Shown here: one piece after another, positions 1 through 64,000 of the stretch | Position numbering within the stretch: position 1 is the stretch's first letter | Layout: each line of letters opens with the position of its first letter | Assembly: GCA_030639495.1 (NCBI GenBank) | Contig: DAOWCP010000002.1 | Location: 10,156-74,155, forward strand | Reading direction: 5' to 3' | Source: Phycisphaerae bacterium | GTDB lineage: Bacteria > Planctomycetota > Phycisphaerae > Sedimentisphaerales > Anaerobacaceae | DNA: 64,000 bases | The notes under the pieces: generated by a model | Seen by the model: only the letters and a program-made list of their open reading frames with translations | Database searches by the model: none | What the model was told of the DNA's origin: nothing | Position numbers and translations under genes: made by a program

Positions 1-1
1 T

Positions 2-1672
2 ACGCAAGGTGTAATGGCAACGGCGAATCAGGTTATTAGTCCGGAGGTTGCGGAATTAGTTGCCCTTGAGTTTGGAACAGAGCTTATTGTTGAACGAAAA
101 GCAAGCATCGAAGATGAAATCCAGAAAGAGTTTGAGCAGAAAGAGAAAAATAATCTTGAAAAGCGAAGTGTCATTGTAACAATGTTAGGCCATGTCGACC
201 ATGGTAAGACTTCTTTGCTCGATAAGATAAGGTCAACCCACGTTGCTTCCGGTGAAGCTGGTGGCATCACGCAGCATATTGGTGCCTACCAGGTAAGCGT
301 TGGCGATAGCAAGATAACATTCCTCGATACCCCGGGGCACGAAGCATTTACCGCTATGCGTGCAAGGGGTGCTAATATGACTGACGTTGTTGTTTTGGTT
401 GTTGCTGCTGATGATGGTATTATGCCTCAGACAATAGAGGCCATACACCATGCCAAAGCCGCGGAAGTGCCGGTCATTATAGCTTTAAATAAATGCGACC
501 TGCCGGGATGTGATTTTAACAGAATATACGCTCAGTTCTCTGAGCACGACCTGGTACCTATTGAATGGGGCGGTAAAACTGAAGTGGTTAAGACCTCAGC
601 AATTACAGGTGAGGGCATAGATGAATTGCTTGAGCATCTCGACTATACTACCGAACTTCTTGAGCTAAAAGCAGACAATACTGTTCCTGCGAGCGGTTGG
701 GTTGTTGAGGCGGAAATGGATCCCAAACGAGGTCCGGTTGCTACTTTACTCATAAAAGAAGGTATGCTTGGCAAAGGTGACGTTGTACTTGCCGGTTCTG
801 CTTATGGCAGGATAAAAGCTATGAAAAACAGCTACGGCAGGAGTTTAAAAGGTGCAACAAGTTCAATGCCTGTAGAGGTGACCGGCCTAAATGCTGTGCC
901 GCAGGCGGGCGATAAATTTTACAGACTTGAGGATATAAACCGTGCTAAAAATGCTGCGGAAGAAAGTACATTCAGATTGCGAGAAGATGCGTTGGCTGAA
1001 CGAACCCAGGTAACACTTGAGAATCTGTTTAGTCAGATAGAAGCTGGTAATGTAAAAGAACTCAATATAATTATCCGTGCTGATGTTCAGGGTTCCGTTG
1101 ATGTTCTTATGAAATATCTCTCCGAGTTAAGCACAGAAGAAGTGAAGATTAAAATTCTCCACGCTTCAACAGGTGGAATTACAGAAGGTGACGTTGTGCT
1201 TGCCGAAGCGTCAAATGCGATTATTATTGGTTTTAATGTCATCGCTGATGACTATGTAGCAAAGCAGGCAGAATCTCATGGCGTTGATGTAAGACTTTAT
1301 ACCATCATATACCAAATAACCGAAGAGCTTCGCAAGTCTATGGAAGGTCTCCTTGAGCCTGAAGAACAGGAAAAAAGCGTTGGAAGAGCTGTTATCAGAA
1401 ACACTTTCAAGGTTTCCAGGCTCGGCACCATTGCCGGTTGCTATGTAAATGACGGGGTGGTTCGCAAAAATGCTAAAGTAAGGCTCATAAGAGATAGTGT
1501 TATCATCCGTGACAACCTTACAATAGAAACTCTCAAGCACTTCAAAGATGATGTACGCGAAGTCAAAACAGGGCTTGAATGTGGTATCAAGGTTGCCAAA
1601 TTCGATGATGTCAAAATTGATGATATTTTCGATCTGTACGAAATAGTAGAGATTGCGAGAACTCTTTCTTAA
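2..1672 (+). CDS. infB: translation initiation factor IF-2, C-terminal ~550 aa (the 5' part of the gene lies upstream of the window)
   Basis: GTPase motifs [13 protein letters not shown] and NKCD are present. The N-terminal stretch [17 protein letters not shown] aligns with the internal E. coli IF-2 region AMATINQVIDQETAQLVA. The reading frame stays open to position 2, so the gene is truncated by the window edge. Confidence 0.95.
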
Positions 1673-1728
1673 AATAAGGAAAAGGTGTTCTTTGGATTAT
1701 TCAGTTTCAAGATGAAGCTTTAAAAGAT

Positions 1729-2115
1729 ATGGAAACAAGAAGACAAAAAAAAGTATCACGTGTCATAAAAGAGGTTGCCAGTGATGCTATAACTAACCAT
1801 CTCAGCGACCCCCGAATAGAAGGTTTTGTCTCAATTACTAAAGTTGATGTTTCGCCGAATTTAAAAACGGTTGACGTTTATCTCAGTATTTTCGGTGCTG
1901 ATGAGAAATCGCAGAAAAAAACATTCGTCGCGATAAAACATGCTACGCCAAAAATACATTTTATGCTTGCAAAAAGACTTACCAGCAAGTTTTGTCCATC
2001 GCTGCATTTTAAAATGGATGAAAGTCTTAAAAAGACGATGGAGACGATGAAGATCATAAACGACGTTGCAAGTGAATATGAAATTGAAGAAGATGAAGAT
2101 GGTAATCAGGTTTGA
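1729..2115 (+). CDS. rbfA: ribosome-binding factor A
   Basis: 128 aa with the RbfA-like core RVxxxIKEVASDAI...PRIEGFVSITKVDVSPNLKTVDVYLSIFG. It sits directly after infB, the conserved gene order. Confidence 0.85.
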   Translation: METRRQKKVSRVIKEVASDAITNHLSDPRIEGFVSITKVDVSPNLKTVDVYLSIFGADEKSQKKTFVAIKHATPKIHFMLAKRLTSKFCPSLHFKMDESLKKTMETMKIINDVASEYEIEEDEDGNQV

Positions 2116-2170
2116 TCCTGAAAAACAACTTTGTAACTGATGGAGTTTATTTCGATAGACAGAGGTTATT

Positions 2171-3004
2171 ATGAAAAACAGCAAGAGCTATTCTGATAAG
2201 ATTAAAAAACTGTATAAATCGCTGAAGAAAAAATATCCGAAGATAGAGCCTATAACGCATGATACGGTTACGGAGTCTCTGGTTTATGGTGCAATATCTG
2301 AGTATCTTACAGATAAAGGTACACAGGATACATTTGCTAATATACTTGGCTATTTTACTAATTTTAATGAATTGAGGGTCTCAAGAACGGAGGAGATCGT
2401 AGAAGTAATAAATTATAAGGATGAAGAGCTTGCCCGTGAAGTTGCACATTCTATTATAAGGGTACTTGCCAGTGTTTTCGCCGGCTTTAACTGCATTGAC
2501 CTTGAGAGCCTGAAAAAACTTGGAAAGCGTCCCGCAAGACAGGCACTTGAAGAAATCGAAGGCATCACGGTTTTCATGATAGATTATTGTATGTTTACTG
2601 CTTTGAGTGGACATGCCATCCCGCTTAATACAGCAATGATAGATTATCTTATTGGTGAGGAATTCGTGTATCCTTCCTCAGAGCAGAAAGACATCGAAGG
2701 TTTTTTAACCAGGCTTATTTCTGCTAACCAGGGTTATGAGTTTTATTCACTTCTCAGGCAGGAAAGTGAAACTTATAAACCTAAAAAGAAAAAAACCACC
2801 GGGAAAGGCAAAGCTGCTTTAAAAAAAGAAGTTGCTCCAAAGAAAACCACTAAGGCAAAAGCAGCTAAAAAGGCTGCTAAGAAAAAAACCGTAACCAAAA
2901 AAACAACTAAGAAAGTAGCTAAGAAAAAAGCTGCTAAAAAGGCAGTTAAAAAAGCTAAAACAAAAGCTGTCAAAAAAAAGACTAAGAAGAAAACTAAGAA
3001 GTAA
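2171..3004 (+). CDS. hypothetical protein with a ~200-aa N-terminal domain and a ~75-aa histone-H1-like lysine/alanine-rich C-terminal tail; putative DNA-binding or nucleoid protein
   Basis: The C-terminus is almost pure K/A/T/V repeats (KKAAKKKTVTKKTTKKVAKKKAAKKAVKKAKTKAVKKK). This resembles the tails of chlamydial Hc1, Bordetella BpH1 and AlgP. I could not assign the N-terminal domain to a family. The antisense ORF 2773-3018 is an artefact of the low-complexity repeat. Confidence 0.6.
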   Translation: MKNSKSYSDKIKKLYKSLKKKYPKIEPITHDTVTESLVYGAISEYLTDKGTQDTFANILGYFTNFNELRVSRTEEIVEVINYKDEELAREVAHSIIRVLASVFAGFNCIDLESLKKLGKRPARQALEEIEGITVFMIDYCMFTALSGHAIPLNTAMIDYLIGEEFVYPSSEQKDIEGFLTRLISANQGYEFYSLLRQESETYKPKKKKTTGKGKAALKKEVAPKKTTKAKAAKKAAKKKTVTKKTTKKVAKKKAAKKAVKKAKTKAVKKKTKKKTKK

Positions 3005-3022
3005 GAAAGGATTGACAATTAA

Positions 3023-3898
3023 ATGTCAAATGAAGTATTGAGATTAGGTATCCCCGCGGGCAGTTTGTACAAATCGACTGTAGAGCTTTTTGCCAAAGCA
3101 GGGTTTCGTATCGTAGATAGCAAAAGAAACTATCTTCCGCAGATAGATGATGACCAGATCGAGCTTATCATGCTCCGTGCACAGGAGATGAGTAAGTATG
3201 TTGCTGACGGCGTTATCGACGCTGGTATCACCGGCCATGACTGGGTTATAGAAAACGATTCCGATGTGATAGAAATTTGCGAATTGGCCTATAGCAAAGC
3301 AACAAGCAAACCAACGAAATGGGTGCTGGCAGTTCCCAATGAATCTGATATCACCAAGCCCGAGCAATTGAAAGGCGGGATCGTTGCTACCGAACTTGTC
3401 AATGCAACTAAAAAGTATTTCGCTGATAAAAAAATCGATGTCAAAGTCGAATTCAGCTGGGGTGCTACTGAAGTAAAAGCCAGGCTTGTTGATGCTATCG
3501 TTGAACTGACAGAAACCGGTTCTTCTATAAGAGCAAACAACCTGAGGATAATCGATACCCTCATAGTTTCGACAACAAGATTTATCACTAATAAGCAGGC
3601 ATGGGAAGATGATTTTAAGCGTGAGAAAATTGAAAATATTTCTATTCTTCTCCAGGCTGCTATAGATGCCAGGAACAAAGTTGGTTTAAAGCTTAATATC
3701 GTAAAAGACAACCTGCCGAAGATACTTAAAATTTTACCGGCAGAAAAAAGTCCGACTATTTCAAGCCTTGCAGACGATAAGTATATCGCTATCGAAGTAA
3801 TTATCGACAGCGATATCGAAAGAAAACTTGTTCCTGCTTTGAAACGTGCTGGTGCTTCGGGGATAATTACTTATCCTCTTAACAAAGTCATTCACTGA
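3023..3898 (+). CDS. hisG: ATP phosphoribosyltransferase, long form with C-terminal regulatory domain
   Basis: 291 aa. The HisG architecture is present, with ...GIPAGSLYKSTVELF...DAGITGHDW...ELTETGSSIRANNL... and a C-terminal HisG_C regulatory domain. Confidence 0.9.
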   Translation: MSNEVLRLGIPAGSLYKSTVELFAKAGFRIVDSKRNYLPQIDDDQIELIMLRAQEMSKYVADGVIDAGITGHDWVIENDSDVIEICELAYSKATSKPTKWVLAVPNESDITKPEQLKGGIVATELVNATKKYFADKKIDVKVEFSWGATEVKARLVDAIVELTETGSSIRANNLRIIDTLIVSTTRFITNKQAWEDDFKREKIENISILLQAAIDARNKVGLKLNIVKDNLPKILKILPAEKSPTISSLADDKYIAIEVIIDSDIERKLVPALKRAGASGIITYPLNKVIH

Positions 3899-3910
3899 TT
3901 TTTAATATAC

Positions 3911-3958
3911 CAAAAATAAAAACCGGCCTTGATATTACTCAAGACCGGTTTTTTTTGT
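3911..3958. terminator. bidirectional rho-independent terminator between hisG (+) and the convergent secreted-protein gene (-)
   Basis: Hairpin aaccgg-c-cttg[atattact]caag-a-ccggtt. An A-run (aaaaataaaa) lies upstream and a T-run (ttttttttg) downstream, so it can terminate transcripts from both strands. Confidence 0.7.
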
Positions 3959-3968
3959 TCTCTCATTC

Positions 3969-5807
3969 TTACTTTATATTTTGTGCGTCAAGATATTTGT
4001 ATTGGAAATTAAAACCTTCTGCTGTGCTGAGTCCCTGAAATACTGAAACGCCGAAGTACTTGCTAACAGTTTCGAATTCCGGCAACAATTCGGGTTTGAT
4101 GGGGCCTAAAATGCTGAATCCTGCACCCTGGAAATTATCATCAGAATCATTTCCTTGTTTGGCTATTTCCGCAAATTGCTTAATTGTCCACCATATTACC
4201 TCAGCAGCTGCACAGCTGTCTTCTATAATAGCGGCTCCAACAGAAGAAGGATTGATATTTGATTTGGCATCATTAAACCATTTCGTTGAATTCAGAGAAG
4301 CAGCTTCTTTGCTGTTTAAGTTTCTGACAGCGTTTTCGACCGATTCTTCCGAACCTATTATTAAATGTGTATCAAGGACTGTAAAGGCAAAGTTTGGCAT
4401 ATCTACCTCACCGCCCGGCTCCTCCGGATCGTCGCCGGGGCTGCGCGTAGCGAACATAGGCAGATTTTTCATTTTAAGAATATAAATAGTATGGCCTAAA
4501 AGCTCTTTTGTTGAGTCCGGCTCATTGACCGCCAGCAGTTTTCCATGAATTTCTTTCAGTGATTTTTCAAGATTAATGTGGTCCGTTGTTTCTATTGCAA
4601 CTGTCGCATTCGTTGGTGATTTTCCTTTTTTGAAAGGCTTGTTCATCTGCTGAGCGTAAATAACCTGTGAACCTAAATAATCTATTATCGAAGTTTTAAG
4701 TTGCAATGAAGGCTGATCCGGTTGTGATGGCGGGACCAAAGGAGTGTTGAGCATAGCGGCAAAACCTGGACTGAAAGATGCGATTATTTTATACAATTCA
4801 GAATATGCGTTGGGCAGATCGACATTGACTACTATCATCGAATACACCGAAGCCGGCAAAAATGCAGGAGCTTTAACGGGTGCCGATTTTAAGTCGAGCA
4901 TTTTGAAAATGCCCTTTTTCTCGCCTTGGATTTTAACGTTCATCTTCGCTGAAAACGAACAGCCTGGTTTTCTCGCTACGGAAGCCGCCGCTACTATATT
5001 TGACAGGTTATCAATTCCAAGATTATCAACGATCGTTTTAAACTGACCGGATGTATCATTGCCGGAGAGGACCTGAATAATCTTTTTTATATTAATAAAA
5101 AAGTCAACGTCGTGATTTGGGCCTACAGATTTTATTGCATTGTTATAGCTGTCATTATCGAAAAGAGTTTCACTTGTAGCACCTTTGATATGGGCGATCA
5201 TGAATTTCAGTACTTCGATATCTTCCGAACCTAAAAGCACATCGTCGATAAAACAGTAACTCAAATTTCCAGCGAAACCAAAGCTAAGTCTTTTGGAACC
5301 TTCAGATGAGATGGTTCTTATTTTGACTGAGCGGTATTCGTCAGTTTTGATGCGCCAGCCTTGCTCATCTGCTTTGGTTAGCGACTCATTGATAAGCTCT
5401 TTTATCTTTTCAAGGTTTTCTCCCCATTGCAGGATAAAAAGTGCGGTCGGTTCATTATTTTCAACAGCTGTGGCATCCATAACAAGTGCGAAACTCACTC
5501 TGCCCCTCGGCAACAATTCGGAATCTGCGATCGATTTAACAAAAATGTTATCTTCACCTTCGATGCCCTTTTTGAATTTGTTTTTTATCTCATCAAAAAA
5601 AGCCTTCATCGCCGGTTCTTTGTATATTTTGTATAAAGACGTTTTTTCAAATTGGCTTTGAAGCTCGCTGAAATTTTCAACTTCAAGAAGTGCAACCGTG
5701 TCAGCGGGGATAAGCTTTGCTGTTTTGGGTAAAGGCTTGGCAGTCAATGTTGATGATAAAGCGACAGTTACTATTGTGATGAAGACAAGTTTGTTTAGAT
5801 ATTTCAC
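3969..5807 (-). CDS. secreted hypothetical protein (612 aa) with an N-terminal signal peptide
   Basis: N-terminus MKYLNKLVFITIVTVALSSTLTA is a signal peptide. No catalytic motifs were recognised. It is convergent with hisG and shares the terminator. Confidence 0.5.
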   Translation of the reverse strand: MKYLNKLVFITIVTVALSSTLTAKPLPKTAKLIPADTVALLEVENFSELQSQFEKTSLYKIYKEPAMKAFFDEIKNKFKKGIEGEDNIFVKSIADSELLPRGRVSFALVMDATAVENNEPTALFILQWGENLEKIKELINESLTKADEQGWRIKTDEYRSVKIRTISSEGSKRLSFGFAGNLSYCFIDDVLLGSEDIEVLKFMIAHIKGATSETLFDNDSYNNAIKSVGPNHDVDFFINIKKIIQVLSGNDTSGQFKTIVDNLGIDNLSNIVAAASVARKPGCSFSAKMNVKIQGEKKGIFKMLDLKSAPVKAPAFLPASVYSMIVVNVDLPNAYSELYKIIASFSPGFAAMLNTPLVPPSQPDQPSLQLKTSIIDYLGSQVIYAQQMNKPFKKGKSPTNATVAIETTDHINLEKSLKEIHGKLLAVNEPDSTKELLGHTIYILKMKNLPMFATRSPGDDPEEPGGEVDMPNFAFTVLDTHLIIGSEESVENAVRNLNSKEAASLNSTKWFNDAKSNINPSSVGAAIIEDSCAAAEVIWWTIKQFAEIAKQGNDSDDNFQGAGFSILGPIKPELLPEFETVSKYFGVSVFQGLSTAEGFNFQYKYLDAQNIK

Positions 5808-5840
5808 TTTGCAGGCCTTTCGAGAAGCAAAAATTGGTTT

Positions 5841-6806
5841 TTATTTTTTCCGGAAATCGGGCTTTTGTTCATTTTTTCTGCTGTCAGGCTGAAGGTATTT
5901 GTAGCCTGTATTGGGTGCGTCTTTGTCGTATGCGAATGATTCTCTGTTTTCGATGAAGTGTTTTATATAGTTGACCGGGATGGCAAAACCGAGTCCTCCG
6001 AAGAAGATGTAGCCCATATTTGTCACACCTATGACTTCGCCGGCAAGGTTGAACAACGGGCCTCCGGAGTTGCCTGGGTTGATGTCGGCATTTGTCTGTA
6101 GATATACCAACCCTTCAAAAGATCTGTTCTTTGTGCTAATGACGCCGTCGGTTACAGTTCTTTCCAGCCCCAATGGTGTGCCGATAGCAAATACCTGCTG
6201 ACCTACATTGATATCTTCGAGATCGCCGAGGCAGACATATTTTATTTCTGCACCTTCGAGGTCTTCGACTTTCAATAGTGCCAGATCGACGAATGGGTTC
6301 AGTGCTTCGATCTTTACCTTTTTGAATTTTTTCTTTTCAAAGCCGTTCGGACCTTTCTGGAAAACTGTTACTTCGATCTTTGTTTCCTGCTCGATCACGT
6401 GGCAGTTGGTTATCAGGTAGCCTTGCTCATTGATGAAAAACCCAGAGCCGAGCCCGCCGGGGGTTGAAACTTTTACGACTGCTTCTGCTACTTTTTCAAC
6501 ACATTTTTCGATAGACATTTTTTTGAGGTCGGCAGTTCTGTAGAGTTGATGGTTTGAGACAGCCGAGGCTGACGGTTCGTTGATGTCAGCAGCCTGCCCG
6601 TTGGTATCATTTGTGTATTGGTATTGGGTGATGTCATCTTTTGAAATCGACAGAGCGGTGTAGCCGATGTCGAGGATGAGCAGGTTGTCTTTGTCCGCGA
6701 GGATGTCACCGGTCAGGGTTTGGCCTTGCTTTAGCGTTACTACATCAGCTAAAGCAGCGACGGCTATTATCAATACCACCAGGATACCTATCGTTAACGA
6801 TCTCAT
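5841..6806 (-). CDS. membrane-anchored trypsin-like serine protease (S1C, HtrA/DegP-like protease domain; no PDZ domain seen)
   Basis: N-terminal TM segment LTIGILVVLIIAVAALA. Catalytic-triad context is present: ...YLITNCHVIEQ... and ...NPGNSGGPLFNLAGEVIGV... (GNSGGPL serine motif). Confidence 0.8.
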   Translation of the reverse strand: MRSLTIGILVVLIIAVAALADVVTLKQGQTLTGDILADKDNLLILDIGYTALSISKDDITQYQYTNDTNGQAADINEPSASAVSNHQLYRTADLKKMSIEKCVEKVAEAVVKVSTPGGLGSGFFINEQGYLITNCHVIEQETKIEVTVFQKGPNGFEKKKFKKVKIEALNPFVDLALLKVEDLEGAEIKYVCLGDLEDINVGQQVFAIGTPLGLERTVTDGVISTKNRSFEGLVYLQTNADINPGNSGGPLFNLAGEVIGVTNMGYIFFGGLGFAIPVNYIKHFIENRESFAYDKDAPNTGYKYLQPDSRKNEQKPDFRKK

Positions 6807-6939
6807 AAATTACTCCAATATCGAATTATGTGCAGTTATTTTCTTTATTTAAAGATATCTTAATTACTAAACAAAGCGAAGGCAATTATAAAATGGTTGC
6901 CCTTGATTTTGCTCGTTATTGTTGTTTTTATTTTTAGAT

Positions 6940-6969
6940 ATACCCTTGAAGGCTAATAAATCCCCGCGA
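6940..6969. promoter_or_regulatory. conserved ~30-nt motif ATACCCTTGAAGGCTAA-N-AAAT-CCGCGA, copy 1, 134-163 bp upstream of the S1C protease gene
   Basis: A near-identical copy lies at 7930-7959, upstream of the neighbouring EF-hand lipoprotein gene. Both copies have the same orientation and sit at similar distances from the start codons. Confidence 0.5.
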
Positions 6970-7266
6970 TAAAAACCCTAAAACACGATTTTATAATTGT
7001 TTACCCGCGAATAAACGGGGAAACTCAATCGCGAGCAGTATACATCTCTATATACTGCTGAAATTGCATATTGGTTTCAGCTTATTTTGTGTTTACAGCA
7101 GCAAAAGTTGTGATATTTGGCTTATTGGCGGTTAAAAATTGTTTTCCCCCCGGTTTTTGTCACGATTTTCTTTTTTTGGTAGGAATAACGGGGTGGGTAA
7201 ATCGGTGCATTATAACCTCTCGCCAAGTGTCCGTTATCCGTTTTAGCACCTGAGGTGCCGTCCTTT

Positions 7267-7782
7267 TTATTCCCTGGCCCAGTTGCCCCATACTCTGAGA
7301 TACTCAGGTAAAGTTAACATTCCGTCTGCATTCATATCGAATTCATCGAAAACATCTTTCGCCTTAAATTCATCTTTTGTCAGTTTGCCGTCATTATTTT
7401 TGTCCATCTGTTCATAGATCGATTTGGCTTCATCGGTAATTATTCTGTTGTTAACATACTCAGCTTCGGTTGCTATACCGTCTTTGTTACGGTCTGTCGC
7501 AGCGAAAATCTTTCTCCTGACCATTTCATTCATGTGCCTTGAGTTTTTTACATATTGCTCCTCGGTCAGTTGACCATCTCCATCGGCGTCCATCCTGCCG
7601 AAGATATTTTTATATTGCTGAATATCCTGCTCGGATGCCGCTTCTGTCCCTTTTGCTCCCATCATGGCAAGTATCTGACGATGGTTTTTTGGCGCAACTG
7701 AATTATCTTTACCACATCCTGAAATTATAAAAATCAGCATAGATGTGAATATGGCTATATACAAAGTCAATGGCCTGAACAT
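7267..7782 (-). CDS. EF-hand calcium-binding lipoprotein
   Basis: Lipobox ...IFIISGCGKDN. Four canonical EF-hand loops are present: DADGDGQLTEEQ, DRNKDGIATEAE, DKNNDGKLTKDE and DMNADGMLTLPE. Confidence 0.8.
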   Translation of the reverse strand: MFRPLTLYIAIFTSMLIFIISGCGKDNSVAPKNHRQILAMMGAKGTEAASEQDIQQYKNIFGRMDADGDGQLTEEQYVKNSRHMNEMVRRKIFAATDRNKDGIATEAEYVNNRIITDEAKSIYEQMDKNNDGKLTKDEFKAKDVFDEFDMNADGMLTLPEYLRVWGNWARE

Positions 7783-7929
7783 GTGCGATCTCCTGTCTGC
7801 AAAAATGTCTCGTTAATTATTATATCTTGTCCAACTCAAACTTGCCCAACTCAAAAGCAGAATCCGATTACATCAAAGAATCTCTATGGAACCACAAATT
7901 TAGCATAAGTTTTTACAAAATCAAATATT

Positions 7930-7959
7930 ATACCCTTGAAGGCTAAGAAAATTCCGCGA
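7930..7959. promoter_or_regulatory. conserved ~30-nt motif, copy 2, 148-177 bp upstream of the EF-hand lipoprotein gene
   Basis: TATACCCTTGAAGGCTAAGAAAATTCCGCGA against copy 1 TATACCCTTGAAGGCTAATAAATCCCCGCGA. Confidence 0.5.
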
Positions 7960-7999
7960 ATGGGCCAGATTTGCTGAAATCGATTTTCAAAAATTTACC

Positions 8000-8410
8000 T
8001 TTTTTCACCTTTTTTCTGCTTTTTTTCCTTTTTTTGCGAAAAATAACAGGAAATAACGGTTTTTGAGCAAAAATAACAGTGGGTAAAATGGTGTTTTGTG
8101 GATTTTTGGGTTAAAAACGAGGATTATTTTTGGGATTTGGCGAAATTCGGGGTGAATTTTTGTGCTCGGCAGGGATTAAAGTGGGTTTTTGGGCGAATCG
8201 GCAGGATTTTCCCAATTTTTCCCGGATTTTACGGTTTTTTTTGGTTTTTTACGGTTTTTTCAGAGAAATGACAAGAAATGATGAAAAATCACAAGAAATA
8301 ACGAAAAATATCAGGAAATGATGAAAAATCACAAGAAATGACAGGAAATGACAAGAAATGACGAGAAATGATGAAAAATATCAGGAAATGACGAAAAATA
8401 ACAAGAAATG
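8000..8410. repeat. non-coding region of about 410 bp with strict 10-bp periodicity: phased T-tracts, AAATAACAG repeats, and 15 tandem decamers with consensus ACAAGAAATG
   Basis: Decamers read in phase across 8000-8040 (ttttttcacc, ttttttctgc, tttttttcct, ttttttgcga). 8041-8080 carries three AAATAACAG units. 8191-8260 has T-tract decamers (gcaggatttt, cccaattttt, cccggatttt, acggtttttt, ttggtttttt, acggtttttt). 8261-8410 has 15 A-rich decamers (cagagaaatg, acaagaaatg, atgaaaaatc and so on). No codon-like structure. Confidence 0.85.
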
Positions 8411-8792
8411 TAAATTTGGTTGTCGGGAAATGGTGCTGTAATCGGCATAATCGTTACAGGCGGAATTTTTGGATGCAGATAAGCCTTGTAGACAGGCTGA
8501 GGGGGCTGGGTTTTTCGCATATGCGAAATTTACGGCCAGGAAGGAAAGTGTGTTGGCCGTGGATTGCGTGGATTTCCGTTTCGGGCTTCTCGCTTCGCTT
8601 CGTGTCGCGGATTAAAAGGGAAGACCCTGCGAATGAATCGCAGGGCTAACTATGGGAGTGTGGGTGTAGGCAAGCACAAGACCTGCCATTACAAAGAGGT
8701 GGTATTACGCCCGGGATTGAAAGGCGTGAAGAAAAGATGGAAATTATGAATTGGGGGAATATGACTCCCGCAGAGGGGCAAAGGAAAGATGA

Positions 8793-8891
8793 AAAAAGGT
8801 GAAGGTGATTCAGGGTGACTTGAATTATGACGGCATGGTCGATCTGGTAGATTTTGCGATTTTTGCCGGACAGTGGTTGGAAGGGATATAA
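8793..8891 (+). pseudogene. remnant of a C-terminal dockerin-like or calcium-binding module (KKVKVIQGDLNYDGMVDLVDFAIFAGQWLEGI*) with no upstream coding body
   Basis: A D-x-N-x-D-G-x-V-D repeat is followed by a hydrophobic/aromatic tail and a stop. In-frame stops lie immediately upstream. It sits inside a GC-richer stretch of the intergenic region. Confidence 0.3.
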
Positions 8892-9278
8892 TTGCTCCAG
8901 GACTGATTATTGGTGCGGTGATGTTAGGAAAAAGACGATAAAATAACAAATGTCAGTTGGCTTATCTTCACTTTCCTTTTCCAACGACCACTTGACTGGC
9001 AGTCTCCAGAACCCATAACGCTTTTGCTGCTCGGCTTAGGGGATGGACTTCTCTCTCCCCATAAATGACAGGTACGTAATGGATGGGGATTTTCTGGTCC
9101 AAATATGAAGAGTCTGAGCATTGATTTTGATATTGATTTTTCTGAAAATTGCAGTAAACTTCAATACAAGTCAAACTTGTGTGATTTTTATAACTCTTTG
9201 CAAATAAACAAGGTGTGAATTTTTGAGAAAACAATTACTGTTAAGGTCAACAAAATTAAATGTGACTGAGATTCTGGT

Positions 9279-10484
9279 ATGAAGTATGCGAGCAAGATAA
9301 TCCTTTTAGTTATTGCTCTTGTCGTTCTTACGGTAATGATTCTGGTGAGAATCTCACTGCATAAACCAAGGCATGAAATTAATAAAGAGGTAGTCGTTGA
9401 TATTCAGCGAAAAGGGTTAATGGGTAAGGAGAATGGTTGGCCTATGTTTCATGGCGGGCCTGAATTGCGGGGGTATACACAAAATGTTTTGCCTGATTCG
9501 TTGACGGTTCTTTGGAAATTTAAGACAGATGATGAAATCAAGTCATCGCCTGTGATTGATGAAGGCCTGGTTTTTATTGGTTCGGCTGACGCGAATGTCT
9601 ATGCGATTGACCTGGAAAATGGTAATCAGGTATGGAGTTATAAAACCGGTGGTGCTGTCGAGGCAACAGCTTGTGTGGTAGATGGTTCTGTTTTCATAGG
9701 CTCGGCAGACAGTTTTCTGTATGCTCTTGATATGAAAACCGGACAGCTTAAGTGGAAGTACGAAACCGGAGGAAAAATATTAGGCTCGGCAAACTGGATA
9801 CACAGCGATAATGAGCAGGATATACAGATAGTTGTTGGAAGCTACGATAGTCAATTGTATTGTTTGAATTCAAAAGATGGTAAGGTTATATGGAGTTACA
9901 GAACAGACAGCTATATTAATGGAACAGCTGCCATCTCTGACGGGAAAATAGTTTTCGGCGGATGTGACGGGATGATACATGTGGTTTCGGTAAAGGACGG
10001 CGCAGGCATCAGTCTTATAGACGCGGGCGCATATATTGCCGGAGCAGCAGCGGTTTCGGGGGGTAATGCTTATGTGGGCAACTATGAAAATGCTTTTATA
10101 AAAACCGATATCGAATCGGGGAAGATTTTGTGGAAATATACGGGCTCCGATGAGCCTTATTTTTCTTCACCGGCAGTCACAAACGGGCGGGTGGTGTTTG
10201 GCGGAAGAGATAATCGAATTCACTGTTTAGAAGCAGATAGCGGCAAAGAAGTGTGGACATTCCAGACGCTGGGAGAGGTGGATAGTTCACCTGTGATCTG
10301 TGGCGGGAGGGTTGTTGTCGGTTGTGAGGATGGAAGGCTATATATGGTTAGACTATCAGACGGCAGTAAAATCTGGTCATTTGAAATTGGTCAGGCGATT
10401 ACTTCTTCACCGGCAGTTGCCGACGGTGTGGTTGTTGTGGGCTGTGATGATGGGTATGTATACGCGTTTGGGCCTGGGCAATAG
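9279..10484 (+). CDS. membrane-anchored PQQ-like beta-propeller repeat protein (BamB/YfgL-like fold)
   Basis: N-terminal TM anchor. Entry motif WPMFHGGPELRG. Repeated blades of the type G-x-VF/YIGSADxxLYALDxxTGxxxWxY. Confidence 0.8.
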   Translation: MKYASKIILLVIALVVLTVMILVRISLHKPRHEINKEVVVDIQRKGLMGKENGWPMFHGGPELRGYTQNVLPDSLTVLWKFKTDDEIKSSPVIDEGLVFIGSADANVYAIDLENGNQVWSYKTGGAVEATACVVDGSVFIGSADSFLYALDMKTGQLKWKYETGGKILGSANWIHSDNEQDIQIVVGSYDSQLYCLNSKDGKVIWSYRTDSYINGTAAISDGKIVFGGCDGMIHVVSVKDGAGISLIDAGAYIAGAAAVSGGNAYVGNYENAFIKTDIESGKILWKYTGSDEPYFSSPAVTNGRVVFGGRDNRIHCLEADSGKEVWTFQTLGEVDSSPVICGGRVVVGCEDGRLYMVRLSDGSKIWSFEIGQAITSSPAVADGVVVVGCDDGYVYAFGPGQ

Positions 10485-10498
10485 ATGGGAGTGGTTTT

Positions 10499-11293
10499 AT
10501 GAGAATAGCTCTAATAGTAGCCGGTGTGGGAGATACCTCGACATGCGTAAACTGTTTGCGTGACGCAGCTTTGATTCGAGAATTTCGCAAACTGGGTCAT
10601 GAAGTATTGGTTGTCCCTTTGTATTTGCCGTTTCGACCCCAGGGTCAGAAACCAGCTGGCCAGGTACCGATTTTTTTTGGCGGGATAAATGTGTATCTGC
10701 AACAAAAATCAATTTTTTTTCGTAAAACCCCTCGCTGGTTTGACCGGATTTTTGATAATCGAAAGCTCCTGGAATGGGCAAGCGGGAAATTTCAGATGGT
10801 CGATGCACAGTTTTTAGGCCAAACAACAGTGTCAATGTTAAAAGGCAGGGATGGTTATCAGGTTAAAGAGCTTGGCCGTCTTAGTCGATGGCTTAATAAA
10901 AAGGAGAACATGCCCGATGTTATATGCCTGTCGAATGCGTTGCTCGCGGGGTTGGCAGAAGCTCTTAAGCTGACGGTCGCTATGCCGGTAGTATGTTTGC
11001 TTCAGGGTGAAGATAAGTTTCTGGACGAACTTGCGCCGCCATATAACCAGCAGGGATGGAGTATCCTTTCCGACTGTGTTTGTGAAATCGATGGTTTTAT
11101 TGCAGTTGGCGAACATTATGCTGATGTTATGAAAAGGAGGCTGGAAATCGGACGGGATAAAATGCACGTTGTTTATGCTGATAATTCAGATGCAAAAGAA
11201 GGTGTGAGATATAATATTGACAAGCTATCAGAGAAAATAGCATTTGTATTTACAAAAATATTGAAAAACTTTACTGAGGGCGATCATGCTTGA
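10499..11293 (+). CDS. hypothetical protein resembling the N-terminal half of a GT4-type glycosyltransferase; the C-terminal catalytic half is not evident
   Basis: Begins MRIALIVAGVGD...LGHEVLVV. Only 264 aa. The 3' end overlaps the ABC ATPase gene by 8 nt. Confidence 0.35.
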   Translation: MRIALIVAGVGDTSTCVNCLRDAALIREFRKLGHEVLVVPLYLPFRPQGQKPAGQVPIFFGGINVYLQQKSIFFRKTPRWFDRIFDNRKLLEWASGKFQMVDAQFLGQTTVSMLKGRDGYQVKELGRLSRWLNKKENMPDVICLSNALLAGLAEALKLTVAMPVVCLLQGEDKFLDELAPPYNQQGWSILSDCVCEIDGFIAVGEHYADVMKRRLEIGRDKMHVVYADNSDAKEGVRYNIDKLSEKIAFVFTKILKNFTEGDHA

Positions 11294-11978
11294 ACTGATA
11301 AATATCAGAAAGGAATATCGATCACCGGTAGAAGATCGAAGTGTCGTTGTTTTGAACGATATAAGTCTAAAAGTCAGTGAGGGACAATCTTTGGCAATAG
11401 TAGGGCCCTCTGGTAGTGGAAAAAGTACACTGCTTAATATCATTGGAACGCTTGACAGCCCCACTGCCGGGCGTGTGCTTTTCGATGATACGGACCTGGC
11501 GAAAGTTAATGATAGCCAACTTGCAAAAATGCGCAATGAGCAGATAGGATTTGTTTTTCAGCTGCACCATCTTCTGCCGCAATGCAGTGTGCTTGAGAAT
11601 GTTTTGATACCTACGCTTGTAGGGGAAAAAGTGACTTCCAGAAAAGCATTTGAGCAAAGGGCTGTTGGTTTGCTTGAACATGTTGGTCTAAAAGATTTGC
11701 TGTATCACAGACCATCAGAGCTTTCAGCAGGCCAGAGACAGCGGGTAGCGGTTGTCAGGGCTTTAATAAATAAGCCGAAATTGCTGCTGGCTGATGAGCC
11801 GACCGGCTCGCTCGATGCTGAGGCTTCAGAGACGATAGCGGAATTGTTGGTAGAGTTAAACAAAAGCGAAAAGGTAACGTTGCTTGTTGTAACACATTCC
11901 AACAGACTTGCTGAGCGTATGGGTCAGGTGTTAGCTATCGAAAAAGGTAAACTTGTTAAGAGGAAAAGCGGAGAGTAA
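11286..11978 (+). CDS. ABC transporter ATP-binding protein of the FtsE/LolD/MacB family
   Basis: Walker A GPSGSGKST. Signature LSAGQRQRVAVVRAL. Walker B LLLADEPTGSLD. The Q-loop and H-loop (VTHS) are also present. Confidence 0.9.
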   Translation: MLELINIRKEYRSPVEDRSVVVLNDISLKVSEGQSLAIVGPSGSGKSTLLNIIGTLDSPTAGRVLFDDTDLAKVNDSQLAKMRNEQIGFVFQLHHLLPQCSVLENVLIPTLVGEKVTSRKAFEQRAVGLLEHVGLKDLLYHRPSELSAGQRQRVAVVRALINKPKLLLADEPTGSLDAEASETIAELLVELNKSEKVTLLVVTHSNRLAERMGQVLAIEKGKLVKRKSGE

Positions 11979-11983
11979 TAATA

Positions 11984-14900
11984 TTGTCACTGATTAAAAA
12001 AAGTCTTACTTTTTATTGGAGAACCAACATTGGCGTGCTGCTGGCGGTTATTGTTGGTACTGCTGTTCTGGCTGGGTCGCTTTTTGTAGGTGACTCGGTA
12101 GAATACAGCCTGAAAATGACAGTCGAAAGAAGGCTTGGAAGTACCGAACTTGCTTTGATGACCGGCGACAGGTTCTTTACAAATGAGCTGACAGAGAGAT
12201 TGGCTGATAAATTGGACGCTCAGACGGCAGGTGTGCTGGGAGTCAGGGGGATGGTTGCAAACAGCGACGGGACCGGGCGGGCTAACAGAGTTGAGATACT
12301 TGGCGTTGATGCGAGATTTTATGAGATTACAGCGGCAAGTAATAATCCCTTTCAAAATGGTGATAATTCCGGTGTTATTATAAATGAATCGCTTGCTGAT
12401 CGAATCGGAGTAAAAGCAGGTGATGAGGTTTTGCTTCGAATCGCAAAGCCGGCTTCGATGTCACGAGAGATCGTGTTGACGCCGAAATCTGATTTAACGA
12501 TTGCTTTTCGATTAAAAGTAACCGCTATCGCCAATCAGTCACAGTCCGGGTTATTTAGTTTACAGGCGAACCAGATCTCACCGTTGAACGCATTTGTTCC
12601 GCTGCAATGGCTGCAGGAGAAATCGGGACGTGAGAGTCAGGCTAATATGTTGCTGGTCGCTTCGGGCACAGAAGCCGGGATAAGTACTGAAAAAGCAAAT
12701 GAATCCATCAGAGAATGTTTACAGCTTGGGGATATGGGATTGGAAGTTCGTAGTAATGCTGAAAGAGATTCACTCGAGTTGCGCAGCAACAGGATATTTA
12801 TAGATAGCCGGATTGGAGATGTCTCTGTCGAAAGCGGCAAAGAAGCAGTTGGAGTTCTGACGTATTTTGTGAACCGATTGCGAGCGGGCGGCAAGACAAC
12901 TCCATATTCCATGGTTACCGCTATGAGCACCTCGGACGATAAAAACAGCTTGATCCCCATGGATATGACCGATGATGAAATAATCATAAACCAATGGCTT
13001 TGTGATGACCTGGAGACAAGAGCCGGTGATTTTATCGAGGTGGACTATTTCGTTATTTCCAGCGGTAGAAAGCTCACAGAAAATACCGCTAAATTTCGTG
13101 TGCGTGCGGTAGTGCCGCTTGATGGGCCGGCTGGTGATCCTGATTTGATGCCCGATTTTCCCGGATTGGCAGAGATGGACAATTGCAGGGACTGGGACAC
13201 GGGCATACCAATCGATTTGGATGAAATACGTGACAAAGACGAAAAGTATTGGGACAGCTTTGGGGGAACACCAAAAGCCTTTATCACATTAAAGGCGGGG
13301 CAAAAAATATGGGCTAACAGGTATGGAAACCTGACGGCGGTGCGGTATCCGTTAAACGAAAACAGCGGAGAAAAACTTACCCAAAGCCTTCTGAGCAGAA
13401 TCGATCCTGCACTGTCAGGGTTATATTTTCAACCTGTGCGAAGATTGGGGATAAGGGCAAGTAATGAAGGTACCGACTTCGGCCAGCTTTTTATAGGTTT
13501 TAGTATGTTTATTATTGCGGCGGCATTGGTTCTTTTGGGGCTACTTTTTGTTTTTGGAGTTGAAAAACGATGCAGCGAGATCGGAATATTGCTTGCGGTC
13601 GGTTTTGAAGAAAAAAATATCAAGCGAATGTTTCTGACCGAAGCGATAGTACTGACTTTAATCGGCACCGTTTCCGGGATAGTGACGGGTTTAGTTTATA
13701 CCAATGCCATGCTATATGGCCTTGGAAGTATCTGGCGAACGGCTGTAAGCAACTGGCGAATAAGTTTTTACGTAGAGCCAACAACCTTGTTAAAGGTTGC
13801 TTTGATAGCCGTGACTGTCTGCATGGCTGCAATATGGTTTGCTTTTCGTAAACAGATGCGTAAATCCGCCAGGCAACTTCTCGATGAAAACCTCGAATGG
13901 CAATTTCTGACGACAAACCCTCTTTCAAAGGGACGATTGGCATTGTCTGTGTCAGGATTTTTTGCTGCGGCTGCGGTAATATTTCTCATTCTTATGGGCA
14001 GAGGTGATGAGGGTATTTCGGCAGGTGCTTTTTTTGGCGCGGGCGGACTTTTGTTAATCGCTTCAATTGCGTTGACCCATGCATTATTGAAAATATTCGC
14101 CGGCAGTAAGATCAGACCTGCGGTTTCAATAGCAGCTCTTGCATGGCGAAACTCTTTGAGACGAAGAGGAAGAAGCCTTGCGGTTGTTACGATGCTTGCA
14201 TGCGGAGTTTTTATTGTTATTGCCGTTGGAGCAAACAAACATGATCCGTTAGCCGGCCTGCAAACAAATCAATCAGGTACGGGAGGTTTTAGCTTGATGG
14301 GCGAATCTGCCATAGGTGTTTTGCATGATCTCAACAGTAAATCCGGACGAAAATCGGTCGGACTCGATGCAAAGGAGAGCGAAGATACTGAGATAGTACA
14401 ATTGCGGGTTCGTGATGGCGACGACGCCAGTTGTTTTAATTTAAACAGGGCGCAGCAGCCTCGCTTGTTTGGTATTAATCCAAAAAAACTGCAGCAGCGA
14501 AAATCTTTTTTGTTCACAAGGACAATAGAAGAAAACGGACCAGCTGGTTGGAACTTACTTAATCTTAATTTGGGAGATGATGTAGTTGCAGCGATCGGAG
14601 ATGAGGCTACAATCAAATGGGGCCTTGGTAAATCCGTAGGTGATGAGATTGTATATAGCAACGACAATGGTAAAAGGTTTCGGGTGCGATTAGTCGGTAT
14701 GCTGAAGAACTCAATATTGCAGGGCAGTCTTTTAATTGCTGAAGAAGATTTCATCAGACATTTTCCAACCGAGGCAGGTTACCGGCTGTTTTTCGTTGAC
14801 ACACCAGAGAAAAAGACAAGAAGTATTTCCGAGACACTATCAACAAGATTGAAAGATTATGGGCTGGAAGTAACTACTACTGCCCAAAAACTTGCCGCTT

Positions 14901-15298
14901 TTAGTGCCGTTGAAAATAGTTATTTATCGATTTTTCAACTGTTGGGGAGTTTCGGATTGATTCTTGGAAGTGTTGGTCTTGGTGTGGTTGTTGGGCGAAA
15001 TGTCCTTGACCGAAGGGGCGAGTTGGCAATGCTAAGAGCGATCGGGTTTAACAGGAAAACTTTAAAACTAATGGTGTTCTATGAGCATGTTGGGCTTTTG
15101 TTCTGGGGTTTGTTTCTTGGAAGCATAACAGCATTAATAGCGATTTTTCCCGTACTGAACGAATCAGTGACAGAAGTTCCTTATTTATCATTGATATTAT
15201 CAATAATGGCAATAGCCGTCAGCGGTGTTATATGGATATGGATAGGAACTTCTATTGCTTTAAGCGGCAAAATCATTGACGGGCTCAGGAGAGAATAA
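11984..15298 (+). CDS. large ABC transporter permease with two FtsX-type 4-TM domains and large extracytoplasmic domains (MacB/LolCE-like, 1104 aa)
   Basis: N-terminal TM. Two FtsX-domain TM bundles at about aa 490-640 and 950-1104, with long periplasmic regions between them. It immediately follows the cognate ATPase. Confidence 0.85.
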   Translation: MSLIKKSLTFYWRTNIGVLLAVIVGTAVLAGSLFVGDSVEYSLKMTVERRLGSTELALMTGDRFFTNELTERLADKLDAQTAGVLGVRGMVANSDGTGRANRVEILGVDARFYEITAASNNPFQNGDNSGVIINESLADRIGVKAGDEVLLRIAKPASMSREIVLTPKSDLTIAFRLKVTAIANQSQSGLFSLQANQISPLNAFVPLQWLQEKSGRESQANMLLVASGTEAGISTEKANESIRECLQLGDMGLEVRSNAERDSLELRSNRIFIDSRIGDVSVESGKEAVGVLTYFVNRLRAGGKTTPYSMVTAMSTSDDKNSLIPMDMTDDEIIINQWLCDDLETRAGDFIEVDYFVISSGRKLTENTAKFRVRAVVPLDGPAGDPDLMPDFPGLAEMDNCRDWDTGIPIDLDEIRDKDEKYWDSFGGTPKAFITLKAGQKIWANRYGNLTAVRYPLNENSGEKLTQSLLSRIDPALSGLYFQPVRRLGIRASNEGTDFGQLFIGFSMFIIAAALVLLGLLFVFGVEKRCSEIGILLAVGFEEKNIKRMFLTEAIVLTLIGTVSGIVTGLVYTNAMLYGLGSIWRTAVSNWRISFYVEPTTLLKVALIAVTVCMAAIWFAFRKQMRKSARQLLDENLEWQFLTTNPLSKGRLALSVSGFFAAAAVIFLILMGRGDEGISAGAFFGAGGLLLIASIALTHALLKIFAGSKIRPAVSIAALAWRNSLRRRGRSLAVVTMLACGVFIVIAVGANKHDPLAGLQTNQSGTGGFSLMGESAIGVLHDLNSKSGRKSVGLDAKESEDTEIVQLRVRDGDDASCFNLNRAQQPRLFGINPKKLQQRKSFLFTRTIEENGPAGWNLLNLNLGDDVVAAIGDEATIKWGLGKSVGDEIVYSNDNGKRFRVRLVGMLKNSILQGSLLIAEEDFIRHFPTEAGYRLFFVDTPEKKTRSISETLSTRLKDYGLEVTTTAQKLAAFSAVENSYLSIFQLLGSFGLILGSVGLGVVVGRNVLDRRGELAMLRAIGFNRKTLKLMVFYEHVGLLFWGLFLGSITALIAIFPVLNESVTEVPYLSLILSIMAIAVSGVIWIWIGTSIALSGKIIDGLRRE

Positions 15299-15313
15299 AG
15301 GAATGGCATATAG

Positions 15314-16717
15314 ATGAAAAACTTTCTTATAGCAAGAGTAATACCAATCTTTTTGGGATTATTGGGCGCTTTTCTGATATTTATTTGGCTTAGAAGCGAT
15401 GTTGCGACCGAATTTACGCTGCGACTGCCCGGCGAAGACGGTAGCGATCGCAATGTTTCTACTGAAACCGAGCCGATAGAAATTGAAGGGGAACTAATTA
15501 AGTTTGAGGGCACAACGACCAATTTGCCCGGCGCATGGCCCCGATTTAGAGGGTCTAATTTTGATGGCGTCAGCCGTCAGAAAATGCAACTTGCCACCGG
15601 ATGGCCCGAACAGGGCCCGCCGTTGCTTTGGTCCATCGATGTCGGCGAAGGATATGCAGGAGCTGCTGTTTTAGCGGGACGGGTCTATGTTTTTGATTAT
15701 GACCGTGAGAATAAATCCGATGTTATTCGTTGTTTGTCACTTGCCGACGGCAAAGATATATGGAGGTATTCTTATCCGGTAAAAGTTAAGCGCAATCATG
15801 GAATGAGCCGAACTGTTTCTGCAGTTACTGAAAAGTACATCGTAACTTTGGGGCCGAAATGCCATGTTACATGTCTCGATTCCGTTACAGGCGAATTTCG
15901 ATGGATGATAAATCTCGTCAGGGAATTCAACACCAAAGTTCCGCAGTGGTATGCAGGCCAATGCCCTTTGATTGAAGGCGACAAGGCAATAATAGCTCCG
16001 GGCGGTGATTCACTTATGATAGCTGTTGATTGCCTGACTGGTGAAATCGTATGGCAAACCCCTAATCCGAATGAATGGAAGATGACGCATTCCTCTATAA
16101 TCCCCGCTGAATTTATGGGCAAACGAATGTATATTTATTGCGCAAGCGGAGCAGTGGTAGGAGTCGATGCTGATGATGGTACTATTTTATGGGAAACAAC
16201 TGACTGGAAAATTCGTATCGCAAATGTACCCTCACCAGTTCTCGCAGGTGATGGTTTGATCTTTCTTTCGGGCGGCTATAACGCAGGCAGTATGATGCTT
16301 CAATTAAAATCTGAAGAAGCGAAAATAATTGCTGATCCCCTTTTCAAACTGGCTCCAGAGGTGTTCGGATCTGCGCAACAGACGCCAATATTTTATAACG
16401 GTTATATTTATGGAGTTCGGCCGGATGGACAATTAACATGTCTTGATTTGACGGGAAAGGTCATGTGGACGAGCACAAGTGCGGAGAAATTCGGCCTCGG
16501 ACCTTATGTCATTATTAATGACTTAATATATGTGATGAATGATTCGGGACTGCTCACTTTAGCAAAGGCTACAGCTGAAAGTTTTTTTAAGCTTGCTCAA
16601 GCAAAAGTTCTCGAAGGGCCGGATTCATGGGGACCTATGGCGTTCGCCGGCGGGAAATTGATCTTGCGAGATATGAATCGAATGATATGTCTGGATATCA
16701 GCGAATATAAAAAGTGA
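15314..16717 (+). CDS. membrane-anchored PQQ-like beta-propeller repeat protein
   Basis: TM anchor. Entry motif WPRFRGSNFDG. Propeller blades as in the 9279 paralog. Confidence 0.8.
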   Translation: MKNFLIARVIPIFLGLLGAFLIFIWLRSDVATEFTLRLPGEDGSDRNVSTETEPIEIEGELIKFEGTTTNLPGAWPRFRGSNFDGVSRQKMQLATGWPEQGPPLLWSIDVGEGYAGAAVLAGRVYVFDYDRENKSDVIRCLSLADGKDIWRYSYPVKVKRNHGMSRTVSAVTEKYIVTLGPKCHVTCLDSVTGEFRWMINLVREFNTKVPQWYAGQCPLIEGDKAIIAPGGDSLMIAVDCLTGEIVWQTPNPNEWKMTHSSIIPAEFMGKRMYIYCASGAVVGVDADDGTILWETTDWKIRIANVPSPVLAGDGLIFLSGGYNAGSMMLQLKSEEAKIIADPLFKLAPEVFGSAQQTPIFYNGYIYGVRPDGQLTCLDLTGKVMWTSTSAEKFGLGPYVIINDLIYVMNDSGLLTLAKATAESFFKLAQAKVLEGPDSWGPMAFAGGKLILRDMNRMICLDISEYKK

Positions 16718-16794
16718 CCATATTGCATTAGATAGCGTTAAAAGTTATAATGAACTTTTATTCCTGTTAACAGTAGATATTAAAAAAACGTTAA

Positions 16795-17820
16795 ATGGTA
16801 AGAATATTAAAAAATAAGACATTGGTGGGGTTATTGATAGCGGCTTCAGTAGTTGCCGGTATTGCAGCCATCGTGCTTTTCGATATAACAGGGGAAAAAG
16901 GCAGCGGGTTGGGAAAAGAGTTTGTCTATGATATTGAGGACATTATAAAGATAGACCCGAATCTGATTATTTATGCCCAATCTTCTGAGCCTATATATAC
17001 CGGCTTTGAGGTATCTCGTGGGATCACAGTAGATACCAATGGCACTATTTATGCAGCAGGTGACAACGCCATTCGTTTATTTGACAGTAGTAGTAATTTA
17101 CAGGGAGAAATTCGACTCGATAGCAGCCCCCGATGTATTGCCGTAAGCAAGGACGGTAAAATATATATAGGGCTGAAAAATCAGGTTCAGGTGTACGACA
17201 GCAATAAAAAACGTTTGGCAAGTTGGCCGCATTTGAATAGTGATGCTGTCCTTACCAGCATAGCTGTTTTGAAAAATGATGTGTTCGTTGCCGATGCGGG
17301 CAATCGAATTGTTCTGCACTATGATACTAATGGGAAATTGCTTAACCGTATAGGCGGCAAAAACAAAGAGAGAAATATTCCCGGCTTTGTGATACCCAGT
17401 CCTTACTTCGATCTTGCTATTGCCGAAGACGGACTTTTACGTGTAGTAAATCCAGGCAGACACAGGATCGAGGCGTATACTTTTGATGGTGATCTTGAAT
17501 TCTGGTGGGGGTTCTACTCTCCGAATATTGAAGGATTCTGCGGTTGCTGCAATCCCGTAAATTTTACCATTCTCGAAGATGGCAGTTTTGTTACAGTCGA
17601 AAAGGGCCTGGTTCGAGTAAAGGTATATGATATAGATGGTAATTTTGTATGTGTTGTGGCTGGACCTGAGCAGTTAATCGAGTCAGATGAGGCGAAAATC
17701 TGCCAAATTCCTGCAAATTGTCAGGCCGGTGGTTTTGATTTGGCCGTTGATAACAAACAACAAATCCTCATATTGGATACGATTAGAAATGTCATAAGGA
17801 CATTTGCAAAGACAAGGTGA
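16795..17820 (+). CDS. membrane-anchored NHL/six-bladed beta-propeller-like protein with a CGCC cysteine cluster
   Basis: TM anchor LVGLLIAASVVAGIAAIVLF. Repeated blade-like segments (IYAAGDNAIRLFD, IYIGLKNQVQVYD, VFVADAGNRIVLHYD). Cysteine cluster EGFCGCCNP. Confidence 0.5.
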   Translation: MVRILKNKTLVGLLIAASVVAGIAAIVLFDITGEKGSGLGKEFVYDIEDIIKIDPNLIIYAQSSEPIYTGFEVSRGITVDTNGTIYAAGDNAIRLFDSSSNLQGEIRLDSSPRCIAVSKDGKIYIGLKNQVQVYDSNKKRLASWPHLNSDAVLTSIAVLKNDVFVADAGNRIVLHYDTNGKLLNRIGGKNKERNIPGFVIPSPYFDLAIAEDGLLRVVNPGRHRIEAYTFDGDLEFWWGFYSPNIEGFCGCCNPVNFTILEDGSFVTVEKGLVRVKVYDIDGNFVCVVAGPEQLIESDEAKICQIPANCQAGGFDLAVDNKQQILILDTIRNVIRTFAKTR

Positions 17821-18079
17821 AATAGTGGGCGAATATTCTATGAAAATGCGAAACCGCCGTCAAATAATGACAGGTACTTTGCGATACGCAGTATTGGGCT
17901 TAGTTGGTTTTTTTGCGGGCTCAGCAATTGTAAAAAGACGCAGATTGATAAAGGAAGGCAAGTGCATTAATCTGGGAATATGCCGGGACTGCAAACTCTA
18001 CGAAAGCTGTAGATTGCCTCCAGCCTTGTCAAAAAAACAATTCTTTATAAAAAAAGACAATGTCAAAAGAAAAAATTAA
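17804..18079 (+). CDS. small single-TM protein with a C-x5-C-x2-C-x5-C cysteine motif; the real start is probably the internal Met near 17840
   Basis: TM helix LRYAVLGLVGFFAGSAIV is followed by KCINLGICRDCKLYESC. Its ends overlap both flanking genes, a pattern consistent with translational coupling inside the operon. Confidence 0.4.
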   Translation: MQRQGEIVGEYSMKMRNRRQIMTGTLRYAVLGLVGFFAGSAIVKRRRLIKEGKCINLGICRDCKLYESCRLPPALSKKQFFIKKDNVKRKN

Positions 18080-18620
18080 CAGACGAAAATTCTTGAAGGA
18101 TGGACTTTGGGGAAGTTGCTTAACGGGCTTAACCGTCATAGCTGGTGTCTTCATATCTAAAAAACGCAACGATGAAATGGTATGGCAGCTTGACCCGTAT
18201 AAATGTGTTGCCTGCGGAAATTGTGCCACCTATTGTGTACTGGAAGAGTCGGCTGTCAAGTGTGTGCATTCATACGCGATGTGCGGCTACTGCGATCTTT
18301 GTACTGGTTTTTTTGAACCAGAACCAAGAGAGCTTGACACGGGAGCTGAAAACCAACTCTGCCCTACCGGTGCAATAAAACGCAGTTTTATTGAAGACCC
18401 GTATTATGAATACACGATTGACGAGCCACTTTGTATCGGCTGCGCGAAATGTGTTAAGGGTTGTAACGCATTCGGGAACGGGTCATTGTTTTTACAGGTT
18501 CGGCACGACCGTTGTTTGAATTGCAATGAATGTTCCATCGCAGCAGCCTGCCCTTCGCAGGCGTTTAAGCGAGTTTCAGCTAATGAGCCTTATTTAATTA
18601 AACAGATGGGGCACGCTTAA
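18060..18620 (+). CDS. TAT-signal 4Fe-4S polyferredoxin (NapG/MauM-like periplasmic ferredoxin)
   Basis: Twin-arginine motif NRRKFLKDG followed by a hydrophobic region. Four Cys clusters of the CxxCxxCxxxC type (CVACGNCATYC, CGYCDLC, CIGCAKCVKGC, CLNCNECSIAAACP). Confidence 0.7.
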   Translation: MSKEKINRRKFLKDGLWGSCLTGLTVIAGVFISKKRNDEMVWQLDPYKCVACGNCATYCVLEESAVKCVHSYAMCGYCDLCTGFFEPEPRELDTGAENQLCPTGAIKRSFIEDPYYEYTIDEPLCIGCAKCVKGCNAFGNGSLFLQVRHDRCLNCNECSIAAACPSQAFKRVSANEPYLIKQMGHA

Positions 18621-19948
18621 TGTTACGTTTCAGTTCTATCTTAATATCTATCTTCATCCCCATTGTTTTATGCAGTGTTGTGTTCGGGGCAGAGCGATTT
18701 CCACCCCCGGATTTTGAAGAAAGTGGTCATAAACTGCCGTCAACAGATTATATAACCAACATTACATCTCGTCATCTTATTTACGAATATTTGGATGTAG
18801 TGGTATTGGTGGCGGCCCTTTCATTGGCATCTTATCTCGTTCTAAAAAAACGATCAAGACGTTCGGTATTTATTTTAATGGTGTTCTCATTACTTTATTT
18901 CGGTTTCTGGCGGAAAGGTTGTATATGCTCGATAGGAGCAATTCAAAACTTTGCTTTATCGATCTTCGATAATAATTATGCTCTTCCAATTTCGGCTATA
19001 ATATTTTTGATATTGCCGTTGATCTTCACTTTGTTTTTTGGACGAACCTTTTGTGCTGGTGTATGTCCGCTTGGCGCTATTCAGGATTTAGTCGTGTTGC
19101 GTCCCGTAAAAGTTCCAGTACCGCTGGAAAGCAGCCTGCGATTATTTGCATATATATACCTTGCTGCCGCGATTCTTTTTGCCTCCACTGGCAGTGCTTT
19201 TATAATATGCCGATATGACCCGTTTATATCTTTCTTTCGCCTGTCGGGGCATCTGAGCACATTGATACTTGGTTGCTGTTTCTTAATTATTGGAATGTTC
19301 GTAGGTCGTCCTTATTGCCGATTTATCTGTCCGTATGGTGTTATTCTCCGGCAGTTTTCCAGGCTCTCGAAATGGAAAGTCACAATCACCCCGGACGAGT
19401 GTATTAAATGCAAACTGTGCGAAGATTCCTGTCCGTTTGGTGCTATTACAAAACCAACAGTTGAATGGCCGCAAATCGGTTACACTAAAAGCAGGAGGTT
19501 GTTAGCTTTATTGATCCTTCTTTTGCCGGTGTTGATGTTTTCAGGCGGCTTCGGCGGCGCAAGCCTTAACCGGTCATGGTCACGGATGCATACGACTGTC
19601 AGATTAGCAGAACGCATTTACATAGAAAACCAGGACATGCTAAGCGAAACTACGGATGCAAGTTCTGCGTTCAGAGCAACGGGAGAACCTATCGAAGATC
19701 TCTATGCCCAGGCCTCTGTAATCAGAAAACAGTTTAGATTTGGAGGCTGGTTGTTGGGTGCTTTAATAGGTTTAATTGCGGGTCTTAAACTCATAATCCC
19801 ATCGATCAGAAGACAGAGGGCGGATTTTCAGGCTGACGATGCGAGCTGTTTAGCCTGCGGCAGGTGTTTTAAGTCCTGCCCCAGGGAGCACGTCAGATTA
19901 AAAAGTTTAAGAGAAAAACAGGACAAGGCAGATGACGACAAAATATGA
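18620..19948 (+). CDS. integral-membrane 4Fe-4S protein of the NapH/MauN/CcoG family
   Basis: Multiple TM helices. Hallmark CX3CP motifs FCAGVCPLG and CRFICPYG. Two cytoplasmic ferredoxin motifs, CIKCKLCEDSCP and CLACGRCFKSCP. Confidence 0.75.
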   Translation: MLRFSSILISIFIPIVLCSVVFGAERFPPPDFEESGHKLPSTDYITNITSRHLIYEYLDVVVLVAALSLASYLVLKKRSRRSVFILMVFSLLYFGFWRKGCICSIGAIQNFALSIFDNNYALPISAIIFLILPLIFTLFFGRTFCAGVCPLGAIQDLVVLRPVKVPVPLESSLRLFAYIYLAAAILFASTGSAFIICRYDPFISFFRLSGHLSTLILGCCFLIIGMFVGRPYCRFICPYGVILRQFSRLSKWKVTITPDECIKCKLCEDSCPFGAITKPTVEWPQIGYTKSRRLLALLILLLPVLMFSGGFGGASLNRSWSRMHTTVRLAERIYIENQDMLSETTDASSAFRATGEPIEDLYAQASVIRKQFRFGGWLLGALIGLIAGLKLIIPSIRRQRADFQADDASCLACGRCFKSCPREHVRLKSLREKQDKADDDKI

Positions 19949-21656
19949 TAATCAAAATACGGGTAGCAGTACCAAATCTTCCTGGTATGAGGCAGCTAAA
20001 GGTGCTGCTATTGTAGCAGGTGTATTTATCGTAATAATCCTCGGGCTACTCGTTTTAAATTATCTTCAAATAAAATTACTTGATCCTATGCGTACAGAGA
20101 GACTGGAGAATTGGAAGGTAGAGTTGCTTGGGCAGCCTAAAAACGAACAACTGATAACCAAAATTCGCCAGCTTGACCTGCAATTAAGGAAAGACAAAGT
20201 TCGCCGTATTCAATTTTCGCAAAGAGGAACTATCTTACTGCTTGGGGCTGTTGCGGTTTTTCTTATTGGAATAAAATCAGCCAAAGCATTCAAAGAAAAA
20301 CTTCCTTGTCCATCGACTGTTACTGATCAGCAGGGGCAACAAATCCGGCAAGCTATACTCACGCGCAGGATTACAGTTGCAAGTTTGGCGGTTTTAGTTT
20401 TAGCCATTTTGTTTTTTATTAATACCCCAAAAATTGATTTTATAAAGGCAGGTGCGTCTTATCCTTCGGATGAAGAAATTGCCAAAAACTGGGCCGGTTT
20501 TCGCGGACCTGGGGGGAGCGGCGTAAGCGCTTATACTAATATACCAACTAAGTGGGACGGCAAAACAGGTCAGAAAATTATGTGGAAAGCAAATGTGCCG
20601 CTGTCAGGTCATAACTCGCCGATAGTCTGGGGGGATCGTGTTTTTCTTTCAGGTGCAACCAGGCAAAAGCGTCAGGTTTATTGTTTTGATGCAATTTCGG
20701 GAAAGTTGTTGTGGCAGGCTGATATGAAAGCTCCTCCTGTAACTGCCGGCGAGCCAATCGAATTGGAGGACGAGACCGGCTATGCCGCACCGACCGTTGC
20801 AACGGACGGCACCAGGGTCTATGCAATTTTTCCAACTGGTGATGTCGGCTGTTTCGATTTTGAAGGCAAAGCGTTATGGTCAAGAAATTTGGGAATGCCT
20901 GACAGTGCTTATGGCTATGCTTCTTCGCTTGCTATGTATCAAAATCTGCTTTTAATTCAGTATGATCAGGCAACTGCTGAGGATAATAAATCAAAAATAA
21001 TAGCTTTAGATACTTTTTCAGGCGTAACGGTTTGGGAAACCAATCGTCCGGTTCCTAATTCATGGACTTCTCCAATAGTAGCCAAAATCGCCGGCCAGAG
21101 TCAATTGATCACCTGCGCCGACCCATGGATAATAGCTTATAACCCATCGAATGGAGCCGAACTTTGGCGAGCAGAGTGTCTTGGAACAGATGTAGCTCCT
21201 TCTCCGATCTATGCGGGCGGTTTAGTATTCGGCATACATCCCTATACCTCGCTGGTCGCAATAAAACCCATGGGCCAAGGCGACGTGACCAAAACACATA
21301 TTGCATGGAAGGCAACCGACAACATCCCTGACATTGGTTCGCCGGTCAGCAATGGCAAATTGATATTTCTACTTGAAACATACGGAATACTTACCTGTTA
21401 TAAGGTTAGCGATGGTACAAAACTTTGGGAGCAGGATTTGAAAACAAGTTTCACGGCTTCGCCGAGCCTGGTTGGCGATAAGCTGTACCTGCTAAGCGAA
21501 AAGGGTATTATGTTCATAGCTAAAGTTGGAAACGAATATACAGAACTGGTTAAAAGCCCCTTAGGTGAAAAGTGTTATGCCTCGCCAGCTTTTGCTGACG
21601 GTCGTATTTATATTCGTGGTGTTGAAAATCTCTATTGCATTGGTGACAAAAAATAA
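19932..21656 (+). CDS. PQQ-like beta-propeller repeat protein with three N-terminal TM helices
   Basis: TM segments in the first ~170 aa. Entry motif WAGFRGPGGSG. Propeller blades (VFLSGATRQKRQVYCFDAISGKLLWQ and similar). Confidence 0.8.
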   Translation: MTTKYDNQNTGSSTKSSWYEAAKGAAIVAGVFIVIILGLLVLNYLQIKLLDPMRTERLENWKVELLGQPKNEQLITKIRQLDLQLRKDKVRRIQFSQRGTILLLGAVAVFLIGIKSAKAFKEKLPCPSTVTDQQGQQIRQAILTRRITVASLAVLVLAILFFINTPKIDFIKAGASYPSDEEIAKNWAGFRGPGGSGVSAYTNIPTKWDGKTGQKIMWKANVPLSGHNSPIVWGDRVFLSGATRQKRQVYCFDAISGKLLWQADMKAPPVTAGEPIELEDETGYAAPTVATDGTRVYAIFPTGDVGCFDFEGKALWSRNLGMPDSAYGYASSLAMYQNLLLIQYDQATAEDNKSKIIALDTFSGVTVWETNRPVPNSWTSPIVAKIAGQSQLITCADPWIIAYNPSNGAELWRAECLGTDVAPSPIYAGGLVFGIHPYTSLVAIKPMGQGDVTKTHIAWKATDNIPDIGSPVSNGKLIFLLETYGILTCYKVSDGTKLWEQDLKTSFTASPSLVGDKLYLLSEKGIMFIAKVGNEYTELVKSPLGEKCYASPAFADGRIYIRGVENLYCIGDKK

Positions 21657-24010
21657 TGGATGAGCTTGATTTGACATTTGTAGACGAGGCTGTCGAGCAA
21701 ATCGGGGCAGGCCAAGAGAAAGTTCTTGAGATCGCTCAGAGCATACAGGGACATTTCGGATATCTGCCCAAAGAAGCTCTTGAGCGGGTATGCGAATTGA
21801 CAGATATCACACCCGCATCCATTGTCGGAGTTACAACTTTTTACGACCAGTTTCGGCAACAACCGGCTGGCAAACACATAATAAAAATTTGCATTGGAAC
21901 TGCCTGTCACGTTAAAGGAGCGAGTTCCATTTATGATGCGTTTCAAAGGCATCTGGGTATTACCGGCGATGAAGATACTGATGAGCAGGGGTTGTTTACA
22001 CTCGAAAAGGTAGCATGTCTGGGCTGCTGTACTTTAGCTCCGGCGGTACAGATCGGTAATGTCACTTATGGCCACCTGACGACTGATACTGTTGGCAAGG
22101 TTACTAAGGATTACCTGAGGTATTTGAAGACCAATAAAGGTAAATCGAAAACTGCTGAAAAAATCGAAACTAAAAAGCAGGGCTATGGTGAGATTCGAAT
22201 TGGTCTTGGTTCCTGCTGTGTTGCACGCGGCAGTGGTAAGCTTGAGCAGGCGATCGAAAAGGTAATTGAAGAAACGGCTATCAAGGCTGTGATAAAACGT
22301 GTAGGATGCGTGGGGATGTGTTACCAGACGCCTCTTCTTGAAGTTATTACCGCTGAGAGGGAATCTTATCTTTATACTAAGGTAAGACCTGAAGATACCA
22401 AGTCTATAATACTAAAGCATTTTAAGCCAGGAACCTTCAGAAAAAGAATTTCCAATAAGGTTACCGGCATACTGGACAAAATTATTACCGACAAATTAGG
22501 TGAACCCCTTTTGCATTACCCTGTAAATATCAGGGACCCGCAGGTAGCAGATTTCATGGGGAAACAAGAGCATATTACTACCGAACATTGTGGATTCATA
22601 GACCCGCTTGATATCGATGAATATCAGAGCAAAGGCGGCTTTGAAGCACTGCGTAAATGTTTCAGTCAGATGACCGGTGATGAAGTGATCGATCAGATTC
22701 GCAATAGCGGACTTCGCGGAAGAGGTGGCGCAGGCTATCCGACATATCTTAAATGGTCAACTATTCGTAAAAATAATGCTAAAGAAAAATATGTGATTTG
22801 TAATGGTGATGAAGGTGATCCCGGCGCTTTTATGGACCGAATGCTGATGGAGTCTTATCCGTACCGAATTATCGAGGCGGTCACAATAGCAGCCTATGTA
22901 GTTGGTGCAAGCAAGGGGATGTTTTATATCCGTTCGGAATATCCTCTGGCACTGATGCGAATGAGCAAAGCCTTGGAAAACTGCCGAGAGAGGGGCTTTC
23001 TTGGCAATGACATTTTCCAAAGTGGTTTCAATTTGGAGCTGAAAATAGTTACCGGTGCCGGTGCATTTGTTTGTGGTGAAGAAACTGCTCTTATGGCCAG
23101 TATAGAAGGCCGTCGCGGCATGCCCCGGCTTAGACCTCCCTATCCAACTGAAAGAGGACTTTGGTCAAAGCCAACGCTTATTAATAACGTAGAGACTTTT
23201 GCTTCAATACCATGGATTTTACATAACGGTCCGAAAACTTTCGCCTCTCTGGGGACATCGGCCAGTAAAGGAACAAAGGTTTTCGCTCTTGCCGGGAAAG
23301 TTGCCAGAGGCGGTTTAATTGAAGTGCCAATGGGGATTACCATAAGAGAGATCGTAGAAGATATTGGCGGCGGAATAGGAGAAGACAAGCGATTCAAAGC
23401 TGTACTGATTGGGGGCCCTTCCGGAGGTTGTGTACCTGCTGAACTGTCAGATATTTCAGTAGATTATGAATCGTTAAATGAAGCTGGTGCAATTATGGGT
23501 TCCGGGGGTTTGGTTGTACTGGATGAGTCAGACTGCATTGTTGACATCGCAAAGTATTTCCTTGAATTCACCCAAAACCAATCCTGCGGAAAATGTACAT
23601 TCTGTCGGATAGGAACTCGGCGAATGCTTGATATTCTTGAAAGGCTTTGTGATGGCAACGGCAAGAGCGGTGATATCGAAGAATTAGAAAAAATGGCGCA
23701 GATGATAAAAAAGGCAAGCCTTTGCGGCCTGGGAAAAACCGCTCCAAACCCCGTCCTTTCAACAATCAGATATTTTCGAAATGAGTATGAAGCTCATATT
23801 GAAAAACGCTGTCCTGCCGGCAAATGTAAAGCACTGATTACATATTCGGTTACAGACGACTGTATTGGGTGCACTTTGTGCGCACAACATTGTCCGGTTG
23901 ATGCTATCGAGATGAGGCCTTATGAAAAACACGAAATAGACAACGAAAAATGTATCCGATGTAATACATGCAAAAACGTATGTCCAACTGACGCGATAAA
24001 GGTTGAGTAA
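21656..24010 (+). CDS. NAD(P)H-binding flavo-iron-sulfur protein: NuoE-like 2Fe-2S domains fused to a NuoF core and a C-terminal 2x[4Fe-4S] ferredoxin (HndC/HymB/HoxF-like)
   Basis: Thioredoxin-like 2Fe-2S motifs CIGTACHVKG...CLGCC and GSCC...GCVGMC. NuoF core GLRGRGGAGYPTYLKW with a glycine-rich NADH site and SLBB domain. 4Fe-4S motif CGKCTFCRIG. C-terminal CIGCTLCAQHCP and CIRCNTCKNVCP. Confidence 0.85.
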   Translation: MDELDLTFVDEAVEQIGAGQEKVLEIAQSIQGHFGYLPKEALERVCELTDITPASIVGVTTFYDQFRQQPAGKHIIKICIGTACHVKGASSIYDAFQRHLGITGDEDTDEQGLFTLEKVACLGCCTLAPAVQIGNVTYGHLTTDTVGKVTKDYLRYLKTNKGKSKTAEKIETKKQGYGEIRIGLGSCCVARGSGKLEQAIEKVIEETAIKAVIKRVGCVGMCYQTPLLEVITAERESYLYTKVRPEDTKSIILKHFKPGTFRKRISNKVTGILDKIITDKLGEPLLHYPVNIRDPQVADFMGKQEHITTEHCGFIDPLDIDEYQSKGGFEALRKCFSQMTGDEVIDQIRNSGLRGRGGAGYPTYLKWSTIRKNNAKEKYVICNGDEGDPGAFMDRMLMESYPYRIIEAVTIAAYVVGASKGMFYIRSEYPLALMRMSKALENCRERGFLGNDIFQSGFNLELKIVTGAGAFVCGEETALMASIEGRRGMPRLRPPYPTERGLWSKPTLINNVETFASIPWILHNGPKTFASLGTSASKGTKVFALAGKVARGGLIEVPMGITIREIVEDIGGGIGEDKRFKAVLIGGPSGGCVPAELSDISVDYESLNEAGAIMGSGGLVVLDESDCIVDIAKYFLEFTQNQSCGKCTFCRIGTRRMLDILERLCDGNGKSGDIEELEKMAQMIKKASLCGLGKTAPNPVLSTIRYFRNEYEAHIEKRCPAGKCKALITYSVTDDCIGCTLCAQHCPVDAIEMRPYEKHEIDNEKCIRCNTCKNVCPTDAIKVE

Positions 24011-25565
24011 AATGGTCAAACTTGTAATTGATAATATCAATGTTGAAGTTGATGATGGTGCAACTGTACTCGATGCTGCTCAAAAGCTTGGGATAGAAAT
24101 TCCTACGATGTGCTTTCTCAAAGGCTATGCCGCTTCAACCAGTTGTATGATATGCATTGTAAAAATTGCCGGTATCGAATCGTTTATGCCGGCGTGCGGG
24201 ACAATCGCAACAGACGGGATGGAAGTCGAAACATCTTCTGAAGAAATCCATCAAGCCCGGAAAGTTGCCCTGGAATTGTTGTTAAGCGACCACCTTGGTG
24301 ACTGCATGGGGCCTTGTCAGGTTATCTGCCCGGCGGGTTTGGATATACCACTGATGATCAGGCAGATCAGGGATGGCAAATTAAAAGATGCTATTGTTAC
24401 GGTAAAGCGTGACATCGCGTTACCCGCGGTGTTGGGTAGGATTTGCCCGGCTCCGTGTGAAAACGGATGTAGACGTGCGAAATTTGATCAGCCGGTTTCA
24501 ATTTGTCTGCTGAAACGATATGTGGCGGATGTTGATTTGTTCTCAGATAGGCCTTATCTGCCAGTCTGTGAAGCTGAAAAAGGCAAACGTGTAGCTATTA
24601 TTGGGGCTGGACCTGCGGGTTTGGCTGCTGCGTATTATCTGCTCCAAAAAGGATACGCCTGCACAGTGTATGATGACCACGACAAGCTGGGAGGAATGCT
24701 CAGGTATAGTGATTGTTCAAAAATATTAGACAGTGAGGTGCTGGAAAAGGAAGTTGACCTTATCAAACAACTCGGGGGTGAATTTTTAGGCCAAACTAAA
24801 ATTGATTCTGCCTCATCTCTTGAAAAGTTGCGTCAGGAATTTGATGCCGTTTTTGTGGCTGTAGGAGAATTGCCCGGCAATAACGAATACCTGGGTTTAG
24901 CTATGGGGCAAAAGGGAGTTAAGATAAACAATACGTACCAAACGAATATTCCTGGCGTCTTTGCAGGTGGTGATGTTGTTAGTAAACGAAGGCTTGCGGT
25001 TCGCTCTGTTGCCGATGGTAAGAAAGCAGCTATCGCTATTGATCAGTTTCTATCGGGCGGGGAAGTAATCGGGCCGCAAAAAAAGTTTAATAATCGTATT
25101 GGTAAATTGCTGGACAATGAGATAGATAATTTTATGTTGACGGCGGATAATCCTTCACGTGTATCGCCTTTACGCAAGAGTGAAGGATTTACCGAGAGCC
25201 AAGCTAAACAGGAATCCGCCCGTTGTTTGCATTGTGACTGTCGTAAAACCGATAGCTGTAAGCTGAGGGAATACAGCCGGCAATACCAGGTCAGGCAGAA
25301 CAGGTACAAGGGCAAAAGAAATTTATTTAGCCAACAGATTCAACATCCCTGTATAATTTATGAACCCGGCAAATGTATAAAATGCAACCTCTGCATTCAG
25401 ATAGCGACCGAAGCAAAAGAAAAACTTGGGCTGACGTTCATAGGCAGGGGTTTTGATGTGAAAGTTGCTGTACCATTTGATAAAGCTCTCGCTGAAGGGC
25501 TTAGCCATATTGGCTATAAATGTGTCGAAGCGTGCCCGACATCTGCGTTAGCTTTAAAGGATTAG
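24003..25565 (+). CDS. 2Fe-2S ferredoxin domain fused to a GltD-like FAD/NAD(P)H oxidoreductase with 4Fe-4S clusters (NfnB/SudA/GltD-like)
   Basis: N-terminal plant-type 2Fe-2S fold (CFLKG...C..C). GltD-like Fe-S region CPAGLDIP...CPAPCENGC. Rossmann motif VAIIGAGPAGLAAAYYL. C-terminal CIKCNLC. Confidence 0.75.
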   Translation: MSKMVKLVIDNINVEVDDGATVLDAAQKLGIEIPTMCFLKGYAASTSCMICIVKIAGIESFMPACGTIATDGMEVETSSEEIHQARKVALELLLSDHLGDCMGPCQVICPAGLDIPLMIRQIRDGKLKDAIVTVKRDIALPAVLGRICPAPCENGCRRAKFDQPVSICLLKRYVADVDLFSDRPYLPVCEAEKGKRVAIIGAGPAGLAAAYYLLQKGYACTVYDDHDKLGGMLRYSDCSKILDSEVLEKEVDLIKQLGGEFLGQTKIDSASSLEKLRQEFDAVFVAVGELPGNNEYLGLAMGQKGVKINNTYQTNIPGVFAGGDVVSKRRLAVRSVADGKKAAIAIDQFLSGGEVIGPQKKFNNRIGKLLDNEIDNFMLTADNPSRVSPLRKSEGFTESQAKQESARCLHCDCRKTDSCKLREYSRQYQVRQNRYKGKRNLFSQQIQHPCIIYEPGKCIKCNLCIQIATEAKEKLGLTFIGRGFDVKVAVPFDKALAEGLSHIGYKCVEACPTSALALKD

Positions 25566-25784
25566 CTTAACAACTACCTCCTTTCAAGGTGTTTTTTTGT
25601 AATAAAGCTATATTCTTGATTTTTTTATTGAACCTTATACGTTCAAATTATTATATACATAAGTGTGATAATATAATTTGCGAAACAAACCATCCTATAA
25701 GGCGGTTTAAGCCAAGGTTGGCTTTTCTGGTCAACTTTGATACAATGTTGTGGAAATTTATGTACTGTTTTAAGGAATCACTAT

Positions 25785-28220
25785 ATGAAAACACAGAGTA
25801 AAATCACAAAACGTTTATTGGTTGCGGTATTTTTTATATTAATCGGCTTTTGTAAAGTTTCAGATGCCGCCGACTGGCCTAACTGGCGGGGTCCGAATTA
25901 TGACGGCATATCTGTAGAAAAGGATTGGGATCCTTTAAAGATCAAAGACGGTATGAAACCTTTGTGGAAGGCTTCGATTGGGATTGGTTTTTCAACAATT
26001 TCGGTAAGTGATGGTCGGGCTTATACAATGGGCAACACCGGCGTCAAGGGTGAGGATAAAAGCAAACACAATGACATTACTTTCTGCTTTGACGCTGAGA
26101 CCGGCAAAGAGATGTGGAGGCACACTTATCCTCAGCAGCTGGATCCAAAGTATTACGAGGGAGGCTCATTAGCTACTCCCACAGTTAGCGGCGGCAAAGT
26201 TTATACTATTAGTAAGGATGGAAAGACCTTTTGCCTTGATGCGAAAACCGGCAAGGTGATATGGCAAAAGAATCTGTTGGATGAATTGGGAATCAAGCGT
26301 ACCACATGGGGGCATTCTGGTTCGCCGGTAGTTATCGACAATATGGTTATTTATAGCGCGGGCAGGATGGGGGTTGCTCTTAGTAAAGACAACGGTAGTT
26401 TGATCTGGGAAGGCAGCAAGGAGCGAGGCGGATACGCAACGGCGGTGCCTTTCATGATGGGTAATCAAAAATGTATCGCACTGTTTGGATTCGAAGATAT
26501 TATTGGATTAGTTGCGGCAACGGGAAAGGAGTTGTGGAGATTTCCCTGGAAGACAAAACATGATGTCAATGCCGCCGACCCGATTATTGTCGGCAGTAAG
26601 ATATTTATATCCTCTGGATACGGTACCGGATGCGCGCTGTTGAAAATCGAAAATGAAAATGTCACCGAATTATGGCGCAATAAAAACATGCGTAGTAAAA
26701 TGAATGGTTCTGTTTTTTGGAAAGGCCATATTTACGGCGTTGATGAAGGGGGCGATTTGAGATGTCTGGATATTAAAACAGGTGAGATTGCATGGAGTGA
26801 GAAGGGATTTGGTCAGGGTAGTATTACGATTGCCGACGATAAACTCATCGTTCTGGGTGAAAAGGGTAATTTAGTTATCGCTGAACCCACACCTGACGGC
26901 TATAAGGTTATTTCCCAAGCGAAAATACTTTCGCCCAGATGTTGGAGCGTTCCGGTTCTGGCAAATGGTAGGCTTTATGCCCGTAATGCTGCAGGTGATA
27001 TGGTTTGTTTAGACGTCAGCAAAAAGGCGGCTAAGGCAATTTCGACAGGGAAAAACTGGGCTCAGTGGCGTGGGCCAAACCGTGACGGTAAATCAACTGA
27101 GACAGGACTTTTGAAGGAATGGCCTGAGGGTGGACCAGAACTTTTGTGGTCAGTAGAGGGGTTGGGCGAAGGGTTCTCAACGGTTTCTATTGCAGATGGT
27201 GTTGTTTATACAACGGGAATAATAGATAAGCAGGGAGTACTTTTCGCCTTAGACCTCCAGGGTAAATTAAAGTGGAAGAAAATATATGGTCCTGAATGGA
27301 CAGGGTCGCATTCGGGTACGCGTAGTACGCCAACGGTTGATGGTGACAGGATATATGTTTTCAGCGGCCAGGCCGCTTTGTACTGTCTTGATGCAAAAAC
27401 AGGAGTCGCCAAATGGTCCGTAGATACTCTGGATAAGTTTGGCGGAAAGCTCTTGCGATGGGGTGTGGCGGAATCGGTGTTAATTGACGGCAATAAAGTG
27501 ATCTGTTCACCCGGCGGAGAAGATGCCAGTGTAGTTGCTCTGAATAAAATAACAGGGGAAACAATCTGGACAACTAAAGGCTTAAGCGAAAAAAGTGGTT
27601 TTTGTTCGCCGATCCTTGTTGAGCGTGGCGGGAAAAGGCTTATCGTAACAATGCTGGCTAAATCTGTGGTTGGTATTGATATCGAGACAGGAAAACTCGT
27701 TTGGAGCACACCTGCGAAAACTTCTGTGCGAAGAGGTAGAGGCAGTAATCCCATTACTCCTTTATATCTTGATGGTGAAATCTACACCACCAGCGGATAC
27801 GGCAAAGGCGGCGCAATGTTTGAACTTTCAGCCGACGGCTCAGGTGTTACCACTAAATGGAGTGATAAAATTCTTGATGTCCATCATGGCGGTGTTGTGG
27901 TTGTCGATGAGTACATTTACGGGTCAAGACACAATGGCAACTGGGTGTGTCTGGATTGGAACAGCGGCGAGGTGAAATATGAAAACGACAAAAAGGGTAA
28001 GGGCTCAATAACTACAGCCGAAGGTATGTTGTATTGCTATGATGAAAAAAAAGGCACGGTCAAGCTGGTGAAGGCGACTCCTGAAAAATTTGATATTGTC
28101 AGCTCTTTTAAGGTTCCAATGGGAACAGATGAATATTGGGCACATCCGGTGATTTGTGACGGAAAATTGTATATCCGCCATGGTGAAGCTTTGATGGCTT
28201 ATGATATAAAAGCAAAATAA
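25785..28220 (+). CDS. secreted tandem (double) PQQ-like beta-propeller protein
   Basis: Signal peptide MKTQSKITKRLLVAVFFILIGFCKVSDA. Two propeller units, each opening with a W-x-x-W-R-G-P-N-x-D-G motif (WPNWRGPNYDG and WAQWRGPNRDG). The TTG start at 25737 in the ORF track was rejected in favour of the ATG at 25785. Confidence 0.8.
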   Translation: MKTQSKITKRLLVAVFFILIGFCKVSDAADWPNWRGPNYDGISVEKDWDPLKIKDGMKPLWKASIGIGFSTISVSDGRAYTMGNTGVKGEDKSKHNDITFCFDAETGKEMWRHTYPQQLDPKYYEGGSLATPTVSGGKVYTISKDGKTFCLDAKTGKVIWQKNLLDELGIKRTTWGHSGSPVVIDNMVIYSAGRMGVALSKDNGSLIWEGSKERGGYATAVPFMMGNQKCIALFGFEDIIGLVAATGKELWRFPWKTKHDVNAADPIIVGSKIFISSGYGTGCALLKIENENVTELWRNKNMRSKMNGSVFWKGHIYGVDEGGDLRCLDIKTGEIAWSEKGFGQGSITIADDKLIVLGEKGNLVIAEPTPDGYKVISQAKILSPRCWSVPVLANGRLYARNAAGDMVCLDVSKKAAKAISTGKNWAQWRGPNRDGKSTETGLLKEWPEGGPELLWSVEGLGEGFSTVSIADGVVYTTGIIDKQGVLFALDLQGKLKWKKIYGPEWTGSHSGTRSTPTVDGDRIYVFSGQAALYCLDAKTGVAKWSVDTLDKFGGKLLRWGVAESVLIDGNKVICSPGGEDASVVALNKITGETIWTTKGLSEKSGFCSPILVERGGKRLIVTMLAKSVVGIDIETGKLVWSTPAKTSVRRGRGSNPITPLYLDGEIYTTSGYGKGGAMFELSADGSGVTTKWSDKILDVHHGGVVVVDEYIYGSRHNGNWVCLDWNSGEVKYENDKKGKGSITTAEGMLYCYDEKKGTVKLVKATPEKFDIVSSFKVPMGTDEYWAHPVICDGKLYIRHGEALMAYDIKAK

Positions 28221-28221
28221 A

Positions 28222-29049
28222 TTGAAAAGGCTGAAAATGCTTCTTTTTTGTAATTGCGGTTATTCAGACATAATTGACTCCGAGCTGAAAGATCATATAC
28301 TAAATAAGCTGGTAACCACAAAGCTTGATTTCGAAGTGGTACAGGATTTATGTGGACTATCGGCGAAAAAAGACACTAAGCTTAAATCCTGGAGACAGGC
28401 TGAGTCACTAACAATTGTCGCTTGTTACCGGCGGACGTTAAAATGGCTCTTTAACTATGCAGACGCTGCGCTGGATCCTGAAAAAACCCAATTTCTCAAC
28501 ATGAGGACAAGTTCTGCTGAGGAAATTCTCTCATCCTTATTTAACGAAGAAACTCCTTTCGGGGATAAGCAGGAAATTCAACTTGAAGAAAAAGGAGACT
28601 GGATACCATGGTTTCCGGTAATTGACTACGACCGATGTGAAAATTGCAAACAGTGCCTCAACTTTTGTCTTTTTGGTGTTTACGAACTTTCTCAAGACGA
28701 GCAGGTTCAGGTAACCAATCCTACCGGCTGTAAGACAAACTGTCCAGCTTGCGCAAGACTTTGCCCTTGTAATGCTATTATATTTCCAAAATACGATGAC
28801 AGTCCGATCAATGGCGATGAGGTTGGTGACAGCAAAAAAACAGATATGAATCCTGATGAAATTTACGAAATACTTAAACGGCGAAGCAAAACTAAAAAAC
28901 GATTTGAAAAAGACAGAGCGGACCAGCAGGAAATAGATTTAACAAAACTAAAAGATCAACTGGGAATTCCTTCGGAGGTTTTAGAATCTCTAAGGCCGGC
29001 AGAAGTGACTAAGTTGCAAAAAAAGTCGGAGAAGAAGAACCGTGAGTAA
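28222..29049 (+). CDS. 4Fe-4S ferredoxin-domain protein (likely a dedicated electron donor)
   Basis: CENCKQCLNFC and CKTNCPACARLCPCNAI cluster motifs. Stop and start overlap with the next gene. Confidence 0.65.
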   Translation: MKRLKMLLFCNCGYSDIIDSELKDHILNKLVTTKLDFEVVQDLCGLSAKKDTKLKSWRQAESLTIVACYRRTLKWLFNYADAALDPEKTQFLNMRTSSAEEILSSLFNEETPFGDKQEIQLEEKGDWIPWFPVIDYDRCENCKQCLNFCLFGVYELSQDEQVQVTNPTGCKTNCPACARLCPCNAIIFPKYDDSPINGDEVGDSKKTDMNPDEIYEILKRRSKTKKRFEKDRADQQEIDLTKLKDQLGIPSEVLESLRPAEVTKLQKKSEKKNRE

Positions 29050-30562
29050 ACAACGACTGAGGCCATTAGTAGTTCTTGTCGCCGACAGGACGCTTAGTGC
29101 TGACTATAAAATATTGTTTGAAGGCATCTTTGCCACTATGCAGACTACGCATGTCCCCGAAGTCGCGATGAGATACTTTGTTTCGCCGCGAGTTGCTGTA
29201 GATAGTGACGGGCGGGCAAGGACAGCACCTCTGGGATTGCGCCGAGTTGAATCTGCGCTTCTTGAATATACTGACTTGAAGGCTGAAGATATTGTTTGTA
29301 CGACTCCTGAAGCTTTGCCGGGAGTGTTGGGGCCTTGGGTAAAAATAGTTGGTTTCAGTTCCAGCGATCCTTTGGGAAAGGGGATGAGCAATACTACGAC
29401 GGATAATTTCTGGCCTGGTGAGCTTTATACGAGGTACTGGACGCGGAATACGCTTGAGAAGATTCTTGATGCCAAGAGAAAGCATCACTTTAAAGTAGTT
29501 GCAGGTGGTGCGGGTGCATGGCAGCTTGCTCGTTATGATGATAAGGTTGCGAATGAGTGTATTGATGTGATTTTTGAGGGTTATTTTGAGGAACTTGGCC
29601 CTGGGCTTTTTACGGACATCTTAAACGATAAAACCGTGGAGACACATATCTGTGAAAAAGGCTCATCGGTTGAAAAAGTCAGGCCTATAAAACGTGCTTC
29701 GATGCTTGGTATTATAGAGCTTTCCAGGGGTTGCGGGAGAGGGTGTAAGTTCTGTACGATGGCTAGTAAGAAAATGGAGCATCTACCGGCGAGTACGATT
29801 TTGGCTGATTTGGAGACGAATGTTTCTAATGGTGTCACTTCGGTTGTTAGCGGCAGTGAGGATTTTTTCAGGTATGGCGCGAAAGGGTTAAAGCCTGAGT
29901 TTGATAAGCTGCAAAAACTCCTTGAGCAGATGCGGGAAATTGAAAATCTTTCTTTTATGCAGATAGATCATGCCAATATTACAAGCGTGATGCAGATGAC
30001 AGATGAGCAATTGATCGAAACCAGAAGGCTTCTTTCGTGGAACAAGAAAACTGATTTCCTGTGGGTTAATATGGGCGTTGAAAGTGCTAATGGGCATTTG
30101 GTTTTTGCTAACTGTCCGGGTAAGATATCGCCATTTGAAGCGGGTGATTGGGAAGATCTGGTACGTCAGACGGCTGAGCGTATGAAGAGGACGGGGTTCT
30201 TTTCTGTGTTTAGTTTGATTTTGGGCCTGCCTGGTGAGACTGCTGATGATGTCCAGCGAACTCTTAAGCTTGCTAAGTATCTTGGGACGCAAAATGCGGT
30301 GATCTTCCCGGTTTTTTATGAGCCTTTGAGTGAAGACCAGAAGCCTTTTAAGATTGATGATATGCGGCTCGATCATCTTGAGTTGTATAGCACGTGTTAT
30401 GAGATTAATTTCAAAATGGTTCCACGGCTGTATTGGGACAATCAGCGAGCGGGTGGTGTGCCTTGGATTAAACGAGCAGCTATACGCGTCCTGGGCAAAA
30501 CGGAAGTTGCAGCATGGAGAAAAAGTTTCAGGAAAATTAGAAAGCAACTTCAAAGCAGCTAA
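29042..30562 (+). CDS. radical SAM enzyme with an N-terminal B12-binding-like domain (class B radical SAM; candidate isoprenoid or hopanoid tailoring enzyme of the HpnP/HpnR/HpnJ type)
   Basis: CxxxCxxC motif in ELSRGCGRGCKFCTM. Elp3-like LGLPGET. N-terminal Rossmann-like B12-binding region. The gene is embedded between a ferredoxin and terpenoid genes. Confidence 0.8.
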   Translation: MSKQRLRPLVVLVADRTLSADYKILFEGIFATMQTTHVPEVAMRYFVSPRVAVDSDGRARTAPLGLRRVESALLEYTDLKAEDIVCTTPEALPGVLGPWVKIVGFSSSDPLGKGMSNTTTDNFWPGELYTRYWTRNTLEKILDAKRKHHFKVVAGGAGAWQLARYDDKVANECIDVIFEGYFEELGPGLFTDILNDKTVETHICEKGSSVEKVRPIKRASMLGIIELSRGCGRGCKFCTMASKKMEHLPASTILADLETNVSNGVTSVVSGSEDFFRYGAKGLKPEFDKLQKLLEQMREIENLSFMQIDHANITSVMQMTDEQLIETRRLLSWNKKTDFLWVNMGVESANGHLVFANCPGKISPFEAGDWEDLVRQTAERMKRTGFFSVFSLILGLPGETADDVQRTLKLAKYLGTQNAVIFPVFYEPLSEDQKPFKIDDMRLDHLELYSTCYEINFKMVPRLYWDNQRAGGVPWIKRAAIRVLGKTEVAAWRKSFRKIRKQLQSS

Positions 30563-30581
30563 GCTGTTGGAAAAATTAAAA

Positions 30582-32255
30582 ATGTCTAACGATAGTAAAA
30601 ATAAAACTGAATTAAAGCCAGGGCAGGAAAAAGTGCCGCAATCAAAAGATATGCGGGATAAGCTTGTCGGCTTTGCCGGGGAATATGTTCGCGAACATAA
30701 ACTTATTGCTCCTTTGCCGTTAGGGCAATTGCAAAAGCATTGTTTGGCGATAATTAAAGAGCGGGGCGTAAGTGAGTCTTATATTGATTTTCTTGCGGTT
30801 GTTGTGAATAATCAGTTGTGGCGTGAAGCTGTAGCAGCCACTCCTTACGAGAAACGGCTGCTTTTACTACCAAAATGTTTGCGTGACAATGAAAATTGCC
30901 CGGCAGAGTTTGATCAGTTGGGTCTGGCTTGTGAAAATTGTGGTCGCTGCGTGATTGGCGATATAAAATCACAGGCTGAAGAGCTCGGGCTTATGGTTCT
31001 GGTTGCTGAGGGTTCACCTATCGTAATGTCACTTATACAGACGGGCAAGATCGAAGCGGTTATCGGGGTTAGCTGTCTTAGTGTGCTTGAAAAGACGTTC
31101 CCTTATATTGAAGCTGGGGCTGTGCCGTCTCTGGCAATCCCACTATTATACGATGGTTGTGTCAATACCAACGTAGATGTCGATTGGGTGCTCGATGCTA
31201 TTTATGAAAAAAGCAATGACGGTAAAAGTCGGCTTGACTTGCGGGATTTACGTGACAAAGTAAACAGTTTGTTTGAAGAGGATTCTTTGAAAGCATTTTT
31301 GGCAATAGGTGACAGTCAAACTGAAGCCTTGGCGTTGCGGTTTCTTTTAGGTGATGGTAAAAGATGGCGTCCCTTGCTGGTTGCGTATGCACACAAGGCG
31401 ATCGCATTTGAAACTGATAACGACCTTTGCAAAGACCTTTGTAAAACTGCAATTGCTGTAGAATGTTTCCATAAGGCCTCTTTGATACATGATGACATAG
31501 AAGACGGAGACCTTTTGAGATATGGCAAAAGGACGATGCATGCTGAATTTGGGATTCCAATTGCGCTGAATGTTGGTGATTTTTTGCTTGGAGAAGGTTA
31601 CCGTCTTCTGGCGGAACTTGAACTGTCACAAGACATAAAAGTAGAAATGTTAAATGTCTCAGCCCAAGGACACAGGGAGCTTTGCCTTGGACAGGGCAAG
31701 GAGCTTGAATGGGTTAGAAGCCCAAAGCCTTTGTCAATTGCCAAGGTGATCGACATCTTCCAGAAAAAAACTTCTCCTGCGTTTGAAGTAGCCTTAAAAC
31801 TGGGCATGTTATCAACGGGCAAAAAAACGGGGTTAGATGCACTTATAAAAAAATACTCAAATGCCCTTGGGATTGCTTACCAGATTAAAGACGACATAAA
31901 CGATTTTGATTCGAACACAGATTTTGATGATATTACCAGGAGTCGACCTTGTGTATTGCTGGCGATTGCCTGGGAAAAAGCTCAAACCCAGGATAGGCAA
32001 CTACTTGAGTCGCTTTGGCAAAACCAGCAGCAATCTGACGCTTTGAGAGAATCGGTTGCAGAAATGGTTGCCAGGCTGAGAATTAAAACAATTGCGATGA
32101 AACTGATGGAGACTTATAAAGACAAGGCAATCTCTTCTCTTGAGTCTATGGAAGATATCTCCTTTAAAGGTTTGCTGAGGAGAATCGTTAGTAAAATATT
32201 CAATGAAATCGATATTATGGGTTGCTGCGATGACTATAAGACTGGAAATGATTGA
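30582..32255 (+). CDS. fusion of an N-terminal cysteine-motif domain (CENCGRC; DUF116-like) with a trans-polyprenyl diphosphate synthase
   Basis: Two aspartate-rich motifs, IHDDIEDGD (FARM) and KDDINDF (SARM). Start chosen at the first ATG after the upstream stop. The ORF-track start at 30330 would overlap the radical SAM gene by 230 nt. Confidence 0.75.
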   Translation: MSNDSKNKTELKPGQEKVPQSKDMRDKLVGFAGEYVREHKLIAPLPLGQLQKHCLAIIKERGVSESYIDFLAVVVNNQLWREAVAATPYEKRLLLLPKCLRDNENCPAEFDQLGLACENCGRCVIGDIKSQAEELGLMVLVAEGSPIVMSLIQTGKIEAVIGVSCLSVLEKTFPYIEAGAVPSLAIPLLYDGCVNTNVDVDWVLDAIYEKSNDGKSRLDLRDLRDKVNSLFEEDSLKAFLAIGDSQTEALALRFLLGDGKRWRPLLVAYAHKAIAFETDNDLCKDLCKTAIAVECFHKASLIHDDIEDGDLLRYGKRTMHAEFGIPIALNVGDFLLGEGYRLLAELELSQDIKVEMLNVSAQGHRELCLGQGKELEWVRSPKPLSIAKVIDIFQKKTSPAFEVALKLGMLSTGKKTGLDALIKKYSNALGIAYQIKDDINDFDSNTDFDDITRSRPCVLLAIAWEKAQTQDRQLLESLWQNQQQSDALRESVAEMVARLRIKTIAMKLMETYKDKAISSLESMEDISFKGLLRRIVSKIFNEIDIMGCCDDYKTGND

Positions 32256-33114
32256 GGCTGTTAGTCGTTCGAAGGCGGTGATGGGTGATTCGGTTTCTTC
32301 GGTCGTTAACTTTCTAACAGCAAGCATTAATCCTGATGGCGGTTTTAAAGGACGCGACAAGCAAAGCGATTTATACTATACCGTTTTCGGGCTTGAAGCT
32401 TTGCTCGCCTTAGGTGGAACTTTTCCGCGAAATAAAATCTTTAATTTTGTTCAAGGATTTATTGATAAGGACACGGTAGATTTGGTTCATTTAGCAGCAG
32501 CTATACGTTGTTGTGTGAATCTTTCGGAAGGTGATATTGAAAAAAGCCTTCGCGAAAAGTTCATAAAAGACCTTGAGCGGTTTCGCAGTAAAGATGGTGG
32601 ATTTGCTAATGAAATGGGCGTTGAACATGGTACAGCTTATGGTTGCTTTTTTGCATTGATTGCTTACCAGGACTTACAGACAGATATGCCGGCTCATACC
32701 AAGGTAGCGCAATGCATTGGGGCCTTAGCGATTCCTGATGGTGGGTTTACTAACAATGCCAAAATCAAAACTGCCTCGACTAACGCAACTGCAGCGGCTA
32801 TGATAGTCCTAAACCATCTGCATCAATCATCGGATAAAAAAAACGCAGACTGGCTATTTAATCAATGTACTTCAGATGGTGGCTTTGTCGCAATGCCGAT
32901 GGCTCCGATACCTGATTTGCTTTCAACTGCTACTGCTCTGCATGGGTTGGCCGTTACAGGGTTTGAAATTGATACCATCAAGGAGAGGTGTTTGGATTTT
33001 GTTGACAGCCTCTGGTGCGGCAAAGGTGGTTTTTACGGCAATTGGACGGATGATATTGTTGATTGTGAATACACCTATTATGGCTTACTGGCTTTGGGGC
33101 ATCTTGGGAAATGA
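32248..33114 (+). CDS. prenyltransferase / squalene-oxidase-repeat (alpha/alpha-toroid) protein, ~290 aa
   Basis: Repeated DGGF/GG(F/W) motifs (NPDGGFKG, SKDGGFAN, IPDGGFTN, TSDGGFVA, GKGGFYG). Start chosen at the ATGATTGA overlap with the upstream stop; alternative starts at 32203 or 32230 are possible. Confidence 0.6.
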   Translation: MIEAVSRSKAVMGDSVSSVVNFLTASINPDGGFKGRDKQSDLYYTVFGLEALLALGGTFPRNKIFNFVQGFIDKDTVDLVHLAAAIRCCVNLSEGDIEKSLREKFIKDLERFRSKDGGFANEMGVEHGTAYGCFFALIAYQDLQTDMPAHTKVAQCIGALAIPDGGFTNNAKIKTASTNATAAAMIVLNHLHQSSDKKNADWLFNQCTSDGGFVAMPMAPIPDLLSTATALHGLAVTGFEIDTIKERCLDFVDSLWCGKGGFYGNWTDDIVDCEYTYYGLLALGHLGK

Positions 33115-34994
33115 TTATAGATATTAACGAAGAGACTCTTGGTAAAAGTATCCAGGGACTGGAAAAACGTTTGCTTGAATCCAGAACGCCACATGGGTTT
33201 TGGCAGGGACGTTTGTCAAGCAGCGCTCTTTCTACTGCTACTGCGGTTTTCGCTTTGACAATGGTTGATGAAAAAAAATACCAAACGCAAATTCAGCGAG
33301 GACTAAAATGGCTTCGTGATAACTCGAACAGCGATGGGGGCTGGGGTGACACACCTCTAAGCATTAGCAATATCAGCACAACAATGCTCTGCTGGGCAGC
33401 TTTTAAACAGACCGAGATCGCACCTGAATATGAAAAAACAGTAACTGATACAGAGAAATGGCTTATAAAAAATGCCGGCAGTCTCGAACCAGAGCAGTTG
33501 CTAAAGACTGTCAATGCAAAGTATGGCAAAGACAGAACTTTCTCTTCGCCTATTCTGATGATGTGCGCTCTGGCGGGTATGTTAAACGGGGCTGAAGATA
33601 TTTGGAAATTGCTTAAGCCTTTGCCGTTTGAATTGGCAATTGTGCCGCATAAGTTTTATAAGTTTCTGCGATTGCCGGTAGTAAGTTATGCATTACCTGC
33701 ATTGATCGCCATTGGTCAGCTTCAATTTCACCGTCGCAAACCTGCAAATCCGATTACCAGACTTCTAAGATATTTAACACAGGACAAAACTTATAACATA
33801 CTAAAAAAAATTCAGCCGGAAAATGGCGGCTTCCTCGAAGCTGCACCATTAACAAGCTTTGTAGTTATAAGCCTGGCTGCTACAGGAAAAAAAGACAGCA
33901 TCGTCACAAAAAGGGGAATCGGGTTTCTCCTGGATTTGGTAAGGGAAGATGGCAGCTGGCCTATTGATACGAATCTTGCCACATGGGTAACAACTTTATC
34001 TATCAATGCGCTTGCCGGGAATCCTGATTTTAAGAATATTCTCCCAACTAAGGAACGCAAAGATTTACAGCAATGGCTGCTCGTTCAACAACATCGAAAA
34101 GTACACCCTTACACCAACGCCGCTCCCGGGGGTTGGGCATGGACCGATGCGCCGGGGGCAGTTCCTGATGCTGATGATACTGCTGGTGTGCTTATTGCAC
34201 TTTACAATCTTGATTTGGTTGATGACAATGTGACCGAAGCCGTTAGACTAGCTATCGAATGGCTTTTGGACATACAGAATAAAGACGGCGGAATACCGAC
34301 TTTTTGTAAAGGATGGAATAAATTACCTTTCGACCGCAGTGCTGCTGATATCACCGCCCATGTAATAACTGCTATGAAACTATGGTTAGGTTTTTTGCCG
34401 GATTCTATGCAAAGATTGGTAAGAGCTGCAATTAAAAAAGCTCTTGGCTACCTCCAGCAAACACAACAAGGCAATGGTTCGTGGCTTCCCTTATGGTTTG
34501 GCAATCAGTTTGAATCTCAGCAGCAAAATCCTGTTTATGGAACAGCTAAAGTTCTAATATCTTTGTCCCAATTCATCAACACTGACAGCAATATTTCCGA
34601 AAGGATGTTTTCTGATTCTGTTAAATGGCTTCTGGAGGCACAAAATCATGATGGTGGATGGGGGCCGAGCAAATCAATAATATCATCTATAGAAGAGACA
34701 TCGCTCGCTGTAGATGCTCTTGTTAGCCTTATAAACCAGTTAGCCCAGCGCTCAAAAAAGGCGTGCGATTTGTTTCACAATCTTGAGCAAATGCGATCGG
34801 CGGTCTTAACAGGAACAGCCTGGCTCATAAAAAGAACTGACAAAAGTTTTACTGCTGCTCCGATTGGTTTATATTTTGCCCGACTTTGGTATTTTGAAGA
34901 GTTATATCCTGTTATTTTTGCATTATCTGCTATGAAAAAAATGAAATTAGAAAGCTACTTCAGAAACGTAATATCCCTTAGAAACTCAAAATGA
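33111..34994 (+). CDS. shc: squalene-hopene cyclase-like class II triterpene cyclase
   Basis: DxDDTA catalytic motif in VPDADDTAGV. Multiple QW/DGGW repeats (SDGGWGD, KDGGIP, HDGGWGP). 627 aa. ATGA start/stop overlap with the upstream gene. Confidence 0.85.
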   Translation: MIIDINEETLGKSIQGLEKRLLESRTPHGFWQGRLSSSALSTATAVFALTMVDEKKYQTQIQRGLKWLRDNSNSDGGWGDTPLSISNISTTMLCWAAFKQTEIAPEYEKTVTDTEKWLIKNAGSLEPEQLLKTVNAKYGKDRTFSSPILMMCALAGMLNGAEDIWKLLKPLPFELAIVPHKFYKFLRLPVVSYALPALIAIGQLQFHRRKPANPITRLLRYLTQDKTYNILKKIQPENGGFLEAAPLTSFVVISLAATGKKDSIVTKRGIGFLLDLVREDGSWPIDTNLATWVTTLSINALAGNPDFKNILPTKERKDLQQWLLVQQHRKVHPYTNAAPGGWAWTDAPGAVPDADDTAGVLIALYNLDLVDDNVTEAVRLAIEWLLDIQNKDGGIPTFCKGWNKLPFDRSAADITAHVITAMKLWLGFLPDSMQRLVRAAIKKALGYLQQTQQGNGSWLPLWFGNQFESQQQNPVYGTAKVLISLSQFINTDSNISERMFSDSVKWLLEAQNHDGGWGPSKSIISSIEETSLAVDALVSLINQLAQRSKKACDLFHNLEQMRSAVLTGTAWLIKRTDKSFTAAPIGLYFARLWYFEELYPVIFALSAMKKMKLESYFRNVISLRNSK

Positions 34995-35049
34995 GCATGG
35001 CAAGAATTTTCAAGGTTGCTCCCTCCCAAATATTCCTGTAAAATCGAAA

Positions 35050-35133
35050 TGGGCCAGGCTGGATTCGAACCAGCGTAAGCTTACGCTAATGGGTTTACAG
35101 CCCATTCCCTTTAGCCACTCGGGCACTGACCCC
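35050..35133 (-). tRNA. tRNA-Tyr (anticodon GTA) with long variable arm; CCA not encoded
   Basis: The reverse complement folds as acceptor GGGTCAG/CTGGCCC, D-arm CCCGAGTGGCTAAAGGGA, anticodon loop CTGTAAA (GUA), long variable arm and T-loop GGTTCGAATCC. It is close to E. coli tRNA-Tyr. Confidence 0.9.
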
Positions 35134-35438
35134 TTGATGCCGATTAAAGCACCAAAACCGCTAACTTACTGATTTTAAAACAGATTGCAAGAAAAAAGAT
35201 TACAGCTAATGCCCATATTTGTAAAAATTATTGTCTTTGCCATGACATTTTTTTTATTTTCATAAAATCCTTCTCAAAACTCGCTTTGAGCAACAGGCCC
35301 TTTAACCCGTGGTTGTTTAATTTTCAGCAAATAAGGCATAAAATACAACCTGAAATTATATTGATATTCGTCTGGATTGAGTATACATTATTTTTTGTAA
35401 ACTTTAGTTATTTAAGATAAATTTCAGGAGAACCAGTA

Positions 35439-36602
35439 ATGTCTATGAGTTCCAAGCAACGTCTTTTGGCTGCTATACAAGGCGGCAAACCTGATAGATT
35501 GCCCGTAACTACACATCAGCTCATGCCTTACTTTCTTAATAAACATATGGGCGGTATTTCCAATGATGAGTTTTTTGAACAAATGGGAATGGATGGGATA
35601 GTCTGGATTGTCCCTCACAAGCCTGATGAAAGCAGGGGTGAGTATTGTGATCCCAGTCAAGGCGAGCCGGGCTTTTTGGAGAGCAAAAGAATAAGCACTG
35701 ACAACTGGCGTATCTCATCTGAAGAGCTGGAACATCCTAATTATAAAACCGTAAGATTTACTATTACAACGCCTAAAGGCAATCTTACAACTGTATTGCA
35801 GTCTAATGAGATGACGACTTGGGTATCGGAACATTTGATAAAAGAAAAAACTGACATTGATATCATTGCGGAATTTATGACCTCGCCGACCTGTGATATT
35901 GATGAAGTTAACAGAACTGCTCAGCGGTATGGCGACAAGGCATTGATAAGGGGACATATTCCCTGCTTTGATATTTTTGGTCAGCCGGGGACTTGGCAGG
36001 ATGCGTGTTGTCTTGTCGGTACGGAAAAAATGATAATGGCCACTTTCGATGATCCGAAATGGGTTCATAGTCTTTTGAAAATGCTTCAGCAACGGAAGAT
36101 CGATTTTATGAAGACAACTAAGGGCGCAAATTATGATATATGGGAGCTTGGCGGTGGAGATGCTTCGACATCTGTTATTTCGCCGGATATGTTCAATGAA
36201 TATGTAGCTGGTTATGATACCGGAATAATCGCGGCGGTTCACCAGGCAGGCCAGCGTGTTGTTTACCATACCTGCGGAGGGATGATGCCGATACTTGAAG
36301 ATATCGCAGCTATGGGCCCGGATGCAATGGAGACATTTACTCCGCCTGATATGGGTGGCGACAGTGATCTGGCTGAGGCTAAAAAACGTATAGGCAGCAA
36401 AGTCTGCATGATCGGAGGCTGGGATCAGTTCCATTATTTTGAAGACTGCACAGAAGAAGAAACCCGCAGACAGGTTCGCAATTGCTTTGAACAGGCAGGT
36501 GAGGGTGGCGGTTATATTCTGTCGCCTTCTGATCACTTCTTCGATGCAGATGTTGAATTGATCAAAGCCTTTGCTGATGAAGCCCGCAAGTGTGTGTATT
36601 AG
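35439..36602 (+). CDS. uroporphyrinogen-decarboxylase (URO-D)-like family protein (MtaA/CmuA-type methyltransferase fold)
   Basis: 387 aa TIM-barrel-like sequence with an overall URO-D family resemblance. AGGAGA Shine-Dalgarno sequence 8 nt upstream. Confidence 0.55.
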   Translation: MSMSSKQRLLAAIQGGKPDRLPVTTHQLMPYFLNKHMGGISNDEFFEQMGMDGIVWIVPHKPDESRGEYCDPSQGEPGFLESKRISTDNWRISSEELEHPNYKTVRFTITTPKGNLTTVLQSNEMTTWVSEHLIKEKTDIDIIAEFMTSPTCDIDEVNRTAQRYGDKALIRGHIPCFDIFGQPGTWQDACCLVGTEKMIMATFDDPKWVHSLLKMLQQRKIDFMKTTKGANYDIWELGGGDASTSVISPDMFNEYVAGYDTGIIAAVHQAGQRVVYHTCGGMMPILEDIAAMGPDAMETFTPPDMGGDSDLAEAKKRIGSKVCMIGGWDQFHYFEDCTEEETRRQVRNCFEQAGEGGGYILSPSDHFFDADVELIKAFADEARKCVY

Positions 36603-36661
36603 TCTGTCATATTCAAGACAGCAATTAATAAATATTATCCGGTTGGTTAAGGAGAATAAAA

Positions 36662-38389
36662 ATGGCTAAAAAAAGCTCAGCGGTTAAGTTGCCGTCTATC
36701 AGGAAAGCTAATCCCAAAGCTCCTGTTATAGGTGTATTCTCAGCAGGTGATCCTCGTGTTGACAAAGACAGCAGAGGCCGATGTCAAAATATTGTTAAGA
36801 TGGCTGCCGAAGTGATAAGCGGGTCGGTGTTTTTGCCGGACAAGACAGAAGTATCTGTAGTGTATTCGGATATTCTCGTAGATGGTGAACCTCAGGCGGA
36901 TATTGTTGCTGGTCAGTTTAGAAAAGCCGGCGTTGATATACTGGTATGTGTGCCGGATACATGGGCGTTTCCACAGTTGACAACTATTTCACTTTTGCAG
37001 CAGTTCCCCAAAGAGACACCGATAAATATAACCTGCGGCAACAGTGCACCTAAGCCGGGCGTTGTTTATGCGCACGCTTTGAACGGGGCGATAAGTCAGT
37101 ACGGGAAGATGGTGACTTTAAATGTGGGCAACTGGGCCGACAAAGGCGCTAACCCAATGATGAGCGATGCAACTGCAACGGCTCTTATAGATTGGTGTTA
37201 TGCAGCTGTTACTGCTGTTGCTCTTAAAGGCAGAAGGGTAGTGATCTTCGGTCATGATTCGATGGGCATGGAAACCGCTTTGGCTCATATTCTCCCGACG
37301 AGAAATACTTTCGGTTTGGAAATTACCCGTCTCGATATGAAACTTCTCGCTGACATGGTGCAGAAGAAGGCTTATAACGAAAAGGAGCTGAAAGGACTTC
37401 GAAGCTGGATAAATAGATATGTTGGCAAAAGGCTTGAACTTCAAAGCGATGCCGACAGCGAAAGATTCGATATGAGTCTTGGTATGTACCTGATAGTTCG
37501 TGATTTGATGGCGGATTTAAAAGCTGTCGGCGGCGGATTCATGAGCCAGCTCGAATGGGGCAGCGATTTCAGAGGTTTGCCTTTGCCGGTAGCTGATACT
37601 ATGGAGTCTTTGTTCAACAGCACATTTGACCACAATGGCAGGAAGGCCCCAATCCCCTATGCTACCGAAGCAGATGTTCAGGGGCTTTTGACGATGCTTT
37701 TCATGACATATCTTAGCGGCAGTAACCCTCCGTTGTTTATGGATTTCAGAAAAGTATGGGAAAGCTGGGAGTTGAAGCAGCTTGCTGATAAAATAGGTTT
37801 GAAGAAATACAACAAAAAAGCAGACTGGATCACTAAGGGTCTGGTTGACGGAAACAATTCCGGAAGCGCATCATTTGACTGGGCTGCTTTGCCGGGGGCT
37901 TCTATAAAGAAAATTATGGACGGAGTTTCAATGCCGTTGGCGAGTAAAGAATACTTCCCCGGCGGCGGCAACTCGGTGACATTTATGACTCCTGCGGGCA
38001 TTGATGGTATTGCCGGTCGTATGGCATACAGCAGTTTGACGGGATTATTCTCTATGATCTGGGATGAGGCAGTGACAACGGAACTGCCTGAAGCTCTTGG
38101 TAAGGAAGTTTGCAGCCTGTCTGATGCTGGGTGGCCTCACACTTTTGTTTCGCCGAAGTATGCATCAATGACAGAGTATAAACAATATCCGCCAGCAAAC
38201 CATTTGCACATGACATGGGGTTTGCCGGTAGCAAGGCTGCAGCACTGGATGGATCTAATGGGTGTTTTGAGTGTTACACCCTGGGCGGCAAGACCGAAAT
38301 TTATTGAGGGAGTTGACAGGGCGCAGCCTTTGGTTCACCTTATCAATGGCGGAGAAAATATGTACAAGCAGATTATTTCTCGTGGTTAA
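36662..38389 (+). CDS. L-fucose isomerase family protein (FucI-like)
   Basis: Aligns by eye with E. coli FucI: STFDHNGRKAPIPYATEADVQG against [23 protein letters not shown], and FPGGGNSVTF against FRGGGYSSRF. The length of 575 aa also fits. Confidence 0.55.
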   Translation: MAKKSSAVKLPSIRKANPKAPVIGVFSAGDPRVDKDSRGRCQNIVKMAAEVISGSVFLPDKTEVSVVYSDILVDGEPQADIVAGQFRKAGVDILVCVPDTWAFPQLTTISLLQQFPKETPINITCGNSAPKPGVVYAHALNGAISQYGKMVTLNVGNWADKGANPMMSDATATALIDWCYAAVTAVALKGRRVVIFGHDSMGMETALAHILPTRNTFGLEITRLDMKLLADMVQKKAYNEKELKGLRSWINRYVGKRLELQSDADSERFDMSLGMYLIVRDLMADLKAVGGGFMSQLEWGSDFRGLPLPVADTMESLFNSTFDHNGRKAPIPYATEADVQGLLTMLFMTYLSGSNPPLFMDFRKVWESWELKQLADKIGLKKYNKKADWITKGLVDGNNSGSASFDWAALPGASIKKIMDGVSMPLASKEYFPGGGNSVTFMTPAGIDGIAGRMAYSSLTGLFSMIWDEAVTTELPEALGKEVCSLSDAGWPHTFVSPKYASMTEYKQYPPANHLHMTWGLPVARLQHWMDLMGVLSVTPWAARPKFIEGVDRAQPLVHLINGGENMYKQIISRG

Positions 38390-38404
38390 TGAAAGGATTC
38401 CATT

Positions 38405-40393
38405 ATGAAAAGGTTTTTATTCTTTACTACTGTTTTGATTATGATACAAAGCAGCTTCGTTGTCGGGGCAGAGAAGCTTACTTATATTGATCTTATAGGC
38501 AAACTTACGGATCTTGAGTATCTGGCTACATTGCCGCAGCCAGGACAAAAATCTCAGATGGCTTCGAGCTATGACCGCGCGAGTAAGTATGATGCTGTCA
38601 ATGACAAGTATGTGAACTGGACAGCCAATGCTGACGGGTGGAATTTTGTTAGTAAAGACAATGGTGAATTGGTAATGGCTGACATTAAGGGGCCTGGGGT
38701 TATTTGGAGAATATGGTCTGCGCAGGCAAAAGAGGGACACGTCAAATTTTATTTTGATGGCAGTGATATTCCAGCTATTGATATGCCTTGGGAAGATTAT
38801 TTTAACAGAACAGTTCCACCATTTGACAGGAGCGAACTTGTTTACACCAGCGCTAAAGGCTTAAATATTTACCTGCCGATACCGTTCCGGAAATCATGTA
38901 AGATAGTTGCCCAGGGCAACTGGGGATTGTATTATCACATTAACTACACTACATATCCGCAGGAAACGGAGCTGACGACATTTAAAATGTCACTTAGCGA
39001 AGAAGAATCTATAGCTTTAGATAACGCTAATGAAATTCTTGCAGCTGGCGGTCTCGATCCTTCGCCGAAGCGTAAATCTCAAAAGACGATCAAGAAAACA
39101 ATTACAATTGCCCCGGGCCAAACGGAGAGTATATTGGACCTTAAAGGCAAGTACGCAATAACTGCTTTGAAAGTGAAAATTGAAAAGCCTAATAGAGAGA
39201 TTCTTCGCCAGCTGGCGTTGAGCATGTACTGGGATGGCGAAAAAAGCCCTTCGGTATGGTCGCCGATAGGTGATTTTTTCGGCTCAGCTCCGGGAGTTAA
39301 TCTCTACAAATCTTTGCCGCTGGGTATGACAGCTGACGGATTTTACAGCTACTGGTATATGCCTTTTAAAAAGTCAGCACTATTGCAGATAACCAACGAC
39401 GGCAAAGAAAGCAGAAACGTTACTTTTGCTGTGACGTATGCAAAATTGGATAAGCCTATAAACGATCTTGGTAGATTTCATGCTAAATGGCACCGAGACG
39501 CTTTTTTGCCTAAAGAAAAAGAACGTTGGATCGACTGGACGATATTAAAGACCAAAGGCAGAGGAAGATTTTGCGGGACATTGCTCAATGTGTGGAATCC
39601 CAGAGGCTCATGGTGGGGCGAAGGGGATGAGAAATTCTTTGTTGACGATGAGAATTTTCCATCTACATTCGGCACAGGCACTGAAGATTATTTTGGTTAT
39701 GCATGGGGCAACGGCACTTTGTTTGACCAGGCTTATAATAACCAGACTGTCTGCACTTCCAACCGTGGACATATTTCGGTGAGCAGATGGCACATCAGTG
39801 ACAACGTGCCTTTCCAGGGGGCTTTTGAGGGTTATATTGAAAAGTATTACAAAGAAGAATTGTGGGACACTCGTTATGATGCAGTTGCATACTGGTATCT
39901 GGATGAATCTAAAAGTGATGACTATCATATTGTCTCTCTGGATGATCGACTTGGTTACTGGACCGAGCCTAAAGGGATTATTGAAGGCGAAACTCTTAAG
40001 GTTATTTCAAAAACTGTCGGCAGTGTGGGTGAGCAAAAATTAAGCGAAGCCTGGAGTGGCGGGGCACATTTGTTCTGGGCAGGCGTTAAGGTCGGAGCGA
40101 AGCTGGATGTTGCTTTTGACATTAAAAAGAAAGGCAAATATCGTTTGAAAACCCAATTGACCAAAGCCACTAATTATGCGATGGTTCAGTTGTATATTGA
40201 TGGTAAGAAGATTGGCAAGCCTATTGATCTTTATCTTGGATATGTATACCTGACACCAGTTATGATCCTTGGTGAGTTTGATTTTACTGCTGGTGAGCAT
40301 ACCATGACGATTGAGATTGTGGGAGTTAATAAAAAAGCTGGCGAGCATAATGCCGCTGGAATTGATTATCTACAGATCGAAAAGTTGAAATAG
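38405..40393 (+). CDS. secreted DUF2961/GH172-like protein with a C-terminal beta-sandwich (putative carbohydrate-binding) domain
   Basis: Signal peptide. The motif region GDEKFFVDDE...GTGTEDYFGYAWG is reminiscent of DUF2961. Family assignment is tentative. Confidence 0.3.
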   Translation: MKRFLFFTTVLIMIQSSFVVGAEKLTYIDLIGKLTDLEYLATLPQPGQKSQMASSYDRASKYDAVNDKYVNWTANADGWNFVSKDNGELVMADIKGPGVIWRIWSAQAKEGHVKFYFDGSDIPAIDMPWEDYFNRTVPPFDRSELVYTSAKGLNIYLPIPFRKSCKIVAQGNWGLYYHINYTTYPQETELTTFKMSLSEEESIALDNANEILAAGGLDPSPKRKSQKTIKKTITIAPGQTESILDLKGKYAITALKVKIEKPNREILRQLALSMYWDGEKSPSVWSPIGDFFGSAPGVNLYKSLPLGMTADGFYSYWYMPFKKSALLQITNDGKESRNVTFAVTYAKLDKPINDLGRFHAKWHRDAFLPKEKERWIDWTILKTKGRGRFCGTLLNVWNPRGSWWGEGDEKFFVDDENFPSTFGTGTEDYFGYAWGNGTLFDQAYNNQTVCTSNRGHISVSRWHISDNVPFQGAFEGYIEKYYKEELWDTRYDAVAYWYLDESKSDDYHIVSLDDRLGYWTEPKGIIEGETLKVISKTVGSVGEQKLSEAWSGGAHLFWAGVKVGAKLDVAFDIKKKGKYRLKTQLTKATNYAMVQLYIDGKKIGKPIDLYLGYVYLTPVMILGEFDFTAGEHTMTIEIVGVNKKAGEHNAAGIDYLQIEKLK

Positions 40394-40416
40394 TCGAATT
40401 TTTAATAGAGGAAATT

Positions 40417-41736
40417 ATGGAAGAATCATTGTTGAACGCTGAAAATCTGCCAAGCCTGGATATTGAAACTGTGGGTCAGGCAAATATCAAATCCCCACTT
40501 GAAGATGTCCGCTTTGTTGATGACAGCGAAAAAGTGGTTCTCTATTCTCATTATGACCATTTAAAAAAGTTTATCGAAAAAGACCAGGAGCTGCCGGCCT
40601 TTGAAAGGGCGGGGCCTCGCAGGAATCTTTATTTTGAGCCTTCAAAATTAAATTGCGGCATAGTAACTTGCGGCGGTTTGTGTCCGGGGCTCAATGATGT
40701 AATCCGAACAGTTGTGCTTTCTCTTATATGGGAATATGGTGTAAGGAAAGTTTATGGCTTCAGGTATGGTTATAACGGCCTGACGAATAATCCATATTGT
40801 GAGCCTCTTATTTTAACTCCTGAGCTTGTAGAAGATATTCATCTCAGAGGAGGTGACATACTATCCTCTTCCAGAGGGCCTCAGAATGTTGAAGAGATGG
40901 TTGATAATCTTGTCAAAAGGGATATTGGTCTTTTGTTTGTTATCGGCGGTGATGGAACATTGCATGGTGCTGCGGAAATGGCACAGGCAATAAAAAGAAG
41001 AAATCTGAAAATATCCATCGTCGGTATTCCCAAAACTATAGATAATGATATTTACGGCGTAGAGAGGACTTTTGGTTTTTCGACAGCAGTTGAAGCAGCA
41101 AGAACCGCGATAAATGTTGCCCATGAAGAAGCCAAAGGTGCGTGGGATGGCGTAGGACTGGTAAAACTGATGGGTAGAGATTCAGGTTTTATCTCCGCAT
41201 ATGCTACTCTTGCAAACAGTGACGTTAATTTCTGTTTCATTCCTGAAGTTCCTCTGGTTCTTGATGGTGAACATGGTTTTTTAAAATCTTTGGAGAAAAG
41301 ACTCGATCGCAAGCACCACGCTCTGATCGTTGTCGCGGAAGGTGTGGGGCAATCTCTTGCAAATCAGAAAGATATGTCTGGTAATGTGAAAAGGCAGGAT
41401 ATCGGCATTTTGCTGAAAACAAAAATAGTGGATTATTTCAAAAATATCGATAAGCCTTTGGTGCTGAAGTACATTGACCCCAGTTATACCATCCGCGGCT
41501 GTCCAGCTAATAGTTTTGATTCAGCTTTTTGTCTGATGCTTGGTCAAAACGCAGTTCATGCAGGGATGGCGGGCAAGACTAACATGATAGCAGGCTTTTG
41601 GAACCGTTACTTTACACATGTCCCCATATCCCTTGCGGTTATGGAAAGAAAAAAAGTCAATCTGCAAGGCGATCTGTGGCAGACTGTTATTCAGACTACA
41701 GGCCAGGCAAAGAAAAAACCAGTCAGGCCTTTCTAA
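40417..41736 (+). CDS. pfk: 6-phosphofructokinase (ATP- or PPi-dependent)
   Basis: GIVTCGGLCPGLNDVIR and GGDGTLHGA motifs; PKTIDND region. Confidence 0.9.
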   Translation: MEESLLNAENLPSLDIETVGQANIKSPLEDVRFVDDSEKVVLYSHYDHLKKFIEKDQELPAFERAGPRRNLYFEPSKLNCGIVTCGGLCPGLNDVIRTVVLSLIWEYGVRKVYGFRYGYNGLTNNPYCEPLILTPELVEDIHLRGGDILSSSRGPQNVEEMVDNLVKRDIGLLFVIGGDGTLHGAAEMAQAIKRRNLKISIVGIPKTIDNDIYGVERTFGFSTAVEAARTAINVAHEEAKGAWDGVGLVKLMGRDSGFISAYATLANSDVNFCFIPEVPLVLDGEHGFLKSLEKRLDRKHHALIVVAEGVGQSLANQKDMSGNVKRQDIGILLKTKIVDYFKNIDKPLVLKYIDPSYTIRGCPANSFDSAFCLMLGQNAVHAGMAGKTNMIAGFWNRYFTHVPISLAVMERKKVNLQGDLWQTVIQTTGQAKKKPVRPF

Positions 41737-41794
41737 GCTGACTTTATTAATCTGGTCAGGTTGTGTACTATCTATTAAGGCAATGGTGCAATTT

Positions 41795-42823
41795 TTATTT
41801 AGATGCGCTGTAAGCGAAGAGCATAATCGCTATTACAAGAATTCCCAACCCACAGCCCATTAATTTTCTGGTTATAGTCGAAGTATTTTTCCATTCACCC
41901 TGTATAATGCCCCATGTCCCCGCAACAGCGATCGACATCGCGATGAAAACTGACCAGCCTATAACCGAACCCCAGTTGCCCATTATGGAAGCACCCACGC
42001 CATAAAGAACAAAACTGCTGATCCATAACAATGATGTTATCGCCATCAAAAACAGATTTTTAAGAAATCCCGCGTTTTTATAGTCTTTGAACGAATCATT
42101 CTTTTTAAACAGATAGCTGCAATACACAAGATTAGCAATTGCGCCGGATGTAAACATGATAGTCCAGACGCTGTTAGCTGCCCATTTTGGGTTAGTCTGA
42201 AATTCCTCTGCCAGCTTTATCAAAGACTCGCTCAATGCAAAACCGACATTAGGGAAACACGAAAAAACTCCACCGATTATACAGATAATAATACCAAGCT
42301 TCATCGATGCTTTTGATAGTTCAGTTATCCTGCCGGTTTTTTCGCCTTGTTCTTTTTCTTTTCTTATTCCCGCTTTGCCGAAAACCGCGATCCCTGCTAC
42401 CATCACGACCACACCGATAATAATAATTATTCCTTTAGTCGTAAAAATATCACCCGGATGCAAAATGACCATTGGAATGAAAGCACCCAGGCTTAAAACC
42501 AAAGCCATGATAATGGCGTATCCCAATGCAAGCCCAACAGCTGCGATTCCAAGTCCGAAACCGATCGCACCAATGCCCCAGCAAAATCCAAAAAAAGCTG
42601 GTATTATAAAATCCATCGTTGTTGCTTTGGCATAAATATCTGTCAGCTGCGGTATCGTGGAAAAACCAAGTATCCAGTTAAAAACGATCATTCCGAGAAT
42701 GGAGAACACCATCCATGAGTTTTCCCATTTCCAGTTTTTAACATAAGTCATAGGAACCATAAAGCAACCCTGTACTATAGCGGCCAATACGACCACTGCC
42801 AGACCTAACACTAATTCCGCCAT
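41795..42823 (-). CDS. L-rhamnose/L-fucose:H+ symporter of the RhaT family (10 TM)
   Basis: 342 aa multi-TM protein. The N-terminus VPMTYVKNWKWENSWMV parallels E. coli RhaT APFKKVKKWSWETMWSV. Confidence 0.65.
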   Translation of the reverse strand: MAELVLGLAVVVLAAIVQGCFMVPMTYVKNWKWENSWMVFSILGMIVFNWILGFSTIPQLTDIYAKATTMDFIIPAFFGFCWGIGAIGFGLGIAAVGLALGYAIIMALVLSLGAFIPMVILHPGDIFTTKGIIIIIGVVVMVAGIAVFGKAGIRKEKEQGEKTGRITELSKASMKLGIIICIIGGVFSCFPNVGFALSESLIKLAEEFQTNPKWAANSVWTIMFTSGAIANLVYCSYLFKKNDSFKDYKNAGFLKNLFLMAITSLLWISSFVLYGVGASIMGNWGSVIGWSVFIAMSIAVAGTWGIIQGEWKNTSTITRKLMGCGLGILVIAIMLFAYSASK

Positions 42824-42853
42824 TTTATATTCCTTAAAAAAATTCAGAATTTT

Positions 42854-45532
42854 CTATTCAGCGTCGACCACGCATCTGAATCCGATAGTAGATGCTCTTT
42901 CTATTCCCGGATACAATCTTATTAACTTAAAGTGATGAGTGTTAGGTCTGGGGCCGCCGTCAAAGTAGTACCGTTGACCTTTGTCATTTCCGGTTCCATC
43001 GAAGAAACTTCCACCTCTTATCATAAAGAATCGTGTATGCCCATCATCTCTACAGCTTTCAGTTATCTCATAAACATTACCGCACATATTGTAGCAGCCA
43101 TAAGGGCTTCTGCCCTGCGGGTAAGATTTTACCGGCTCAGCATGGTCATTCGTTGTATTACATTTGTTTTTGTCAAACTCATCGCCCCAAGGCCACTTCC
43201 GACCATCTGTTCCCTGTACTGCCAGGTGCCATTGCGGTTCGGTCGGTAATCTCTTACCAGCCCACTTAGCATACGCTCTGGCGTCATCAATATCAACATA
43301 AACTACCGGATAATCTGCCAACTCCGCAGGCATTTTTCCATTGCACCAGTGCTTGAGGAAATTATCCTTACACTCAGGCTCATACCCCGCAGCATCTAAG
43401 AACTCTTTAAATTGTGCGTTGGTAACTTCTGTTTCATCAATGAAAAATCCCTCTACATCTACCGTATAATCGTGTTTCCTTGGAGCCCCCCATTGCCATC
43501 TGCCCCGGATAAAATCATCGATTCTTTCTGCCGGCGTTCCCGGGTCAGGATAACAACCATGCTCATTGGAAATATGCTCAAGTTTTAATCTTACTTTATT
43601 AGCAGGCACGAAGACCATTCCATCTATTTTTGAATCTTTGCTTACTTTTTTAGTAGGCTTAACCGTCTCAGGTATCATCAAAGATTTAGCAAAGTTGCGT
43701 TTGTCTTTGCCGAGTTTTTGTTTGGCAAGTTTGCGTTGTTTTTTTACAAGTTTTTCAAGCTTATCATTTTTCTCAGCAGCAACTCCAATACAGCCCACGC
43801 CATCAACTGAACCTATAAGACATATTTTTGAATCGGATATTTTTTCAACTTTTAATTTCTCACCTGTCCACAGGTTATAGTAATAATTCTTAGTTTTAGA
43901 AGGTTCCGATTCAATTTCGATTAGCTTGCCGTCTTTTATAGCCTGCCCCATATTGCGCAGCGTAAACACGGTGACATCATCGCCTCCCCAGCGGTTTGCA
44001 TAAAGCTTCTCATTCAACGTAGGATAGTAAGGCTGCCATTTCTTTCCGCTGAAGTTTTCTGAAAAAGTCCTGAGGATATTTGTTGCCGTTTTCCACATCT
44101 TACGGTCCTTGGCGTTCCACGGATTATAGGTACCGAAAATATTTTCCCATATCAACATTCCGCTGCCATTAAAAAATGTTATCTTAATATCTTCCTCATG
44201 ATCTCTGTCCCATCTATTTATCCTGTGCGCCATATGTCGGTGCTCGATCCATTTCAATTTGTAAATTCCCGGAGGTGTCGGATCTGGTGTTCCCTGGTTC
44301 CATGATGCGCTGCATATCGGAAGCTGGCTTACGGGCGGCGATGACTCAGGCTCGAAACAAACACCTCTTTTAGCGGCATCAATAGTATTCCTCAATACAG
44401 GCGAACCTGCTACCATGGTATCAAGAAATATACCATCGGCATCTATTGCCAATACCAACTCTGCTAAAGCTTCCTCATCGCTTTTGCCTTCTCTTCTGGT
44501 TAATGTGTCCCATGGATTAAAATCAATGAAAACTTTCACACCTTTTTTCTGGAACTTGTGAACAACCTCTCTTAGGCCCTTTAGACCGCCTGGCATAAGA
44601 CGATACATATCGAACTGATTACGTTTATCAATACCAAGTATCGGATATCCCTGCCAAAACACAACAGAATCATATCCGCCGAATTCCTTTTTGCCGTCCT
44701 TTAAAAATGAATCGATAAGATAGCCTTTTTCAGGGTCATAAAAACTGCTGTCATACATGAATGTAAAATGACACGAAAAGTTTTTCGTTACCCATTCAAG
44801 TTCAGGCCTATCATAAATACTAAGATCCAGCTTTGTACTGTAATTTGGATTACTCTTAATCAGTTTTGTTACAGCACCATTTCTTTTCTTATCGTTTACA
44901 GAGATATCAATTTTTCTGATATCAATTTTTCCTGCCGTTTTATCGTATGTTGCATCCATCCCAAAAATTGGAATGACCCACTGTGTTTCACAGTCAAACT
45001 CAGGCACAACTACCTTTGTCACGTATGTGCTGAATTTCCTATCCTTTTTAATAGCAATATGCTTTACTACAGATGACCAGCCTTTCTTGGAATTGTCAAC
45101 TTTATCATGAACATCAAAAGCAATACAAAAGTTGTTATTTCCCTCAACCCAGCGGGCATCTATAGTAACAACAATTTCTTCTCTCCTTTTAAGACCAAGT
45201 GTTTTTGCGATTATCTGGTCGGTTCTTATCCACGCTCTTGGTGGCTTATAATCGATAATTATTTTCTGAAAATTTTTGCCGTTTATAACATCTTGCCTGT
45301 ACTTGTGAAGGTTTTTCAACCACAACTCATAATCAATATCTTTGCTCGGCGGGGCAATAAATCGCCCGTATTTCTTACCAAGCTCGACCCCTTCAACCTT
45401 GAGCTTATCCCACTTACAACTTTTATCACCCTGATAGCTGTTCAAAGGGATTCCCGCTTCTAAAATAGTAAAAGTCATTAATGTTGCAAAAAAGATTTGT
45501 AATAATAACCCAAGCCGGCTTTTTGACCTCAT
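42854..45532 (-). CDS. large secreted protein (892 aa) with a C-terminal formylglycine-generating-enzyme (FGE/SUMF1) domain and an N-terminal uncharacterised, possibly glycoside-hydrolase-like, region
   Basis: Signal peptide. The C-terminal ~300 aa carry FGE hallmarks (YPVVYVDIDDARAYAKWAGKRLPTEPQW...GCYNMCGNVYEITE...RGGSF). It is adjacent to a Cys-type sulfatase. Confidence 0.7.
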   Translation of the reverse strand: MRSKSRLGLLLQIFFATLMTFTILEAGIPLNSYQGDKSCKWDKLKVEGVELGKKYGRFIAPPSKDIDYELWLKNLHKYRQDVINGKNFQKIIIDYKPPRAWIRTDQIIAKTLGLKRREEIVVTIDARWVEGNNNFCIAFDVHDKVDNSKKGWSSVVKHIAIKKDRKFSTYVTKVVVPEFDCETQWVIPIFGMDATYDKTAGKIDIRKIDISVNDKKRNGAVTKLIKSNPNYSTKLDLSIYDRPELEWVTKNFSCHFTFMYDSSFYDPEKGYLIDSFLKDGKKEFGGYDSVVFWQGYPILGIDKRNQFDMYRLMPGGLKGLREVVHKFQKKGVKVFIDFNPWDTLTRREGKSDEEALAELVLAIDADGIFLDTMVAGSPVLRNTIDAAKRGVCFEPESSPPVSQLPICSASWNQGTPDPTPPGIYKLKWIEHRHMAHRINRWDRDHEEDIKITFFNGSGMLIWENIFGTYNPWNAKDRKMWKTATNILRTFSENFSGKKWQPYYPTLNEKLYANRWGGDDVTVFTLRNMGQAIKDGKLIEIESEPSKTKNYYYNLWTGEKLKVEKISDSKICLIGSVDGVGCIGVAAEKNDKLEKLVKKQRKLAKQKLGKDKRNFAKSLMIPETVKPTKKVSKDSKIDGMVFVPANKVRLKLEHISNEHGCYPDPGTPAERIDDFIRGRWQWGAPRKHDYTVDVEGFFIDETEVTNAQFKEFLDAAGYEPECKDNFLKHWCNGKMPAELADYPVVYVDIDDARAYAKWAGKRLPTEPQWHLAVQGTDGRKWPWGDEFDKNKCNTTNDHAEPVKSYPQGRSPYGCYNMCGNVYEITESCRDDGHTRFFMIRGGSFFDGTGNDKGQRYYFDGGPRPNTHHFKLIRLYPGIERASTIGFRCVVDAE

Positions 45533-45738
45533 ATTAAATTCTCCATATTAAAAATTAAGCAAATAGCATTCTTAAAAGATTATTATTCAAAACGATTATA
45601 TTTTCGTTTCTCCTTGATCCTGGCGGTAAGATTGCAAAACATAAAGTTATCAGAAACAGCGAGACAAACACTGCATCAGACCATTGGTCTGTAGTTGTTG
45701 AAATTAAACAATAAGATTTTTAATCAGCTTTTAACCTT

Positions 45739-47826
45739 TTAACAGCCTTCGTATGATTTTTCAATATCACAATTGCTTAAATTGCCCCGATGCAGTCTTA
45801 CAGATTCGATCAATCCTTTGAAGCCTTTGCTGGATATCTTTTTATAAACGGGGTTGTTTGTGTCGCGGCCTACCTGGAAGCCTTCATGGGCGTCCCATCT
45901 CATCATGTTAAGCAGTTCTGTTGTTGCAGCTTCTTTGCCGTTGACATATATCGTTACGGTATTTCTGGTAGCAACGCCAACAATGTGTGTCCATTTGCCG
46001 ATGCATTTTTCTGTTGCTTTGGCGGTAAAGTTCATTGAGTAATTTCTAACCGTAAAGCAAGGCCTACCATCTTCGATAAACAGCATGTATCCGAGTTTTT
46101 CGCCGCCTTGAGCTGCTATCACACCATCGGCATCTGGTTTAATCGATGCCTGCGCCGACCAGGTTTGCATTGAAGGGTCGAGGCTTGGAGAGTTTTTTAC
46201 ATCGACATATTCCTTGCCCGTAAATTTAAGGGCTTTAGACTTTTTACCATCAACCACTAAAGCGTTATTGATGATCTTACCGTTATTACCATTGCCTGAA
46301 TTGTCTTTAACGATGTTGTCTTTAATGTCATCGAAATTAAAATCGAGCATTGTCCCTTCAGGTTTTAATTTGGTAGCAACCGCGGTATCGTCTTTATATT
46401 TTTTCTGCAGTTTTTTGATCTTAGCTTTTAGTTTTTTAACAATTTTCGCATATTTAGGGTTGTCATAGACGTTATTCAATTCGTTTGGATCTTTCTGTAG
46501 ATCGAAAAGCTCCCACGCGTCGATGTCATCATAAAAATGGATCAGCTTATATCTACTTGTCCGAACTCCGTAATGCTTTTTCACTACATGGTGCCCTGGG
46601 TACATATAGTAATGATAATAAAATGCATCTCTCCAGCCCCAAGGTCGTTGACCATTTAGTAATGGTCTAAGTGATTCACCCTGCATGTCATCGGGGATTT
46701 TCACTCCTGCAAAATCAAGGAAAGTCTCCGCGAAATCGACATTGGAAACTATATCATCATTAGTAGTTCCAGCTTTAACCCCTTTCGGATACCGCACGAC
46801 CAAAGGCATCCGAAGCGATTCTTCGTACATAAATCTTTTATCATACCAGCCGTGGTCGCCGAGGAAAAATCCCTGGTCGGAGGTATAAACAACGATGGTA
46901 TTATCCTCCAGGCCTTCGGCTTTAAGAAGCTCCATCATCCTGCCGATGTTGTCATCTACAGACGCGATACACCTGAGGTAGTCTTTAATATATCTTTGAT
47001 ACTTCCATTTTTTTAGTTCATGGCCTTTGAGATCAGCTGGTGGGTCAAATTTAAGATCCTGTTTGTTGAAATGTTTTTCAACTGTCATTTCCTGCTGTCT
47101 GGCAGCATCGCTTCTGGTTGCATAATCATCATCAAAAGTTTCAGGCAATGGTATGTCAATGTCTTCATACATCTTTGCATGCTTTTCGTCAGGTTCCCAT
47201 GATCTATGAGGCGCTTTATGATGATACATCAAGCAGAAAGGCCTATTCTTATCTCTGTTTTTCACCCACTCAATGCAATCATCAGTTATGATGTCAGTTA
47301 CATAGCCCTTTTCCTGAACATACTTGCCGTCCTCTTTAAATTTTGGATCAAAATATGTCCCCTGACCGCCGTAGGCAGACAAAACCTTCCAGTGGTCGAA
47401 TCCCTGTGGGTCACTCGCCAGGTGCCATTTGCCTATCATCGCAGTCTGATAGCCAGCTTGGCCGAGAAGCTTGGGAAAACTCTGCTGGCCACTGTCAAAC
47501 TTGTCACCATTTTTCATAAAACCATTCTTATGGCTATATTTGCCCGTCAGGATTACCGCTCTGCTGGGCCCGCATATCGAATTCGTGCAGAAGCAGTTAT
47601 TGAATCTCATCCCCTGCTCAGCAATTCGATCAATATTAGGCGTCTTATTAATTCGACTCCCATAACAGCTTATAGCATGCGCCGCATGGTCATCGGACAT
47701 TATGAATAATATGTTTGGTCTGTTTTTGTCTTCTGCAATCGCCGGCAGTGTTAAAGAAAGTGCTGTCCCTAAAGCAACTGTTCTGCTGGCTGATCTTAAA
47801 AATTCCCTTCTGCTTATCGATTTCAT
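45739..47826 (-). CDS. arylsulfatase-family sulfatase with a TAT signal and a C-terminal LamG/concanavalin-like domain
   Basis: Twin-arginine signal [11 protein letters not shown]. Sulfatase signature [18 protein letters not shown] (C-x-P-x-R). Metal-binding DDHA region. 695 aa. Confidence 0.9.
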
Positions 47827-47827
47827 T

Positions 47828-48703
47828 TTAATTCTCCATCATTTGTTTTACACCCGCAAGAAATTCTTTCACTCCCCCTCGAACATAACCTGTTCTGCCG
47901 ACTAATTGCCCATCGGGATTAAGTATGATAACGCTGGGATAGCCTCTAATATCAAATTTTTTCGCAAGTGCATTATTTTCTGCTGCAGCTTTTTTGTGGA
48001 GCGGTTTTTTTCTCGGGAAATCTATTTCTACCAGCACAAGTTTTTTCCTGGCGTATTTTCTGAAACCTCCTCGCTCAAAGACTTCTTGTTTTAGCCTTTT
48101 GCACCAGATACACCAGTCACTTCCTGTAAAGTTTATCAGTATGTGCCGCCCGGTTTTCTCTGCGATCATTTCTGCCGCTTTGAAGTTATCGATCCATTGA
48201 CCTTTGTATTTGTCTGGTAACAGTTGATACACTTTTTTTAATAAGACAGCCGGGTCATCTGAAGTCGGATTAACCCTGAAAACTTCTTCACCGGTTTTAC
48301 TGTTAATCAGCATAAACTGAAGAGGTCTTTTCTTTATTTTATATTTCTTGACGAATTCTGTGACCTCTTTGAATTCTTGTTCTGTTGAATTACTTTTCAG
48401 AGGAAACTCCAGCTTAATAGCAGTCAGAGATTTTTGAGTAAAATCGATAAAAAACGGATTACTTAAGAGGTTTTTAAGATATTGCTCATGAACAGATTGC
48501 AATCCATTGGTTAATATCAGCAGTTGAGGCGTGTCAGTCTTAGCGGCATTTTTTTTGCCCTCGAGAAGAGAGGTAAATAGCTTAATTGTTTTCGTGTCAT
48601 TTGCGTCAGCAGTCGTATCGTTATTGTTTAAAGCATTTTGCGCCGGGCAAAATTGAATAAACACAGTCAGAATAAAAATCTGAAAGAGTTGTTTCAGGTG
48701 CAT
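47828..48703 (-). CDS. secreted thioredoxin-fold protein
   Basis: Signal peptide. CxxC active site [13 protein letters not shown]. Confidence 0.55.
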
Positions 48704-48871
48704 AATGTTTTCCCAGACTAATTATAAGTTAATATAACAACTTCCATGATTGTACTCGTAATGGCGGCAATAGTCAAACATAACCAAAGTTTGGTGAGAA
48801 CATTCTCGCAGTATTTTTTTATTCAGTTAAAAGGTAGGTAGTGCCAGGTAGAGTGGATTTACTAAGAACCC

Positions 48872-49999
48872 TCAAATAGTATTGCTTGTTCTTACTTTTT
48901 GTGTTTTTTTGATTTGTTCGAGTGCGGCCTTTATTCTTTCCTTGCTGGTCTGTGTTTTAAGAGCAATATCAGTTTCCTGAAGCTTGCCGATAGCTCGCAA
49001 TTTTTTATATCTTGCTTCAATGAGCTTATCAGGATTGATTTTTTTGAACTGCTTTAGCGATTTAACAATATATTTTTCTACGTTATAAACCGTGTCATGG
49101 ATATTTCTATGAGCACCGCCGAGAGGTTCTTTGATGACATCATCCACCAGTCCAAGACTATGCAGATCTTTGCTTGTCAGCTTCAAAGCTTCCGCTGCCA
49201 GATCAGCTTTTGAACCATCGCGCCAAAGTATCGCAGCACAACCTTCGGGTGAGATAACAGAATAATAGGCGAATTCCAGCATGGCAAACTTATCACCAAC
49301 GCCGATACCCAACGCTCCGCCTGATCCGCCTTCACCAATGCATACGCAAACGACAGGAACTTTAAGCCTGGACATTTCCATAAGATTGATCGCTATCGCC
49401 TGAGCCTGACCTCGTTCTTCAGCACCAATACCAGGATATGCTCCTGGAGTATCTATGAGGGTTACGACAGGGATGCCGTATTTCTCAGCGAATTTCATTT
49501 TGGCCATTGCTTTTCTATAACCTTCGGGGTTTGGACACCCGAAGTTACAGGATATTTTCTCTTTTGTGGTTCTGCCTTTATCCTGACCGACGACAAGGAC
49601 CTTTTCTCTGCCTATCTTACCAAGACCTGTAATTATCGCCCGGTCATCACCAAAAGTTCTGTCCCCGTGCAGTTCACGGAAATCCTTAACCATAAGATTA
49701 AGGTAATCGCCAAAAAGGGGTCTTTGGGGATGTCTTGCGACTTTTACGGTTTGCCATGCAGTCAAATTTGAATAGATACTTTTCAGTTCAGCTACCTGCT
49801 CTTTTTGTAAGCCACGTATTTCTTCGGAATAGCTGATACCTTTCAAAGAGCTAAGCTTTCTCAACTCTTCCATCTGCATATCAAAATCGGCGACTTTATT
49901 TTCAAAGTCCAGATAATCGCCACCATTATTATTTTTATTATTTTTAGCTGTCATAATAAGCAAATATTTTTTTACACTCTGCTCAAATACCGACTGCAT
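48872..49999 (-). CDS. accA: acetyl-CoA carboxylase carboxyltransferase alpha subunit
   Basis: Strong similarity by eye to E. coli AccA: ARHPQRP, TPGAYPGIGAEERGQ and VPVVCVCIGEGGSGGAL. Confidence 0.95.
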   Translation of the reverse strand: MQSVFEQSVKKYLLIMTAKNNKNNNGGDYLDFENKVADFDMQMEELRKLSSLKGISYSEEIRGLQKEQVAELKSIYSNLTAWQTVKVARHPQRPLFGDYLNLMVKDFRELHGDRTFGDDRAIITGLGKIGREKVLVVGQDKGRTTKEKISCNFGCPNPEGYRKAMAKMKFAEKYGIPVVTLIDTPGAYPGIGAEERGQAQAIAINLMEMSRLKVPVVCVCIGEGGSGGALGIGVGDKFAMLEFAYYSVISPEGCAAILWRDGSKADLAAEALKLTSKDLHSLGLVDDVIKEPLGGAHRNIHDTVYNVEKYIVKSLKQFKKINPDKLIEARYKKLRAIGKLQETDIALKTQTSKERIKAALEQIKKTQKVRTSNTI

Positions 50000-50149
50000 C
50001 TCTTCCGACTGGTCAGCTTATGAGCTATTTACAAAAAAATCCTGCCTGCACAATACAGGCTGGACAAATCATGAATCGCCATATCCATAGGCCAATTCCC
50101 ATCAGGCTCTAAATAATACCAATTTTAACTGATAAATCAAAGAAAAAAA

Positions 50150-50176
50150 TTGACATTCGGCTCTGCTTGCTATACT
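50150..50176 (+). promoter_or_regulatory. sigma70-like promoter candidate for tyrA (TTGACA-N15-TATACT)
   Basis: Consensus -35 and near-consensus -10, but the spacer is a short 15 nt. It sits ~45 nt upstream of the likely tyrA start. Confidence 0.35.
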
Positions 50177-50222
50177 TTTTAGTAGTGTGTATTCTGAGTT
50201 CAAAAACCATAAGGCCTTTATT

Positions 50223-51095
50223 ATGAAAGACTTAAAGCAAATAACTGTTATAGGACTCGGCCTCTTAGGGGGGTCGATTACTTCTACAGTTTTACGCTGT
50301 TTTTCCGGTGTAAAAGTTGTAGGTTATGCGCATAGACCCTCAACTCGCGAAAAAGCCCGCGAGCTGATGATCACAGATGAAGTGACCGGTAACCTCAAAA
50401 AAAGCGTCGCAGATTCGGATATTGTGATACTTGCCAGCCCGATATATATCTTCAAATCGATATTTGCTGAGATAGCAGAGAGCTTAAAAGCCGGTTGTAT
50501 TGTTACTGATGTAGGCTCTACTAAAATGTTGCCTCACAAGTGGGCTCAAAAGTATCTGCCTGGCCATGTTCATTATGTTGGTTCCCATCCCATAGCAGGT
50601 TCCGAACAAAGGGGCGTTGAGTATTCAAGAGATGACATGTTTGACCGGGCAATGTGTATAATAACATCCACCAGCAAAACCAATTCCGCTGCTGCTTTGA
50701 AGATAGAAAAATTCTGGCGTGGGCTTGGCTGTCATATTAGTCGCATGAGCCCGGCAGTTCATGACAGGATATTTGCCAATGTAAGCCATCTGCCTCATAT
50801 GATGGCAGCTTCTCTGATTAATGCGGCAAAGACTGACGAGCTTAAGTTTGCTGGTAAAGGGTTTATTGATACATCGAGAGTCGCTTCGGGGCCGGCAAAT
50901 ATCTGGACAGATATACTGCTCGCCAATGACCGCAACCTGATAAAGGGAATTGATCGGGTTATAAAAGAGTTAAGCAAACTCAGCCAGGCTGTGAAAGATA
51001 GAGACAGAAAACGCATTCACGCTTTGCTTGAGAAAGCAAGAAACAAACGTGCTGAGCTGATAAATTATAAAATTGAAAAGAAGGAACTATTATAG
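50223..51095 (+). CDS. tyrA: prephenate/arogenate dehydrogenase
   Basis: ITVIGLGLLGGSI Rossmann motif and VGSHPIAGSEQ motif. Start taken at MKDLKQ; the ORF-track start at 50187 may be a 5' over-extension. Confidence 0.85.
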   Translation: MKDLKQITVIGLGLLGGSITSTVLRCFSGVKVVGYAHRPSTREKARELMITDEVTGNLKKSVADSDIVILASPIYIFKSIFAEIAESLKAGCIVTDVGSTKMLPHKWAQKYLPGHVHYVGSHPIAGSEQRGVEYSRDDMFDRAMCIITSTSKTNSAAALKIEKFWRGLGCHISRMSPAVHDRIFANVSHLPHMMAASLINAAKTDELKFAGKGFIDTSRVASGPANIWTDILLANDRNLIKGIDRVIKELSKLSQAVKDRDRKRIHALLEKARNKRAELINYKIEKKELL

Positions 51096-53977
51096 TGAAA
51101 CAATGGCGTTTTGAAGTTTTTAATCGCACCAATTGTGTTGACGTGCATGGCGACGGCATTGGCGATGAAATACGTGAATTAGGTATTACCACAGTCGAGG
51201 CGGTATCATCTGCAACTGTCTTTCTGATCGAAGCAGATTTTGATAATAATTTCGCTGAGAAGGTGGCTTGTGAGTTGCTTGCTGATCCGGTTTCTCAGGA
51301 GTATTACATTGGTAAAAGTCAGGAGCCTGTTGGTCTGGCGAAGGCAACTTTAATAGAGGTGCACCTTAAAAGCGGTGTTACTGACCCGGTTGCTCAGTCT
51401 GTAGTGACAGCATTGGTGGACATGGGTGCAAAGCCTGAAAGTGTCCGCACCGCCCGCAAGTATGTTTTGCTTGGTGAAATTTCCGAATCTCAGATAAATG
51501 AGATTTGTAAAAGAGTTCTCGCCAACGACTGCATTGAGGACAGTGTTATAGGCCATGAAGCCGAGCCGCCGAGCCCGCATCTTGAGCCTTATGAATTTGA
51601 GCTTAACCATTGGCCTATACTCGATCTTGATGATGACGGTTTGATGGCTTTGAGCAAAGCTAAGGACCTGTTCCTTGACATTAAAGAAATGAAAACTGTC
51701 CAGACTTATTTTAAAAGCCTTGACAGAGAACCAACAGATATTGAGCTTGAGTCATTAGCCCAGACCTGGAGCGAACACTGCGTTCATAAGACCCTTAAAA
51801 GTGCGGTGGATATGGATTATGACGGTCAGCATTTCAAGTTTGATAATCTGATGAAAGATACCATATTCAAAGCGACTAAGGACCTCGACAAAGACTGGTG
51901 CATATCAGTATTTGAAGATAATGCGGGCGTTGTTGAGTTTGATGATGAAAACGCAATCTGCTTCAAAGTTGAAACACACAATCATCCATCCGCTTTGGAT
52001 CCTTACGGCGGAGCGGCAACAGGGATAGGCGGCGTTATCCGCGATCCGATGGGTACAGGCATGGGCGCAAAGCCGATTGCCAATACTGATATCTTCTGTT
52101 TTGGTCAGCCGGACAAAAAACTAAAAGACGTTCCCAAAGGCGTTCTGCACCCAAGGCGTATTATGAAAGGCGTTGTTTCCGGTGTGCGTGATTATGGCAA
52201 CAGGATGGGGATACCGACTGTAAACGGCGCGGTTTATTTTGATGATCGTTATATAGCCAACCCATTGGTATTCTGCGGCAACGTTGGGATCATGGACAAG
52301 GATAAATGCTTTAAGAATACCCAACCCGGCAATTTGGTTGTAGTAGTTGGTGGCCAGACCGGTCGGGACGGCATCCATGGTGCTACATTCTCTTCAGGTG
52401 AGATGACCCATGAGCACGAGACGATCTTCTCTCATGCGGTTCAGATTGGTAATCCGATCGTTGAGAAGAAGACGCTGGATGTTCTTCTGCAGGCAAGAGA
52501 TGCGGATCTTTATGAGTCAATTACTGACTGCGGTGCCGGCGGGCTTAGCTCGGCTGTTGGTGAGATGGGCGAAAAGCTTGGCGTTGAAGTTGACCTGGAA
52601 AAAGTACCCTTAAAATATGCCGGCCTGAACTACACCGAAATCTGGATCAGCGAAGCACAGGAAAGAATGGTTATTGCTGTCAAACCGGAAAAACTCGAAG
52701 AGATAACGAAGGTTTTTGAAAGTGAAAATGTTCAGTCGACCGTGATAGGAACGTTTACTAATGATAAAAAGCTGACATTGAGATATAAAGGCCAACAGGT
52801 AGCTTGTCTTGATATGGAGTTCCTCCATGATGGCGTTCCGAAATATTCACGGCAGGCAAGCTGGTCGGCGGCTGATCTTTCCGAGCCTAAGTTGCCGGTA
52901 AAAGACAGTTACGATGAAGATTTGATGTCTATACTGTCAAGCTATAACGTGGCAAGCAAGGAATGGGTTATCCGCCAGTACGACCATGAAGTCCAGGGCA
53001 GTTCGGTTATTAAGCCTTTGACCGGTGTTGAAAACGACGGCCCAGCTGATGCTGCGGTTGTCAGACCAAAGTATAACTCGGACAAGGGTATCGCTATCAG
53101 TTGTGGTATGAACCCGCTGTATGGTGACATCGACCCATACTGGATGGCAATGTCGGGGATCGATGAAGCAGTAAGAAACCTTATCTGTGTTGGTGGACGT
53201 TTTGACAGGATTGCATTGCTGGATAATTTCTGCTGGGGCAATTGCACAAGAGAAAAAACTTTCGGCTCTTTAGTTCGTGCTGCACAAGCTTGTTATGACG
53301 GTGCTATGGCTTATCAAGCTCCTTTCATCTCCGGTAAAGATTCACTCAACAACGAATTTGTTTGCGATGACGGCTCACAGATAATCATCCCGCCGACACT
53401 ATTGATAAGTGCGATGAGCATTGTAAACGATGTCAATAAGTGCGTAACGATGGACGTTAAAAAAGAAAATAACGTTATCTTCATGGTCGGTGTGACCAAA
53501 AATGAGCTTGGCGGTTCTCATTATTACAAAGTAAATGGTCAGCTTGGTTGTAATGTTCCCACTGTTGATCTTGAGCTGGCTCCAAAGATAGCAAAACATG
53601 TCAATCAGGCGATCGAGCAAGGTCTGGTCGAAAGTTGTCATGATTGCAGTGAAGGCGGATTGGCTGTTGCGTTGGCGGAGATGGCATTTGCCGGTGGTTT
53701 AGGAATCCAGGCCGACCTCAGAGGTTTGCCGAAAGATGGTGATTGCAACTCAACCGGGCAGCAGTTATTCAGCGAATCAAATTCACGTTACATCGTCGAA
53801 GTTGAGCTTGATAAATTTGACGCATTTGCAAAACTTATGCTGAACTTGCCGTTTGGTCAGATCGGCAAAGTGACAAGTGAGAAGAAACTCATAATTAAAA
53901 CAGATACAGGTCAGGTCGTGATCGATTCACAGCTTAGCGAATTGAAAAACGCATGGCAAAAGCCGTTCAACTGGTAA
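51095..53977 (+). CDS. purL: phosphoribosylformylglycinamidine synthase, large subunit (PurL with N-terminal extension)
   Basis: 960 aa with paired AIRS and AIRS_C domains. Confidence 0.9.
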   Translation: MKQWRFEVFNRTNCVDVHGDGIGDEIRELGITTVEAVSSATVFLIEADFDNNFAEKVACELLADPVSQEYYIGKSQEPVGLAKATLIEVHLKSGVTDPVAQSVVTALVDMGAKPESVRTARKYVLLGEISESQINEICKRVLANDCIEDSVIGHEAEPPSPHLEPYEFELNHWPILDLDDDGLMALSKAKDLFLDIKEMKTVQTYFKSLDREPTDIELESLAQTWSEHCVHKTLKSAVDMDYDGQHFKFDNLMKDTIFKATKDLDKDWCISVFEDNAGVVEFDDENAICFKVETHNHPSALDPYGGAATGIGGVIRDPMGTGMGAKPIANTDIFCFGQPDKKLKDVPKGVLHPRRIMKGVVSGVRDYGNRMGIPTVNGAVYFDDRYIANPLVFCGNVGIMDKDKCFKNTQPGNLVVVVGGQTGRDGIHGATFSSGEMTHEHETIFSHAVQIGNPIVEKKTLDVLLQARDADLYESITDCGAGGLSSAVGEMGEKLGVEVDLEKVPLKYAGLNYTEIWISEAQERMVIAVKPEKLEEITKVFESENVQSTVIGTFTNDKKLTLRYKGQQVACLDMEFLHDGVPKYSRQASWSAADLSEPKLPVKDSYDEDLMSILSSYNVASKEWVIRQYDHEVQGSSVIKPLTGVENDGPADAAVVRPKYNSDKGIAISCGMNPLYGDIDPYWMAMSGIDEAVRNLICVGGRFDRIALLDNFCWGNCTREKTFGSLVRAAQACYDGAMAYQAPFISGKDSLNNEFVCDDGSQIIIPPTLLISAMSIVNDVNKCVTMDVKKENNVIFMVGVTKNELGGSHYYKVNGQLGCNVPTVDLELAPKIAKHVNQAIEQGLVESCHDCSEGGLAVALAEMAFAGGLGIQADLRGLPKDGDCNSTGQQLFSESNSRYIVEVELDKFDAFAKLMLNLPFGQIGKVTSEKKLIIKTDTGQVVIDSQLSELKNAWQKPFNW

Positions 53978-54783
53978 TAGCAAAAAGGATTTTATTAATG
54001 GCACAGGTAAAAGCTTTAGTTTTAAGAGCTGCAGGTATAAATTGTGATATGGAAACCGTTCATGCGTTTGAATTGGCTGGTGCCCAAACTCAGGCAATAC
54101 ACGTAAACGCGATAATAGAAAACAAGTCTGTCCTTGAGCAGTTTCAAATAATTGTTTTTCCGGGTGGTTTTAGCTATGGCGATGATGTTGCTGCCGGTAA
54201 GATTCTCAGCAACCAGATAATTCACCATCTTTGTGAGCCTTTAAAAAAGTTTATCGATGACGGCAAGCTGATCCTCGGCATATGTAACGGATTTCAGGTA
54301 CTGGTTAAAACCGGCCTTTTACCAGGTCTTGACCCTCTCGGCAAACAGCAGTCAGTAACTATCAGCTACAATGACAGCGGCAAGTTCGAAGACCGCTGGG
54401 TTTATCTCGCCCCGCAGACCGACCGTTGTGTATTCATCGAGCCTGGCCGGCAGATATACCTGCCGATAGCTCATGGCGAGGGAAAAGTCCTCACCAAAGA
54501 CCAGGCTACGCTGGAAAAATTAAAATCCGATGGCCATATAGCCTTCAAATACGTCGATGCTGACGGCAATGAGGGCAGCTTCCCCATAAATCCTAATGGC
54601 TCAACAGAGTCAATCGCAGGTCTCTGCGATACTACAGGCAGGGTGATGGGGCTCATGCCGCATCCCGAAAGATTTGTCAGGGGCACCCAGCATCCACGCT
54701 GGACACGCCTAAAAGGCAAAGCCGGCAATGACGGTATGACAATATTCGATAATGCGGTAAAGTATATTCGGCAGAACTTTTAA
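53953..54783 (+). CDS. purQ: phosphoribosylformylglycinamidine synthase glutaminase subunit
   Basis: Class I glutamine amidotransferase with LILGICNGFQVL (catalytic Cys) and a His/Glu in the C-terminal region. The start probably lies at MAQVKALVL (53998). Confidence 0.9.
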   Translation: MAKAVQLVIAKRILLMAQVKALVLRAAGINCDMETVHAFELAGAQTQAIHVNAIIENKSVLEQFQIIVFPGGFSYGDDVAAGKILSNQIIHHLCEPLKKFIDDGKLILGICNGFQVLVKTGLLPGLDPLGKQQSVTISYNDSGKFEDRWVYLAPQTDRCVFIEPGRQIYLPIAHGEGKVLTKDQATLEKLKSDGHIAFKYVDADGNEGSFPINPNGSTESIAGLCDTTGRVMGLMPHPERFVRGTQHPRWTRLKGKAGNDGMTIFDNAVKYIRQNF

Positions 54784-54882
54784 CTGTTTTCGTTGGCAAA
54801 ACTGGCTGTTTTAAAAGACTATCGAATATTTTTACTTGCAATGGATGAAACTTTGATGTAGATTATCCGCCTTGAGAAGCAC

Positions 54883-54955
54883 GGGCCCGTAGCTCAGCGG
54901 TTAGAGCAGTGGACTCATAATCCATTGGTCGCTGGTTCGAATCCAGCTGGGCCCA
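54883..54955 (+). tRNA. tRNA with anticodon CAT (elongator Met, or lysidine-type tRNA-Ile2)
   Basis: Folds as acceptor GGGCCCG/TGGGCCC, D-arm GCTCAGCGGTTAGAGC, anticodon loop CTCATAA and T-loop GGTTCGAATCC. A G1:C72 pair argues against initiator tRNA. The variable loop and T-arm (TGGTCGCTGGTTC...TCCAGC) closely resemble E. coli tRNA-Ile2. Confidence 0.85.
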
Positions 54956-55001
54956 GTATTATTAGAGCTTATGTCAGTTGGTGACATAGGCTCTTTTTTT
55001 A

Positions 55002-56354
55002 TTGCCTGAACATCTCGCAGCAACACAATTAACTAAATCGTTGTTTTTGCCATTTGTCTTATTATCACTACCTATTGCAACCAAAGACCAGCCCGCGTAT
55101 AATGAGCAATATTACGGAAAGACAGAAAGCATGGACGCAAAGAAATTTATAAAGAGATGGCGATTTACATTTATCCTGATATTGGCCGTTACAACCGGCG
55201 CTTTGTTGGGTTATATGATCGGGCCTAAATCCATAACTTTGAAACCTTTGGGAGATGTGTTTTTAAATCTGTTGTTTACCGCTGTAGTTCCGCTCGTGTT
55301 TTTTTCTCTATCCTCAGCAGTAGCAGCAAATCCCAATCTCAAGCGTCTGGGTCGAATAGCAGGTCTAATGCTGATAGTATTTGTGATAACAGGAATAATA
55401 TCATCAACCCTGATGTTGCTGACTGTAAAGGTTTTTGATCCTGCTAAGGGTTTAACAATCGAGCTTGCCCAACCGCCAACTCCCGATACAAACGGCCTTG
55501 CAACTAAAATTGTCAACACTATTACAGTCAACGACTTTTCCAACCTACTGAACCGCCGCAATATTCTCGCCCTGATTGTTTTTTCTATTTTAACGGGTCT
55601 TGCCTCACAGGCAGCTGGTGACAAGGGACGAGCTTTCCGGGAGTTCCTGATCTCAGGCTCGGAGGTGATGGCTCAACTCATAAAACTGATAATGCTCTAC
55701 GCGCCGATAGGTCTGGGGGCATATTTTGCGTATCTGGTTGGAGTATTCGGACCGCAAATAATAGGCTCATACGCCAGGGTAGTCGCGCTCTACTATCCTT
55801 TGGCAATTCTCTATTTTGTATTCGGTTTTTCGTTTTATGCTTTCGCCGCTGAAGGACGTAAAGGTATCAAAAGTTTCTGGACACACATTCCACCAGCAGC
55901 GCTGACAGCATTGGGAACAGGAAGCTCTCTGGCGGCACTACCGGCTAATCTTGAAGCAGCTGAAAAGATTGGCATACCAGATGATGTGCGCGAAATAGTA
56001 CTTCCGCTCGGCACAACGATTCACATGGACGGCTCTTGTCTGGCGGCGATTATGAAAATTGCTGTGCTGTTCTCGCTGTTTGGTCGGGACTTTTCCGGAT
56101 TCAGTACTTTAGCTGGAGCCATCGGCGTGGCGATTCTTTGCGGCCTCGTAATGAGCGGCATCCCCGGAGGCGGATTGCTCGGCGAGGCTTTGATAGTATC
56201 GCCTTACGGATTTGGACCAGAAGCCTTGCCCATTATTTCAATGCTTGGCACTTTAATTGACCCGCCGGCAACAATGATAAATTCTACCGGCGACACTGTT
56301 GCAGCGATGATGGTAAACCGCCTGATGAGACGCAAAACAGAACATCTAGCCTAA
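55002..56354 (+). CDS. dicarboxylate/amino acid:cation symporter (DAACS family: GltP/DctA/SstT-like)
   Basis: Multi-TM protein with re-entrant-loop regions typical of the family (GSSLAALP, PLGTTIHMDG, STGDTVAAM). The real start is probably MDAKKFIKRW (55131). Confidence 0.85.
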   Translation: MPEHLAATQLTKSLFLPFVLLSLPIATKDQPAYNEQYYGKTESMDAKKFIKRWRFTFILILAVTTGALLGYMIGPKSITLKPLGDVFLNLLFTAVVPLVFFSLSSAVAANPNLKRLGRIAGLMLIVFVITGIISSTLMLLTVKVFDPAKGLTIELAQPPTPDTNGLATKIVNTITVNDFSNLLNRRNILALIVFSILTGLASQAAGDKGRAFREFLISGSEVMAQLIKLIMLYAPIGLGAYFAYLVGVFGPQIIGSYARVVALYYPLAILYFVFGFSFYAFAAEGRKGIKSFWTHIPPAALTALGTGSSLAALPANLEAAEKIGIPDDVREIVLPLGTTIHMDGSCLAAIMKIAVLFSLFGRDFSGFSTLAGAIGVAILCGLVMSGIPGGGLLGEALIVSPYGFGPEALPIISMLGTLIDPPATMINSTGDTVAAMMVNRLMRRKTEHLA

Positions 56355-56360
56355 ATAGCT

Positions 56361-56401
56361 CAAAAAAAAAGCTCCCTGTTTTTGAGCAGAGAGCTTTATT
56401 T
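56361..56401. terminator. bidirectional rho-independent terminator between the DAACS transporter (+) and flotillin (-) genes
   Basis: A9 run, then hairpin gctccctg[tttttgag]cagagagc with 7 of 8 bp paired, then tttatttt. Confidence 0.6.
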
Positions 56402-56424
56402 TAAAAACATCAATCAGATCATTT

Positions 56425-57951
56425 TTATTTTTTACCCTGCGGCTTAGCTTCTGCGCTGCCTTTGTTAAGCTTGCCGCTTAAAATTGTCCCCATCAAAGCA
56501 TCGGACATTCCGCTTTGACTCGAACCACCTACCATAACATCAGGCGTAATTCTGATATTCTCAGAAGCTATAAGCTTCATGATCTCGATCAGGGCAGCAT
56601 TATCAGAACCGATAACGTTCGCAACGAGTTCGTAAGCCTTCGCCTGTGCTTGGGCGGTAACTTTTATCATTTCTGCCTGAGCCTGAGCATCGATGATCAT
56701 TCTCTTCTTATCCTCTTCAGCAACTTTTACGCCATAAGCAGCAATTGCAAGACGTTTTTCTTCTTCAGCTTCCTGCTCTGTTTTCAGAAGAGCTTTTTCT
56801 TTTTCAGCGGCTCTTTGCTGTTCTTCAAAGGTAGCTTGCTTTTGCAAAGCGATTTCCCTGTCTGTCTGAGTTTTCAAGAGAGCACCGAGGGTTTTCTCGT
56901 CACCAATATCACCAATTCTAACCGCCAATATCGTGACACCATACTTCGAGAGCTCTGCTACAAGCATCTTTGCACTTTGGGTCTCCTGCTCAGATCTTTT
57001 CTGTACATACTCAAGAGCTTTGACTTTTTCAGCATTATTTCTGAAAACCGCTCGAACTGCCGGCGTTACGAGCTTATTTAAAACAAGAGCATCATCACCA
57101 ACGGTGGCTACGACTTTCGGGGCATCCTGAGTATCGATCCTGTATGTAATTCTTACATCAACAGGGAAAGTAAATCCATCTTTACTACGCACAGTAATAG
57201 GCTTTAAAGGTTGTGCACCCACCCCCTCGCCACGTTCAGTAGCAGCGGTATAACTGACTTTTACTTGCCTGATGCTTACCATAGTAACTTCATAAGCATT
57301 AGTGTTCATATAAAATTGTCCCTCAGTCAATGCTTTGCGCCAAATACCCCTTTGCCCCTCATCAACAAGCCTGTCAGGAGTTTCGACTCTTTCGCCAACA
57401 TTACTTTTGATAACCGCTACCATACCAACCTTAACATTGATCGCAGGCACAGGAGTAACTGTAAATAAGTTCGTATTCAAACGATATTTACCCGGATTCA
57501 GAACGGTAAGCTGTGGCCCTTTATACCCCTGACCTTCGCCTAAAAAATATGCGGCATCACTCATCTTATCAGGGTCAGCCCACGGAGGAGCATATATAGT
57601 ATCCGTTGGTAAGCTTCTGCCATCAGCAGCCTGAACTATCCCAACATAACCTTCCTTGATTTCCGTCACCTTAACTTTAGTAATATCATATTGCCAGGGC
57701 CAATAGAAAAAATGCCAACCCGGCATAAGAACCTGCGATTGAATACCATTTTCGCCATCAACCGCCAATATTCTTCCACTGCTAAGCTTACCGCCCCCAA
57801 ATTTTTTCTCTACAATGCCGACCTTGCTGCCATCGATACTAACCAGCGAACTGCCTATCGCTATTGCTATTACCGCAATAACGATAGCAATCCCTATCAG
57901 GATCGAAATGCCTTTACCAAAATTTTGTCTGACCTGATATACATTTTCCAT
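56425..57951 (-). CDS. SPFH/band-7 domain protein, flotillin-like (YqiK/FloT family)
   Basis: N-terminal TM. SPFH domain. Long E/A/K/Q-rich coiled coil (EEQQRAAEKEKALLKTEQEAEEEKRLA). Confidence 0.85.
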   Translation of the reverse strand: MENVYQVRQNFGKGISILIGIAIVIAVIAIAIGSSLVSIDGSKVGIVEKKFGGGKLSSGRILAVDGENGIQSQVLMPGWHFFYWPWQYDITKVKVTEIKEGYVGIVQAADGRSLPTDTIYAPPWADPDKMSDAAYFLGEGQGYKGPQLTVLNPGKYRLNTNLFTVTPVPAINVKVGMVAVIKSNVGERVETPDRLVDEGQRGIWRKALTEGQFYMNTNAYEVTMVSIRQVKVSYTAATERGEGVGAQPLKPITVRSKDGFTFPVDVRITYRIDTQDAPKVVATVGDDALVLNKLVTPAVRAVFRNNAEKVKALEYVQKRSEQETQSAKMLVAELSKYGVTILAVRIGDIGDEKTLGALLKTQTDREIALQKQATFEEQQRAAEKEKALLKTEQEAEEEKRLAIAAYGVKVAEEDKKRMIIDAQAQAEMIKVTAQAQAKAYELVANVIGSDNAALIEIMKLIASENIRITPDVMVGGSSQSGMSDALMGTILSGKLNKGSAEAKPQGKK

Positions 57952-58059
57952 AAAAAAGCCTCCTTAATAAAATAAACATCTCTTAAAAATTGTTGTTATT
58001 GGAATGGTAACTTACAAAAGCCTGTTATGAAAGCTTTTTATTTATTTAAATATGCATTA

Positions 58060-58998
58060 TTAATAGCTGCTGAACTTTCTCATCCAGTCAGGCCATTTAT
58101 CATATGTAGCCCCGCCAGCATTGGTCCAGGGGCCATTCGTATCAAATTTACGATGCCATTTCAGCTTCCATAATTCTTTTAGCTCGACTTTTCTCGCAGA
58201 TGAATCCATAAATAAATGATTAACAAATCTATCATGTCGATTTATGCAAAAATGACGCATCTCAGCACTATAACCATCATAATCATCTTCATTCACAGGC
58301 GGATTACCCTGCGTGCATTCCTCGGCATAAGGGCCTCCCCCACGCCACATGCAATCACCAAACACCGGAATCCTGCTGGCATTACGTATATTATTAGTCC
58401 TCCAGTTCCACGCTACCGGACGACTTTGTACTGTTACCACTTTTGCTCCGTCTTCATCTTTATCTGGAAAATTGTAAAGCCAGCAATTGGCCCCATAACT
58501 GCAATCCTCACCTTCAGCCTCCCCCACCTCAGCAGGCATTAAATAAGTTTTATATTTGTCTTTTGCATATTTTTCGTCATCTGGATGTCCTTCTCTTTTG
58601 GTAGCCATCGGACATCGCATAATTTCCTCTTTCGTATTGTATAAAGACCTTAAAGGAAGTATCCATGTACCTCGTATCCAGCCTTCCTCTAAAGTGCCAC
58701 TTGGAAAATAAGAATCGTTATCCTGGGTGTACATTTGCCAGATAAGCCCCCACTGATGTAAATTTACCAGGCATTTAACAGCCCGGCTTTGCCTTCTGAC
58801 TTTAGATAACGTAGGCATTAATATCGCCATCAACAACGATATTATAGATATGACCACAAGCAACTCAACCAAAGTAAAAGCCCTTGATTTGATCTTGCTA
58901 ATATATTTTAATGTAATAATCATAAAGTACCCAAAACCCCAAAATACTAACAAACACAAATATACAATCAGTATATCACATTTTCTGATTAAACACAA
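58060..58998 (-). CDS. prepilin-type N-terminal cleavage/methylation-domain protein with a DUF1559 (H-X9-DG) domain
   Basis: Type IV pilin-like leader and helix KSRAFTLVELLVVISIISLLMAILMPTL. This is typical of PVC-group genomes. The real start probably lies downstream of the ORF-track start. Confidence 0.8.
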   Translation of the reverse strand: MCLIRKCDILIVYLCLLVFWGFGYFMIITLKYISKIKSRAFTLVELLVVISIISLLMAILMPTLSKVRRQSRAVKCLVNLHQWGLIWQMYTQDNDSYFPSGTLEEGWIRGTWILPLRSLYNTKEEIMRCPMATKREGHPDDEKYAKDKYKTYLMPAEVGEAEGEDCSYGANCWLYNFPDKDEDGAKVVTVQSRPVAWNWRTNNIRNASRIPVFGDCMWRGGGPYAEECTQGNPPVNEDDYDGYSAEMRHFCINRHDRFVNHLFMDSSARKVELKELWKLKWHRKFDTNGPWTNAGGATYDKWPDWMRKFSSY

Positions 58999-59053
58999 TT
59001 GCCCTTTAACAAAAAGGTTTAGCCCTGCGCAGCCTTAGACAGCTCAAATTTTT

Positions 59054-60604
59054 TTATTCCGCAGAATCGTAGCGTTGATGTTTAGTTTGAGTTGGCGTTG
59101 CCATCGTGACAGGAAGATCAACTTTTATCCTGTTTGCGGAACGAATAACCCTGCCGAGTTTTTCACCCGTCAGCTTCACGGCATTTGTCGTAAATTCAGG
59201 AACCGTAAAACCATCCCTGCATGTGTCAAAATATTTCGGATCTTTCACAGGCAGCAAAAAAGGCTTTGACACATTGCCCTGACCATCAAGATAAGATATA
59301 TATGTTCGAGTAAATGTTCCGTTGCGTCTCTTACTGCTGAAAACTATCCAGCTGTTATTGCTTGAAAAGCTATGCCACGATTCACTTTGCTTACTATTGA
59401 TCTTTAGCTGTCGAGGTTTAATATTTTCAGCGCTAAGATCAGCGATCCACAAATCACTCGATGGACTATGTGATGGGAAGCAGCCGTAATCGGTCATGCA
59501 GAAAAGAAGCCATCTACCATCAGGGCTGATACGAGGCAGAAGATTGCTCTTGCCCGTCAATGATGCAGCAATTACGGTTTCAACGTGGCCCCACTTGTCA
59601 CTGTCAATATCATAAGAAACGCGAACAATATCGTATTTCATTTCTTTATAACGAGGAGGAGGCAATTGTTTTTCGTCGTGCCAGAGCATTGGCGCAGAAC
59701 AGAAGTAAAGATATTTGCCATCAGGTGAAAAACACGGATAAGTTTCCTGCCTGTCTTTGCTGGAAATAACATCAGCGGTTTTGACCTTTCTTTCACGCCG
59801 AACATAGTAGGCGAGCATAGAATCAAGGTCGAAAACTTCACGGAACTCTTTGCCCGCGGTGTTCACAAACTGCACAACTTTATTAACAGAATAAACGACA
59901 AGTTTTTTTGATGGATGCCAACTGTTATAACCTATTTTCAAATCAACATTTTGCACCTCGTCACCATCTATAAACAAAGTACTGTCGCCAATATTTCTGC
60001 TTCTGATTCCTATTGACATAACTCGGCTATCACCTCCGGCGAAGTTATGGCAATTGAGACAGCCGCCATAATAATAAGCATTAGTCAGTATCAATTTTTC
60101 GCTATAATTTGTAAGATTTCGCTGATAGATACCAATTGACGTATCAATATATATTCTTACCGGAGGCATTCGCCTGTAGGTCAGATAGTTATCTATAGGC
60201 TTGTCTGCTATCTTATTTGTTATCGATTTATATTTATGCCATCGGCCATTACTTAACGTGAACACCTCAAAATTAATCTTTTTGCCTTTATTAGCTGCCA
60301 GTAAAGATTTCCATTTTTTTATCGGGATTACGACATCGCCATTTTTGCAATAGACATTAAAGCTGTCACTTGATATAGAAACCTTAACAAAATAGTTATC
60401 TGCCTTTTCTTTTATGGTAAAATTTAGCGGAGCAATATTAAAAGGCACAACTGTATTATAGTAATCCGGGCTTATCTTCGGCATTCGATCAAGCAAAGTG
60501 GGATTTGTCGGCTCAGCCTTACCCATAAAGGATAAAGCCCCGCTTAAAGCCGTAAAAGCAATAACGACCATCGCAAATATAATTATCATTTTTTTCTTGA
60601 TCAT
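59054..60604 (-). CDS. secreted hypothetical protein with TolB-like PD40 beta-propeller repeats
   Basis: Signal peptide. Repeated motifs SPDGKYLYFCS and SPDGRWLLFCM. Confidence 0.5.
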   Translation of the reverse strand: MIKKKMIIIFAMVVIAFTALSGALSFMGKAEPTNPTLLDRMPKISPDYYNTVVPFNIAPLNFTIKEKADNYFVKVSISSDSFNVYCKNGDVVIPIKKWKSLLAANKGKKINFEVFTLSNGRWHKYKSITNKIADKPIDNYLTYRRMPPVRIYIDTSIGIYQRNLTNYSEKLILTNAYYYGGCLNCHNFAGGDSRVMSIGIRSRNIGDSTLFIDGDEVQNVDLKIGYNSWHPSKKLVVYSVNKVVQFVNTAGKEFREVFDLDSMLAYYVRRERKVKTADVISSKDRQETYPCFSPDGKYLYFCSAPMLWHDEKQLPPPRYKEMKYDIVRVSYDIDSDKWGHVETVIAASLTGKSNLLPRISPDGRWLLFCMTDYGCFPSHSPSSDLWIADLSAENIKPRQLKINSKQSESWHSFSSNNSWIVFSSKRRNGTFTRTYISYLDGQGNVSKPFLLPVKDPKYFDTCRDGFTVPEFTTNAVKLTGEKLGRVIRSANRIKVDLPVTMATPTQTKHQRYDSAE

Positions 60605-62490
60605 TTAGCGCCTGAAAATCCATACATGCAATAAAAGTAATATGTCTTGCCAAAATCTTTCGCCAGCTCCCACACCGCCGGCTCTCTCTTATTATACTTA
60701 CTGAAAATAGTCATATAATTCTGATAAAATATAAACTGCTCCTGTGAGATGGGATATTTTTTTATTTTCTTGTCTCTGTCTGCCCTATTGGAATAATAAG
60801 TTACTATTGCCTGCTGCCAAAGAGGAGGCAACACTTTATAGTTAAAATTCCCAATGTACTCATCAAAAGTATCTACAAATTTCTGAAGATTATTCATAAG
60901 CATATAAAAACTCAGCAGATACTCAAAAGCCATCCTGTTGCCAGACCTCTTCTTCAACAGCTCAATTATCATTTCCTCGCTCAAAGCAGGATTGCGCTCA
61001 AGAAAGAAAGACGCATAAGCCTTACTTGCTGAATCATCCAGCATCATACCTCGCAGATATCTTATATCTCCCAAATTGCTCAACGTCGGATCCGTCTCGA
61101 TCTTCTTTAAATAATGACTCGCCCATTCGTTATAAAAAAATAACTTTTTCAATCGCTTAAGATAAATAACTGCATTGGGCAGATTATCTTTGGCCATATA
61201 TATCAGCACGAGCCTCTGATAAATCGCAGGTCTCTCGCCCACAACTTCCAAAGCCTCCAGCAACTGATGCTCTGCCATATTCAAAAGCCCCATATCCATA
61301 TAAATATCCGCACGCCTTGAATAAGCAAACCTTGCCTTCATAGACAAAAACAAAGTGCGAGGGTTTTGCGGATATAAGAACAGGTCATAGCCCATCCGGT
61401 TAAGATTACAAAGAGCAAGATTCGCGGAAGTTATAACATAATTATTAGCATTGTAGCCAAGAAAGTTACGACCTGGGGACCCGACATATTCATTTACATA
61501 ATCTATCAGCTGCTCCCACTTTTTTTCAGCTGCATAATAATCAGTTCTGAAAACAGCCTGCATTATTTTATCATGATAACCAAGGCAAAGCCCCGCGGTT
61601 GTGCAAATCACAATAAGATTGCCCACAACAAAACCAGCAACTTTTAATCTCATACTGCCCGCAAAGCCAGTCGCTGTTTTTCTAAAAGCGCCTCTTAAAA
61701 AACCTGTAAATATTAACGCAACTGGTAAGACAAATAAAATATACAGGGGAATCAATGTTAAAGGCCGGGGTTCAAACACTTGTATATTGGGCGTAAAACC
61801 CAACAGACCAGAATAAGCAATTAAAATGTTCTGATTCAAAATTACGCAACTTAGAACATAAGGCAGCAGCAATCCTGTTAATAATAAAACCGCACTATCT
61901 CGCCAGGATTTCCTTATAAGCAATTCATAAATGCCGGCAACCAGAGCAAAAATTATCCCCCCGCCCTGGCAAAGCCAATAAGCAGCAATACAGAAAAATA
62001 CAACTAATAAAACTTTTCTCACACCGACGACATCTGAAAATCTCAAATAAATACATATTAAAAGCAGTGTCAGCACTATCGCCAATTGCTCGTTAAAGAA
62101 AAACGTGTATCGCAGGTAAAGACAAAGCAAAACCACCGGAGCGGTAAACCTTAGAAAATTGAACCCCGAGTTAGTTTTCCTAATAACATACAACAACTGC
62201 CTGCACATCACAAAACCAAGCAATGCTATTATCAACGAACCCAACCAGTTCAAATAGAAAAATTGTGCGAGAAAAGAAGAAGCAAACCTGACCAATCCTC
62301 CCGGCGAAAACGCAAATTTATTAAATGTCTCCATCCCCTGAAAAAACGCGGGCCCAGATGTTATCGCCCCGCCGCCATGATAAATAACACGCATATTAAT
62401 TACATAGAAAAGATAAAGGAATAGGAACAAAGCGAATAGTAAATCCGCTATTATCAGCCGGAATCCGTCTGTTTTAACGTTTTTTTTCAT
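60601..62490 (-). CDS. polytopic membrane protein with a C-terminal TPR-like soluble domain
   Basis: About 10 predicted TM helices in the first ~330 aa. The remainder is alpha-helical and TPR-like. No catalytic motifs recognised. Confidence 0.4.
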   Translation of the reverse strand: MKKNVKTDGFRLIIADLLFALFLFLYLFYVINMRVIYHGGGAITSGPAFFQGMETFNKFAFSPGGLVRFASSFLAQFFYLNWLGSLIIALLGFVMCRQLLYVIRKTNSGFNFLRFTAPVVLLCLYLRYTFFFNEQLAIVLTLLLICIYLRFSDVVGVRKVLLVVFFCIAAYWLCQGGGIIFALVAGIYELLIRKSWRDSAVLLLTGLLLPYVLSCVILNQNILIAYSGLLGFTPNIQVFEPRPLTLIPLYILFVLPVALIFTGFLRGAFRKTATGFAGSMRLKVAGFVVGNLIVICTTAGLCLGYHDKIMQAVFRTDYYAAEKKWEQLIDYVNEYVGSPGRNFLGYNANNYVITSANLALCNLNRMGYDLFLYPQNPRTLFLSMKARFAYSRRADIYMDMGLLNMAEHQLLEALEVVGERPAIYQRLVLIYMAKDNLPNAVIYLKRLKKLFFYNEWASHYLKKIETDPTLSNLGDIRYLRGMMLDDSASKAYASFFLERNPALSEEMIIELLKKRSGNRMAFEYLLSFYMLMNNLQKFVDTFDEYIGNFNYKVLPPLWQQAIVTYYSNRADRDKKIKKYPISQEQFIFYQNYMTIFSKYNKREPAVWELAKDFGKTYYFYCMYGFSGAK

Positions 62491-62575
62491 TGAAACCCAT
62501 CCTGAATCTTTTTACTAATACCAACAAAGATTATATCAAAACCTGTCAGTTATAGAAACACTTTATGCGATTTAT

Positions 62576-62604
62576 TTGCAATACAAAAACAATTGTGGTA
62601 TAAT
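62576..62604 (+). promoter_or_regulatory. near-consensus sigma70 promoter TTGCAA-N17-(TG)G-TATAAT for the PqaA-like gene
   Basis: -35 TTGCAA at 62576-62581, a 17-nt spacer ending in TGG (extended -10-like), and -10 TATAAT at 62599-62604. GAGGG Shine-Dalgarno ~8 nt before the ATG at 62630. Confidence 0.6.
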
Positions 62605-62629
62605 CAACGATTTGCAGAGGGTTAAATTG

Positions 62630-64000
62630 ATGAAAAAGAAAATAGCAGTAATACTAATTCTGATTAGCTTGTTTTCGGCCATATCACTTGCAAATGCTCT
62701 TGACGATTACGTTTACAATGATGACGGCAACTACAGCTACAGCCTGCATTCGACAAAGAACCAGTACATCTATATGTACTATGTTCTAAACATGACATCC
62801 CAGAAATGGTTAACAACTGCCGAAGTAAACAAAACTTTATGGCAGCACTGGGTGCACGTTATCATCCCTTCATCTGTCACTACAGATAAAGCGTTGCTTT
62901 TTATCTCAGGCGGAAGCAATTCTTTGACCCCTGAAAGTGATGTGGAAACTTTGCTTGCATATGTAGCAACCCAGACTAACTCTGTTGTCGCGTATCTTGA
63001 GACTGTGCCGAATCAGCCCTTGACTTTTACCGATGAAAGCGAGAGCAGGGTTGAAGATGAAATAATCGCTTATTCATGGGATAAATTCTTAACGACACTC
63101 GACCCGAACTGGATCGCTCAGCTTCCGATGACCAAAGCAGCGGTAAAAGCAATGGATACCATCGAAAATTTCTGTACAACAAAAGGCAAAACCATAAATG
63201 ACTTTGTAGTGGCTGGCGCATCTAAAAGAGGCTGGGCAACCTGGCTCACTGCCGCTGTTGACACAAGAGTCGTTGCCTGCCTGCCGATAGTGATCGATAT
63301 GCTTAATATGGAGTTATCTTTCAGACACCATTTTGCGGCCTATGGATTCTGGGCACCAGCAATACATGACTATGAAGATATGAATATTTTCGACAGACTC
63401 GACACAGAAGAAATGCAGCAACTGGAACAAATCATTGATCCTTATGCATATAAAGATCGCCTTACAATGCCCAAGCTGATGCTATACTCCTCCGGCGACG
63501 ATTTCTTTTTGCCGGACTCATCGCAATTCTATTTTGATGACCTGCCCGGACAAAAATACCTTCGATATGTACCGAACACAAATCATGGCATGGGCGATCT
63601 GGATGGCTACAGCGAAGCTTTTGCAAACCTGTTTACTTTTTACCAGGCAATATTAGCCGGCTCTGCGCTGCCTCAGTTCAGCTTCACTGCCGACAGCAAC
63701 GCAATCACGGTACAGACCATAACCATACCGTCAGCAGTAAAATTGTGGCAAGCATACAACGCTACAGACAGAGACTTTAGAATGTCAACCATCGGTCAAA
63801 CATGGACATCGACTACGCTGACAGACCAGGGAGGCGGAACTTATATCGCTGCCCTGACTGAACCAGCAACCGGATACAAAGCGTATTTCGTCGAGCTGGA
63901 ATTTGCGAGCGGCTTTTCATCACCTCACAAATTTACAACATCAATTTATGTCGCCCCTGACTATCTGCCTTACGAATGCGACTTCAACTTTGACAACCTG
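62630..64000 (+). CDS. PhoPQ-activated pathogenicity-related (PqaA-type) alpha/beta-hydrolase family protein; the 3' end lies beyond the window
   Basis: Signal peptide MKKKIAVILILISLFSAISLANA. GASKRGW motif typical of the PhoPQ_related family. The frame is open to the end of the window. It is absent from the ORF track because no stop codon falls inside the window. Confidence 0.55.
   Translation, partial: MKKKIAVILILISLFSAISLANALDDYVYNDDGNYSYSLHSTKNQYIYMYYVLNMTSQKWLTTAEVNKTLWQHWVHVIIPSSVTTDKALLFISGGSNSLTPESDVETLLAYVATQTNSVVAYLETVPNQPLTFTDESESRVEDEIIAYSWDKFLTTLDPNWIAQLPMTKAAVKAMDTIENFCTTKGKTINDFVVAGASKRGWATWLTAAVDTRVVACLPIVIDMLNMELSFRHHFAAYGFWAPAIHDYEDMNIFDRLDTEEMQQLEQIIDPYAYKDRLTMPKLMLYSSGDDFFLPDSSQFYFDDLPGQKYLRYVPNTNHGMGDLDGYSEAFANLFTFYQAILAGSALPQFSFTADSNAITVQTITIPSAVKLWQAYNATDRDFRMSTIGQTWTSTTLTDQGGGTYIAALTEPATGYKAYFVELEFASGFSSPHKFTTSIYVAPDYLPYECDFNFDNL

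What the first reader, a model, noticed from the sequence alone, without database searches (positions are those of the whole stretch)
8000..8410. About 410 bp of strictly 10-bp-phased T-tracts and A-tracts (predicted strongly curved DNA) in a 1.5-kb non-coding region upstream of the mega-operon
When read in 10-nt register the sequence resolves into decamers: T6-7 tracts (8000-8040, 8191-8260), AAATAACAG units, then 15 tandem ACAAGAAATG-like decamers (8261-8410). The helical phasing of A/T tracts, with the tract strand switching at ~8260, predicts pronounced intrinsic curvature. This is not coding, not CRISPR (no spacers), and not a classic REP element. Candidate roles are a nucleoid-protein or histone-like-protein binding platform, a UP-element or architectural region for the divergent promoters, a DNA-unwinding element, or a partition or centromere-like site.
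Basis: seen in the sequence. Interest (0 to 1): 0.7.

Follow-up and report, generated by a model that had tools for sequence, protein, structure and literature searches.

The report
Conserved curved-DNA module with decamer array
A roughly 560-bp non-coding stretch in an uncultured planctomycete is built from about 40 helically phased T/A tracts, including 15 tandem decamers, is predicted to be strongly curved, and recurs upstream of different exported-protein genes in relatives, so it is most likely a DNA-shape regulatory module rather than chance or junk.

Summary
Window 7991-8410 reads as decamers, and it has the strongest ~10-bp AA/TT periodicity and the strongest predicted curvature in the 64-kb window (0 of 1000 shuffles reach the periodicity). 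"Strictly phased" holds for 7991-8078 and 8207-8410. The register shifts three times in 8081-8200.

The feature is part of a larger modular element, 7977-8538:
- a palindrome;
- a 270-bp T/A-tract module;
- 15 RRRAAAT-type decamers;
- a conserved right module.

The element is not tied to the downstream "mega-operon", because relatives of that operon lack it. The tract module is ancestral upstream of the HtrA-like protease gene in relatives at 78-87% protein identity. In five relatives (77-87%) that position is the most curved spot of the locus. In this genome an extended copy sits upstream of the minus-strand EF-hand lipoprotein gene. Three further copies (84-90% identical, arrays of 15-17 units) lie in three different gene contexts in one metagenome.

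Across 62 units AAAT is invariant and three positions are purine-only. Indels come in 10-11-bp steps.

Best reading: a cis-acting, intrinsically curved architectural or regulatory upstream module, possibly also a phased protein-binding platform. The origin, centromere, CRISPR, structured RNA and contingency-locus readings are not supported. It is a new variant of a known kind.

The parts
7977..8538 (.). Whole conserved modular element, defined as the extent of homology with copies in other gene contexts.
   Evidence: blastn against L158: 90% identity over 7977-8262 and 86% over 8406-8538. Against L214: 86% over 7976-8250 and 81% over 8405-8511. Against L124: 84% over 7967-8250.
7977..7999 (+). 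Gene-proximal end motif AAATCGATTTTCAAAAATTTACC. It contains the 10-bp palindrome AAATCGATTT (7977-7986).
   Evidence: Exact in L158 and L124, and 2 mismatches in L214. L124 carries a second copy with 2 mismatches.
7991..8260 (+). T/A-tract module: about 25 T4-8 or A3-5(T) tracts spaced about 10 bp apart, in four register blocks.
   Evidence: Homologous to the region upstream of the HtrA-like gene in L010, L012 and L013 by alignment and blastn (70-74% identity) and in L335 by reading its sequence. Tract positions are more conserved than linkers. Predicted end-to-end/contour ratio is 0.34 against 0.87 for shuffles.
8261..8410 (+). Array of 15 contiguous decamers with consensus A-C/T-R-R-R-A-A-A-T-N (ACAAGAAATG). 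It includes an internal 70-bp (7-unit) higher-order repeat.
   Evidence: AAAT is invariant and positions 3-5 are purine-only in 62/62 units of four copies. Primary arrays have 15, 17, 15 and 15 units.
8411..8538 (+). Conserved right module. It holds the hairpin CTGTAATCGGCATAATCGTTACAG (8436-8459) followed by TTTTT (8466-8470), and the perfect 16-bp palindrome TTTCGCATATGCGAAA (8513-8528).
   Evidence: The hairpin is kept in L158 (1 mismatch) and L214 (2 mismatches). The palindrome is exact in L158 and absent in L214.
7267..7782 (-). EF-hand calcium-binding lipoprotein gene, the gene on the T-tract side and the presumed target. Its start codon lies 195 bp from the element.
   Evidence: Pfam EF-hand. 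Promoter-like TGGGCA-18-TATAAT at 7848-7819 on the minus strand. An 87% relative of this gene (L335) has only 91 bp of upstream sequence and no element.
7113..7260 (.). Shorter, degenerate copy of the tract module upstream of the HtrA-like gene, at the orthologous (ancestral) position.
   Evidence: Repeats D6 (7166-7192 with 8024-8050) and D13 (7193-7207 with 8079-8093). Read by eye against the L012, L013 and L335 sequences.
5841..6806 (-). HtrA/DegP-like serine protease gene without a PDZ domain. In relatives the tract module lies directly upstream of this gene.
   Evidence: Pfam Trypsin_2; NCBIfam degP_htrA_DO, sub-threshold; relatives.
7929..7959 (+). Promoter-proximal 31-nt motif between the element and the EF-hand gene, duplicated at 6939-6969.
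   Evidence: 2 exact 18-mers against 0.06 expected. A variant is present in L124 and L015.

Best explanation
The finding is the core of a ~560-bp modular cis-element (7977-8538). Its main property is DNA shape: about 40 A/T tracts repeated once per helical turn make an intrinsically curved, left-handed superhelical segment.

The element acts in cis on the promoter region of the gene on its T-tract side. In this genome that is the minus-strand EF-hand lipoprotein gene. Ancestrally it was the HtrA-like protease gene.

The ~270-bp tract module is the old, conserved part. In the window's sub-lineage it gained 15-17 phased RRRAAAT decamers and a right-hand module, and it was copied to several loci.

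Inferred mechanism:
- The curved segment sets promoter architecture. It may fix the promoter at a loop apex or wrap upstream DNA back onto RNA polymerase.
- It may also nucleate a helically phased protein coat, either a nucleoid-associated protein or a regulator that binds direct repeats at 10-bp spacing.
- Either way, transcription of the adjacent exported-protein gene would become sensitive to supercoiling, temperature or protein occupancy.

Shown: the anatomy, periodicity, model curvature, conservation, polarity and multiple contexts. Inferred: that it regulates transcription, and how.
For: 1. Periodicity and curvature are extreme and not due to chance.
2. The tract module is recognisably homologous upstream of the HtrA-like gene in relatives at 78-87% neighbour-protein identity: L010, L012 and L013 by alignment and blastn, L335 by reading its sequence.
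3. In five relatives (L009, L010, L012, L013, L335) the most curved 150-bp window of the whole 8-16-kb locus lies upstream of that gene. In L009, which gave no blastn match to the module at E 1e-6, that position is also the locus maximum of AA/TT periodicity.
4. Tract positions are more conserved than linkers: 79% against 50% invariant, p = 1.4e-5.
5. Indels between copies are 10 or 11 bp.
6. All copies keep model curvature of 14-18 degrees per turn.
7. Polarity is constant. The T-tract end faces the 5' end of a gene in the window (EF-hand), in L158 (PEP-CTERM protein), and in L010, L012, L013 and L335 (HtrA-like). Genes on the far side vary and even converge on the element.
8. In the decamers AAAT is invariant in 62/62 units, positions 3-5 are always purines, and array length is 15-17 in four copies that differ by 10-16% elsewhere.
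9. The array is identical in three independent assemblies that span it (the window, L001 and L002), so it is stable.
10. Helically phased A-tracts upstream of bacterial promoters are an established phenomenon (PMC9825172 and references in it).
Against: - No promoter or transcription start is mapped. The distance to the start codon varies between copies: 195 bp (window) and 375 bp (L158) to the element end, and about 220 bp to the tract module in L013 and L335. That is far for a classical UP element.
- G-interrupted RRRAAAT units are poorer benders than pure A5-6 tracts. Their strict sequence constraint is therefore not explained by curvature alone.
- The wedge angles were recalled from memory, and only one model was used.
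- Homopolymer runs align easily, which inflates apparent tract conservation.
- The three extra copies were found with a pattern that required at least 4 array units, so copies without arrays would have been missed.
- 10-bp RAAAT arrays are common in unrelated metagenomic and giant-virus contigs, so such arrays can arise without this function.
- In distant relatives the upstream periodicity is weak.
Confidence: 0.5

Rival explanations
1. Sequence-specific protein platform. The 15-17 decamers are iteron-like direct repeats, each bound by one subunit of a repeat-binding protein: a ribbon-helix-helix ParR/omega-like protein, or an OmpR/PhoB-type winged-helix regulator that binds head-to-tail at 10-11-bp spacing. 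The result would be a filament or superhelix. On this view curvature is secondary, and the array is the functional core (a silencer, activator array or titration site).
For: - Seven of ten unit positions are constrained (AAAT invariant, RRR purine-only) in 62 units, which is more than bending needs.
- The spacing is exactly 10.0 bp and array length is kept at 15-17 units.
- ParR proteins are known to bind contiguous 10-bp repeats cooperatively (PMC5016525).
- The palindromes at both ends of the element (7977-7986, 8513-8528) look like operator sites.
Against: - No candidate binding-protein gene travels with the element. The flanks differ in every context.
- There are no par genes and no plasmid or phage context.
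- The older tract module exists without any decamer array in L012, L013 and L335.
- Resemblance to OmpR, PhoB or omega sites rests on memory only and fails at their conserved positions.
Confidence: 0.2
2. Functionless dispersed satellite. A slippage-prone decamer array and an A/T-rich spacer were spread by recombination or hitch-hiking and persist neutrally. Curvature is a by-product of a 10-bp unit that contains AAAT.
For: - The array has higher-order 70-bp and 20-bp repeats typical of unequal exchange.
- Unit order differs between copies.
- Similar 10-bp RAAAT arrays abound in unrelated contigs.
- Contigs of relatives often break at the element, as expected for a repeat.
Against: - Constraint is position-specific: 248 AAAT sites are unchanged, while other unit positions vary by 16-50%.
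- Length is stable at 15-17 units, and the sequence is identical in the independent assemblies that span it.
- Tracts are better conserved than linkers, and indels preserve phase.
- Curvature persists at the same gene-relative position in L009, where blastn found no match to the module.
- Polarity towards a gene start is constant.
Confidence: 0.13
3. Non-coding RNA. The plus strand from about 7990 to 8470 is transcribed into a repeat-rich RNA (U-tracts followed by RRRAAAU repeats) that ends at the hairpin plus U-run (8436-8470). It would sponge an RNA-binding protein, in the manner of CsrB/RsmZ or CrcZ.
For: - A conserved hairpin followed by T5-6 lies directly after the array in three copies.
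- The repeats are purine-rich and strand-asymmetric.
- An extended -10-like TGCTGTAAT lies at 8434-8442 (read).
Against: - No Rfam family matches above noise.
- Folding energy is no better than shuffles on either strand (z = -0.98 and +0.86).
- Only 10 of 62 units contain GGA.
- The hairpin is A/T-rich, lies 6 nt from the T-run, and was not called by the terminator scan.
- No upstream promoter was found.
- The older module lacks this part.
Confidence: 0.07
4. Replication origin, DNA-unwinding element or chromosomal centromere-like site.
For: - Genes diverge from the region (3969-7782 on the minus strand, 9279-41736 on the plus strand).
- The DNA is A/T-rich and repetitive.
Against: - There is no DnaA box with up to 1 mismatch in 7783-9278, and the window as a whole is not enriched (13 found against 17.5 expected).
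- There is no GC-skew sign change here, because skew follows gene strand.
- Homologous copies lie in at least three other contexts in one metagenome.
- The ancestral module sits in an ordinary promoter region.
Confidence: 0.03

Closest known systems
Intrinsically curved, helically phased A-tract DNA upstream of bacterial promoters (e.g. curved upstream regions reviewed by Perez-Martin and de Lorenzo; phased A-tracts at Synechocystis promoters, PMC9825172)
   Same: A/T tracts of 4-8 bp recur once per helical turn upstream of a gene start. Curvature is predicted, and the position is conserved while the sequence drifts.
   Different: - Scale: about 40 tracts over 420 bp, against the 3-6 tracts usual in this class (from memory).
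- It lies 200-650 bp from the start codon.
- It is conserved as a recognisable sequence module and copied to several loci.
- Half of it is a tandem decamer array with sequence constraints beyond A/T content.
Kinetoplast minicircle bent helix (Crithidia/Leishmania; from memory)
   Same: A long run of A-tracts phased at 10 bp gives extreme curvature over a few hundred bp.
   Different: The organism and replicon are unrelated, that example has no promoter context, and there is no sequence relationship.
parC-type centromeres and other arrays bound by ribbon-helix-helix proteins (ParR of pSK41 and R1; PMC5016525)
   Same: Contiguous 10-11-bp direct repeats lie upstream of a gene, which is geometry that supports a protein superhelix.
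   Different: The context is chromosomal and multi-copy, no parM/parR genes are adjacent, the array is longer (15-17 units against 8-10), and the tract module has no counterpart.
Curved A/T-rich DNA as a nucleation site for nucleoid-associated silencers and as a thermosensor (H-NS at virF, phased A-tracts at Clostridium perfringens plc; from memory)
   Same: Curved upstream DNA lies in front of stress or exported-protein genes. The ancestral target here is an HtrA-like protease gene.
   Different: No H-NS-like protein has been identified in this lineage, and nothing here tests temperature dependence.

Membership tests
Phased A-tract curved upstream DNA | A/T tracts of at least 4 bp without TpA steps, repeated at 10-11 bp over several turns | tested here: met
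   About 40 tracts are listed with their registers. Periodicity power is the window maximum, and 0 of 1000 shuffles reach it.
Phased A-tract curved upstream DNA | Curvature by a structural model | tested here: met
   Wedge model: the top 25 150-bp windows of the 64-kb window all lie in this region. Bending is 15-17 degrees per turn, beyond all 100 shuffles. Only one model was used, with angles recalled from memory.
Phased A-tract curved upstream DNA | Anomalous electrophoretic mobility or directly measured curvature | not testable with these tools
   Requires a gel-shift, AFM or cyclisation experiment on the fragment.
Phased A-tract curved upstream DNA | Located upstream of a promoter and affecting its activity | tested here: inconclusive
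   The element is always upstream of a gene start on the T-tract side. The promoter is only predicted, and no expression data are available.
parC/ParR-type centromere | Contiguous 10-11-bp direct repeats | tested here: met
   15 contiguous decamers.
parC/ParR-type centromere | Adjacent parM/parR (or parA/parB) operon on a plasmid or phage | tested here: not met
   The flanks are EF-hand, HtrA-like and PQQ-propeller genes on a chromosome with infB, rbfA and hisG. There is no plasmid or phage similarity.
Chromosomal origin / DUE | Cluster of DnaA boxes | tested here: not met
   None with up to 1 mismatch in 7783-9278.
Chromosomal origin / DUE | GC-skew sign switch and single-copy conserved context | tested here: not met
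   Skew follows gene strand. The element occurs in at least 4 different contexts.
CRISPR array | Repeats of 20-50 bp separated by unique spacers | tested here: not met
   The 10-bp units are contiguous, with no spacers.
MITE/REP-type mobile repeat | Terminal inverted repeats and target-site duplication; insertion independent of gene polarity | tested here: not met
   Only a weak 24-nt inverted pair was found (75% complementarity; I3), and it is not kept in L158. The homology boundaries show no duplication. Polarity towards a gene start is constant.
CsrB/RsmZ-type sponge RNA | Many GGA motifs in hairpin loops, its own promoter and a strong terminator | tested here: not met
   GGA occurs in 10 of 62 units. 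There is no Rfam hit and no fold signal.
Contingency locus (phase-variable repeat tract) | Copy-number polymorphism within a population | tested here: not met
   The 15 units are identical in the window and in the two other assemblies that span the array. Diverged copies have 15-17 units.

The most novel reading that the evidence does not exclude
The tract module plus decamer array could be a positioning sequence for a defined nucleoprotein particle. On this reading about 420-560 bp of DNA is pre-bent into a left-handed superhelix (10.0-bp phasing) and is coated or wrapped by a still unknown abundant DNA-binding protein of this Phycisphaerae lineage. The unit would be reused upstream of several exported-protein genes as a switchable, chromatin-like regulatory module, in effect a bacterial analogue of a positioned nucleosome or enhanceosome.
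Probability: 0.1. Interest if true: 0.8.

Novelty: new variant of a known kind. Interest (0 to 1): 0.45.

Why it matters
Phased A-tracts near bacterial promoters have been known for decades, but their role remains debated. This is a natural extreme case: about 40 phased tracts, conserved as a module, kept at one gene-relative position while the sequence drifts, and re-used at other genes. Its sequence constraints go beyond bending. It offers clear, separable test objects (tract module, decamer array, end palindromes) for asking whether DNA shape alone or a phased protein coat controls a promoter. It also suggests that uncultured Planctomycetota use DNA architecture in regulation more heavily than model bacteria do. 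The practical limit is that the organism is known only from metagenomes.

Tried and rejected
- **Synteny through the downstream operon.** I used homologues of the PQQ-propeller gene. The operon is conserved, but its upstream regions are short and unrelated, so the link to the operon was dropped.
- **Rfam.** An E-value scan of 6700-9400 returned only noise (miRNA models matching the T-run/A-run).
- **RNA folding.** Folding 8190-8470 on both strands gave energies no better than shuffles.
- **Origin test.** GC skew and DnaA boxes were both negative.
- **Coding potential.** ORFs in and beyond the periodic region (8130-9234) have no Pfam hit except a sub-threshold dockerin remnant.
- **Plasmid and phage BLAST** of 7960-8560 found no match.
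- **Viral-contig scan** with a loose decamer pattern gave at least 120 hits in giant-virus and phage contigs. None shared more than short array-like similarity with the window, so it showed only that such arrays are common.
- **Transposon ends.** Inspecting homology boundaries between copies revealed none.
- **Deep conservation of periodicity.** In 56 Phycisphaerae loci the upstream maximum is in the top 1% of the locus in about 26 of 56, but it is weak and the sequences are unrelated, so this is only mild support.
- **Literature.** A search for 10-bp tandem repeats at bacterial promoters found nothing.
- **The Lys-rich protein 2171-3004 as a binder.** It has no Pfam or PDB hit and only a low-complexity NCBIfam match, so there is no evidence either way.
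- **Resemblances recalled from memory** (PhoB box CTGTCAT on the minus strand, OmpR half-sites, omega heptad AATCACA, H-NS motif TCGATAAATT). These were considered only as leads. The positions that vary in the units are the ones those proteins need, so no membership is claimed.

Full report
**Observation**

- T6-7 tracts at 8000-8036;
- three (A)AAATAAC units at 8039-8078;
- a less regular stretch at 8081-8200;
- T4-8 tracts at 8186-8260;
- 15 contiguous decamers at 8261-8410, with the tract strand switching at 8260/8261.

Tandem Repeats Finder reports the array with periods 10, 20, 30, 50 and 70. The period-70 row has 87% matches and a score of 224, which indicates a duplicated 7-unit block (also family D1). 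A 17-mer spanning two units matches 8 times with up to 3 mismatches, all inside the array, against 0.44 expected.

The AA/TT power spectrum puts this region far above the rest of the 64-kb window. None of 1000 dinucleotide-preserving shuffles reaches the observed power for any sub-segment.

"Strictly" 10-bp phased is true for 7991-8078 and 8207-8410. Between them the register shifts three times.

The region does not encode protein. ORFs have no Pfam hit, and only a dockerin-like C-terminal remnant is seen at 8797-8892.

**Curvature**

I used a dinucleotide wedge model, with Bolshoy-Trifonov angles recalled from memory. It is one model, not a measurement.
- All 25 most curved 150-bp windows of the 64-kb window start between 7901 and 8261.
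- The tract module bends by about 17 degrees per turn (sum about 425 degrees). The array bends by about 15 degrees per turn (about 180 degrees).
- Both values exceed all 100 shuffles.
- With exact 10.0-bp phasing the array follows a left-handed superhelical path in the model.

**Organism and context**

The window is a chromosome segment of an uncultured planctomycete. NCBI names the identical protein "MAG: Planctomycetes bacterium, KAS96_09090", and the relatives are Phycisphaerae/Sedimentisphaerales MAGs.

The genes run as follows:

| Coordinates | Strand | Gene |
|---|---|---|
| 14-3898 | + | infB, rbfA, a Lys-tailed 277-aa protein, hisG |
| 3969-5807 | - | DUF3352 protein |
| 5841-6806 | - | HtrA/DegP-like protease without a PDZ domain |
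| 7267-7782 | - | EF-hand lipoprotein |
| 7783-9278 | | 1.5-kb gap |
| from 9279 | + | long operon (PQQ-propeller, GT4, ABC, FtsX and others) |

**Not linked to the operon**

Homologues of the first operon gene at 60-70% identity sit in the same operon. Their upstream regions are 130-420 bp long, are unrelated to this one, and are preceded by different genes.

**Linked to the gene on the T-tract side**

Relatives found through the DUF3352 gene (77-92% identity) carry phased A-tracts upstream of the HtrA-like gene. In those loci the best periods are 10.0 bp (L009) and 10.4-10.5 bp (L010, L012, L013).

Alignment shows that window 7966-8176 is homologous to that region in L010, L012 and L013, at 70-74% identity by blastn. 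By reading its sequence, L335 carries the same module.

In L335 the EF-hand gene (87% identical) has only 91 bp of upstream sequence and no element. The module sits upstream of the HtrA-like gene. The ancestral site is therefore the HtrA-like gene.

In the window genome a shortened remnant remains at that position (7113-7260; repeats D6 and D13). A full, extended copy lies upstream of the EF-hand gene.

In five relatives (L009, L010, L012, L013, L335) the most curved 150-bp window of the entire 8-16-kb locus lies upstream of the HtrA-like gene. This includes L009, where blastn found no match to the module.

In 56 more distant Phycisphaerae loci the upstream periodicity is in the top 1% of the locus in about 26 cases, but it is weak.

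**A dispersed family**

Most hits are unrelated AT-rich, eukaryote-like or giant-virus-like contigs with their own 10-bp arrays. The motif class is therefore common.

Three contigs are true homologues of the whole element: L158, L214 and L124. All three come from one metagenome, Ga0307990.
- Identity is 84-90% over the tract module and 81-86% over the right module.
- The flanks of L158 and L214 have the tetranucleotide signature of this lineage (r about 0.9). None of the three contigs encodes any of the window's flanking proteins.
- In L158 the element lies between the 3' end of a 1094-aa GLUG protein gene and the 5' end of a PEP-CTERM protein gene.
- In L214 it lies next to a tRNA-like sequence (recognised by eye, not checked with the tRNA tool) and a PurQ-like amidotransferase gene.
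- L124 shares the window's promoter-proximal motif at 94% identity, plus a 370-bp insertion.

In every case where the near side is visible, the T-tract end faces the start of a gene.

Contigs of relatives frequently end at the element. This is consistent with the element being a repeat within those genomes.

**Signs of constraint**

- Across 62 units from four copies, positions 6-9 are AAAT without exception. Positions 3-5 are always purines. Positions 1, 2 and 10 vary.
- Primary arrays have 15, 17, 15 and 15 units, although unit order differs and flanking modules differ by 10-16%.
- The array is identical in the window and in the two other independent assemblies that span it.
- In the tract module, tract positions are more often invariant than linker positions: 79% against 50% for the window compared with L013 and L012, p = 1.4e-5. 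The caveat is that homopolymers align easily.
- Indels between copies are 10 or 11 bp.
- Conserved non-tract landmarks are the end palindrome AAATCGATTT (7977-7986), a hairpin plus T-run (8436-8470) and the 16-bp palindrome TTTCGCATATGCGAAA (8513-8528).

**Interpretation**

The best-supported reading is a cis-acting architectural module whose selected property is helically phased curvature. It sits upstream of the promoter of the gene on its T-tract side.

This fits the established class of curved, phased A-tract DNA upstream of bacterial promoters (PMC9825172). It differs from that class in scale, in being a conserved and re-used module, and in carrying a decamer array whose RRRAAAT constraint exceeds what bending requires.

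That excess keeps open a phased, sequence-specific protein platform, with geometry like the ParR-parC system (PMC5016525). No partner gene travels with the element, however.

The other readings are not supported:
- A neutral satellite is disfavoured by the position-specific invariance, stable length, phase-preserving indels and constant polarity.
- A structured or sponge RNA is disfavoured by the Rfam and folding results and by the rarity of GGA.
- An origin or centromere is disfavoured by the absence of DnaA boxes and of a skew switch, by the chromosomal multi-copy context, and by the lack of plasmid or phage matches.

**Shown and inferred**

Shown:
- anatomy, periodicity beyond chance and model curvature;
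- homology and conservation of position;
- several gene contexts with constant polarity;
- sequence constraints within the units.

Inferred:
- that the element regulates the adjacent gene;
- the mechanism (loop apex or wrapping of RNA polymerase, nucleation of a phased protein coat, possible temperature or supercoiling sensitivity suggested by the HtrA-like target);
- that the three Ga0307990 copies come from one genome.

**Verdict**

This is a real, non-random and probably functional DNA-shape element. It is a new variant of a known kind and of moderate interest.

Noticed in passing
window 6939-6969 and 7929-7959: The 31-nt motif TATACCCTTGAAGGCTAAnAAAnnCCGCGA occurs twice. The 18-mer is exact in both copies, against 0.06 expected. 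Each copy lies about 135-175 bp upstream of a minus-strand gene start (HtrA-like, EF-hand). On the minus strand it reads as a near-palindrome ACCCTT.AAGGGT abutting TATAAT or TATATC. Variants are seen in L015 and L124. It looks like a duplicated promoter or operator segment.
   Followed up: partly
window 7826-7855: A 15-bp direct repeat (CTTGYCCAACTCAAA, two copies) lies immediately upstream of the -10-like TATAAT of the predicted EF-hand promoter (7848-7819, minus strand). It may be a regulator binding site.
   Followed up: no
window 8797-8892 (+): A short open frame ends ...GDLNYDGMVDLVDFAIFAGQWLEGI* and gives a sub-threshold Dockerin_1 hit (E = 0.02). It is probably the C-terminal remnant of a decayed gene inside the 1.5-kb gap.
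   Followed up: partly
window 2171-3004 (+): A 277-aa protein has an unknown ~195-aa N-terminal domain and a KKAAKK-type, histone-H1-like tail. A homologue-sized gene (265-285 aa, no Pfam) sits between rbfA and hisG in all close relatives. It has no Pfam or PDB match and only a low-complexity NCBIfam hit.
   Followed up: partly
window 10499-11293 (+): The glycosyltransferase gene of the operon encodes 264 aa (GT4 N-domain only), against 433-438 aa (GT4 plus GT1) in L005 and L007. It is absent in L006. This suggests a truncated or decaying gene inside an otherwise conserved operon.
   Followed up: no
L122 480-960, L178 1800-2260, L102 40-410, L151 700-1000, L208 1900-2450 (approximate): Long arrays of 10-bp units, (GGAAATCACA)n with 30-40 units and (GACAAGAAAT)n with about 45 units, occur in unrelated marine metagenome contigs. 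Their tetranucleotide correlation to the window is 0.4-0.67. At least 120 metagenome contigs and at least 120 viral contigs matched four-unit RAAAT patterns, so this array class is widespread.
   Followed up: partly
L158 4570-4600, L214 2465-2560, L124 100-135: A 33-nt insert, ACCATCCTTTGCGTGAAGCTGCGGAGGGCGAG, interrupts or terminates the decamer arrays in all three Ga0307990 copies (twice in L214). It is absent from the window copy.
   Followed up: no
L010 1, L012 1, L015 1, L214 3029, L124 (1047-bp contig); EF-hand homologues: Assemblies of relatives often break at or next to the element, and many EF-hand gene contigs are 1.1 kb or shorter. This is the pattern expected if the element and the duplicated promoter segment are repeats within those genomes.
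   Followed up: partly
window 9881-10112 vs L001 1-232: The otherwise identical contig L001 differs at 41 of 232 positions at its end, inside the first operon gene. The window's exact PQQ-propeller protein is not on record. This may reflect strain-level recombination or an assembly chimera at the contig end.
   Followed up: no
window 7057-7081: The hairpin GCTGAAATTGCATATTGGTTTCAGC upstream of the HtrA-like gene is conserved in L010, L012, L013 and L335. It is called terminator-like on the plus strand, which is antisense to the gene. Its role is unknown.
   Followed up: no

What the first reader, a model, noticed from the sequence alone, without database searches (positions are those of the whole stretch)
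9279..34994. 25.7-kb, 18-gene co-directional locus combining envelope propellers, an FtsX-type ABC exporter, a NapGH-like electron conduit, NAD(P)H flavo-iron-sulfur enzymes and a terpenoid cyclase block
All 18 genes lie on the plus strand with overlapping or abutting start and stop codons (several ATGA/TAATG overlaps), except one 220-bp gap. This is strongly operon-like. The locus brings together five membrane-anchored PQQ-type beta-propellers plus one NHL propeller, an FtsE/FtsX-like ABC transporter with a 1104-aa permease, a TAT-exported polyferredoxin with a NapH-like membrane iron-sulfur protein, a NuoE-NuoF fusion and a 2Fe-2S/GltD-like oxidoreductase. It ends with ferredoxin, a B12-radical-SAM enzyme, a polyprenyl synthase, an alpha/alpha-toroid protein and a squalene-hopene-cyclase-like cyclase. 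I know of no described system with this composition. A plausible function is synthesis, redox or methyl tailoring, and envelope export or insertion of a polycyclic isoprenoid lipid. The NapGH-like pair could deliver cytoplasmic reducing equivalents to a periplasmic, propeller-scaffolded step.
Basis: partly seen in the sequence, partly recalled or inferred. Interest (0 to 1): 0.9.

Follow-up and report, generated by a model that had tools for sequence, protein, structure and literature searches.

The report
Conserved planctomycete redox, export and terpenoid supercluster
This is a real 18-gene, one-strand locus of an anaerobic planctomycete that joins two conserved, undescribed gene modules: an NADH-fed electron conduit to membrane-anchored periplasmic propeller proteins with an ABC transporter, and a block for a radical-SAM-tailored cyclic isoprenoid. 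The two modules recur as neighbours but are separable.

Summary
Eighteen plus-strand genes span 9279-34994, including a conserved 79-aa Cys4 gene. Junctions are tight except for one 219-bp gap.

Comparative data split the locus into modules.
- **Module A (g01-g11):** a propeller, a GT4, a MacB/Lol-type ABC transporter, then a core of PQQ-like and NHL propellers, a Cys4 peptide, NapG-like and NapH-like proteins, and a Bfu-type pair. The Bfu pair is a NuoE-NuoF fusion plus an NfnA-like subunit that lacks the NADPH domain. Gene order is kept across Phycisphaerae. Permuted versions occur in MAGs labelled Kiritimatiellae and Aminicenantes.
- **Module B (g13-g17):** a ferredoxin, a radical SAM enzyme, a DUF116-prenyl diphosphate synthase fusion, a small toroid, and an SHC-like cyclase with invariant DxDDTA, His and Tyr. 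It moves as a five-gene unit.
- **Hinge (g12):** 26 of 42 rSAM-anchored loci have a g12-type secreted propeller directly upstream of module B. The Bfu genes lie upstream in 9 of 24.

The modules adjoin in about 40% of informative loci, in three different arrangements. One lineage carries an MFS exporter inside module B. No searched paper describes either module.

Function is inferred. Module A probably drives periplasmic redox chemistry from NADH. Module B probably makes an exported cyclic polyprenoid. The two are probably coupled loosely. I rate this a new variant of known kinds, interest about 0.65.

The parts
9279..10484 (+). g01: membrane-anchored PQQ_2/BamB-like 8-bladed-type beta-propeller (401 aa)
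   Evidence: Pfam PQQ_2 at 2e-44. The BamB NCBIfam score is below its cut-off. One N-terminal TM helix. In relatives it precedes the GT4 and ABC genes.
10499..11293 (+). g02: GT4-family glycosyltransferase remnant (264 aa), N-terminal domain only
   Evidence: Pfam Glyco_transf_4. Orthologs are full-length GT-B proteins of about 415-434 aa. The window copy and L036 lack about 170 aa of the C-terminal domain.
11286..11978 (+). g03: ABC ATPase of the LolD/MacB/DevA type (230 aa)
   Evidence: ABC_tran at 2e-37. LolD TIGR02211 scores 261.8 bits against a cut-off of 307.75.
11984..15298 (+). g04: duplicated FtsX-type permease (1104 aa) with two large periplasmic loops
   Evidence: Two FtsX domains and weak ADOP, LolCE and DevC hits. 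Hydropathy shows one TM helix, a loop of about 470 aa, a TM bundle, a loop of about 230 aa, then a second TM bundle.
15314..16717 (+). g05: membrane-anchored PQQ_2 propeller (467 aa); first gene of the conserved core
   Evidence: Pfam. Similarity to BamB in the PDB is only weak. Conserved motifs are KRxHGMSRT, QCP and MTH. It is syntenic in the 55 loci from which an ortholog was recovered.
16795..17820 (+). g06: membrane-anchored NHL-repeat propeller (341 aa) with a conserved GCCNP motif
   Evidence: Pfam NHL. The Cys251-Cys252 pair is kept in at least 90% of 65 sequences.
17840..18079 (+). g06b: small conserved protein (79 aa) with an RR motif, one TM helix and CX5CX2CX6C
   Evidence: ORF found. 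tblastn hits lie directly upstream of the g07 ortholog in 64 of 74 loci. No Pfam match.
18060..18620 (+). g07: TAT-signal (RRKFLK) NapG-like polyferredoxin (186 aa), about four [4Fe-4S] sites
   Evidence: Fer4 families. Seventeen Cys are conserved in 73 sequences, and the RR motif is kept.
18620..19948 (+). g08: NapH-like polytopic membrane Fe-S protein (442 aa)
   Evidence: Fer4_5 at 7e-14. NapH TIGR02163 scores 48 bits against a cut-off of 213. Two CX3CP and two CX2CX2CX3CP motifs and about 7 hydrophobic segments. The search returned 7669 homologs.
19932..21656 (+). g09: PQQ_2 propeller (574 aa) behind a three-helix N-terminal membrane region
   Evidence: Pfam and hydropathy. It follows the NapH-like gene in nearly all loci long enough to show it.
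21656..24010 (+). g10: BfuC-BfuB fusion (784 aa). It combines a NuoE-like [2Fe-2S] domain, a NuoF-like FMN/NADH domain and a C-terminal 2x[4Fe-4S] domain.
   Evidence: Pfam. The best PDB relatives are 9bov_B, StnB 8oh5_B and NfnB 9n5u_B, with E from 1e-220 to 1e-208. Family features are taken from PMC10482914, PMC12018979 and PMC9304861.
24003..25565 (+). g11: short BfuA/NfnA-like subunit (520 aa). It keeps the [2Fe-2S] domain, the GltD-type FAD part with 2x[4Fe-4S], and the HydA/NuoG-like Fe-S domain. It lacks the NADPH subdomain and the Fdh-like domain.
   Evidence: PDB alignment to 9bov_A and 8oh5_C jumps from residue 288 to 425 of the target. The short spacing of about 119 aa is kept in the orthologs.
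25566..25784 (.). The only long intergenic gap (219 bp); likely module and transcription-unit boundary
   Evidence: Junction table. A promoter-like site TTGGCT-17-TACAAT with an upstream TG lies at 25718-25746. This is a consensus match only. The gap coincides with the evolutionary break between modules.
25785..28220 (+). g12: secreted double PQQ_2 propeller (811 aa), a fusion of orthogroups g12N and g12C; the hinge between modules
   Evidence: Pfam and an N-terminal signal-peptide-like sequence. The two halves are separate genes of about 415 aa in many genomes. Either type precedes the terpenoid block even where no Bfu genes are nearby.
28237..29049 (+). g13: ferredoxin-like protein (270 aa) with an N-terminal Cys-containing domain and 2x[4Fe-4S]
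   Evidence: Fer4_10. Conserved motifs include WxPWFPVID, CxxCxxCxxxC and CKTNCPACARxCP. It sits directly upstream of the rSAM gene in 72 of 80 loci.
29042..30562 (+). g14: radical SAM enzyme (506 aa) with an N-terminal Rossmann-like domain
   Evidence: Radical_SAM at 1e-12, CGRGCKFC motif. Orthologs are 61-87% identical across the related loci. AF2 model has pLDDT 81. The nearest folds are MgmA, AprD4, MiaB, RimO, TsrM and CysS at TM about 0.5 and 12-16% identity. No B12-binding Pfam hit.
30582..32255 (+). g15: DUF116 (Cys-rich) fused to a trans-prenyl diphosphate synthase (557 aa)
   Evidence: DUF116 at 8e-37 and polyprenyl_synt at 8e-44. Both DDxxD motifs are present. Ala at -5 and Ser at -4 before the first motif are invariant. 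The C-terminal Cys-Cys is invariant. The same fusion was noted in Pirellula staleyi (PMC5898192).
32230..33114 (+). g16: small alpha/alpha-toroid protein (294-303 aa) with prenyltransferase/squalene-oxidase repeats
   Evidence: Prenyltrans at 3e-16. The nearest PDB relative is RabGGTase beta at E 1e-3, but the Zn ligands are not kept. No DxDD motif.
33111..34994 (+). g17: SHC-like class II terpene cyclase (627 aa)
   Evidence: SQHop_cyclase_C at 2e-42 and SQHop_cyclase_N at 8e-14. Aligns to A. acidocaldarius SHC (1gsz) across DxDDTA. D353/D355/D356 and His417 are invariant in all 42 orthologs and Tyr476 is kept in 40 of them. Scores fall below the NCBIfam cyclase cut-offs.
35050..35132 (-). 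tRNA-Tyr on the opposite strand; downstream boundary of the locus
   Evidence: ARAGORN and Rfam.

Best explanation
The locus is a supra-operon built from two conserved but separable modules of anaerobic Planctomycetota (Phycisphaerae/Sedimentisphaerales-like).

**Module A (g01-g11, 9279-25565), inferred to be an envelope redox machine.**
- A cytoplasmic Bfu-type flavo-iron-sulfur pair oxidises NADH. The pair is a NuoE-NuoF-2x[4Fe-4S] fusion plus an NfnA-like subunit that has lost its NADPH site.
- Its mid- or high-potential branch feeds a NapH-like membrane polyferredoxin.
- Electrons then pass to a TAT-exported NapG-like protein with about four [4Fe-4S] clusters, and to a small Cys4 membrane protein.
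- The final recipients are membrane-anchored periplasmic propellers: two PQQ-like and one NHL with a conserved Cys-Cys pair. These would carry out an unknown periplasmic redox reaction.
- The low-potential branch would reduce cytoplasmic ferredoxin.
- A MacB/Lol-type ABC transporter, a fourth propeller and a GT4 glycosyltransferase (internally deleted here) belong to the same module.

**Module B (g13-g17), usually preceded by g12-type secreted propellers.**
- It builds a prenyl diphosphate longer than C20.
- It cyclises that chain, or a derivative of it, by protonation in an SHC-like enzyme.
- It tailors the product with a radical SAM enzyme served by its own ferredoxin and by the DUF116 domain.
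- The product is exported.

**Coupling.** The modules are functionally related through the g12-type propellers and export, but each can work without the other being encoded next to it.

**Shown:** gene structure, domain content, catalytic motifs, module boundaries and synteny. **Inferred:** direction of electron flow, bifurcation, the periplasmic substrate, the lipid product and the coupling.
For: **Gene structure.** Eighteen tightly spaced genes.

**Module A synteny.**
- The order g01-g12 is kept in Phycisphaerae loci at 50-75% identity.
- The core g05-g11 occurs with the ABC sub-module in permuted order in MAGs labelled Kiritimatiellae (L062) and Aminicenantes (L070, L075).
- g10 and g11 are closest to solved Stn/Nfn-Bfu subunits.
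- The NADPH subdomain is deleted in g11 and in its orthologs.
- g08 has the NapH hallmark motifs.
- g07 has a TAT signal and 17 conserved Cys.
- Propeller anchors are predicted by hydropathy.
- NapH-like proteins are documented as modular transmembrane electron conduits to periplasmic enzymes, including propeller enzymes such as NirS and ExaA (PMC8238504).

**Module B.**
- g13-g17 move as a five-gene unit in L001-L005 and in nearly all of the 80 rSAM-anchored loci long enough to show it.
- The cyclase Asp and His are invariant and the Tyr nearly so.
- Both DDxxD motifs are present, with small residues at -4 and -5.
- The rSAM model has a Rossmann domain plus a TIM barrel.

**Coupling.**
- In rSAM-anchored loci a propeller lies directly upstream in 26 of 42, and the Bfu genes in 9 of 24.
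- In NapH-anchored loci g13/g14 follow g12 in 7 of 17.
- The arrangements differ: tandem (the window, L002, L015 and others), divergent (L057), and block-first (L160, L162).
- g12N and g12C orthologs accompany either module.
- An MFS_3 transporter gene sits inside the block in 8 loci that lack Bfu genes nearby.
Against: - There is no experimental or expression data.
- The terpenoid block stands alone in many loci. Its upstream neighbours are restriction-modification genes in L001 and mur/mraY genes in L003. So coupling is at most facultative, and the adjacency could partly reflect shared ancestry within one order.
- I could not test whether genomes with one module always carry the other.
- Every protein scores below the curated NCBIfam cut-off of its nearest named family, so the activities may differ from the namesakes.
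- The propellers have no recognisable cofactor site, and the locus has no heme motif. The periplasmic reaction is therefore unknown.
- The GT4 is degenerate in this genome.
- The promoter-like site in the gap is only a consensus match. Such sites are fewer here than in shuffled sequence.
- Taxon labels of short MAG contigs may be wrong.
Confidence: 0.5

Rival explanations
1. One indivisible pathway. All 18 genes serve synthesis, radical and redox tailoring, glycosylation and envelope export or insertion of a single polycyclic isoprenoid lipid. The NapGH/Bfu chain would power a periplasmic tailoring step on that lipid, held by the propellers.
For: - Co-directional, tightly packed genes.
- Adjacency recurs in three arrangements.
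- g12-type propellers are shared by both modules.
- Orthologs of g02 are full-length GT4 enzymes sitting next to a DevA/MacB-like ABC exporter, which resembles known glycolipid exporters.
- An MFS exporter appears inside the block where the ABC module is not adjacent.
Against: - The modules are apart in about 60% of informative loci.
- The module A core occurs in MAGs labelled as other phyla, where I saw no terpenoid block within 10 kb.
- The GT4 is inactivated here while the rest is intact.
- No known lipid pathway needs a periplasmic polyferredoxin chain.
Confidence: 0.2
2. Two unrelated systems that happen to be neighbours. One is a periplasm-directed NADH-dependent electron sink or respiratory-type reductase of fermentative anaerobes. 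The other is an ordinary membrane-terpenoid (hopanoid-like) cluster. The adjacency would be inherited within Sedimentisphaerales without any functional meaning.
For: - Each module is found alone.
- The 219-bp gap with a promoter-like site falls near the evolutionary boundary.
- Most adjacent cases come from related lineages.
Against: - Adjacency is kept despite rearrangement, in divergent and block-first orders (L057, L160, L162). It also holds at rSAM identities down to about 62%.
- Propellers of the same two orthogroups flank both modules.
Confidence: 0.2
3. Module A is envelope-biogenesis machinery. The PQQ-like propellers would be BamB-type scaffolds for outer-membrane protein assembly, and the ABC transporter a LolCDE-type lipoprotein extractor. 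The Fe-S proteins would be incidental.
For: The best NCBIfam names are BamB for the propellers and LolD/LolCE for the ABC parts. The best PDB matches of g05 are BamB.
Against: - All scores are far below the equivalog cut-offs (187 against 285 for BamB, 262 against 308 for LolD, 28 against 362 for LolCE).
- The propellers have TM anchors rather than lipoprotein signals.
- They are strictly syntenic with NapG/NapH-like and Bfu genes in loci from MAGs labelled as several phyla.
- g05 and g06 carry conserved His and Cys motifs that BamB does not have.
Confidence: 0.07

Closest known systems
Stn / Nfn-Bfu (BfuABC) electron-bifurcating transhydrogenases (Sporomusa ovata StnABC, PDB 8OH5; Thermococcus sibiricus NfnABC)
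   Same: - g10 holds the whole BfuC and BfuB cofactor set: a NuoE-like [2Fe-2S] domain, a thioredoxin-like [2Fe-2S] domain, the FMN/NADH site, and the C-terminal 2x[4Fe-4S] domain where ferredoxin docks.
- g11 aligns with the N-terminal [2Fe-2S] domain, the GltD-type FAD part and the HydA/NuoG-like Fe-S domain of StnC/NfnA.
- Sources.
   Different: - BfuC and BfuB are fused into one protein.
- g11 lacks the NADPH-binding subdomain of about 135 aa and the Fdh-like C-terminal domain of about 500 aa, so NADP(H) cannot be the third substrate.
- The genes are embedded among NapG/NapH-like and periplasmic propeller genes.
- The text of the Bfu family survey mentions no NapH, polyferredoxin or PQQ partner.
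NapGH, and 'NapH-like' extracytosolic electron-transfer systems (NosGH/NosR with NosZ, MauMN with methylamine dehydrogenase, PceC; Meheust et al. 2021, PMC8238504)
   Same: - A polytopic protein with 2x CX3CP and 2x CX2CX2CX3CP motifs, paired with a TAT-exported polyferredoxin.
- It is encoded next to periplasmic beta-propeller proteins.
- As in nos clusters, an ABC transporter is part of the set.
- Sources. The comparison with nos and mau clusters rests on my own knowledge of those clusters.
   Different: - There is no NapA, NosZ, NirS, MADH or ExaA gene and no FMN-binding domain.
- Scores are far below the NapH and NapG cut-offs.
- The predicted electron source is a cytoplasmic Bfu-type NADH module rather than quinol.
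- The ABC transporter is of the MacB/FtsX type, not the NosFY type.
Hopanoid (hpn) and other class II cyclase lipid clusters (shc with hpnH/hpnP/hpnR; Bacillus hepST-ytpB-sqhC sesquarterpene route)
   Same: - An SHC-family beta-gamma cyclase with the DxDDTA acid and its His and Tyr partners.
- It sits next to a prenyl diphosphate synthase and a radical SAM enzyme.
- Sources. The cluster compositions are from my own knowledge and from the review outline.
   Different: - The cyclase scores 112-121 bits against cut-offs of 431 and 323. My pattern scan found only two short QxxxGxW-type matches and no full QW motif.
- The window has no squalene synthase.
- The rSAM matches none of the HpnH/J/P/R, Tes or Grs models.
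- The synthase is fused to DUF116.
- An extra small toroid, a dedicated ferredoxin and a secreted propeller belong to the unit.
MacB / LolCDE / DevBCA type VII ABC systems
   Same: - An ATPase closest to LolD, MacB and DevA.
- FtsX-fold permease domains with large periplasmic loops.
- In relatives, a neighbouring full-length GT4, as in glycolipid export systems.
- Sources.
   Different: - The two permease halves are fused into one 1104-aa chain.
- No membrane-fusion protein or TolC-like gene is present.
- All scores are below the equivalog cut-offs.
- The partners are membrane-anchored propellers.

Membership tests
Squalene-hopene / oxidosqualene cyclases (TIGR01507, TIGR01787) | Beta-gamma double alpha/alpha-barrel (SQHop_cyclase_N plus SQHop_cyclase_C) | tested here: met
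   Pfam C-domain at 1.6e-42 and N-domain at 8e-14.
Squalene-hopene / oxidosqualene cyclases (TIGR01507, TIGR01787) | Catalytic DxDDTA acid with its His and Tyr partners (D376, H451, Y495 in A. acidocaldarius SHC) | tested here: met
   Aligned with 1gsz. D353xD355D356 and His417 are invariant in all 42 orthologs, and Tyr476 is kept in 40 of them.
Squalene-hopene / oxidosqualene cyclases (TIGR01507, TIGR01787) | Score at or above the curated family cut-off | tested here: not met
   121.5 bits against 322.7 for TIGR01787, and 112.7 against 431.1 for TIGR01507.
Squalene-hopene / oxidosqualene cyclases (TIGR01507, TIGR01787) | Squalene as substrate and a hopene or related product | not testable with these tools
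   The window has no squalene synthase gene. The adjacent synthase suggests a polyprenyl substrate, but this is inference.
Cobalamin-dependent (class B) radical SAM enzymes | CX3CX2C radical SAM cluster motif | tested here: met
   C231, C235 and C238 in CGRGCKFC, conserved.
Cobalamin-dependent (class B) radical SAM enzymes | Recognisable B12-binding domain (Pfam PF02310) | tested here: not met
   No Pfam hit for residues 1-213 even at E up to 10. Only a weak partial TIGR04013 hit, 71 bits against a cut-off of 251.
Cobalamin-dependent (class B) radical SAM enzymes | N-terminal Rossmann-like domain packed on the TIM barrel | tested here: inconclusive
   The AF2 model (pLDDT 81) matches MgmA, TsrM and CysS. 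It matches the B12-free AprD4 and the methylthiotransferases MiaB and RimO equally well, all at TM about 0.5.
Known lipid radical SAM enzymes (HpnH, HpnJ, HpnP/R, Tes/GDGT-MAS, GrsA/B) | Sequence or fold match to a family member | tested here: not met
   No such NCBIfam hit. No PDB sequence hit better than E 0.02. None of these appears among the top fold matches. The family list is from the review PMC13459092.
Bfu (BfuABC) electron-bifurcating enzymes | BfuBC core: NuoF-like FMN/NADH subunit with an extra [2Fe-2S] domain and a C-terminal 2x[4Fe-4S] domain, plus a NuoE-like subunit | tested here: met
   Pfam domains. Near full-length alignment to 9bov_B and 8oh5_B at E 1e-220 and 1e-210. The definition is from PMC9304861.
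Bfu (BfuABC) electron-bifurcating enzymes | Nfn/Stn subtype: BfuA with a GltD-type FAD and NADPH site | tested here: not met
   The FAD part is kept, but the NADPH subdomain is deleted.
Bfu (BfuABC) electron-bifurcating enzymes | Coupled reduction of NAD+ and ferredoxin (bifurcation activity) | not testable with these tools
   Needs the purified complex.
NapGH quinol dehydrogenase | NapH: membrane protein with 2x CX3CP and 2x CX2CX2CX3CP motifs | tested here: met
   Motifs at residues 145, 233, 261 and 410. Hydrophobic segments.
NapGH quinol dehydrogenase | Equivalog-level similarity, and association with napA/napB | tested here: not met
   TIGR02163 scores 48 bits against 213. g07 gives no NapG hit. 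The window has no molybdopterin reductase.
LolCDE / MacB type VII ABC transporters | FtsX-fold permease with a large periplasmic domain, plus a LolD/MacB-type ATPase | tested here: inconclusive
   The architecture is met. LolD scores 261.8 against 307.75 and LolCE 28 against 362, both below cut-off.
BamB / PQQ-dependent dehydrogenases | Equivalog score; a lipoprotein signal (BamB) or PQQ/metal ligands (dehydrogenases) | tested here: not met
   All scores are far below cut-off. The proteins have TM anchors or a type I-like signal rather than a lipobox.
Protein prenyltransferase beta subunits (for g16) | Zn ligands Asp/Cys/His | tested here: not met
   In the alignment with RabGGTase beta, the Cys is replaced by Leu and the His by Tyr.

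The most novel reading that the evidence does not exclude
Module B makes a radical-SAM-tailored cyclised regular polyprenoid, for example a tricyclopolyprenol-type lipid built directly from a prenyl chain longer than C20 rather than from squalene. The lipid is exported and then handled or used at the envelope by the g12-type propellers. Module A is the first periplasm-directed Bfu complex: an NADH-splitting module wired through NapH/NapG-like proteins to propeller enzymes. It is functionally coupled to that lipid. If so, abundant sediment Planctomycetota would become a candidate source of 'orphan' cyclic terpenoid biomarkers such as tricyclic terpanes, whose producers are unknown (PMC9247107).
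Probability: 0.12. Interest if true: 0.9.

Novelty: new variant of a known kind. Interest (0 to 1): 0.65.

Why it matters
**Scale.** Both modules are widespread and strongly conserved in anaerobic, sediment-dwelling Planctomycetota. The genome scan for NapH-like relatives reached its limit at 600 matched stretches, of which 592 were confirmed. The metagenome scan for the rSAM found 280 loci. Neither module appears in the literature I could search.

**Module A.** It would add a new wiring scheme to anaerobic bioenergetics: a Bfu-type NADH module without its usual third-substrate site, coupled to a NapGH-like transmembrane conduit and to cofactor-less-looking propellers. It could explain how fermentative Phycisphaerae dispose of, or split, reducing power at the cell envelope.

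**Module B.** It is a compact five-gene target that can be expressed heterologously. It may yield a new cyclic isoprenoid and a new lipid-modifying radical SAM chemistry. This bears on biomarkers whose biological sources are unknown.

**Coupling.** The recurrent but facultative adjacency gives a concrete, testable hypothesis about links between envelope redox chemistry and lipid export.

Tried and rejected
- **Tes/GDGT-MAS-type or Hpn-type rSAM.** Rejected. No sequence hit and no such protein among the fold neighbours.
- **g16 as a protein prenyltransferase beta subunit acting on the conserved Cys-Cys motifs.** Rejected, because the Zn ligands are missing.
- **A DDxxD motif in g16.** Not conserved.
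- **g11 as an NADPH-dependent GltD/NfnB.** Rejected, because the NADPH subdomain is deleted.
- **A riboswitch or other known RNA in the 1.5-kb leader or in the gaps.** Rfam finds only the two tRNAs.
- **Intrinsic terminators inside the locus.** None lies in an intergenic gap.
- **c-type heme sites.** None.
- **Exact-match look-up of the window's cyclase.** Not on record. The source was found later through g15, in metagenome ERZ23498405.
- **Fold of the DUF116 domain.** The model has pLDDT below 50 over residues 84-216, so no fold search was run.
- **Unproductive paper searches.** One search was spoiled because 'NapH' matched 'naphth...'. One search returned only general hydrogenase and Rnf papers.
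- **Genome-wide co-occurrence of the two modules.** Not possible.

Full report

Between 9279 and 34994 every long ORF is on the + strand. The region shows steady positive GC skew. The list of ORFs of at least 100 aa gives 17 genes. An 18th sits in the apparent 239-bp gap between the NHL gene and the polyferredoxin gene. It runs from 17840 to 18079 and encodes 79 aa with an RR motif, one hydrophobic helix and CX5CX2CX6C. It is a real gene: tblastn finds it directly upstream of the polyferredoxin ortholog in 64 of 74 related loci.

With refined starts, all junctions lie between -26 and +19 bp, except one of 77 bp and one of 219 bp at 25566-25784. The refined starts are ATG 25785 for g12 and ATG 30582 for g15. 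The g15 start is confirmed by an identical 557-aa database protein, and both starts agree with independent gene calls on the source metagenome contig. A minus-strand tRNA-Tyr closes the locus. About 1.5 kb without any + strand ORF of 80 aa or more precedes it.

Several details need correcting.
- There are four PQQ-type proteins with five propeller domains, not five proteins.
- g12 is a secreted double propeller, not a membrane-anchored one.
- A GT4-like gene (g02) was not listed.
- The prenyl synthase carries an N-terminal DUF116 domain.
- No B12-binding domain is detectable in the radical SAM protein.

**2. Where does it come from?**

Homologs of the radical SAM, NapH-like and synthase proteins are named by their sources as Phycisphaerae, Sedimentisphaerales, Planctomycetota or Anaerohalosphaera. 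The rest of the window carries sulfatases, a formylglycine-enzyme domain protein and housekeeping genes. It has no other isoprenoid gene.

**3. Module structure from comparative data.**

I anchored one scan of species-representative genomes on the NapH-like protein. I anchored one scan of metagenome contigs on the radical SAM protein. It confirmed 280 and kept 80. I then mapped all 17 long window proteins onto every locus by tblastn.

*Result (a): module A.* Genes g01-g12 keep the same order and strand in most Phycisphaerae-type loci that are long enough, at 50-75% identity. The core is g05-g11: PQQ propeller, NHL propeller, small Cys4 protein, NapG-like, NapH-like, PQQ propeller, NuoE-NuoF fusion, GltD-like. 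It also appears in records labelled Thermoguttaceae, Planctomycetaceae, Kiritimatiellae, Aminicenantes and Omnitrophota, and in a few others. In the Kiritimatiellae contig (L062, 834 kb) and in the Aminicenantes contigs (L070, L075), the propeller-GT4-ABC sub-module lies after the core instead of before it. Linkage that survives permutation argues that the ABC part and the redox core work together. Labels of short MAG contigs should be treated with caution.

*Result (b): module B.* Genes g13-g17 behave as a five-gene unit in all five loci first inspected and in nearly all of the 80 rSAM-anchored loci long enough to show it. The one exception seen is L121, where no g17 hit was found.

*Result (c): the modules are separable.* In L001 the block follows restriction-modification genes. 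In L003-L005 it follows mur/mraY genes. The counts are as follows.

| Anchor | Informative loci | Finding |
|---|---|---|
| rSAM | 24 with at least 8.9 kb upstream | 9 have the Bfu pair, 11 have only a propeller gene, 4 have neither |
| rSAM | 42 with at least 2.6 kb upstream | 26 have a PQQ-type propeller directly upstream |
| NapH-like | 17 with enough room after g12 | 7 continue into g13/g14 |

*Result (d): the adjacency recurs in different arrangements.* It is tandem in the window, L002, L015, L040, L046 and others. It is divergent in L057. It is block-first, followed by g01-g03, in L160 and L162.

*Result (e): the hinge is g12.* Its two halves belong to two distinct orthogroups. They are 31% identical to each other and about 50% identical to their orthologs. 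In many genomes they are separate genes of about 415 aa. Either type lies directly upstream of the terpenoid block even where no Bfu genes are near. The g12N type follows g11 even where no terpenoid block follows.

The single long gap (219 bp), with one promoter-like consensus match at 25718-25746, falls at this boundary. Two transcription units (g01-g11 and g12-g17) are therefore plausible but not shown.

**4. What the module A proteins are.**

*The Bfu-type pair.* g10 aligns over almost its whole NuoF part with 9bov_B, StnB (8oh5_B) and NfnB (9n5u_B), at E from 1e-220 to 1e-208. It carries a NuoE-like domain at its N-terminus. It is therefore a fused BfuC-BfuB core as defined for the Bfu family (PMC9304861, PMC10482914, PMC12018979).

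g11 aligns with the N-terminal [2Fe-2S] domain, the GltD-type FAD part and the HydA/NuoG-like Fe-S domain of StnC/NfnA. However, the alignment jumps from target residue 288 to 425. The NADPH-binding subdomain is missing, as is the Fdh-like C-terminal half. The short spacing of about 119 residues between the FAD GxGxxG motif and GVFAGGD is kept in the orthologs. So NADP(H) is not the third substrate. The text of the Bfu survey mentions no NapH, polyferredoxin or PQQ partner.

*The membrane conduit.* g08 has the NapH hallmarks: two CX3CP motifs, two CX2CX2CX3CP motifs and several membrane segments. g07 has an RRKFLK TAT motif and 17 conserved Cys. Both score far below the NapH and NapG cut-offs, and no nitrate reductase is present. 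NapH-like proteins are documented as modular conduits between cytoplasmic or membrane electron pools and periplasmic enzymes, including the propeller enzymes NirS and ExaA (PMC8238504).

*The propellers.* They resemble BamB only weakly. They are held by TM anchors. They carry family-specific conserved residues: KRxHGMSRT, QCP and MTH in g05, and a GCCNP motif kept in at least 90% of sequences in the NHL protein. The locus has no heme-binding motif.

*The ABC sub-module.* The ABC pair is of the LolD/MacB/DevA and FtsX type. The permease is a duplicated 1104-aa chain with two large periplasmic loops. g02 is an internally deleted GT4 in this genome and in its close relative L036. Its orthologs are full-length.

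**5. What the module B proteins are.**

*The cyclase (g17).* It has both SHC Pfam domains. It aligns with A. acidocaldarius SHC through DxDDTA. The aspartates and the equivalent of His451 are invariant in 42 orthologs, and the equivalent of Tyr495 is kept in 40 of them. It scores only 112-121 bits against cut-offs of 431 and 323. My pattern scan found only two short QxxxGxW-type matches and no full QW motif. It therefore works like a protonation-initiated class II cyclase but is not a canonical squalene-hopene cyclase.

*The synthase (g15).* Both DDxxD motifs are present. Ala and Ser are invariant at positions -5 and -4 before the first motif, where the nearest solved relative, a GGPP synthase (1WY0), has Tyr at -5. 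By the established chain-length rule for trans-prenyl synthases, this predicts a product longer than C20. That is an inference. The DUF116 part keeps its conserved cysteines. The same fusion was noted in Pirellula staleyi, and the domain was proposed to act in electron transfer (PMC5898192). Its model was too poor to interpret.

*The small toroid (g16).* It has prenyltransferase repeats. It lacks the Zn ligands of prenyltransferase beta subunits and has no DxDD motif.

*The radical SAM enzyme (g14).* It has the CX3CX2C motif, and orthologs are 61-87% identical across the related loci. No solved relative is detectable by sequence. The model (pLDDT 81) has a Rossmann-like N-domain. It matches cobalamin-type enzymes (MgmA, TsrM, CysS), the B12-free AprD4 and methylthiotransferases equally well, at TM about 0.5. 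B12 use is therefore open. It belongs to none of the lipid radical SAM families listed in a 2026 review: Tes, Mss, Gms, Grs, Gmm, Cds, HpnH/J/P/R, Jaw5 and the ladderane candidates.

*The ferredoxin (g13).* It is a dicluster ferredoxin-like protein that accompanies g14 in 72 of 80 loci.

*An exporter in one lineage.* In 8 loci that lack Bfu genes upstream, an MFS_3-family transporter gene lies between g15 and g16. This is circumstantial evidence that the product leaves the cytoplasm.

**6. Most likely mechanism.**

*Module A.* NADH is oxidised at the FMN of g10. One branch runs through g11 to the cytoplasmic clusters of the NapH-like g08. It crosses the membrane to the TAT-exported g07, perhaps with the Cys4 peptide, and reaches the anchored propellers, which act on an unknown periplasmic substrate. 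The ferredoxin-type domain of g10 would reduce a cytoplasmic ferredoxin. The ABC transporter would do mechanical or export work in the same envelope process.

The parts and their linkage are shown. The direction of flow, the bifurcation and the substrate are inferred by analogy with Bfu enzymes and with nos, mau and NapH-like systems.

*Module B.* The steps would be chain elongation, protonation-initiated cyclisation, radical tailoring with electrons from g13 and DUF116, and export.

*Coupling.* It is suggested by rearranged adjacency and by the shared g12-type propellers. It is facultative.

I give this composite picture about 0.5.

**7. Novelty.**

All parts belong to known superfamilies. 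However, neither the Bfu-NapGH-propeller-ABC module nor the ferredoxin-rSAM-DUF116/synthase-toroid-cyclase block is described in the papers I could search. I rate it a new variant of known kinds.

The boldest reading not excluded is that the block makes a cyclised regular polyprenoid. That would bear on orphan biomarkers such as tricyclic terpanes, whose producers are unknown (PMC9247107). Under this reading module A would be a periplasm-directed bifurcating complex tied to that lipid. I give this about 0.12.

**8. Limits.**

- There is no expression or biochemical data.
- Only 10 kb on each side of each anchor was visible, so genome-wide co-occurrence could not be tested.
- Many loci come from related lineages, so the counts are not independent events.
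- MAG taxon labels may be wrong.
- Promoter and terminator scans are consensus matches only.

Noticed in passing
window 8227-8410 (within the 7783-9278 stretch that has no + strand ORF of 80 aa or more): A tandem array with a 10-bp period, about 15 copies of GAAATGACAA-like units at 8263-8410. It is preceded by TTTTACGGTT x3.4 at 8227-8260 and by T-rich 9-10-bp repeats at 7994-8037. All lie in the 1.5-kb leader upstream of g01. Helical phasing suggests bent DNA or a regulator-binding array.
   Followed up: partly
window 10499-11293 (g02): The GT4 glycosyltransferase has an in-frame internal deletion of about 170 aa that removes the C-terminal catalytic domain. Orthologs in most related loci are full-length at 415-434 aa. 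The close relative L036 shares the deletion.
   Followed up: yes
L156 13237-14643; also L146, L151, L154, L155, L157, L159, L164: An MFS_3 ('transmembrane secretion effector') transporter gene is inserted between the DUF116-synthase gene and the small toroid gene in one lineage of the terpenoid block. All these loci lack Bfu genes upstream.
   Followed up: yes
window 32224-32229 (g15 residues 548-549) and 17545-17550 (g06 residues 251-252): Two vicinal Cys-Cys pairs: MGCCDDYK at the C-terminus of the synthase fusion (invariant in the 15-sequence alignment) and GCCNP in the NHL propeller (kept in at least 90% of 65 sequences). Their roles are unknown. They could be redox disulfides, metal sites or modification sites.
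   Followed up: partly
window 25785-28220 (g12) compared with related loci: The double propeller is a lineage-specific fusion of two genes (g12N, g12C) that are separate in many genomes. L101 has a triple-propeller ORF of 1252 aa, and L091 and L097 have N-N doubles.
   Followed up: yes
window 35439-41736 and 42854-47826: The flanks are typical of polysaccharide-degrading Sedimentisphaerales. By my reading of the translations only, downstream genes look like a uroporphyrinogen-decarboxylase-like/MtaA-like protein, a fucose-isomerase-like protein, a DUF2961-like protein and a PPi-type phosphofructokinase. Pfam confirmed a sulfatase with a Laminin_G_3 domain and an 892-aa protein with an FGE-sulfatase domain.
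   Followed up: partly
L007, L053, L061, L070, L071, L075, L081 (record titles): The module A core sits on short MAG contigs labelled Aegiribacteria, Omnitrophota, Desulfobacteraceae, Aminicenantes, Bacillota and Spirochaetaceae. This could be real lateral spread, or some contigs may be mis-binned. L007 is 65% identical to the window's NapH-like protein.
   Followed up: no

What the first reader, a model, noticed from the sequence alone, without database searches (positions are those of the whole stretch)
17804..25565. NapG/NapH-like quinol-ferredoxin membrane module coupled to a NuoEF-fusion and a GltD-like flavoprotein, with no terminal reductase
NapG-like (TAT signal, four Cys clusters) and NapH-like (CX3CP motifs plus two ferredoxin motifs) proteins normally feed periplasmic nitrate reductase, but no NapA or other terminal oxidoreductase is present. 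The partners here are a HndC/HoxF-like NAD(P)H flavoprotein and a 2Fe-2S/GltD-like enzyme, a pairing reminiscent of electron-bifurcating Nfn/Hyd-type modules. The set looks like a transmembrane electron shuttle feeding an unknown periplasmic acceptor. That acceptor could be among the co-encoded propeller proteins, or the lipid product itself.
Basis: partly seen in the sequence, partly recalled or inferred. Interest (0 to 1): 0.7.

Follow-up and report, generated by a model that had tools for sequence, protein, structure and literature searches.

The report
Membrane redox complex with propeller partners
These genes are the centre of a conserved eight-gene cluster, found in at least seven bacterial phyla, that seems to wire a cytoplasmic NADH/ferredoxin enzyme through the membrane to iron-sulfur proteins and beta-propeller proteins outside it; no held paper describes it and its substrate is unknown.

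Summary
All six ORFs exist at 17804-25565 with the stated motifs.

The unit is larger than reported. It has eight core genes (15314-25565). They are collinear in 44 of the 45 related loci that hold the seven genes counted, from Planctomycetota, Verrucomicrobiota, Lentisphaerota, Bacteroidota, KSB1, Hydrogenedentota and Marinimicrobia.

- **Cytoplasmic pair.** It is a Bfu-type (NfnABC/StnABC-like) module. BfuC is fused to BfuB, and the BfuA-like subunit has lost its NADPH-binding domain.
- **Membrane and periplasmic parts.** These are a NapH-like polyferredoxin, two twin-arginine (Tat) iron-sulfur proteins and three membrane-anchored beta-propellers.
- **One machine.** Natural gene fusions (NapH-like with the 574-aa propeller; the small Tat protein with the ferredoxin) argue for a single complex.
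- **What is absent.** None of 80 neighbourhoods holds NapA, NosZ, a cytochrome or a molybdoenzyme. The 467-aa propeller has invariant residues of its own and is the best candidate for the terminal site.

The proposed link to the downstream terpenoid ("lipid") genes is not supported. The periplasmic substrate and the direction of electron flow remain unknown. I found no description of this system in the literature searched.

The parts
15314..16717 (+). Core gene 1 (prop467): an N-terminally membrane-anchored 8-bladed BamB/PQQ-like beta-propeller. It is the candidate periplasmic catalytic or substrate-binding subunit.
16795..17820 (+). Core gene 2 (NHL341): a membrane-anchored NHL-type propeller with an invariant F-x-G-C-C-N-P motif.
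   Evidence: Pfam NHL. TM segment at residues 10-28. F248, G250, C251, C252, N253 and P254 are present in 73/73 orthologues. Collinear in 44 loci.
17804..18079 (+). Core gene 3 (small91): a small protein with a twin-arginine motif, one TM segment and C-x5-C-x2-C-x5-C. It is probably a Tat-inserted, membrane-anchored iron-sulfur or metal domain. The true start is probably the ATG near 17840.
   Evidence: R18, R19 and four Cys are at least 90% conserved. An equivalent ORF lies upstream of the ferredoxin in 55 of 74 loci from all phyla, with motifs such as RRDFFK and RREFLR. It is fused to the ferredoxin in two Lentisphaerota loci, L038 and L063.
18060..18620 (+). Core gene 4 (Fd186): a Tat-signal ferredoxin with four [4Fe-4S] motifs. 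It is NapG-like in architecture.
   Evidence: RRKFLK and 16 conserved Cys. Its closest solved relative is the four-cluster subunit WorS of WorABCSL, 9mqx_E, E 4.6e-6. NapG models score only 16-17 bits against cut-offs of 179-269.
18620..19948 (+). Core gene 5 (NapH442): an integral-membrane polyferredoxin with a NapH/NosR-type module, extra TM helices and extra conserved Cys.
   Evidence: Pfam Fer4_5 (two stretches) and Fer4. 15 Cys are at least 90% conserved. Hydropathy finds seven hydrophobic segments, and an eighth near residues 80-97 appears only in a low-confidence model. Loop charges place both CX3CP motifs and both ferredoxin motifs in the cytoplasm. 422 clusters at 50% identity match at E <= 1e-30. 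It is fused to the next gene's product in 10 of the 150 best representatives.
19932..21656 (+). Core gene 6 (prop574): three TM segments followed by a periplasmic PQQ_2-type propeller. It is physically coupled to the NapH-like protein.
   Evidence: Pfam PQQ_2, E 1e-35. TM segments at 24-42, 96-114 and 147-165. Natural NapH::propeller fusions exist, such as P0243 and P0252. The gene overlaps both of its neighbours.
21656..24010 (+). Core gene 7 (NuoEF784): a BfuC (NuoE-type 2Fe-2S) domain fused to a full-length BfuB. BfuB carries the FMN/NADH site, the B1 cluster, the B2 and B5 sites and the B3/B4 ferredoxin-binding tail.
   Evidence: Residues 179-784 align end to end with C. saccharolyticus NfnB, 9bov_B, E 8e-220. 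Other close matches are StnB 8oh5_B, NfnB 9n5u_B and HydB. The Cys ligands of C1, B1, B3 and B4 are conserved in 58 orthologues. The fusion is conserved, with a median length of 798 aa.
24003..25565 (+). Core gene 8 (GltD520): a BfuA-like subunit. It corresponds to the N-terminal 670 aa of NfnA/StnA, without the NADPH-binding Rossmann domain and without the C-terminal ~500 residues, which the depositors' names ('Molybdopterin oxidoreductase', 'Formate dehydrogenase-O major subunit') suggest are molybdopterin-like.
   Evidence: Query residues 3-290 align to 9bov_A residues 2-288, and query 279-516 to 425-671. About 136 residues are therefore missing. Cluster ligands and the flavin GxGxxG, D224 and GG motifs are conserved, but the 'GD' Asp324 is variable. 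The short length is conserved, with a median of 525 aa.
25737..28220 (+). Frequent accessory (prop827): a signal- or TM-anchored double PQQ_2 propeller, paralogous to prop467.
   Evidence: Pfam PQQ_2, E 4e-59. Both halves are 27-29% identical to prop467. Homologues at 40-69% identity lie next to the core in many loci from several phyla. It lacks the invariant residues specific to prop467.
9279..15298 (+). Accessory module: a PQQ-like propeller (9279-10484), a GT4-like protein (10499-11293), a LolD/MacB-type ABC ATPase (11286-11978) and a 10-TM duplicated FtsX permease (11984-15298).
   Evidence: Family assignments; TM segments. ABC plus FtsX homologues lie within 15 of 25 long Phycisphaerae-type loci, one unclassified locus and one Hydrogenedentota locus. 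Some Verrucomicrobiota, Lentisphaerota and Bacteroidota loci hold the module in part or rearranged.

Best explanation
The eight core genes encode one membrane-spanning redox complex.

**Cytoplasmic side.** The 784-aa and 520-aa proteins form a Bfu-type module related to NfnABC/StnABC. It binds NAD(H) at FMN. It probably binds ferredoxin at its C-terminal two-cluster domain. The third arm normally ends at an NADPH site. That site is deleted here, so I infer that the arm connects to the two cytoplasmic [4Fe-4S] clusters of the NapH-like membrane protein.

**Across the membrane.** Reducing equivalents cross through the Cys-rich membrane domain of the NapH-like protein. On the periplasmic side they are taken up by two Tat-exported iron-sulfur proteins: the four-cluster ferredoxin and the small 4-Cys protein.

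**Periplasmic end.** The electrons are delivered to a site formed by the membrane-anchored propellers. The 467-aa propeller, with its private invariant His/Cys/Met/His pocket, and the NHL propeller, with its invariant Cys-Cys motif, are the likeliest catalytic parts.

**Direction.** The most likely direction is outward, with NADH (with or without reduced ferredoxin) reducing a periplasmic acceptor. That would give these mostly fermentative, polysaccharide-degrading bacteria an electron sink.

**Shown here.** The identity of each domain, the deletion, the conserved ligands, the Tat motifs, the synteny and the fusions.

**Inferred.** The contact between the Bfu module and the NapH-like protein, the route through the membrane, the direction of flow and the substrate.
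For: - **Bfu identity.** The best solved relatives are NfnB/StnB/HydB and NfnA/StnA. The ligands of C1, B1, B3 and B4 are conserved.
- **NADPH-domain deletion.** It is seen in the window protein. The matching short length is kept in all phyla.
- **Periplasmic iron-sulfur proteins.** The RR motif and 16 Cys are conserved. The small RR/TM/4-Cys protein is found in 55 of 74 loci.
- **One complex.** 44 of 45 complete loci are collinear. The genes overlap. NapH::propeller fusions occur in 10 of the 150 best representatives. The small protein is fused to the ferredoxin in Lentisphaerota.
- **No other partner.** No other gene family recurs in 80 neighbourhoods. No protein of the cluster has a CxxCH motif.
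- **Topology.** Every propeller has an N-terminal TM segment. NapH-like loop charges put the CX3CP and ferredoxin motifs inside.
- **A private pocket in prop467.** Its invariant residues lie in the loops that precede the first strand of successive blades, which suggests one face of the propeller. The paralogues lack them.
- **Precedents.** NapH docks the cytoplasmic FeS protein NapF and the periplasmic NapG (PMC5928378). Bfu cores take electrons through chains of four-cluster ferredoxins (PMC12318220).
Against: - No recognisable redox cofactor site was found in any propeller. The closest folds to prop467 are cofactor-less scaffolds such as BamB and YxaL.
- The route across the membrane is unknown. 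The NapH-like structure model failed, with pLDDT 52.
- The placement of C101, C103 and C197 on the periplasmic side rests only on helix alternation.
- Three loci (L034, L041, L072) lack adjacent Bfu genes. The membrane and periplasmic part may therefore work with another donor.
- The flavin 'GD' aspartate is not conserved, so flavin binding is not certain.
- The flavin domain is nevertheless retained, which hints at a two-electron partner such as a quinone or a disulfide. A pure iron-sulfur wire does not explain that.
- No expression, biochemical or genetic data exist.
Confidence: 0.55

Rival explanations
1. **Quinone-coupled enzyme.** The NapH-like membrane domain is a (mena)quinone site, as proposed for NapGH. 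The complex would then be a Bfu-type NADH/ferredoxin:quinone oxidoreductase. It could be confurcating, or bifurcating like EtfABCX/Fix. The periplasmic ferredoxins would pass quinol electrons to reductases encoded elsewhere.
For: [quoted passage not shown]
- Schut et al. predict quinone-linked, membrane-bound Bfu enzymes such as Nuo-Bfu (PMC9304861).
- Retention of the flavin domain without an NADPH site would suit a two-electron quinone partner.
- The cluster also occurs in lineages that are probably aerobic or facultative, such as Gemmataceae, Pirellulales and Tepidisphaeraceae MAGs.
Against: - It does not explain why three to five propellers are strictly co-conserved and even fused to the NapH-like protein.
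- No downstream reductase recurs nearby.
- No quinone-site motif could be tested.
- NapH family models score far below their cut-offs.
Confidence: 0.17
2. **Envelope maintenance.** The complex is a DsbD-like supplier of reducing power for an envelope machine. The flavin of the BfuA-like subunit reduces the CX3CP cysteine pairs. Thiol-disulfide exchange carries reducing equivalents outward. This keeps cysteines of the BamB-like propellers, or of cargo handled by the neighbouring MacB/Lol-type ABC exporter, in the reduced state.
For: - The flavin domain has the thioredoxin-reductase/AhpF fold (matches).
- The CX3CP motifs may be disulfides rather than clusters (PMC5928378).
- Cysteines are invariant in the NHL propeller (Cys-Cys), in prop467 (C217) and on the outer side of the NapH-like protein.
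- The closest folds to prop467 are BamB-like scaffolds.
- A LolD/MacB-type ABC system often lies next to the cluster.
Against: - Two Tat-exported iron-sulfur proteins carrying about five clusters are not needed for a thiol relay.
- The ABC module is absent from most loci outside the Phycisphaerae.
- An elaborate Bfu core is an unusual donor for housekeeping disulfide reduction.
Confidence: 0.13
3. **Reverse direction.** A low-potential periplasmic donor is oxidised at the propellers. Its electrons are carried inward and bifurcated by the Bfu core to reduce both NAD+ and ferredoxin. All characterised Bfu enzymes can do this with H2, formate, NADPH or aldehydes.
For: - Characterised Bfu enzymes oxidise a mid- or low-potential third substrate and reduce NAD and ferredoxin (PMC9304861, PMC11829005, PMC12318220).
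- The complete BfuBC cofactor set is conserved.
Against: - Few periplasmic donors have a potential near -400 mV, and those known need hydrogenase, Mo/W or Ni centres. None is encoded here.
- The propellers show no such cofactor motifs.
Confidence: 0.1
4. **Canonical accessories.** The genes are ordinary Nap, Nos or Mau accessory genes (NapGH, NosGH/NosR, MauMN) that serve a reductase encoded elsewhere. On this view they merely lie next to an unrelated NADH dehydrogenase and unrelated propellers.
For: - The architecture is shared: a Tat four-cluster ferredoxin plus a CX3CP membrane protein with two ferredoxin motifs.
- Weak matches to the NapH, NosR and NapG models.
Against: - Scores are far below the curated cut-offs: NapH 48 against 213 bits, PRK09477 45 against 234, NosR 45 against 1000, NapG 17 against 269.
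- No FMN-binding domain is present.
- Strict collinearity with the Bfu and propeller genes in 44 loci from seven phyla.
- Fusions to a propeller.
- No nap, nos or mau genes in the window or in 80 neighbourhoods.
Confidence: 0.03

Closest known systems
Nfn-Bfu transhydrogenase (NfnABC of Caldicellulosiruptor saccharolyticus and Pyrococcus/Thermococcus; StnABC of Sporomusa ovata), a member of the BfuABC family
   Same: - The 784-aa protein contains a complete BfuB. It has the FMN/NADH site, the B1 cluster, the B2 and B5 sites and the B3/B4 tail, and it aligns end to end with 9bov_B.
- It also carries a BfuC 2Fe-2S domain.
- The 520-aa protein matches the N-terminal 670 residues of NfnA/StnA, including the 2Fe-2S cluster, the His-ligated cluster, the GltD-type clusters and the flavin domain.
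   Different: - BfuC and BfuB are fused.
- The NADPH-binding Rossmann domain (about 136 aa) and the C-terminal ~500 residues of NfnA (named molybdopterin-like by the depositors) are missing, so NADPH cannot be the third substrate.
- The genes are always linked to membrane and periplasmic proteins, which no described Nfn-Bfu has.
- The Bfu survey lists only Mbh-Bfu and Nuo-Bfu as membrane-bound types.
NapGH quinol dehydrogenase of periplasmic nitrate reductase systems (also NosGH, MauMN)
   Same: - A Tat-exported ferredoxin with four [4Fe-4S] motifs is paired with a membrane protein.
- That membrane protein has two CX3CP motifs and two cytoplasmic [4Fe-4S] motifs.
- NapH also contacts a cytoplasmic FeS protein, NapF.
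   Different: - Sequence scores are far below the family cut-offs.
- The membrane protein has about eight hydrophobic segments rather than four.
- It has a two-TM insertion between the ferredoxin motifs, and extra invariant Cys (G-C101-x-C103 and C197).
- No NapA, NapB or NapC is present.
- The partners are a Bfu module and propellers.
NosR / NirI / RdhC (PceC) membrane electron-transfer proteins
   Same: - They share the membrane module with two CX3CP motifs.
- NosR also has two C-terminal [4Fe-4S] motifs.
- NosR is proposed to deliver electrons to a periplasmic beta-propeller enzyme, NosZ, which is accompanied by an ABC system (NosDFY).
   Different: - There is no periplasmic FMN-binding domain.
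- There is no NosZ and no copper-centre histidine pattern.
- The propellers here are 8-bladed BamB/PQQ-like and NHL-type.
- The ABC system is MacB/Lol-type, not ABC-2.
WorABCSL and other Type 2 Bfu enzymes with four-cluster ferredoxin subunits (WorS, CooF, HycB)
   Same: - A Bfu core is connected to its third substrate through a chain of four-cluster ferredoxins.
- WorS (9mqx_E) is the closest solved relative of the 186-aa ferredoxin.
   Different: - The ferredoxin here carries a Tat signal and lies across the membrane from the Bfu core.
- No tungsten, molybdenum, nickel or H-cluster catalytic subunit is present.
BamB / YxaL / tetrathionate hydrolase-type 8-bladed PQQ-like propellers
   Different: - It has an N-terminal TM anchor instead of a lipoprotein signal.
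- The BamB model scores below its cut-off for the paralogous propellers, 58.6 against 285 bits for the 574-aa protein; the 467-aa protein itself was not scanned against NCBIfam.
- Its invariant residues (His162, Cys217, Met257, His259 and others) are not shared even with its own paralogues.
- It is genetically tied to redox proteins.

Membership tests
BfuABC family (defining BfuBC core) | BfuB: a NuoF-type FMN/NADH domain with the B1 [4Fe-4S] cluster | tested here: met
   Pfam Complex1_51K (E 7e-46) and NADH_4Fe-4S (E 5e-34). GRGGAG, NGDEGDPGAF and GAGAFVCGEETAL are conserved. C644, C647, C650 and C690 are conserved in 58 orthologues.
BfuABC family (defining BfuBC core) | BfuB extras that non-bifurcating NuoF homologues lack: an N-terminal thioredoxin-like domain (B5 site), the B2 Cys/His site and a C-terminal 2x[4Fe-4S] domain (B3/B4) | tested here: met
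   Residues 179-784 align end to end with NfnB 9bov_B. C736-C746, C766-C776, C719, C724 and H714 are conserved. At the B5 site only C188 and C218 are at least 90% conserved.
BfuABC family (defining BfuBC core) | BfuC: a NuoE-type [2Fe-2S] cluster (C1) | tested here: met
   Pfam 2Fe-2S_thioredx, E 3e-47, residues 10-153. C79, C84, C121 and C125 are conserved. The domain is fused to BfuB through a Lys-rich linker.
BfuABC family (defining BfuBC core) | Tightly coupled bifurcation or confurcation among NAD(H), ferredoxin and a third substrate | not testable with these tools
   This needs enzyme assays.
Nfn-Bfu (NfnABC/StnABC) | An NADPH-binding domain next to the FAD in the A subunit | tested here: not met
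   Query 3-290 aligns to 9bov_A 2-288, and query 279-516 to 425-671. Residues ~289-424 of NfnA are absent. The short length is conserved in 51 orthologues.
Glutamate synthase small subunit / GltD family | A curated model score, and both the FAD and NADPH Rossmann domains | tested here: not met
   NF009454 scores 433 bits against a cut-off of 916. TIGR01317 scores 144 against 448. The NADPH domain is missing.
Respiratory complex I NuoE/NuoF | A curated NuoF score, and a position within a nuoA-N operon | tested here: not met
   TIGR01959 scores 482.7 bits against a cut-off of 558.65. No other nuo genes occur in the window or in 80 loci.
NapH/MauN family (TIGR02163; PRK09477) | A curated model score | tested here: not met
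   48.1 bits against 213, and 44.6 against 234.
NapH/MauN family (TIGR02163; PRK09477) | Two CX3CP motifs and two cytoplasmic CxxCxxCxxxCP motifs on a four-TM module | tested here: inconclusive
   All the motifs are present and conserved. The protein differs in having about eight hydrophobic segments and a two-TM insertion between the ferredoxin motifs.
NapH/MauN family (TIGR02163; PRK09477) | Genomic association with napA/napB or mauAB | tested here: not met
   None is present in the window. None recurs in 80 loci.
NapG/MauM family (TIGR00397; PRK09476) | A Tat signal and four [4Fe-4S] motifs | tested here: met
   RRKFLK is present, and 73 of 77 homologues have an RR motif. 16 Cys are conserved.
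NapG/MauM family (TIGR00397; PRK09476) | A curated model score | tested here: not met
   16.5 bits against 178.85, and 17.4 against 269.
NosR/NirI | An N-terminal periplasmic FMN-binding domain, a curated score and adjacency to nosZ | tested here: not met
   NF046105 scores 44.9 bits against a cut-off of 1000. Pfam finds no FMN_bind domain. No nosZ is present.
CcoG/RdxA/FixG | A curated model match | tested here: not met
   It is not among the 25 best of 53 NCBIfam matches. Any match would therefore score below about 21 bits.
PQQ-dependent dehydrogenases | A full-length match to the quinoprotein propeller model and its cofactor-binding residues | tested here: not met
BamB (outer-membrane assembly lipoprotein) | A curated score and a lipoprotein signal | tested here: not met
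   TIGR03300 scores 58.6-187 bits against a cut-off of 285 for the 574-aa, 827-aa and 401-aa propellers; the 467-aa propeller was not scanned against NCBIfam. All have an N-terminal TM anchor, not a lipobox.

The most novel reading that the evidence does not exclude
This would be a previously unrecognised class of respiratory-type enzyme. A ferredoxin/NADH-confurcating Bfu core is plugged into a NapH-like transmembrane relay. The relay feeds low-potential electrons to periplasmic iron-sulfur proteins. The terminal catalyst is not a known metalloenzyme. It is a membrane-anchored beta-propeller pair: the 467-aa propeller with a new His/Cys/Met/His site, and the NHL propeller with a vicinal Cys-Cys. 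That pair would reduce a periplasmic substrate, for example a sulfur compound such as thiosulfate, polysulfide or a polythionate. This would give fermenters of the PVC and FCB groups a widespread, overlooked electron sink.
Probability: 0.3. Interest if true: 0.88.

Novelty: new variant of a known kind. Interest (0 to 1): 0.72.

Why it matters
- **Abundance and spread.** The NapH-like protein matches 422 clusters at 50% identity at E <= 1e-30, and its 120 best 90%-identity matches are all at least 62% identical. It occurs in at least seven phyla that dominate polysaccharide degradation in anoxic sediments, stratified lakes, peat, digesters and the gut. One of them is Victivallis vadensis, which has cultured strains.
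- **A new output for Bfu enzymes.** If the model holds, this would be the first Bfu-type enzyme, among those described in the papers read here, whose third arm leaves the cytoplasm.
- **An old question about NapH/NosR-type proteins.** It would address what their cytoplasmic clusters connect to.
- **A possible new catalyst.** It would point to a new kind of periplasmic catalytic propeller.
- **Use in metabolic modelling.** It would also add a missing redox-balancing route to metabolic models of these uncultured groups.

Tried and rejected
1. **AlphaFold2 of the NapH-like protein.** With a 49-sequence alignment the model reached only pLDDT 52. I did not use it for a fold search or for cofactor geometry.
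2. **Fold search against afdb50.** The library was not available.
3. **Possible ferredoxin::NapH fusions.** P0251 and P0245 have about 200 extra N-terminal residues. These do not match the 186-aa ferredoxin.
4. **Search for further co-conserved genes.** Clustering 343 unassigned neighbouring ORFs found nothing present in more than 7 loci. No cytochrome or molybdoenzyme appeared.
5. **Loci lacking the Bfu genes.** L034 and L041 are followed by unrelated genes (an Rrf2 regulator, a phosphate-type ABC importer, queC) rather than by another donor module.
6. **Promoter and terminator scans.** Counts were near or below shuffled expectation, and no scored terminator lies in an intergenic gap on the coding strand inside the cluster.
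7. **Rfam scan.** It found only two tRNAs.
8. **Literature searches.** Searches combined NapH/NapG-like, NuoEF, Bfu/Nfn/Stn, propeller, PQQ, Planctomycetes, Phycisphaerae, Kiritimatiellota and twin-arginine terms. None returned a description of this cluster. Neither the 2022 Bfu survey, its one supplementary file held as text (figure legends and a summary table), nor the Hydrogenedentota Bfu paper mentions it.
9. **Link to the downstream terpenoid genes.** Rejected, because those genes are absent from all 80 loci.
10. **Haem c.** No cluster protein has a CxxCH motif.

Full report
**1. What is at the coordinates**

The stretch 17804-25565 holds six ORFs on the + strand that overlap by 1-20 nt.

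| Coordinates | Length | Main features |
|---|---|---|
| 17804-18079 | 91 aa | RR motif, one TM segment, C-x5-C-x2-C-x5-C |
| 18060-18620 | 186 aa | RRKFLK and four Cys cluster motifs |
| 18620-19948 | 442 aa | Membrane protein with two CX3CP and two CxxCxxCxxxCP motifs; Pfam Fer4_5 |
| 19932-21656 | 574 aa | Three TM segments, then a PQQ_2 propeller |
| 21656-24010 | 784 aa | NuoE domain, NuoF domains and a 2x[4Fe-4S] tail |
| 24003-25565 | 520 aa | 2Fe-2S domain, GltD-like clusters and a flavin domain |

The window is a Phycisphaerae-type genome fragment.
- One protein (P0121) is 100% identical to a protein on a 74-kb public contig.
- The closest named genome is the Black Sea MAG Phycisphaerae bacterium BS750m-G65. 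The NapH-like protein is 88% identical to its counterpart there, and synteny is the same.

The rest of the window is housekeeping and carbohydrate or sulfatase genes. It holds no nap, nos or mau genes.

**2. The unit is larger than reported and strongly conserved**

A scan of one genome per GTDB species with the NapH-like protein gave 80 loci. I compared them with the window's proteins.
- 45 loci hold seven core genes: the 467-aa propeller, the NHL propeller, the ferredoxin, the NapH-like protein, the 574-aa propeller, the NuoEF fusion and the short GltD-like protein.
- 44 of the 45 are collinear on one strand.
- The loci come from Planctomycetota (Phycisphaerae, Pirellulales, Thermoguttaceae, Gemmataceae), Verrucomicrobiota, Lentisphaerota (including Victivallis vadensis), Bacteroidota, KSB1, Hydrogenedentota and Marinimicrobia.

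The 91-aa ORF is an eighth core gene. BLAST misses it outside the Phycisphaerae because it is short. An equivalent RR/TM/4-Cys ORF lies just upstream of the ferredoxin in 55 of 74 loci. Its Tat motifs there are often more canonical, such as RRDFFK, RRGFLK and RREFLR.

I clustered the 343 remaining neighbouring ORFs. No further family occurred in more than 7 loci. No cytochrome, molybdoenzyme, NapA or NosZ appeared.

The family is large.
- The 120 best 90%-identity clusters are all at least 62% identical to the NapH-like protein.
- An exhaustive search of 1.84 billion cluster representatives found 422 at E <= 1e-30.

*Accessory genes.*
- A propeller, a GT4-like protein, a LolD/MacB-type ABC ATPase and a duplicated FtsX permease (9279-15298) accompany the core in most Phycisphaerae loci. 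Elsewhere they do so only sometimes, and in other arrangements.
- A further propeller, paralogous to the 827-aa protein, is a frequent neighbour in several phyla.

*Genes that do not belong.* The terpenoid-type genes downstream (28222-34994) occur in none of the 80 loci. Only the 275-aa ferredoxin and the B12-radical SAM gene are shared, and only with the closest relatives. A tRNA on the opposite strand at 35050-35132 ends the co-directional run.

**3. The cytoplasmic pair is a Bfu-type module that has lost its NADPH site**

*The 784-aa protein.*
- Residues 179-784 align end to end with NfnB of C. saccharolyticus NfnABC (9bov_B, E 8e-220).
- The next best matches are StnB (8oh5_B), archaeal NfnB (9n5u_B) and the HydB subunits of bifurcating hydrogenases. 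All are far ahead of complex I NuoF.
- Residues 10-153 form a NuoE/BfuC 2Fe-2S domain.

According to Schut et al. (PMC9304861) and Li et al. (PMC11829005), the Bfu family is defined by three things:
- a BfuB with FMN and the B1 cluster;
- extra sites (B2, B5) and a two-cluster C-terminal domain (B3/B4), which non-bifurcating homologues lack;
- a BfuC carrying the C1 cluster.

The ligands of C1, B1, B3 and B4, and the B2 site, are at least 90% conserved in 58 orthologues. The B5 site is only partly conserved.

*The 520-aa protein.*
- Its best matches are NfnA/StnA (9bov_A at E 1e-102, 8oh5_C and 9n5u_A).
- The match comes in two pieces. Query 3-290 aligns to 2-288, and query 279-516 to 425-671.
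- The ~136 residues of the NADPH-binding Rossmann domain are therefore missing. So are the C-terminal ~500 residues, which the depositors' chain names suggest are molybdopterin-like.
- The flavin dinucleotide motifs (GxGxxG, Asp224, GG) are invariant, but the 'GD' aspartate is variable.

Both the E-F fusion (median 798 aa) and the short A-like subunit (median 525 aa) are kept in all phyla. The module is therefore Nfn-Bfu-like, but it cannot be an NADPH transhydrogenase.

**4. The membrane and periplasmic parts**

*The 186-aa ferredoxin.*
- It keeps its RR pair and all 16 Cys.
- 73 of 77 homologues have an RR motif.
- It has no strongly hydrophobic segment, which fits a Tat signal.
- Its closest solved relative is the four-cluster WorS subunit of WorABCSL.

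*The NapH-like protein.* It keeps 15 Cys:
- two CX3CP pairs;
- two complete ferredoxin motifs;
- three further Cys (G-C101-x-C103 and C197).

Loop charges averaged over 81 sequences are:
- +4.4 for loop 74-81;
- +3.4 and +3.1 for the loops with the second CX3CP motif and the ferredoxin motifs;
- +1.4 for the loop with the first CX3CP motif;
- negative for loops 25-53 and 316-357.

The CX3CP and ferredoxin motifs are therefore cytoplasmic. By alternation of the helices, C101, C103 and C197 lie on the outer side. That last placement is an inference.

Curated family models do not accept these proteins. NapH scores 48 bits against a cut-off of 213, NosR 45 against 1000 and NapG 17 against 269.

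*The propellers.* All of them carry N-terminal TM anchors, so their propeller domains are extracytoplasmic. No protein in the cluster has a CxxCH motif.

**5. Evidence for one physical complex**

Beyond synteny and overlapping genes, two independent natural fusions exist.
- Ten of the 150 best cluster representatives of the NapH-like protein are 973-1136 aa long. They carry a full 574-aa-type TM-propeller at their C-terminus, at 35-48% identity.
- In two Lentisphaerota loci (L038, and L063 from V. vadensis) the small RR/TM/4-Cys protein is fused to the N-terminus of the four-cluster ferredoxin. That places both on the same side of the membrane.

**6. Is there a terminal site?**

Even so, 90 of its 467 positions are at least 90% conserved across phyla. 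Several motifs are invariant in 65 of 65 sequences:
- H162-G-x-S-R-T;
- W212-Y-x-x-Q-C217-P;
- N251;
- M257-x-H259-x-S261;
- Q355-x-x-P358.

In the model these lie in the loops that precede the first strand of successive blades. From that arrangement I infer that they sit on one face of the propeller around the central channel.

The paralogous propellers (the 574-aa protein and both halves of the 827-aa protein) share only the N-terminal WxxxRG motif, Arg452 and, in most of them, four structural Cys. They do not share these residues.

The NHL propeller has an invariant F-x-G-C-C-N-P motif in 73 of 73 sequences.

These two proteins are my candidates for the catalytic end. The His/Cys/Met/His set would suit a metal site, and the polar Arg/Ser/Thr/Gln/Asn set an anionic substrate. 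Both ideas are speculation.

**7. Mechanism I commit to, and its rivals**

*Most likely (0.55).* A single complex links NAD(H), and probably ferredoxin, at a Bfu core to a periplasmic site on the propellers. The link runs through the NapH-like protein and the two Tat iron-sulfur proteins. Net flow is outward, which would provide an electron sink.

| Shown | Inferred |
|---|---|
| Domain identities | Docking of the BfuA-like subunit on the NapH-like clusters |
| The NADPH-domain deletion | The carrier that crosses the membrane (cluster or thiol) |
| Conserved ligands | The direction of flow |
| Tat motifs | The substrate |
| Synteny and gene fusions | |

Two precedents exist for the inferred docking and wiring.
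- NapH binds the cytoplasmic FeS protein NapF and the periplasmic NapG (PMC5928378).
- Bfu cores are wired through four-cluster ferredoxins (PMC12318220).

*Rivals.*
- A quinone-coupled Bfu enzyme (0.17).
- A DsbD-like thiol relay that serves an envelope machine (0.13).
- Inward flow from a low-potential periplasmic donor, with bifurcation to NAD+ and ferredoxin (0.10).
- Ordinary Nap, Nos or Mau accessory genes (0.03).

*Open points.*
- The flavin domain is kept even though its NADPH partner is gone. A pure iron-sulfur wire does not explain this.
- Three loci lack adjacent Bfu genes.

**8. Comparison with what is known, and novelty**

The system works like a Bfu enzyme joined to a NapGH-like relay. 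It is not a member of Nfn-Bfu (no NADPH site), of NapGH/NosR/MauMN (scores and partners fail) or of complex I.

The 2022 Bfu survey lists only Mbh-Bfu and Nuo-Bfu as membrane-bound types. Neither its main text nor its one supplementary file held as text mentions this cluster. It leaves 17 clades unassigned. Five literature searches found no description of this cluster.

I rate it a new variant of a known kind, and of high interest for three reasons:
- it is abundant and phylogenetically broad;
- it would be the first described Bfu enzyme with an output outside the cytoplasm;
- it may contain a new type of catalytic propeller.

The main weakness is that function and direction rest entirely on inference.

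Noticed in passing
window 28222-34994: A run of terpenoid-type genes lies directly downstream on the same strand. It comprises a 275-aa ferredoxin, a B12-binding radical SAM protein, a DUF116::polyprenyl synthase fusion (641 aa), a prenyltransferase-like alpha/alpha-toroid protein and a squalene-hopene-cyclase-like protein. Only the ferredoxin and the radical SAM gene recur next to the redox cluster, and only in the closest Phycisphaerae (L003, L004, L013, L014, L025). The product is unknown.
   Followed up: partly
window 10499-11293: The GT4-like gene is only 264 aa here and in the closest relative, L003. The median in other loci is about 433 aa. The C-terminal half of the glycosyltransferase appears to be lost in this lineage.
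   Followed up: partly
window 7783-9278: A stretch of about 1.5 kb has no ORF longer than 88 aa. It lies upstream of the first propeller gene, in a region of unusually high GC skew (0.30). No Rfam family matches it.
   Followed up: partly
L027 8576-13011 (Phycisphaerales bin7 chromosome CP070678.1): This locus holds a NapH-like gene and a 574-aa-type propeller gene but lacks homologues of the 467-aa propeller, the NHL propeller, the ferredoxin and the short GltD-like protein. The tblastn and ORF tables disagree on whether a NuoEF homologue follows. The NapH-like ORF is 902 aa, with an N-terminal extension of about 475 aa of unknown nature. It may be a second, reduced paralogous system.
   Followed up: no
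P0242, P0245, P0251 (cluster representatives): These NapH-like proteins carry about 200 extra residues, N-terminal in P0245 and P0251 and C-terminal in P0242. The N-terminal extensions of P0245 and P0251 are not the 186-aa ferredoxin; the C-terminal extra of P0242 matches part of the 574-aa propeller protein. The N-terminal extensions remain unidentified.
   Followed up: partly
window 35050-35132 (-) and 54883-54955 (+): Two tRNA genes. The first sits between the squalene-hopene-cyclase-like gene and a separate sugar-metabolism run (URO-D-like, fucose-isomerase-like, DUF2961, phosphofructokinase). It marks the end of the long co-directional gene run.
   Followed up: yes
window 42854-47826 (-): A sulfatase with a laminin-G-like domain lies next to an 892-aa protein with a C-terminal formylglycine-generating-enzyme (FGE-sulfatase) domain. 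This is typical of PVC-group degraders of sulfated polysaccharides.
   Followed up: no
window 7267-7782 (-): A small secreted or lipoprotein-like protein with EF-hand calcium-binding motifs is transcribed divergently from the cluster.
   Followed up: no
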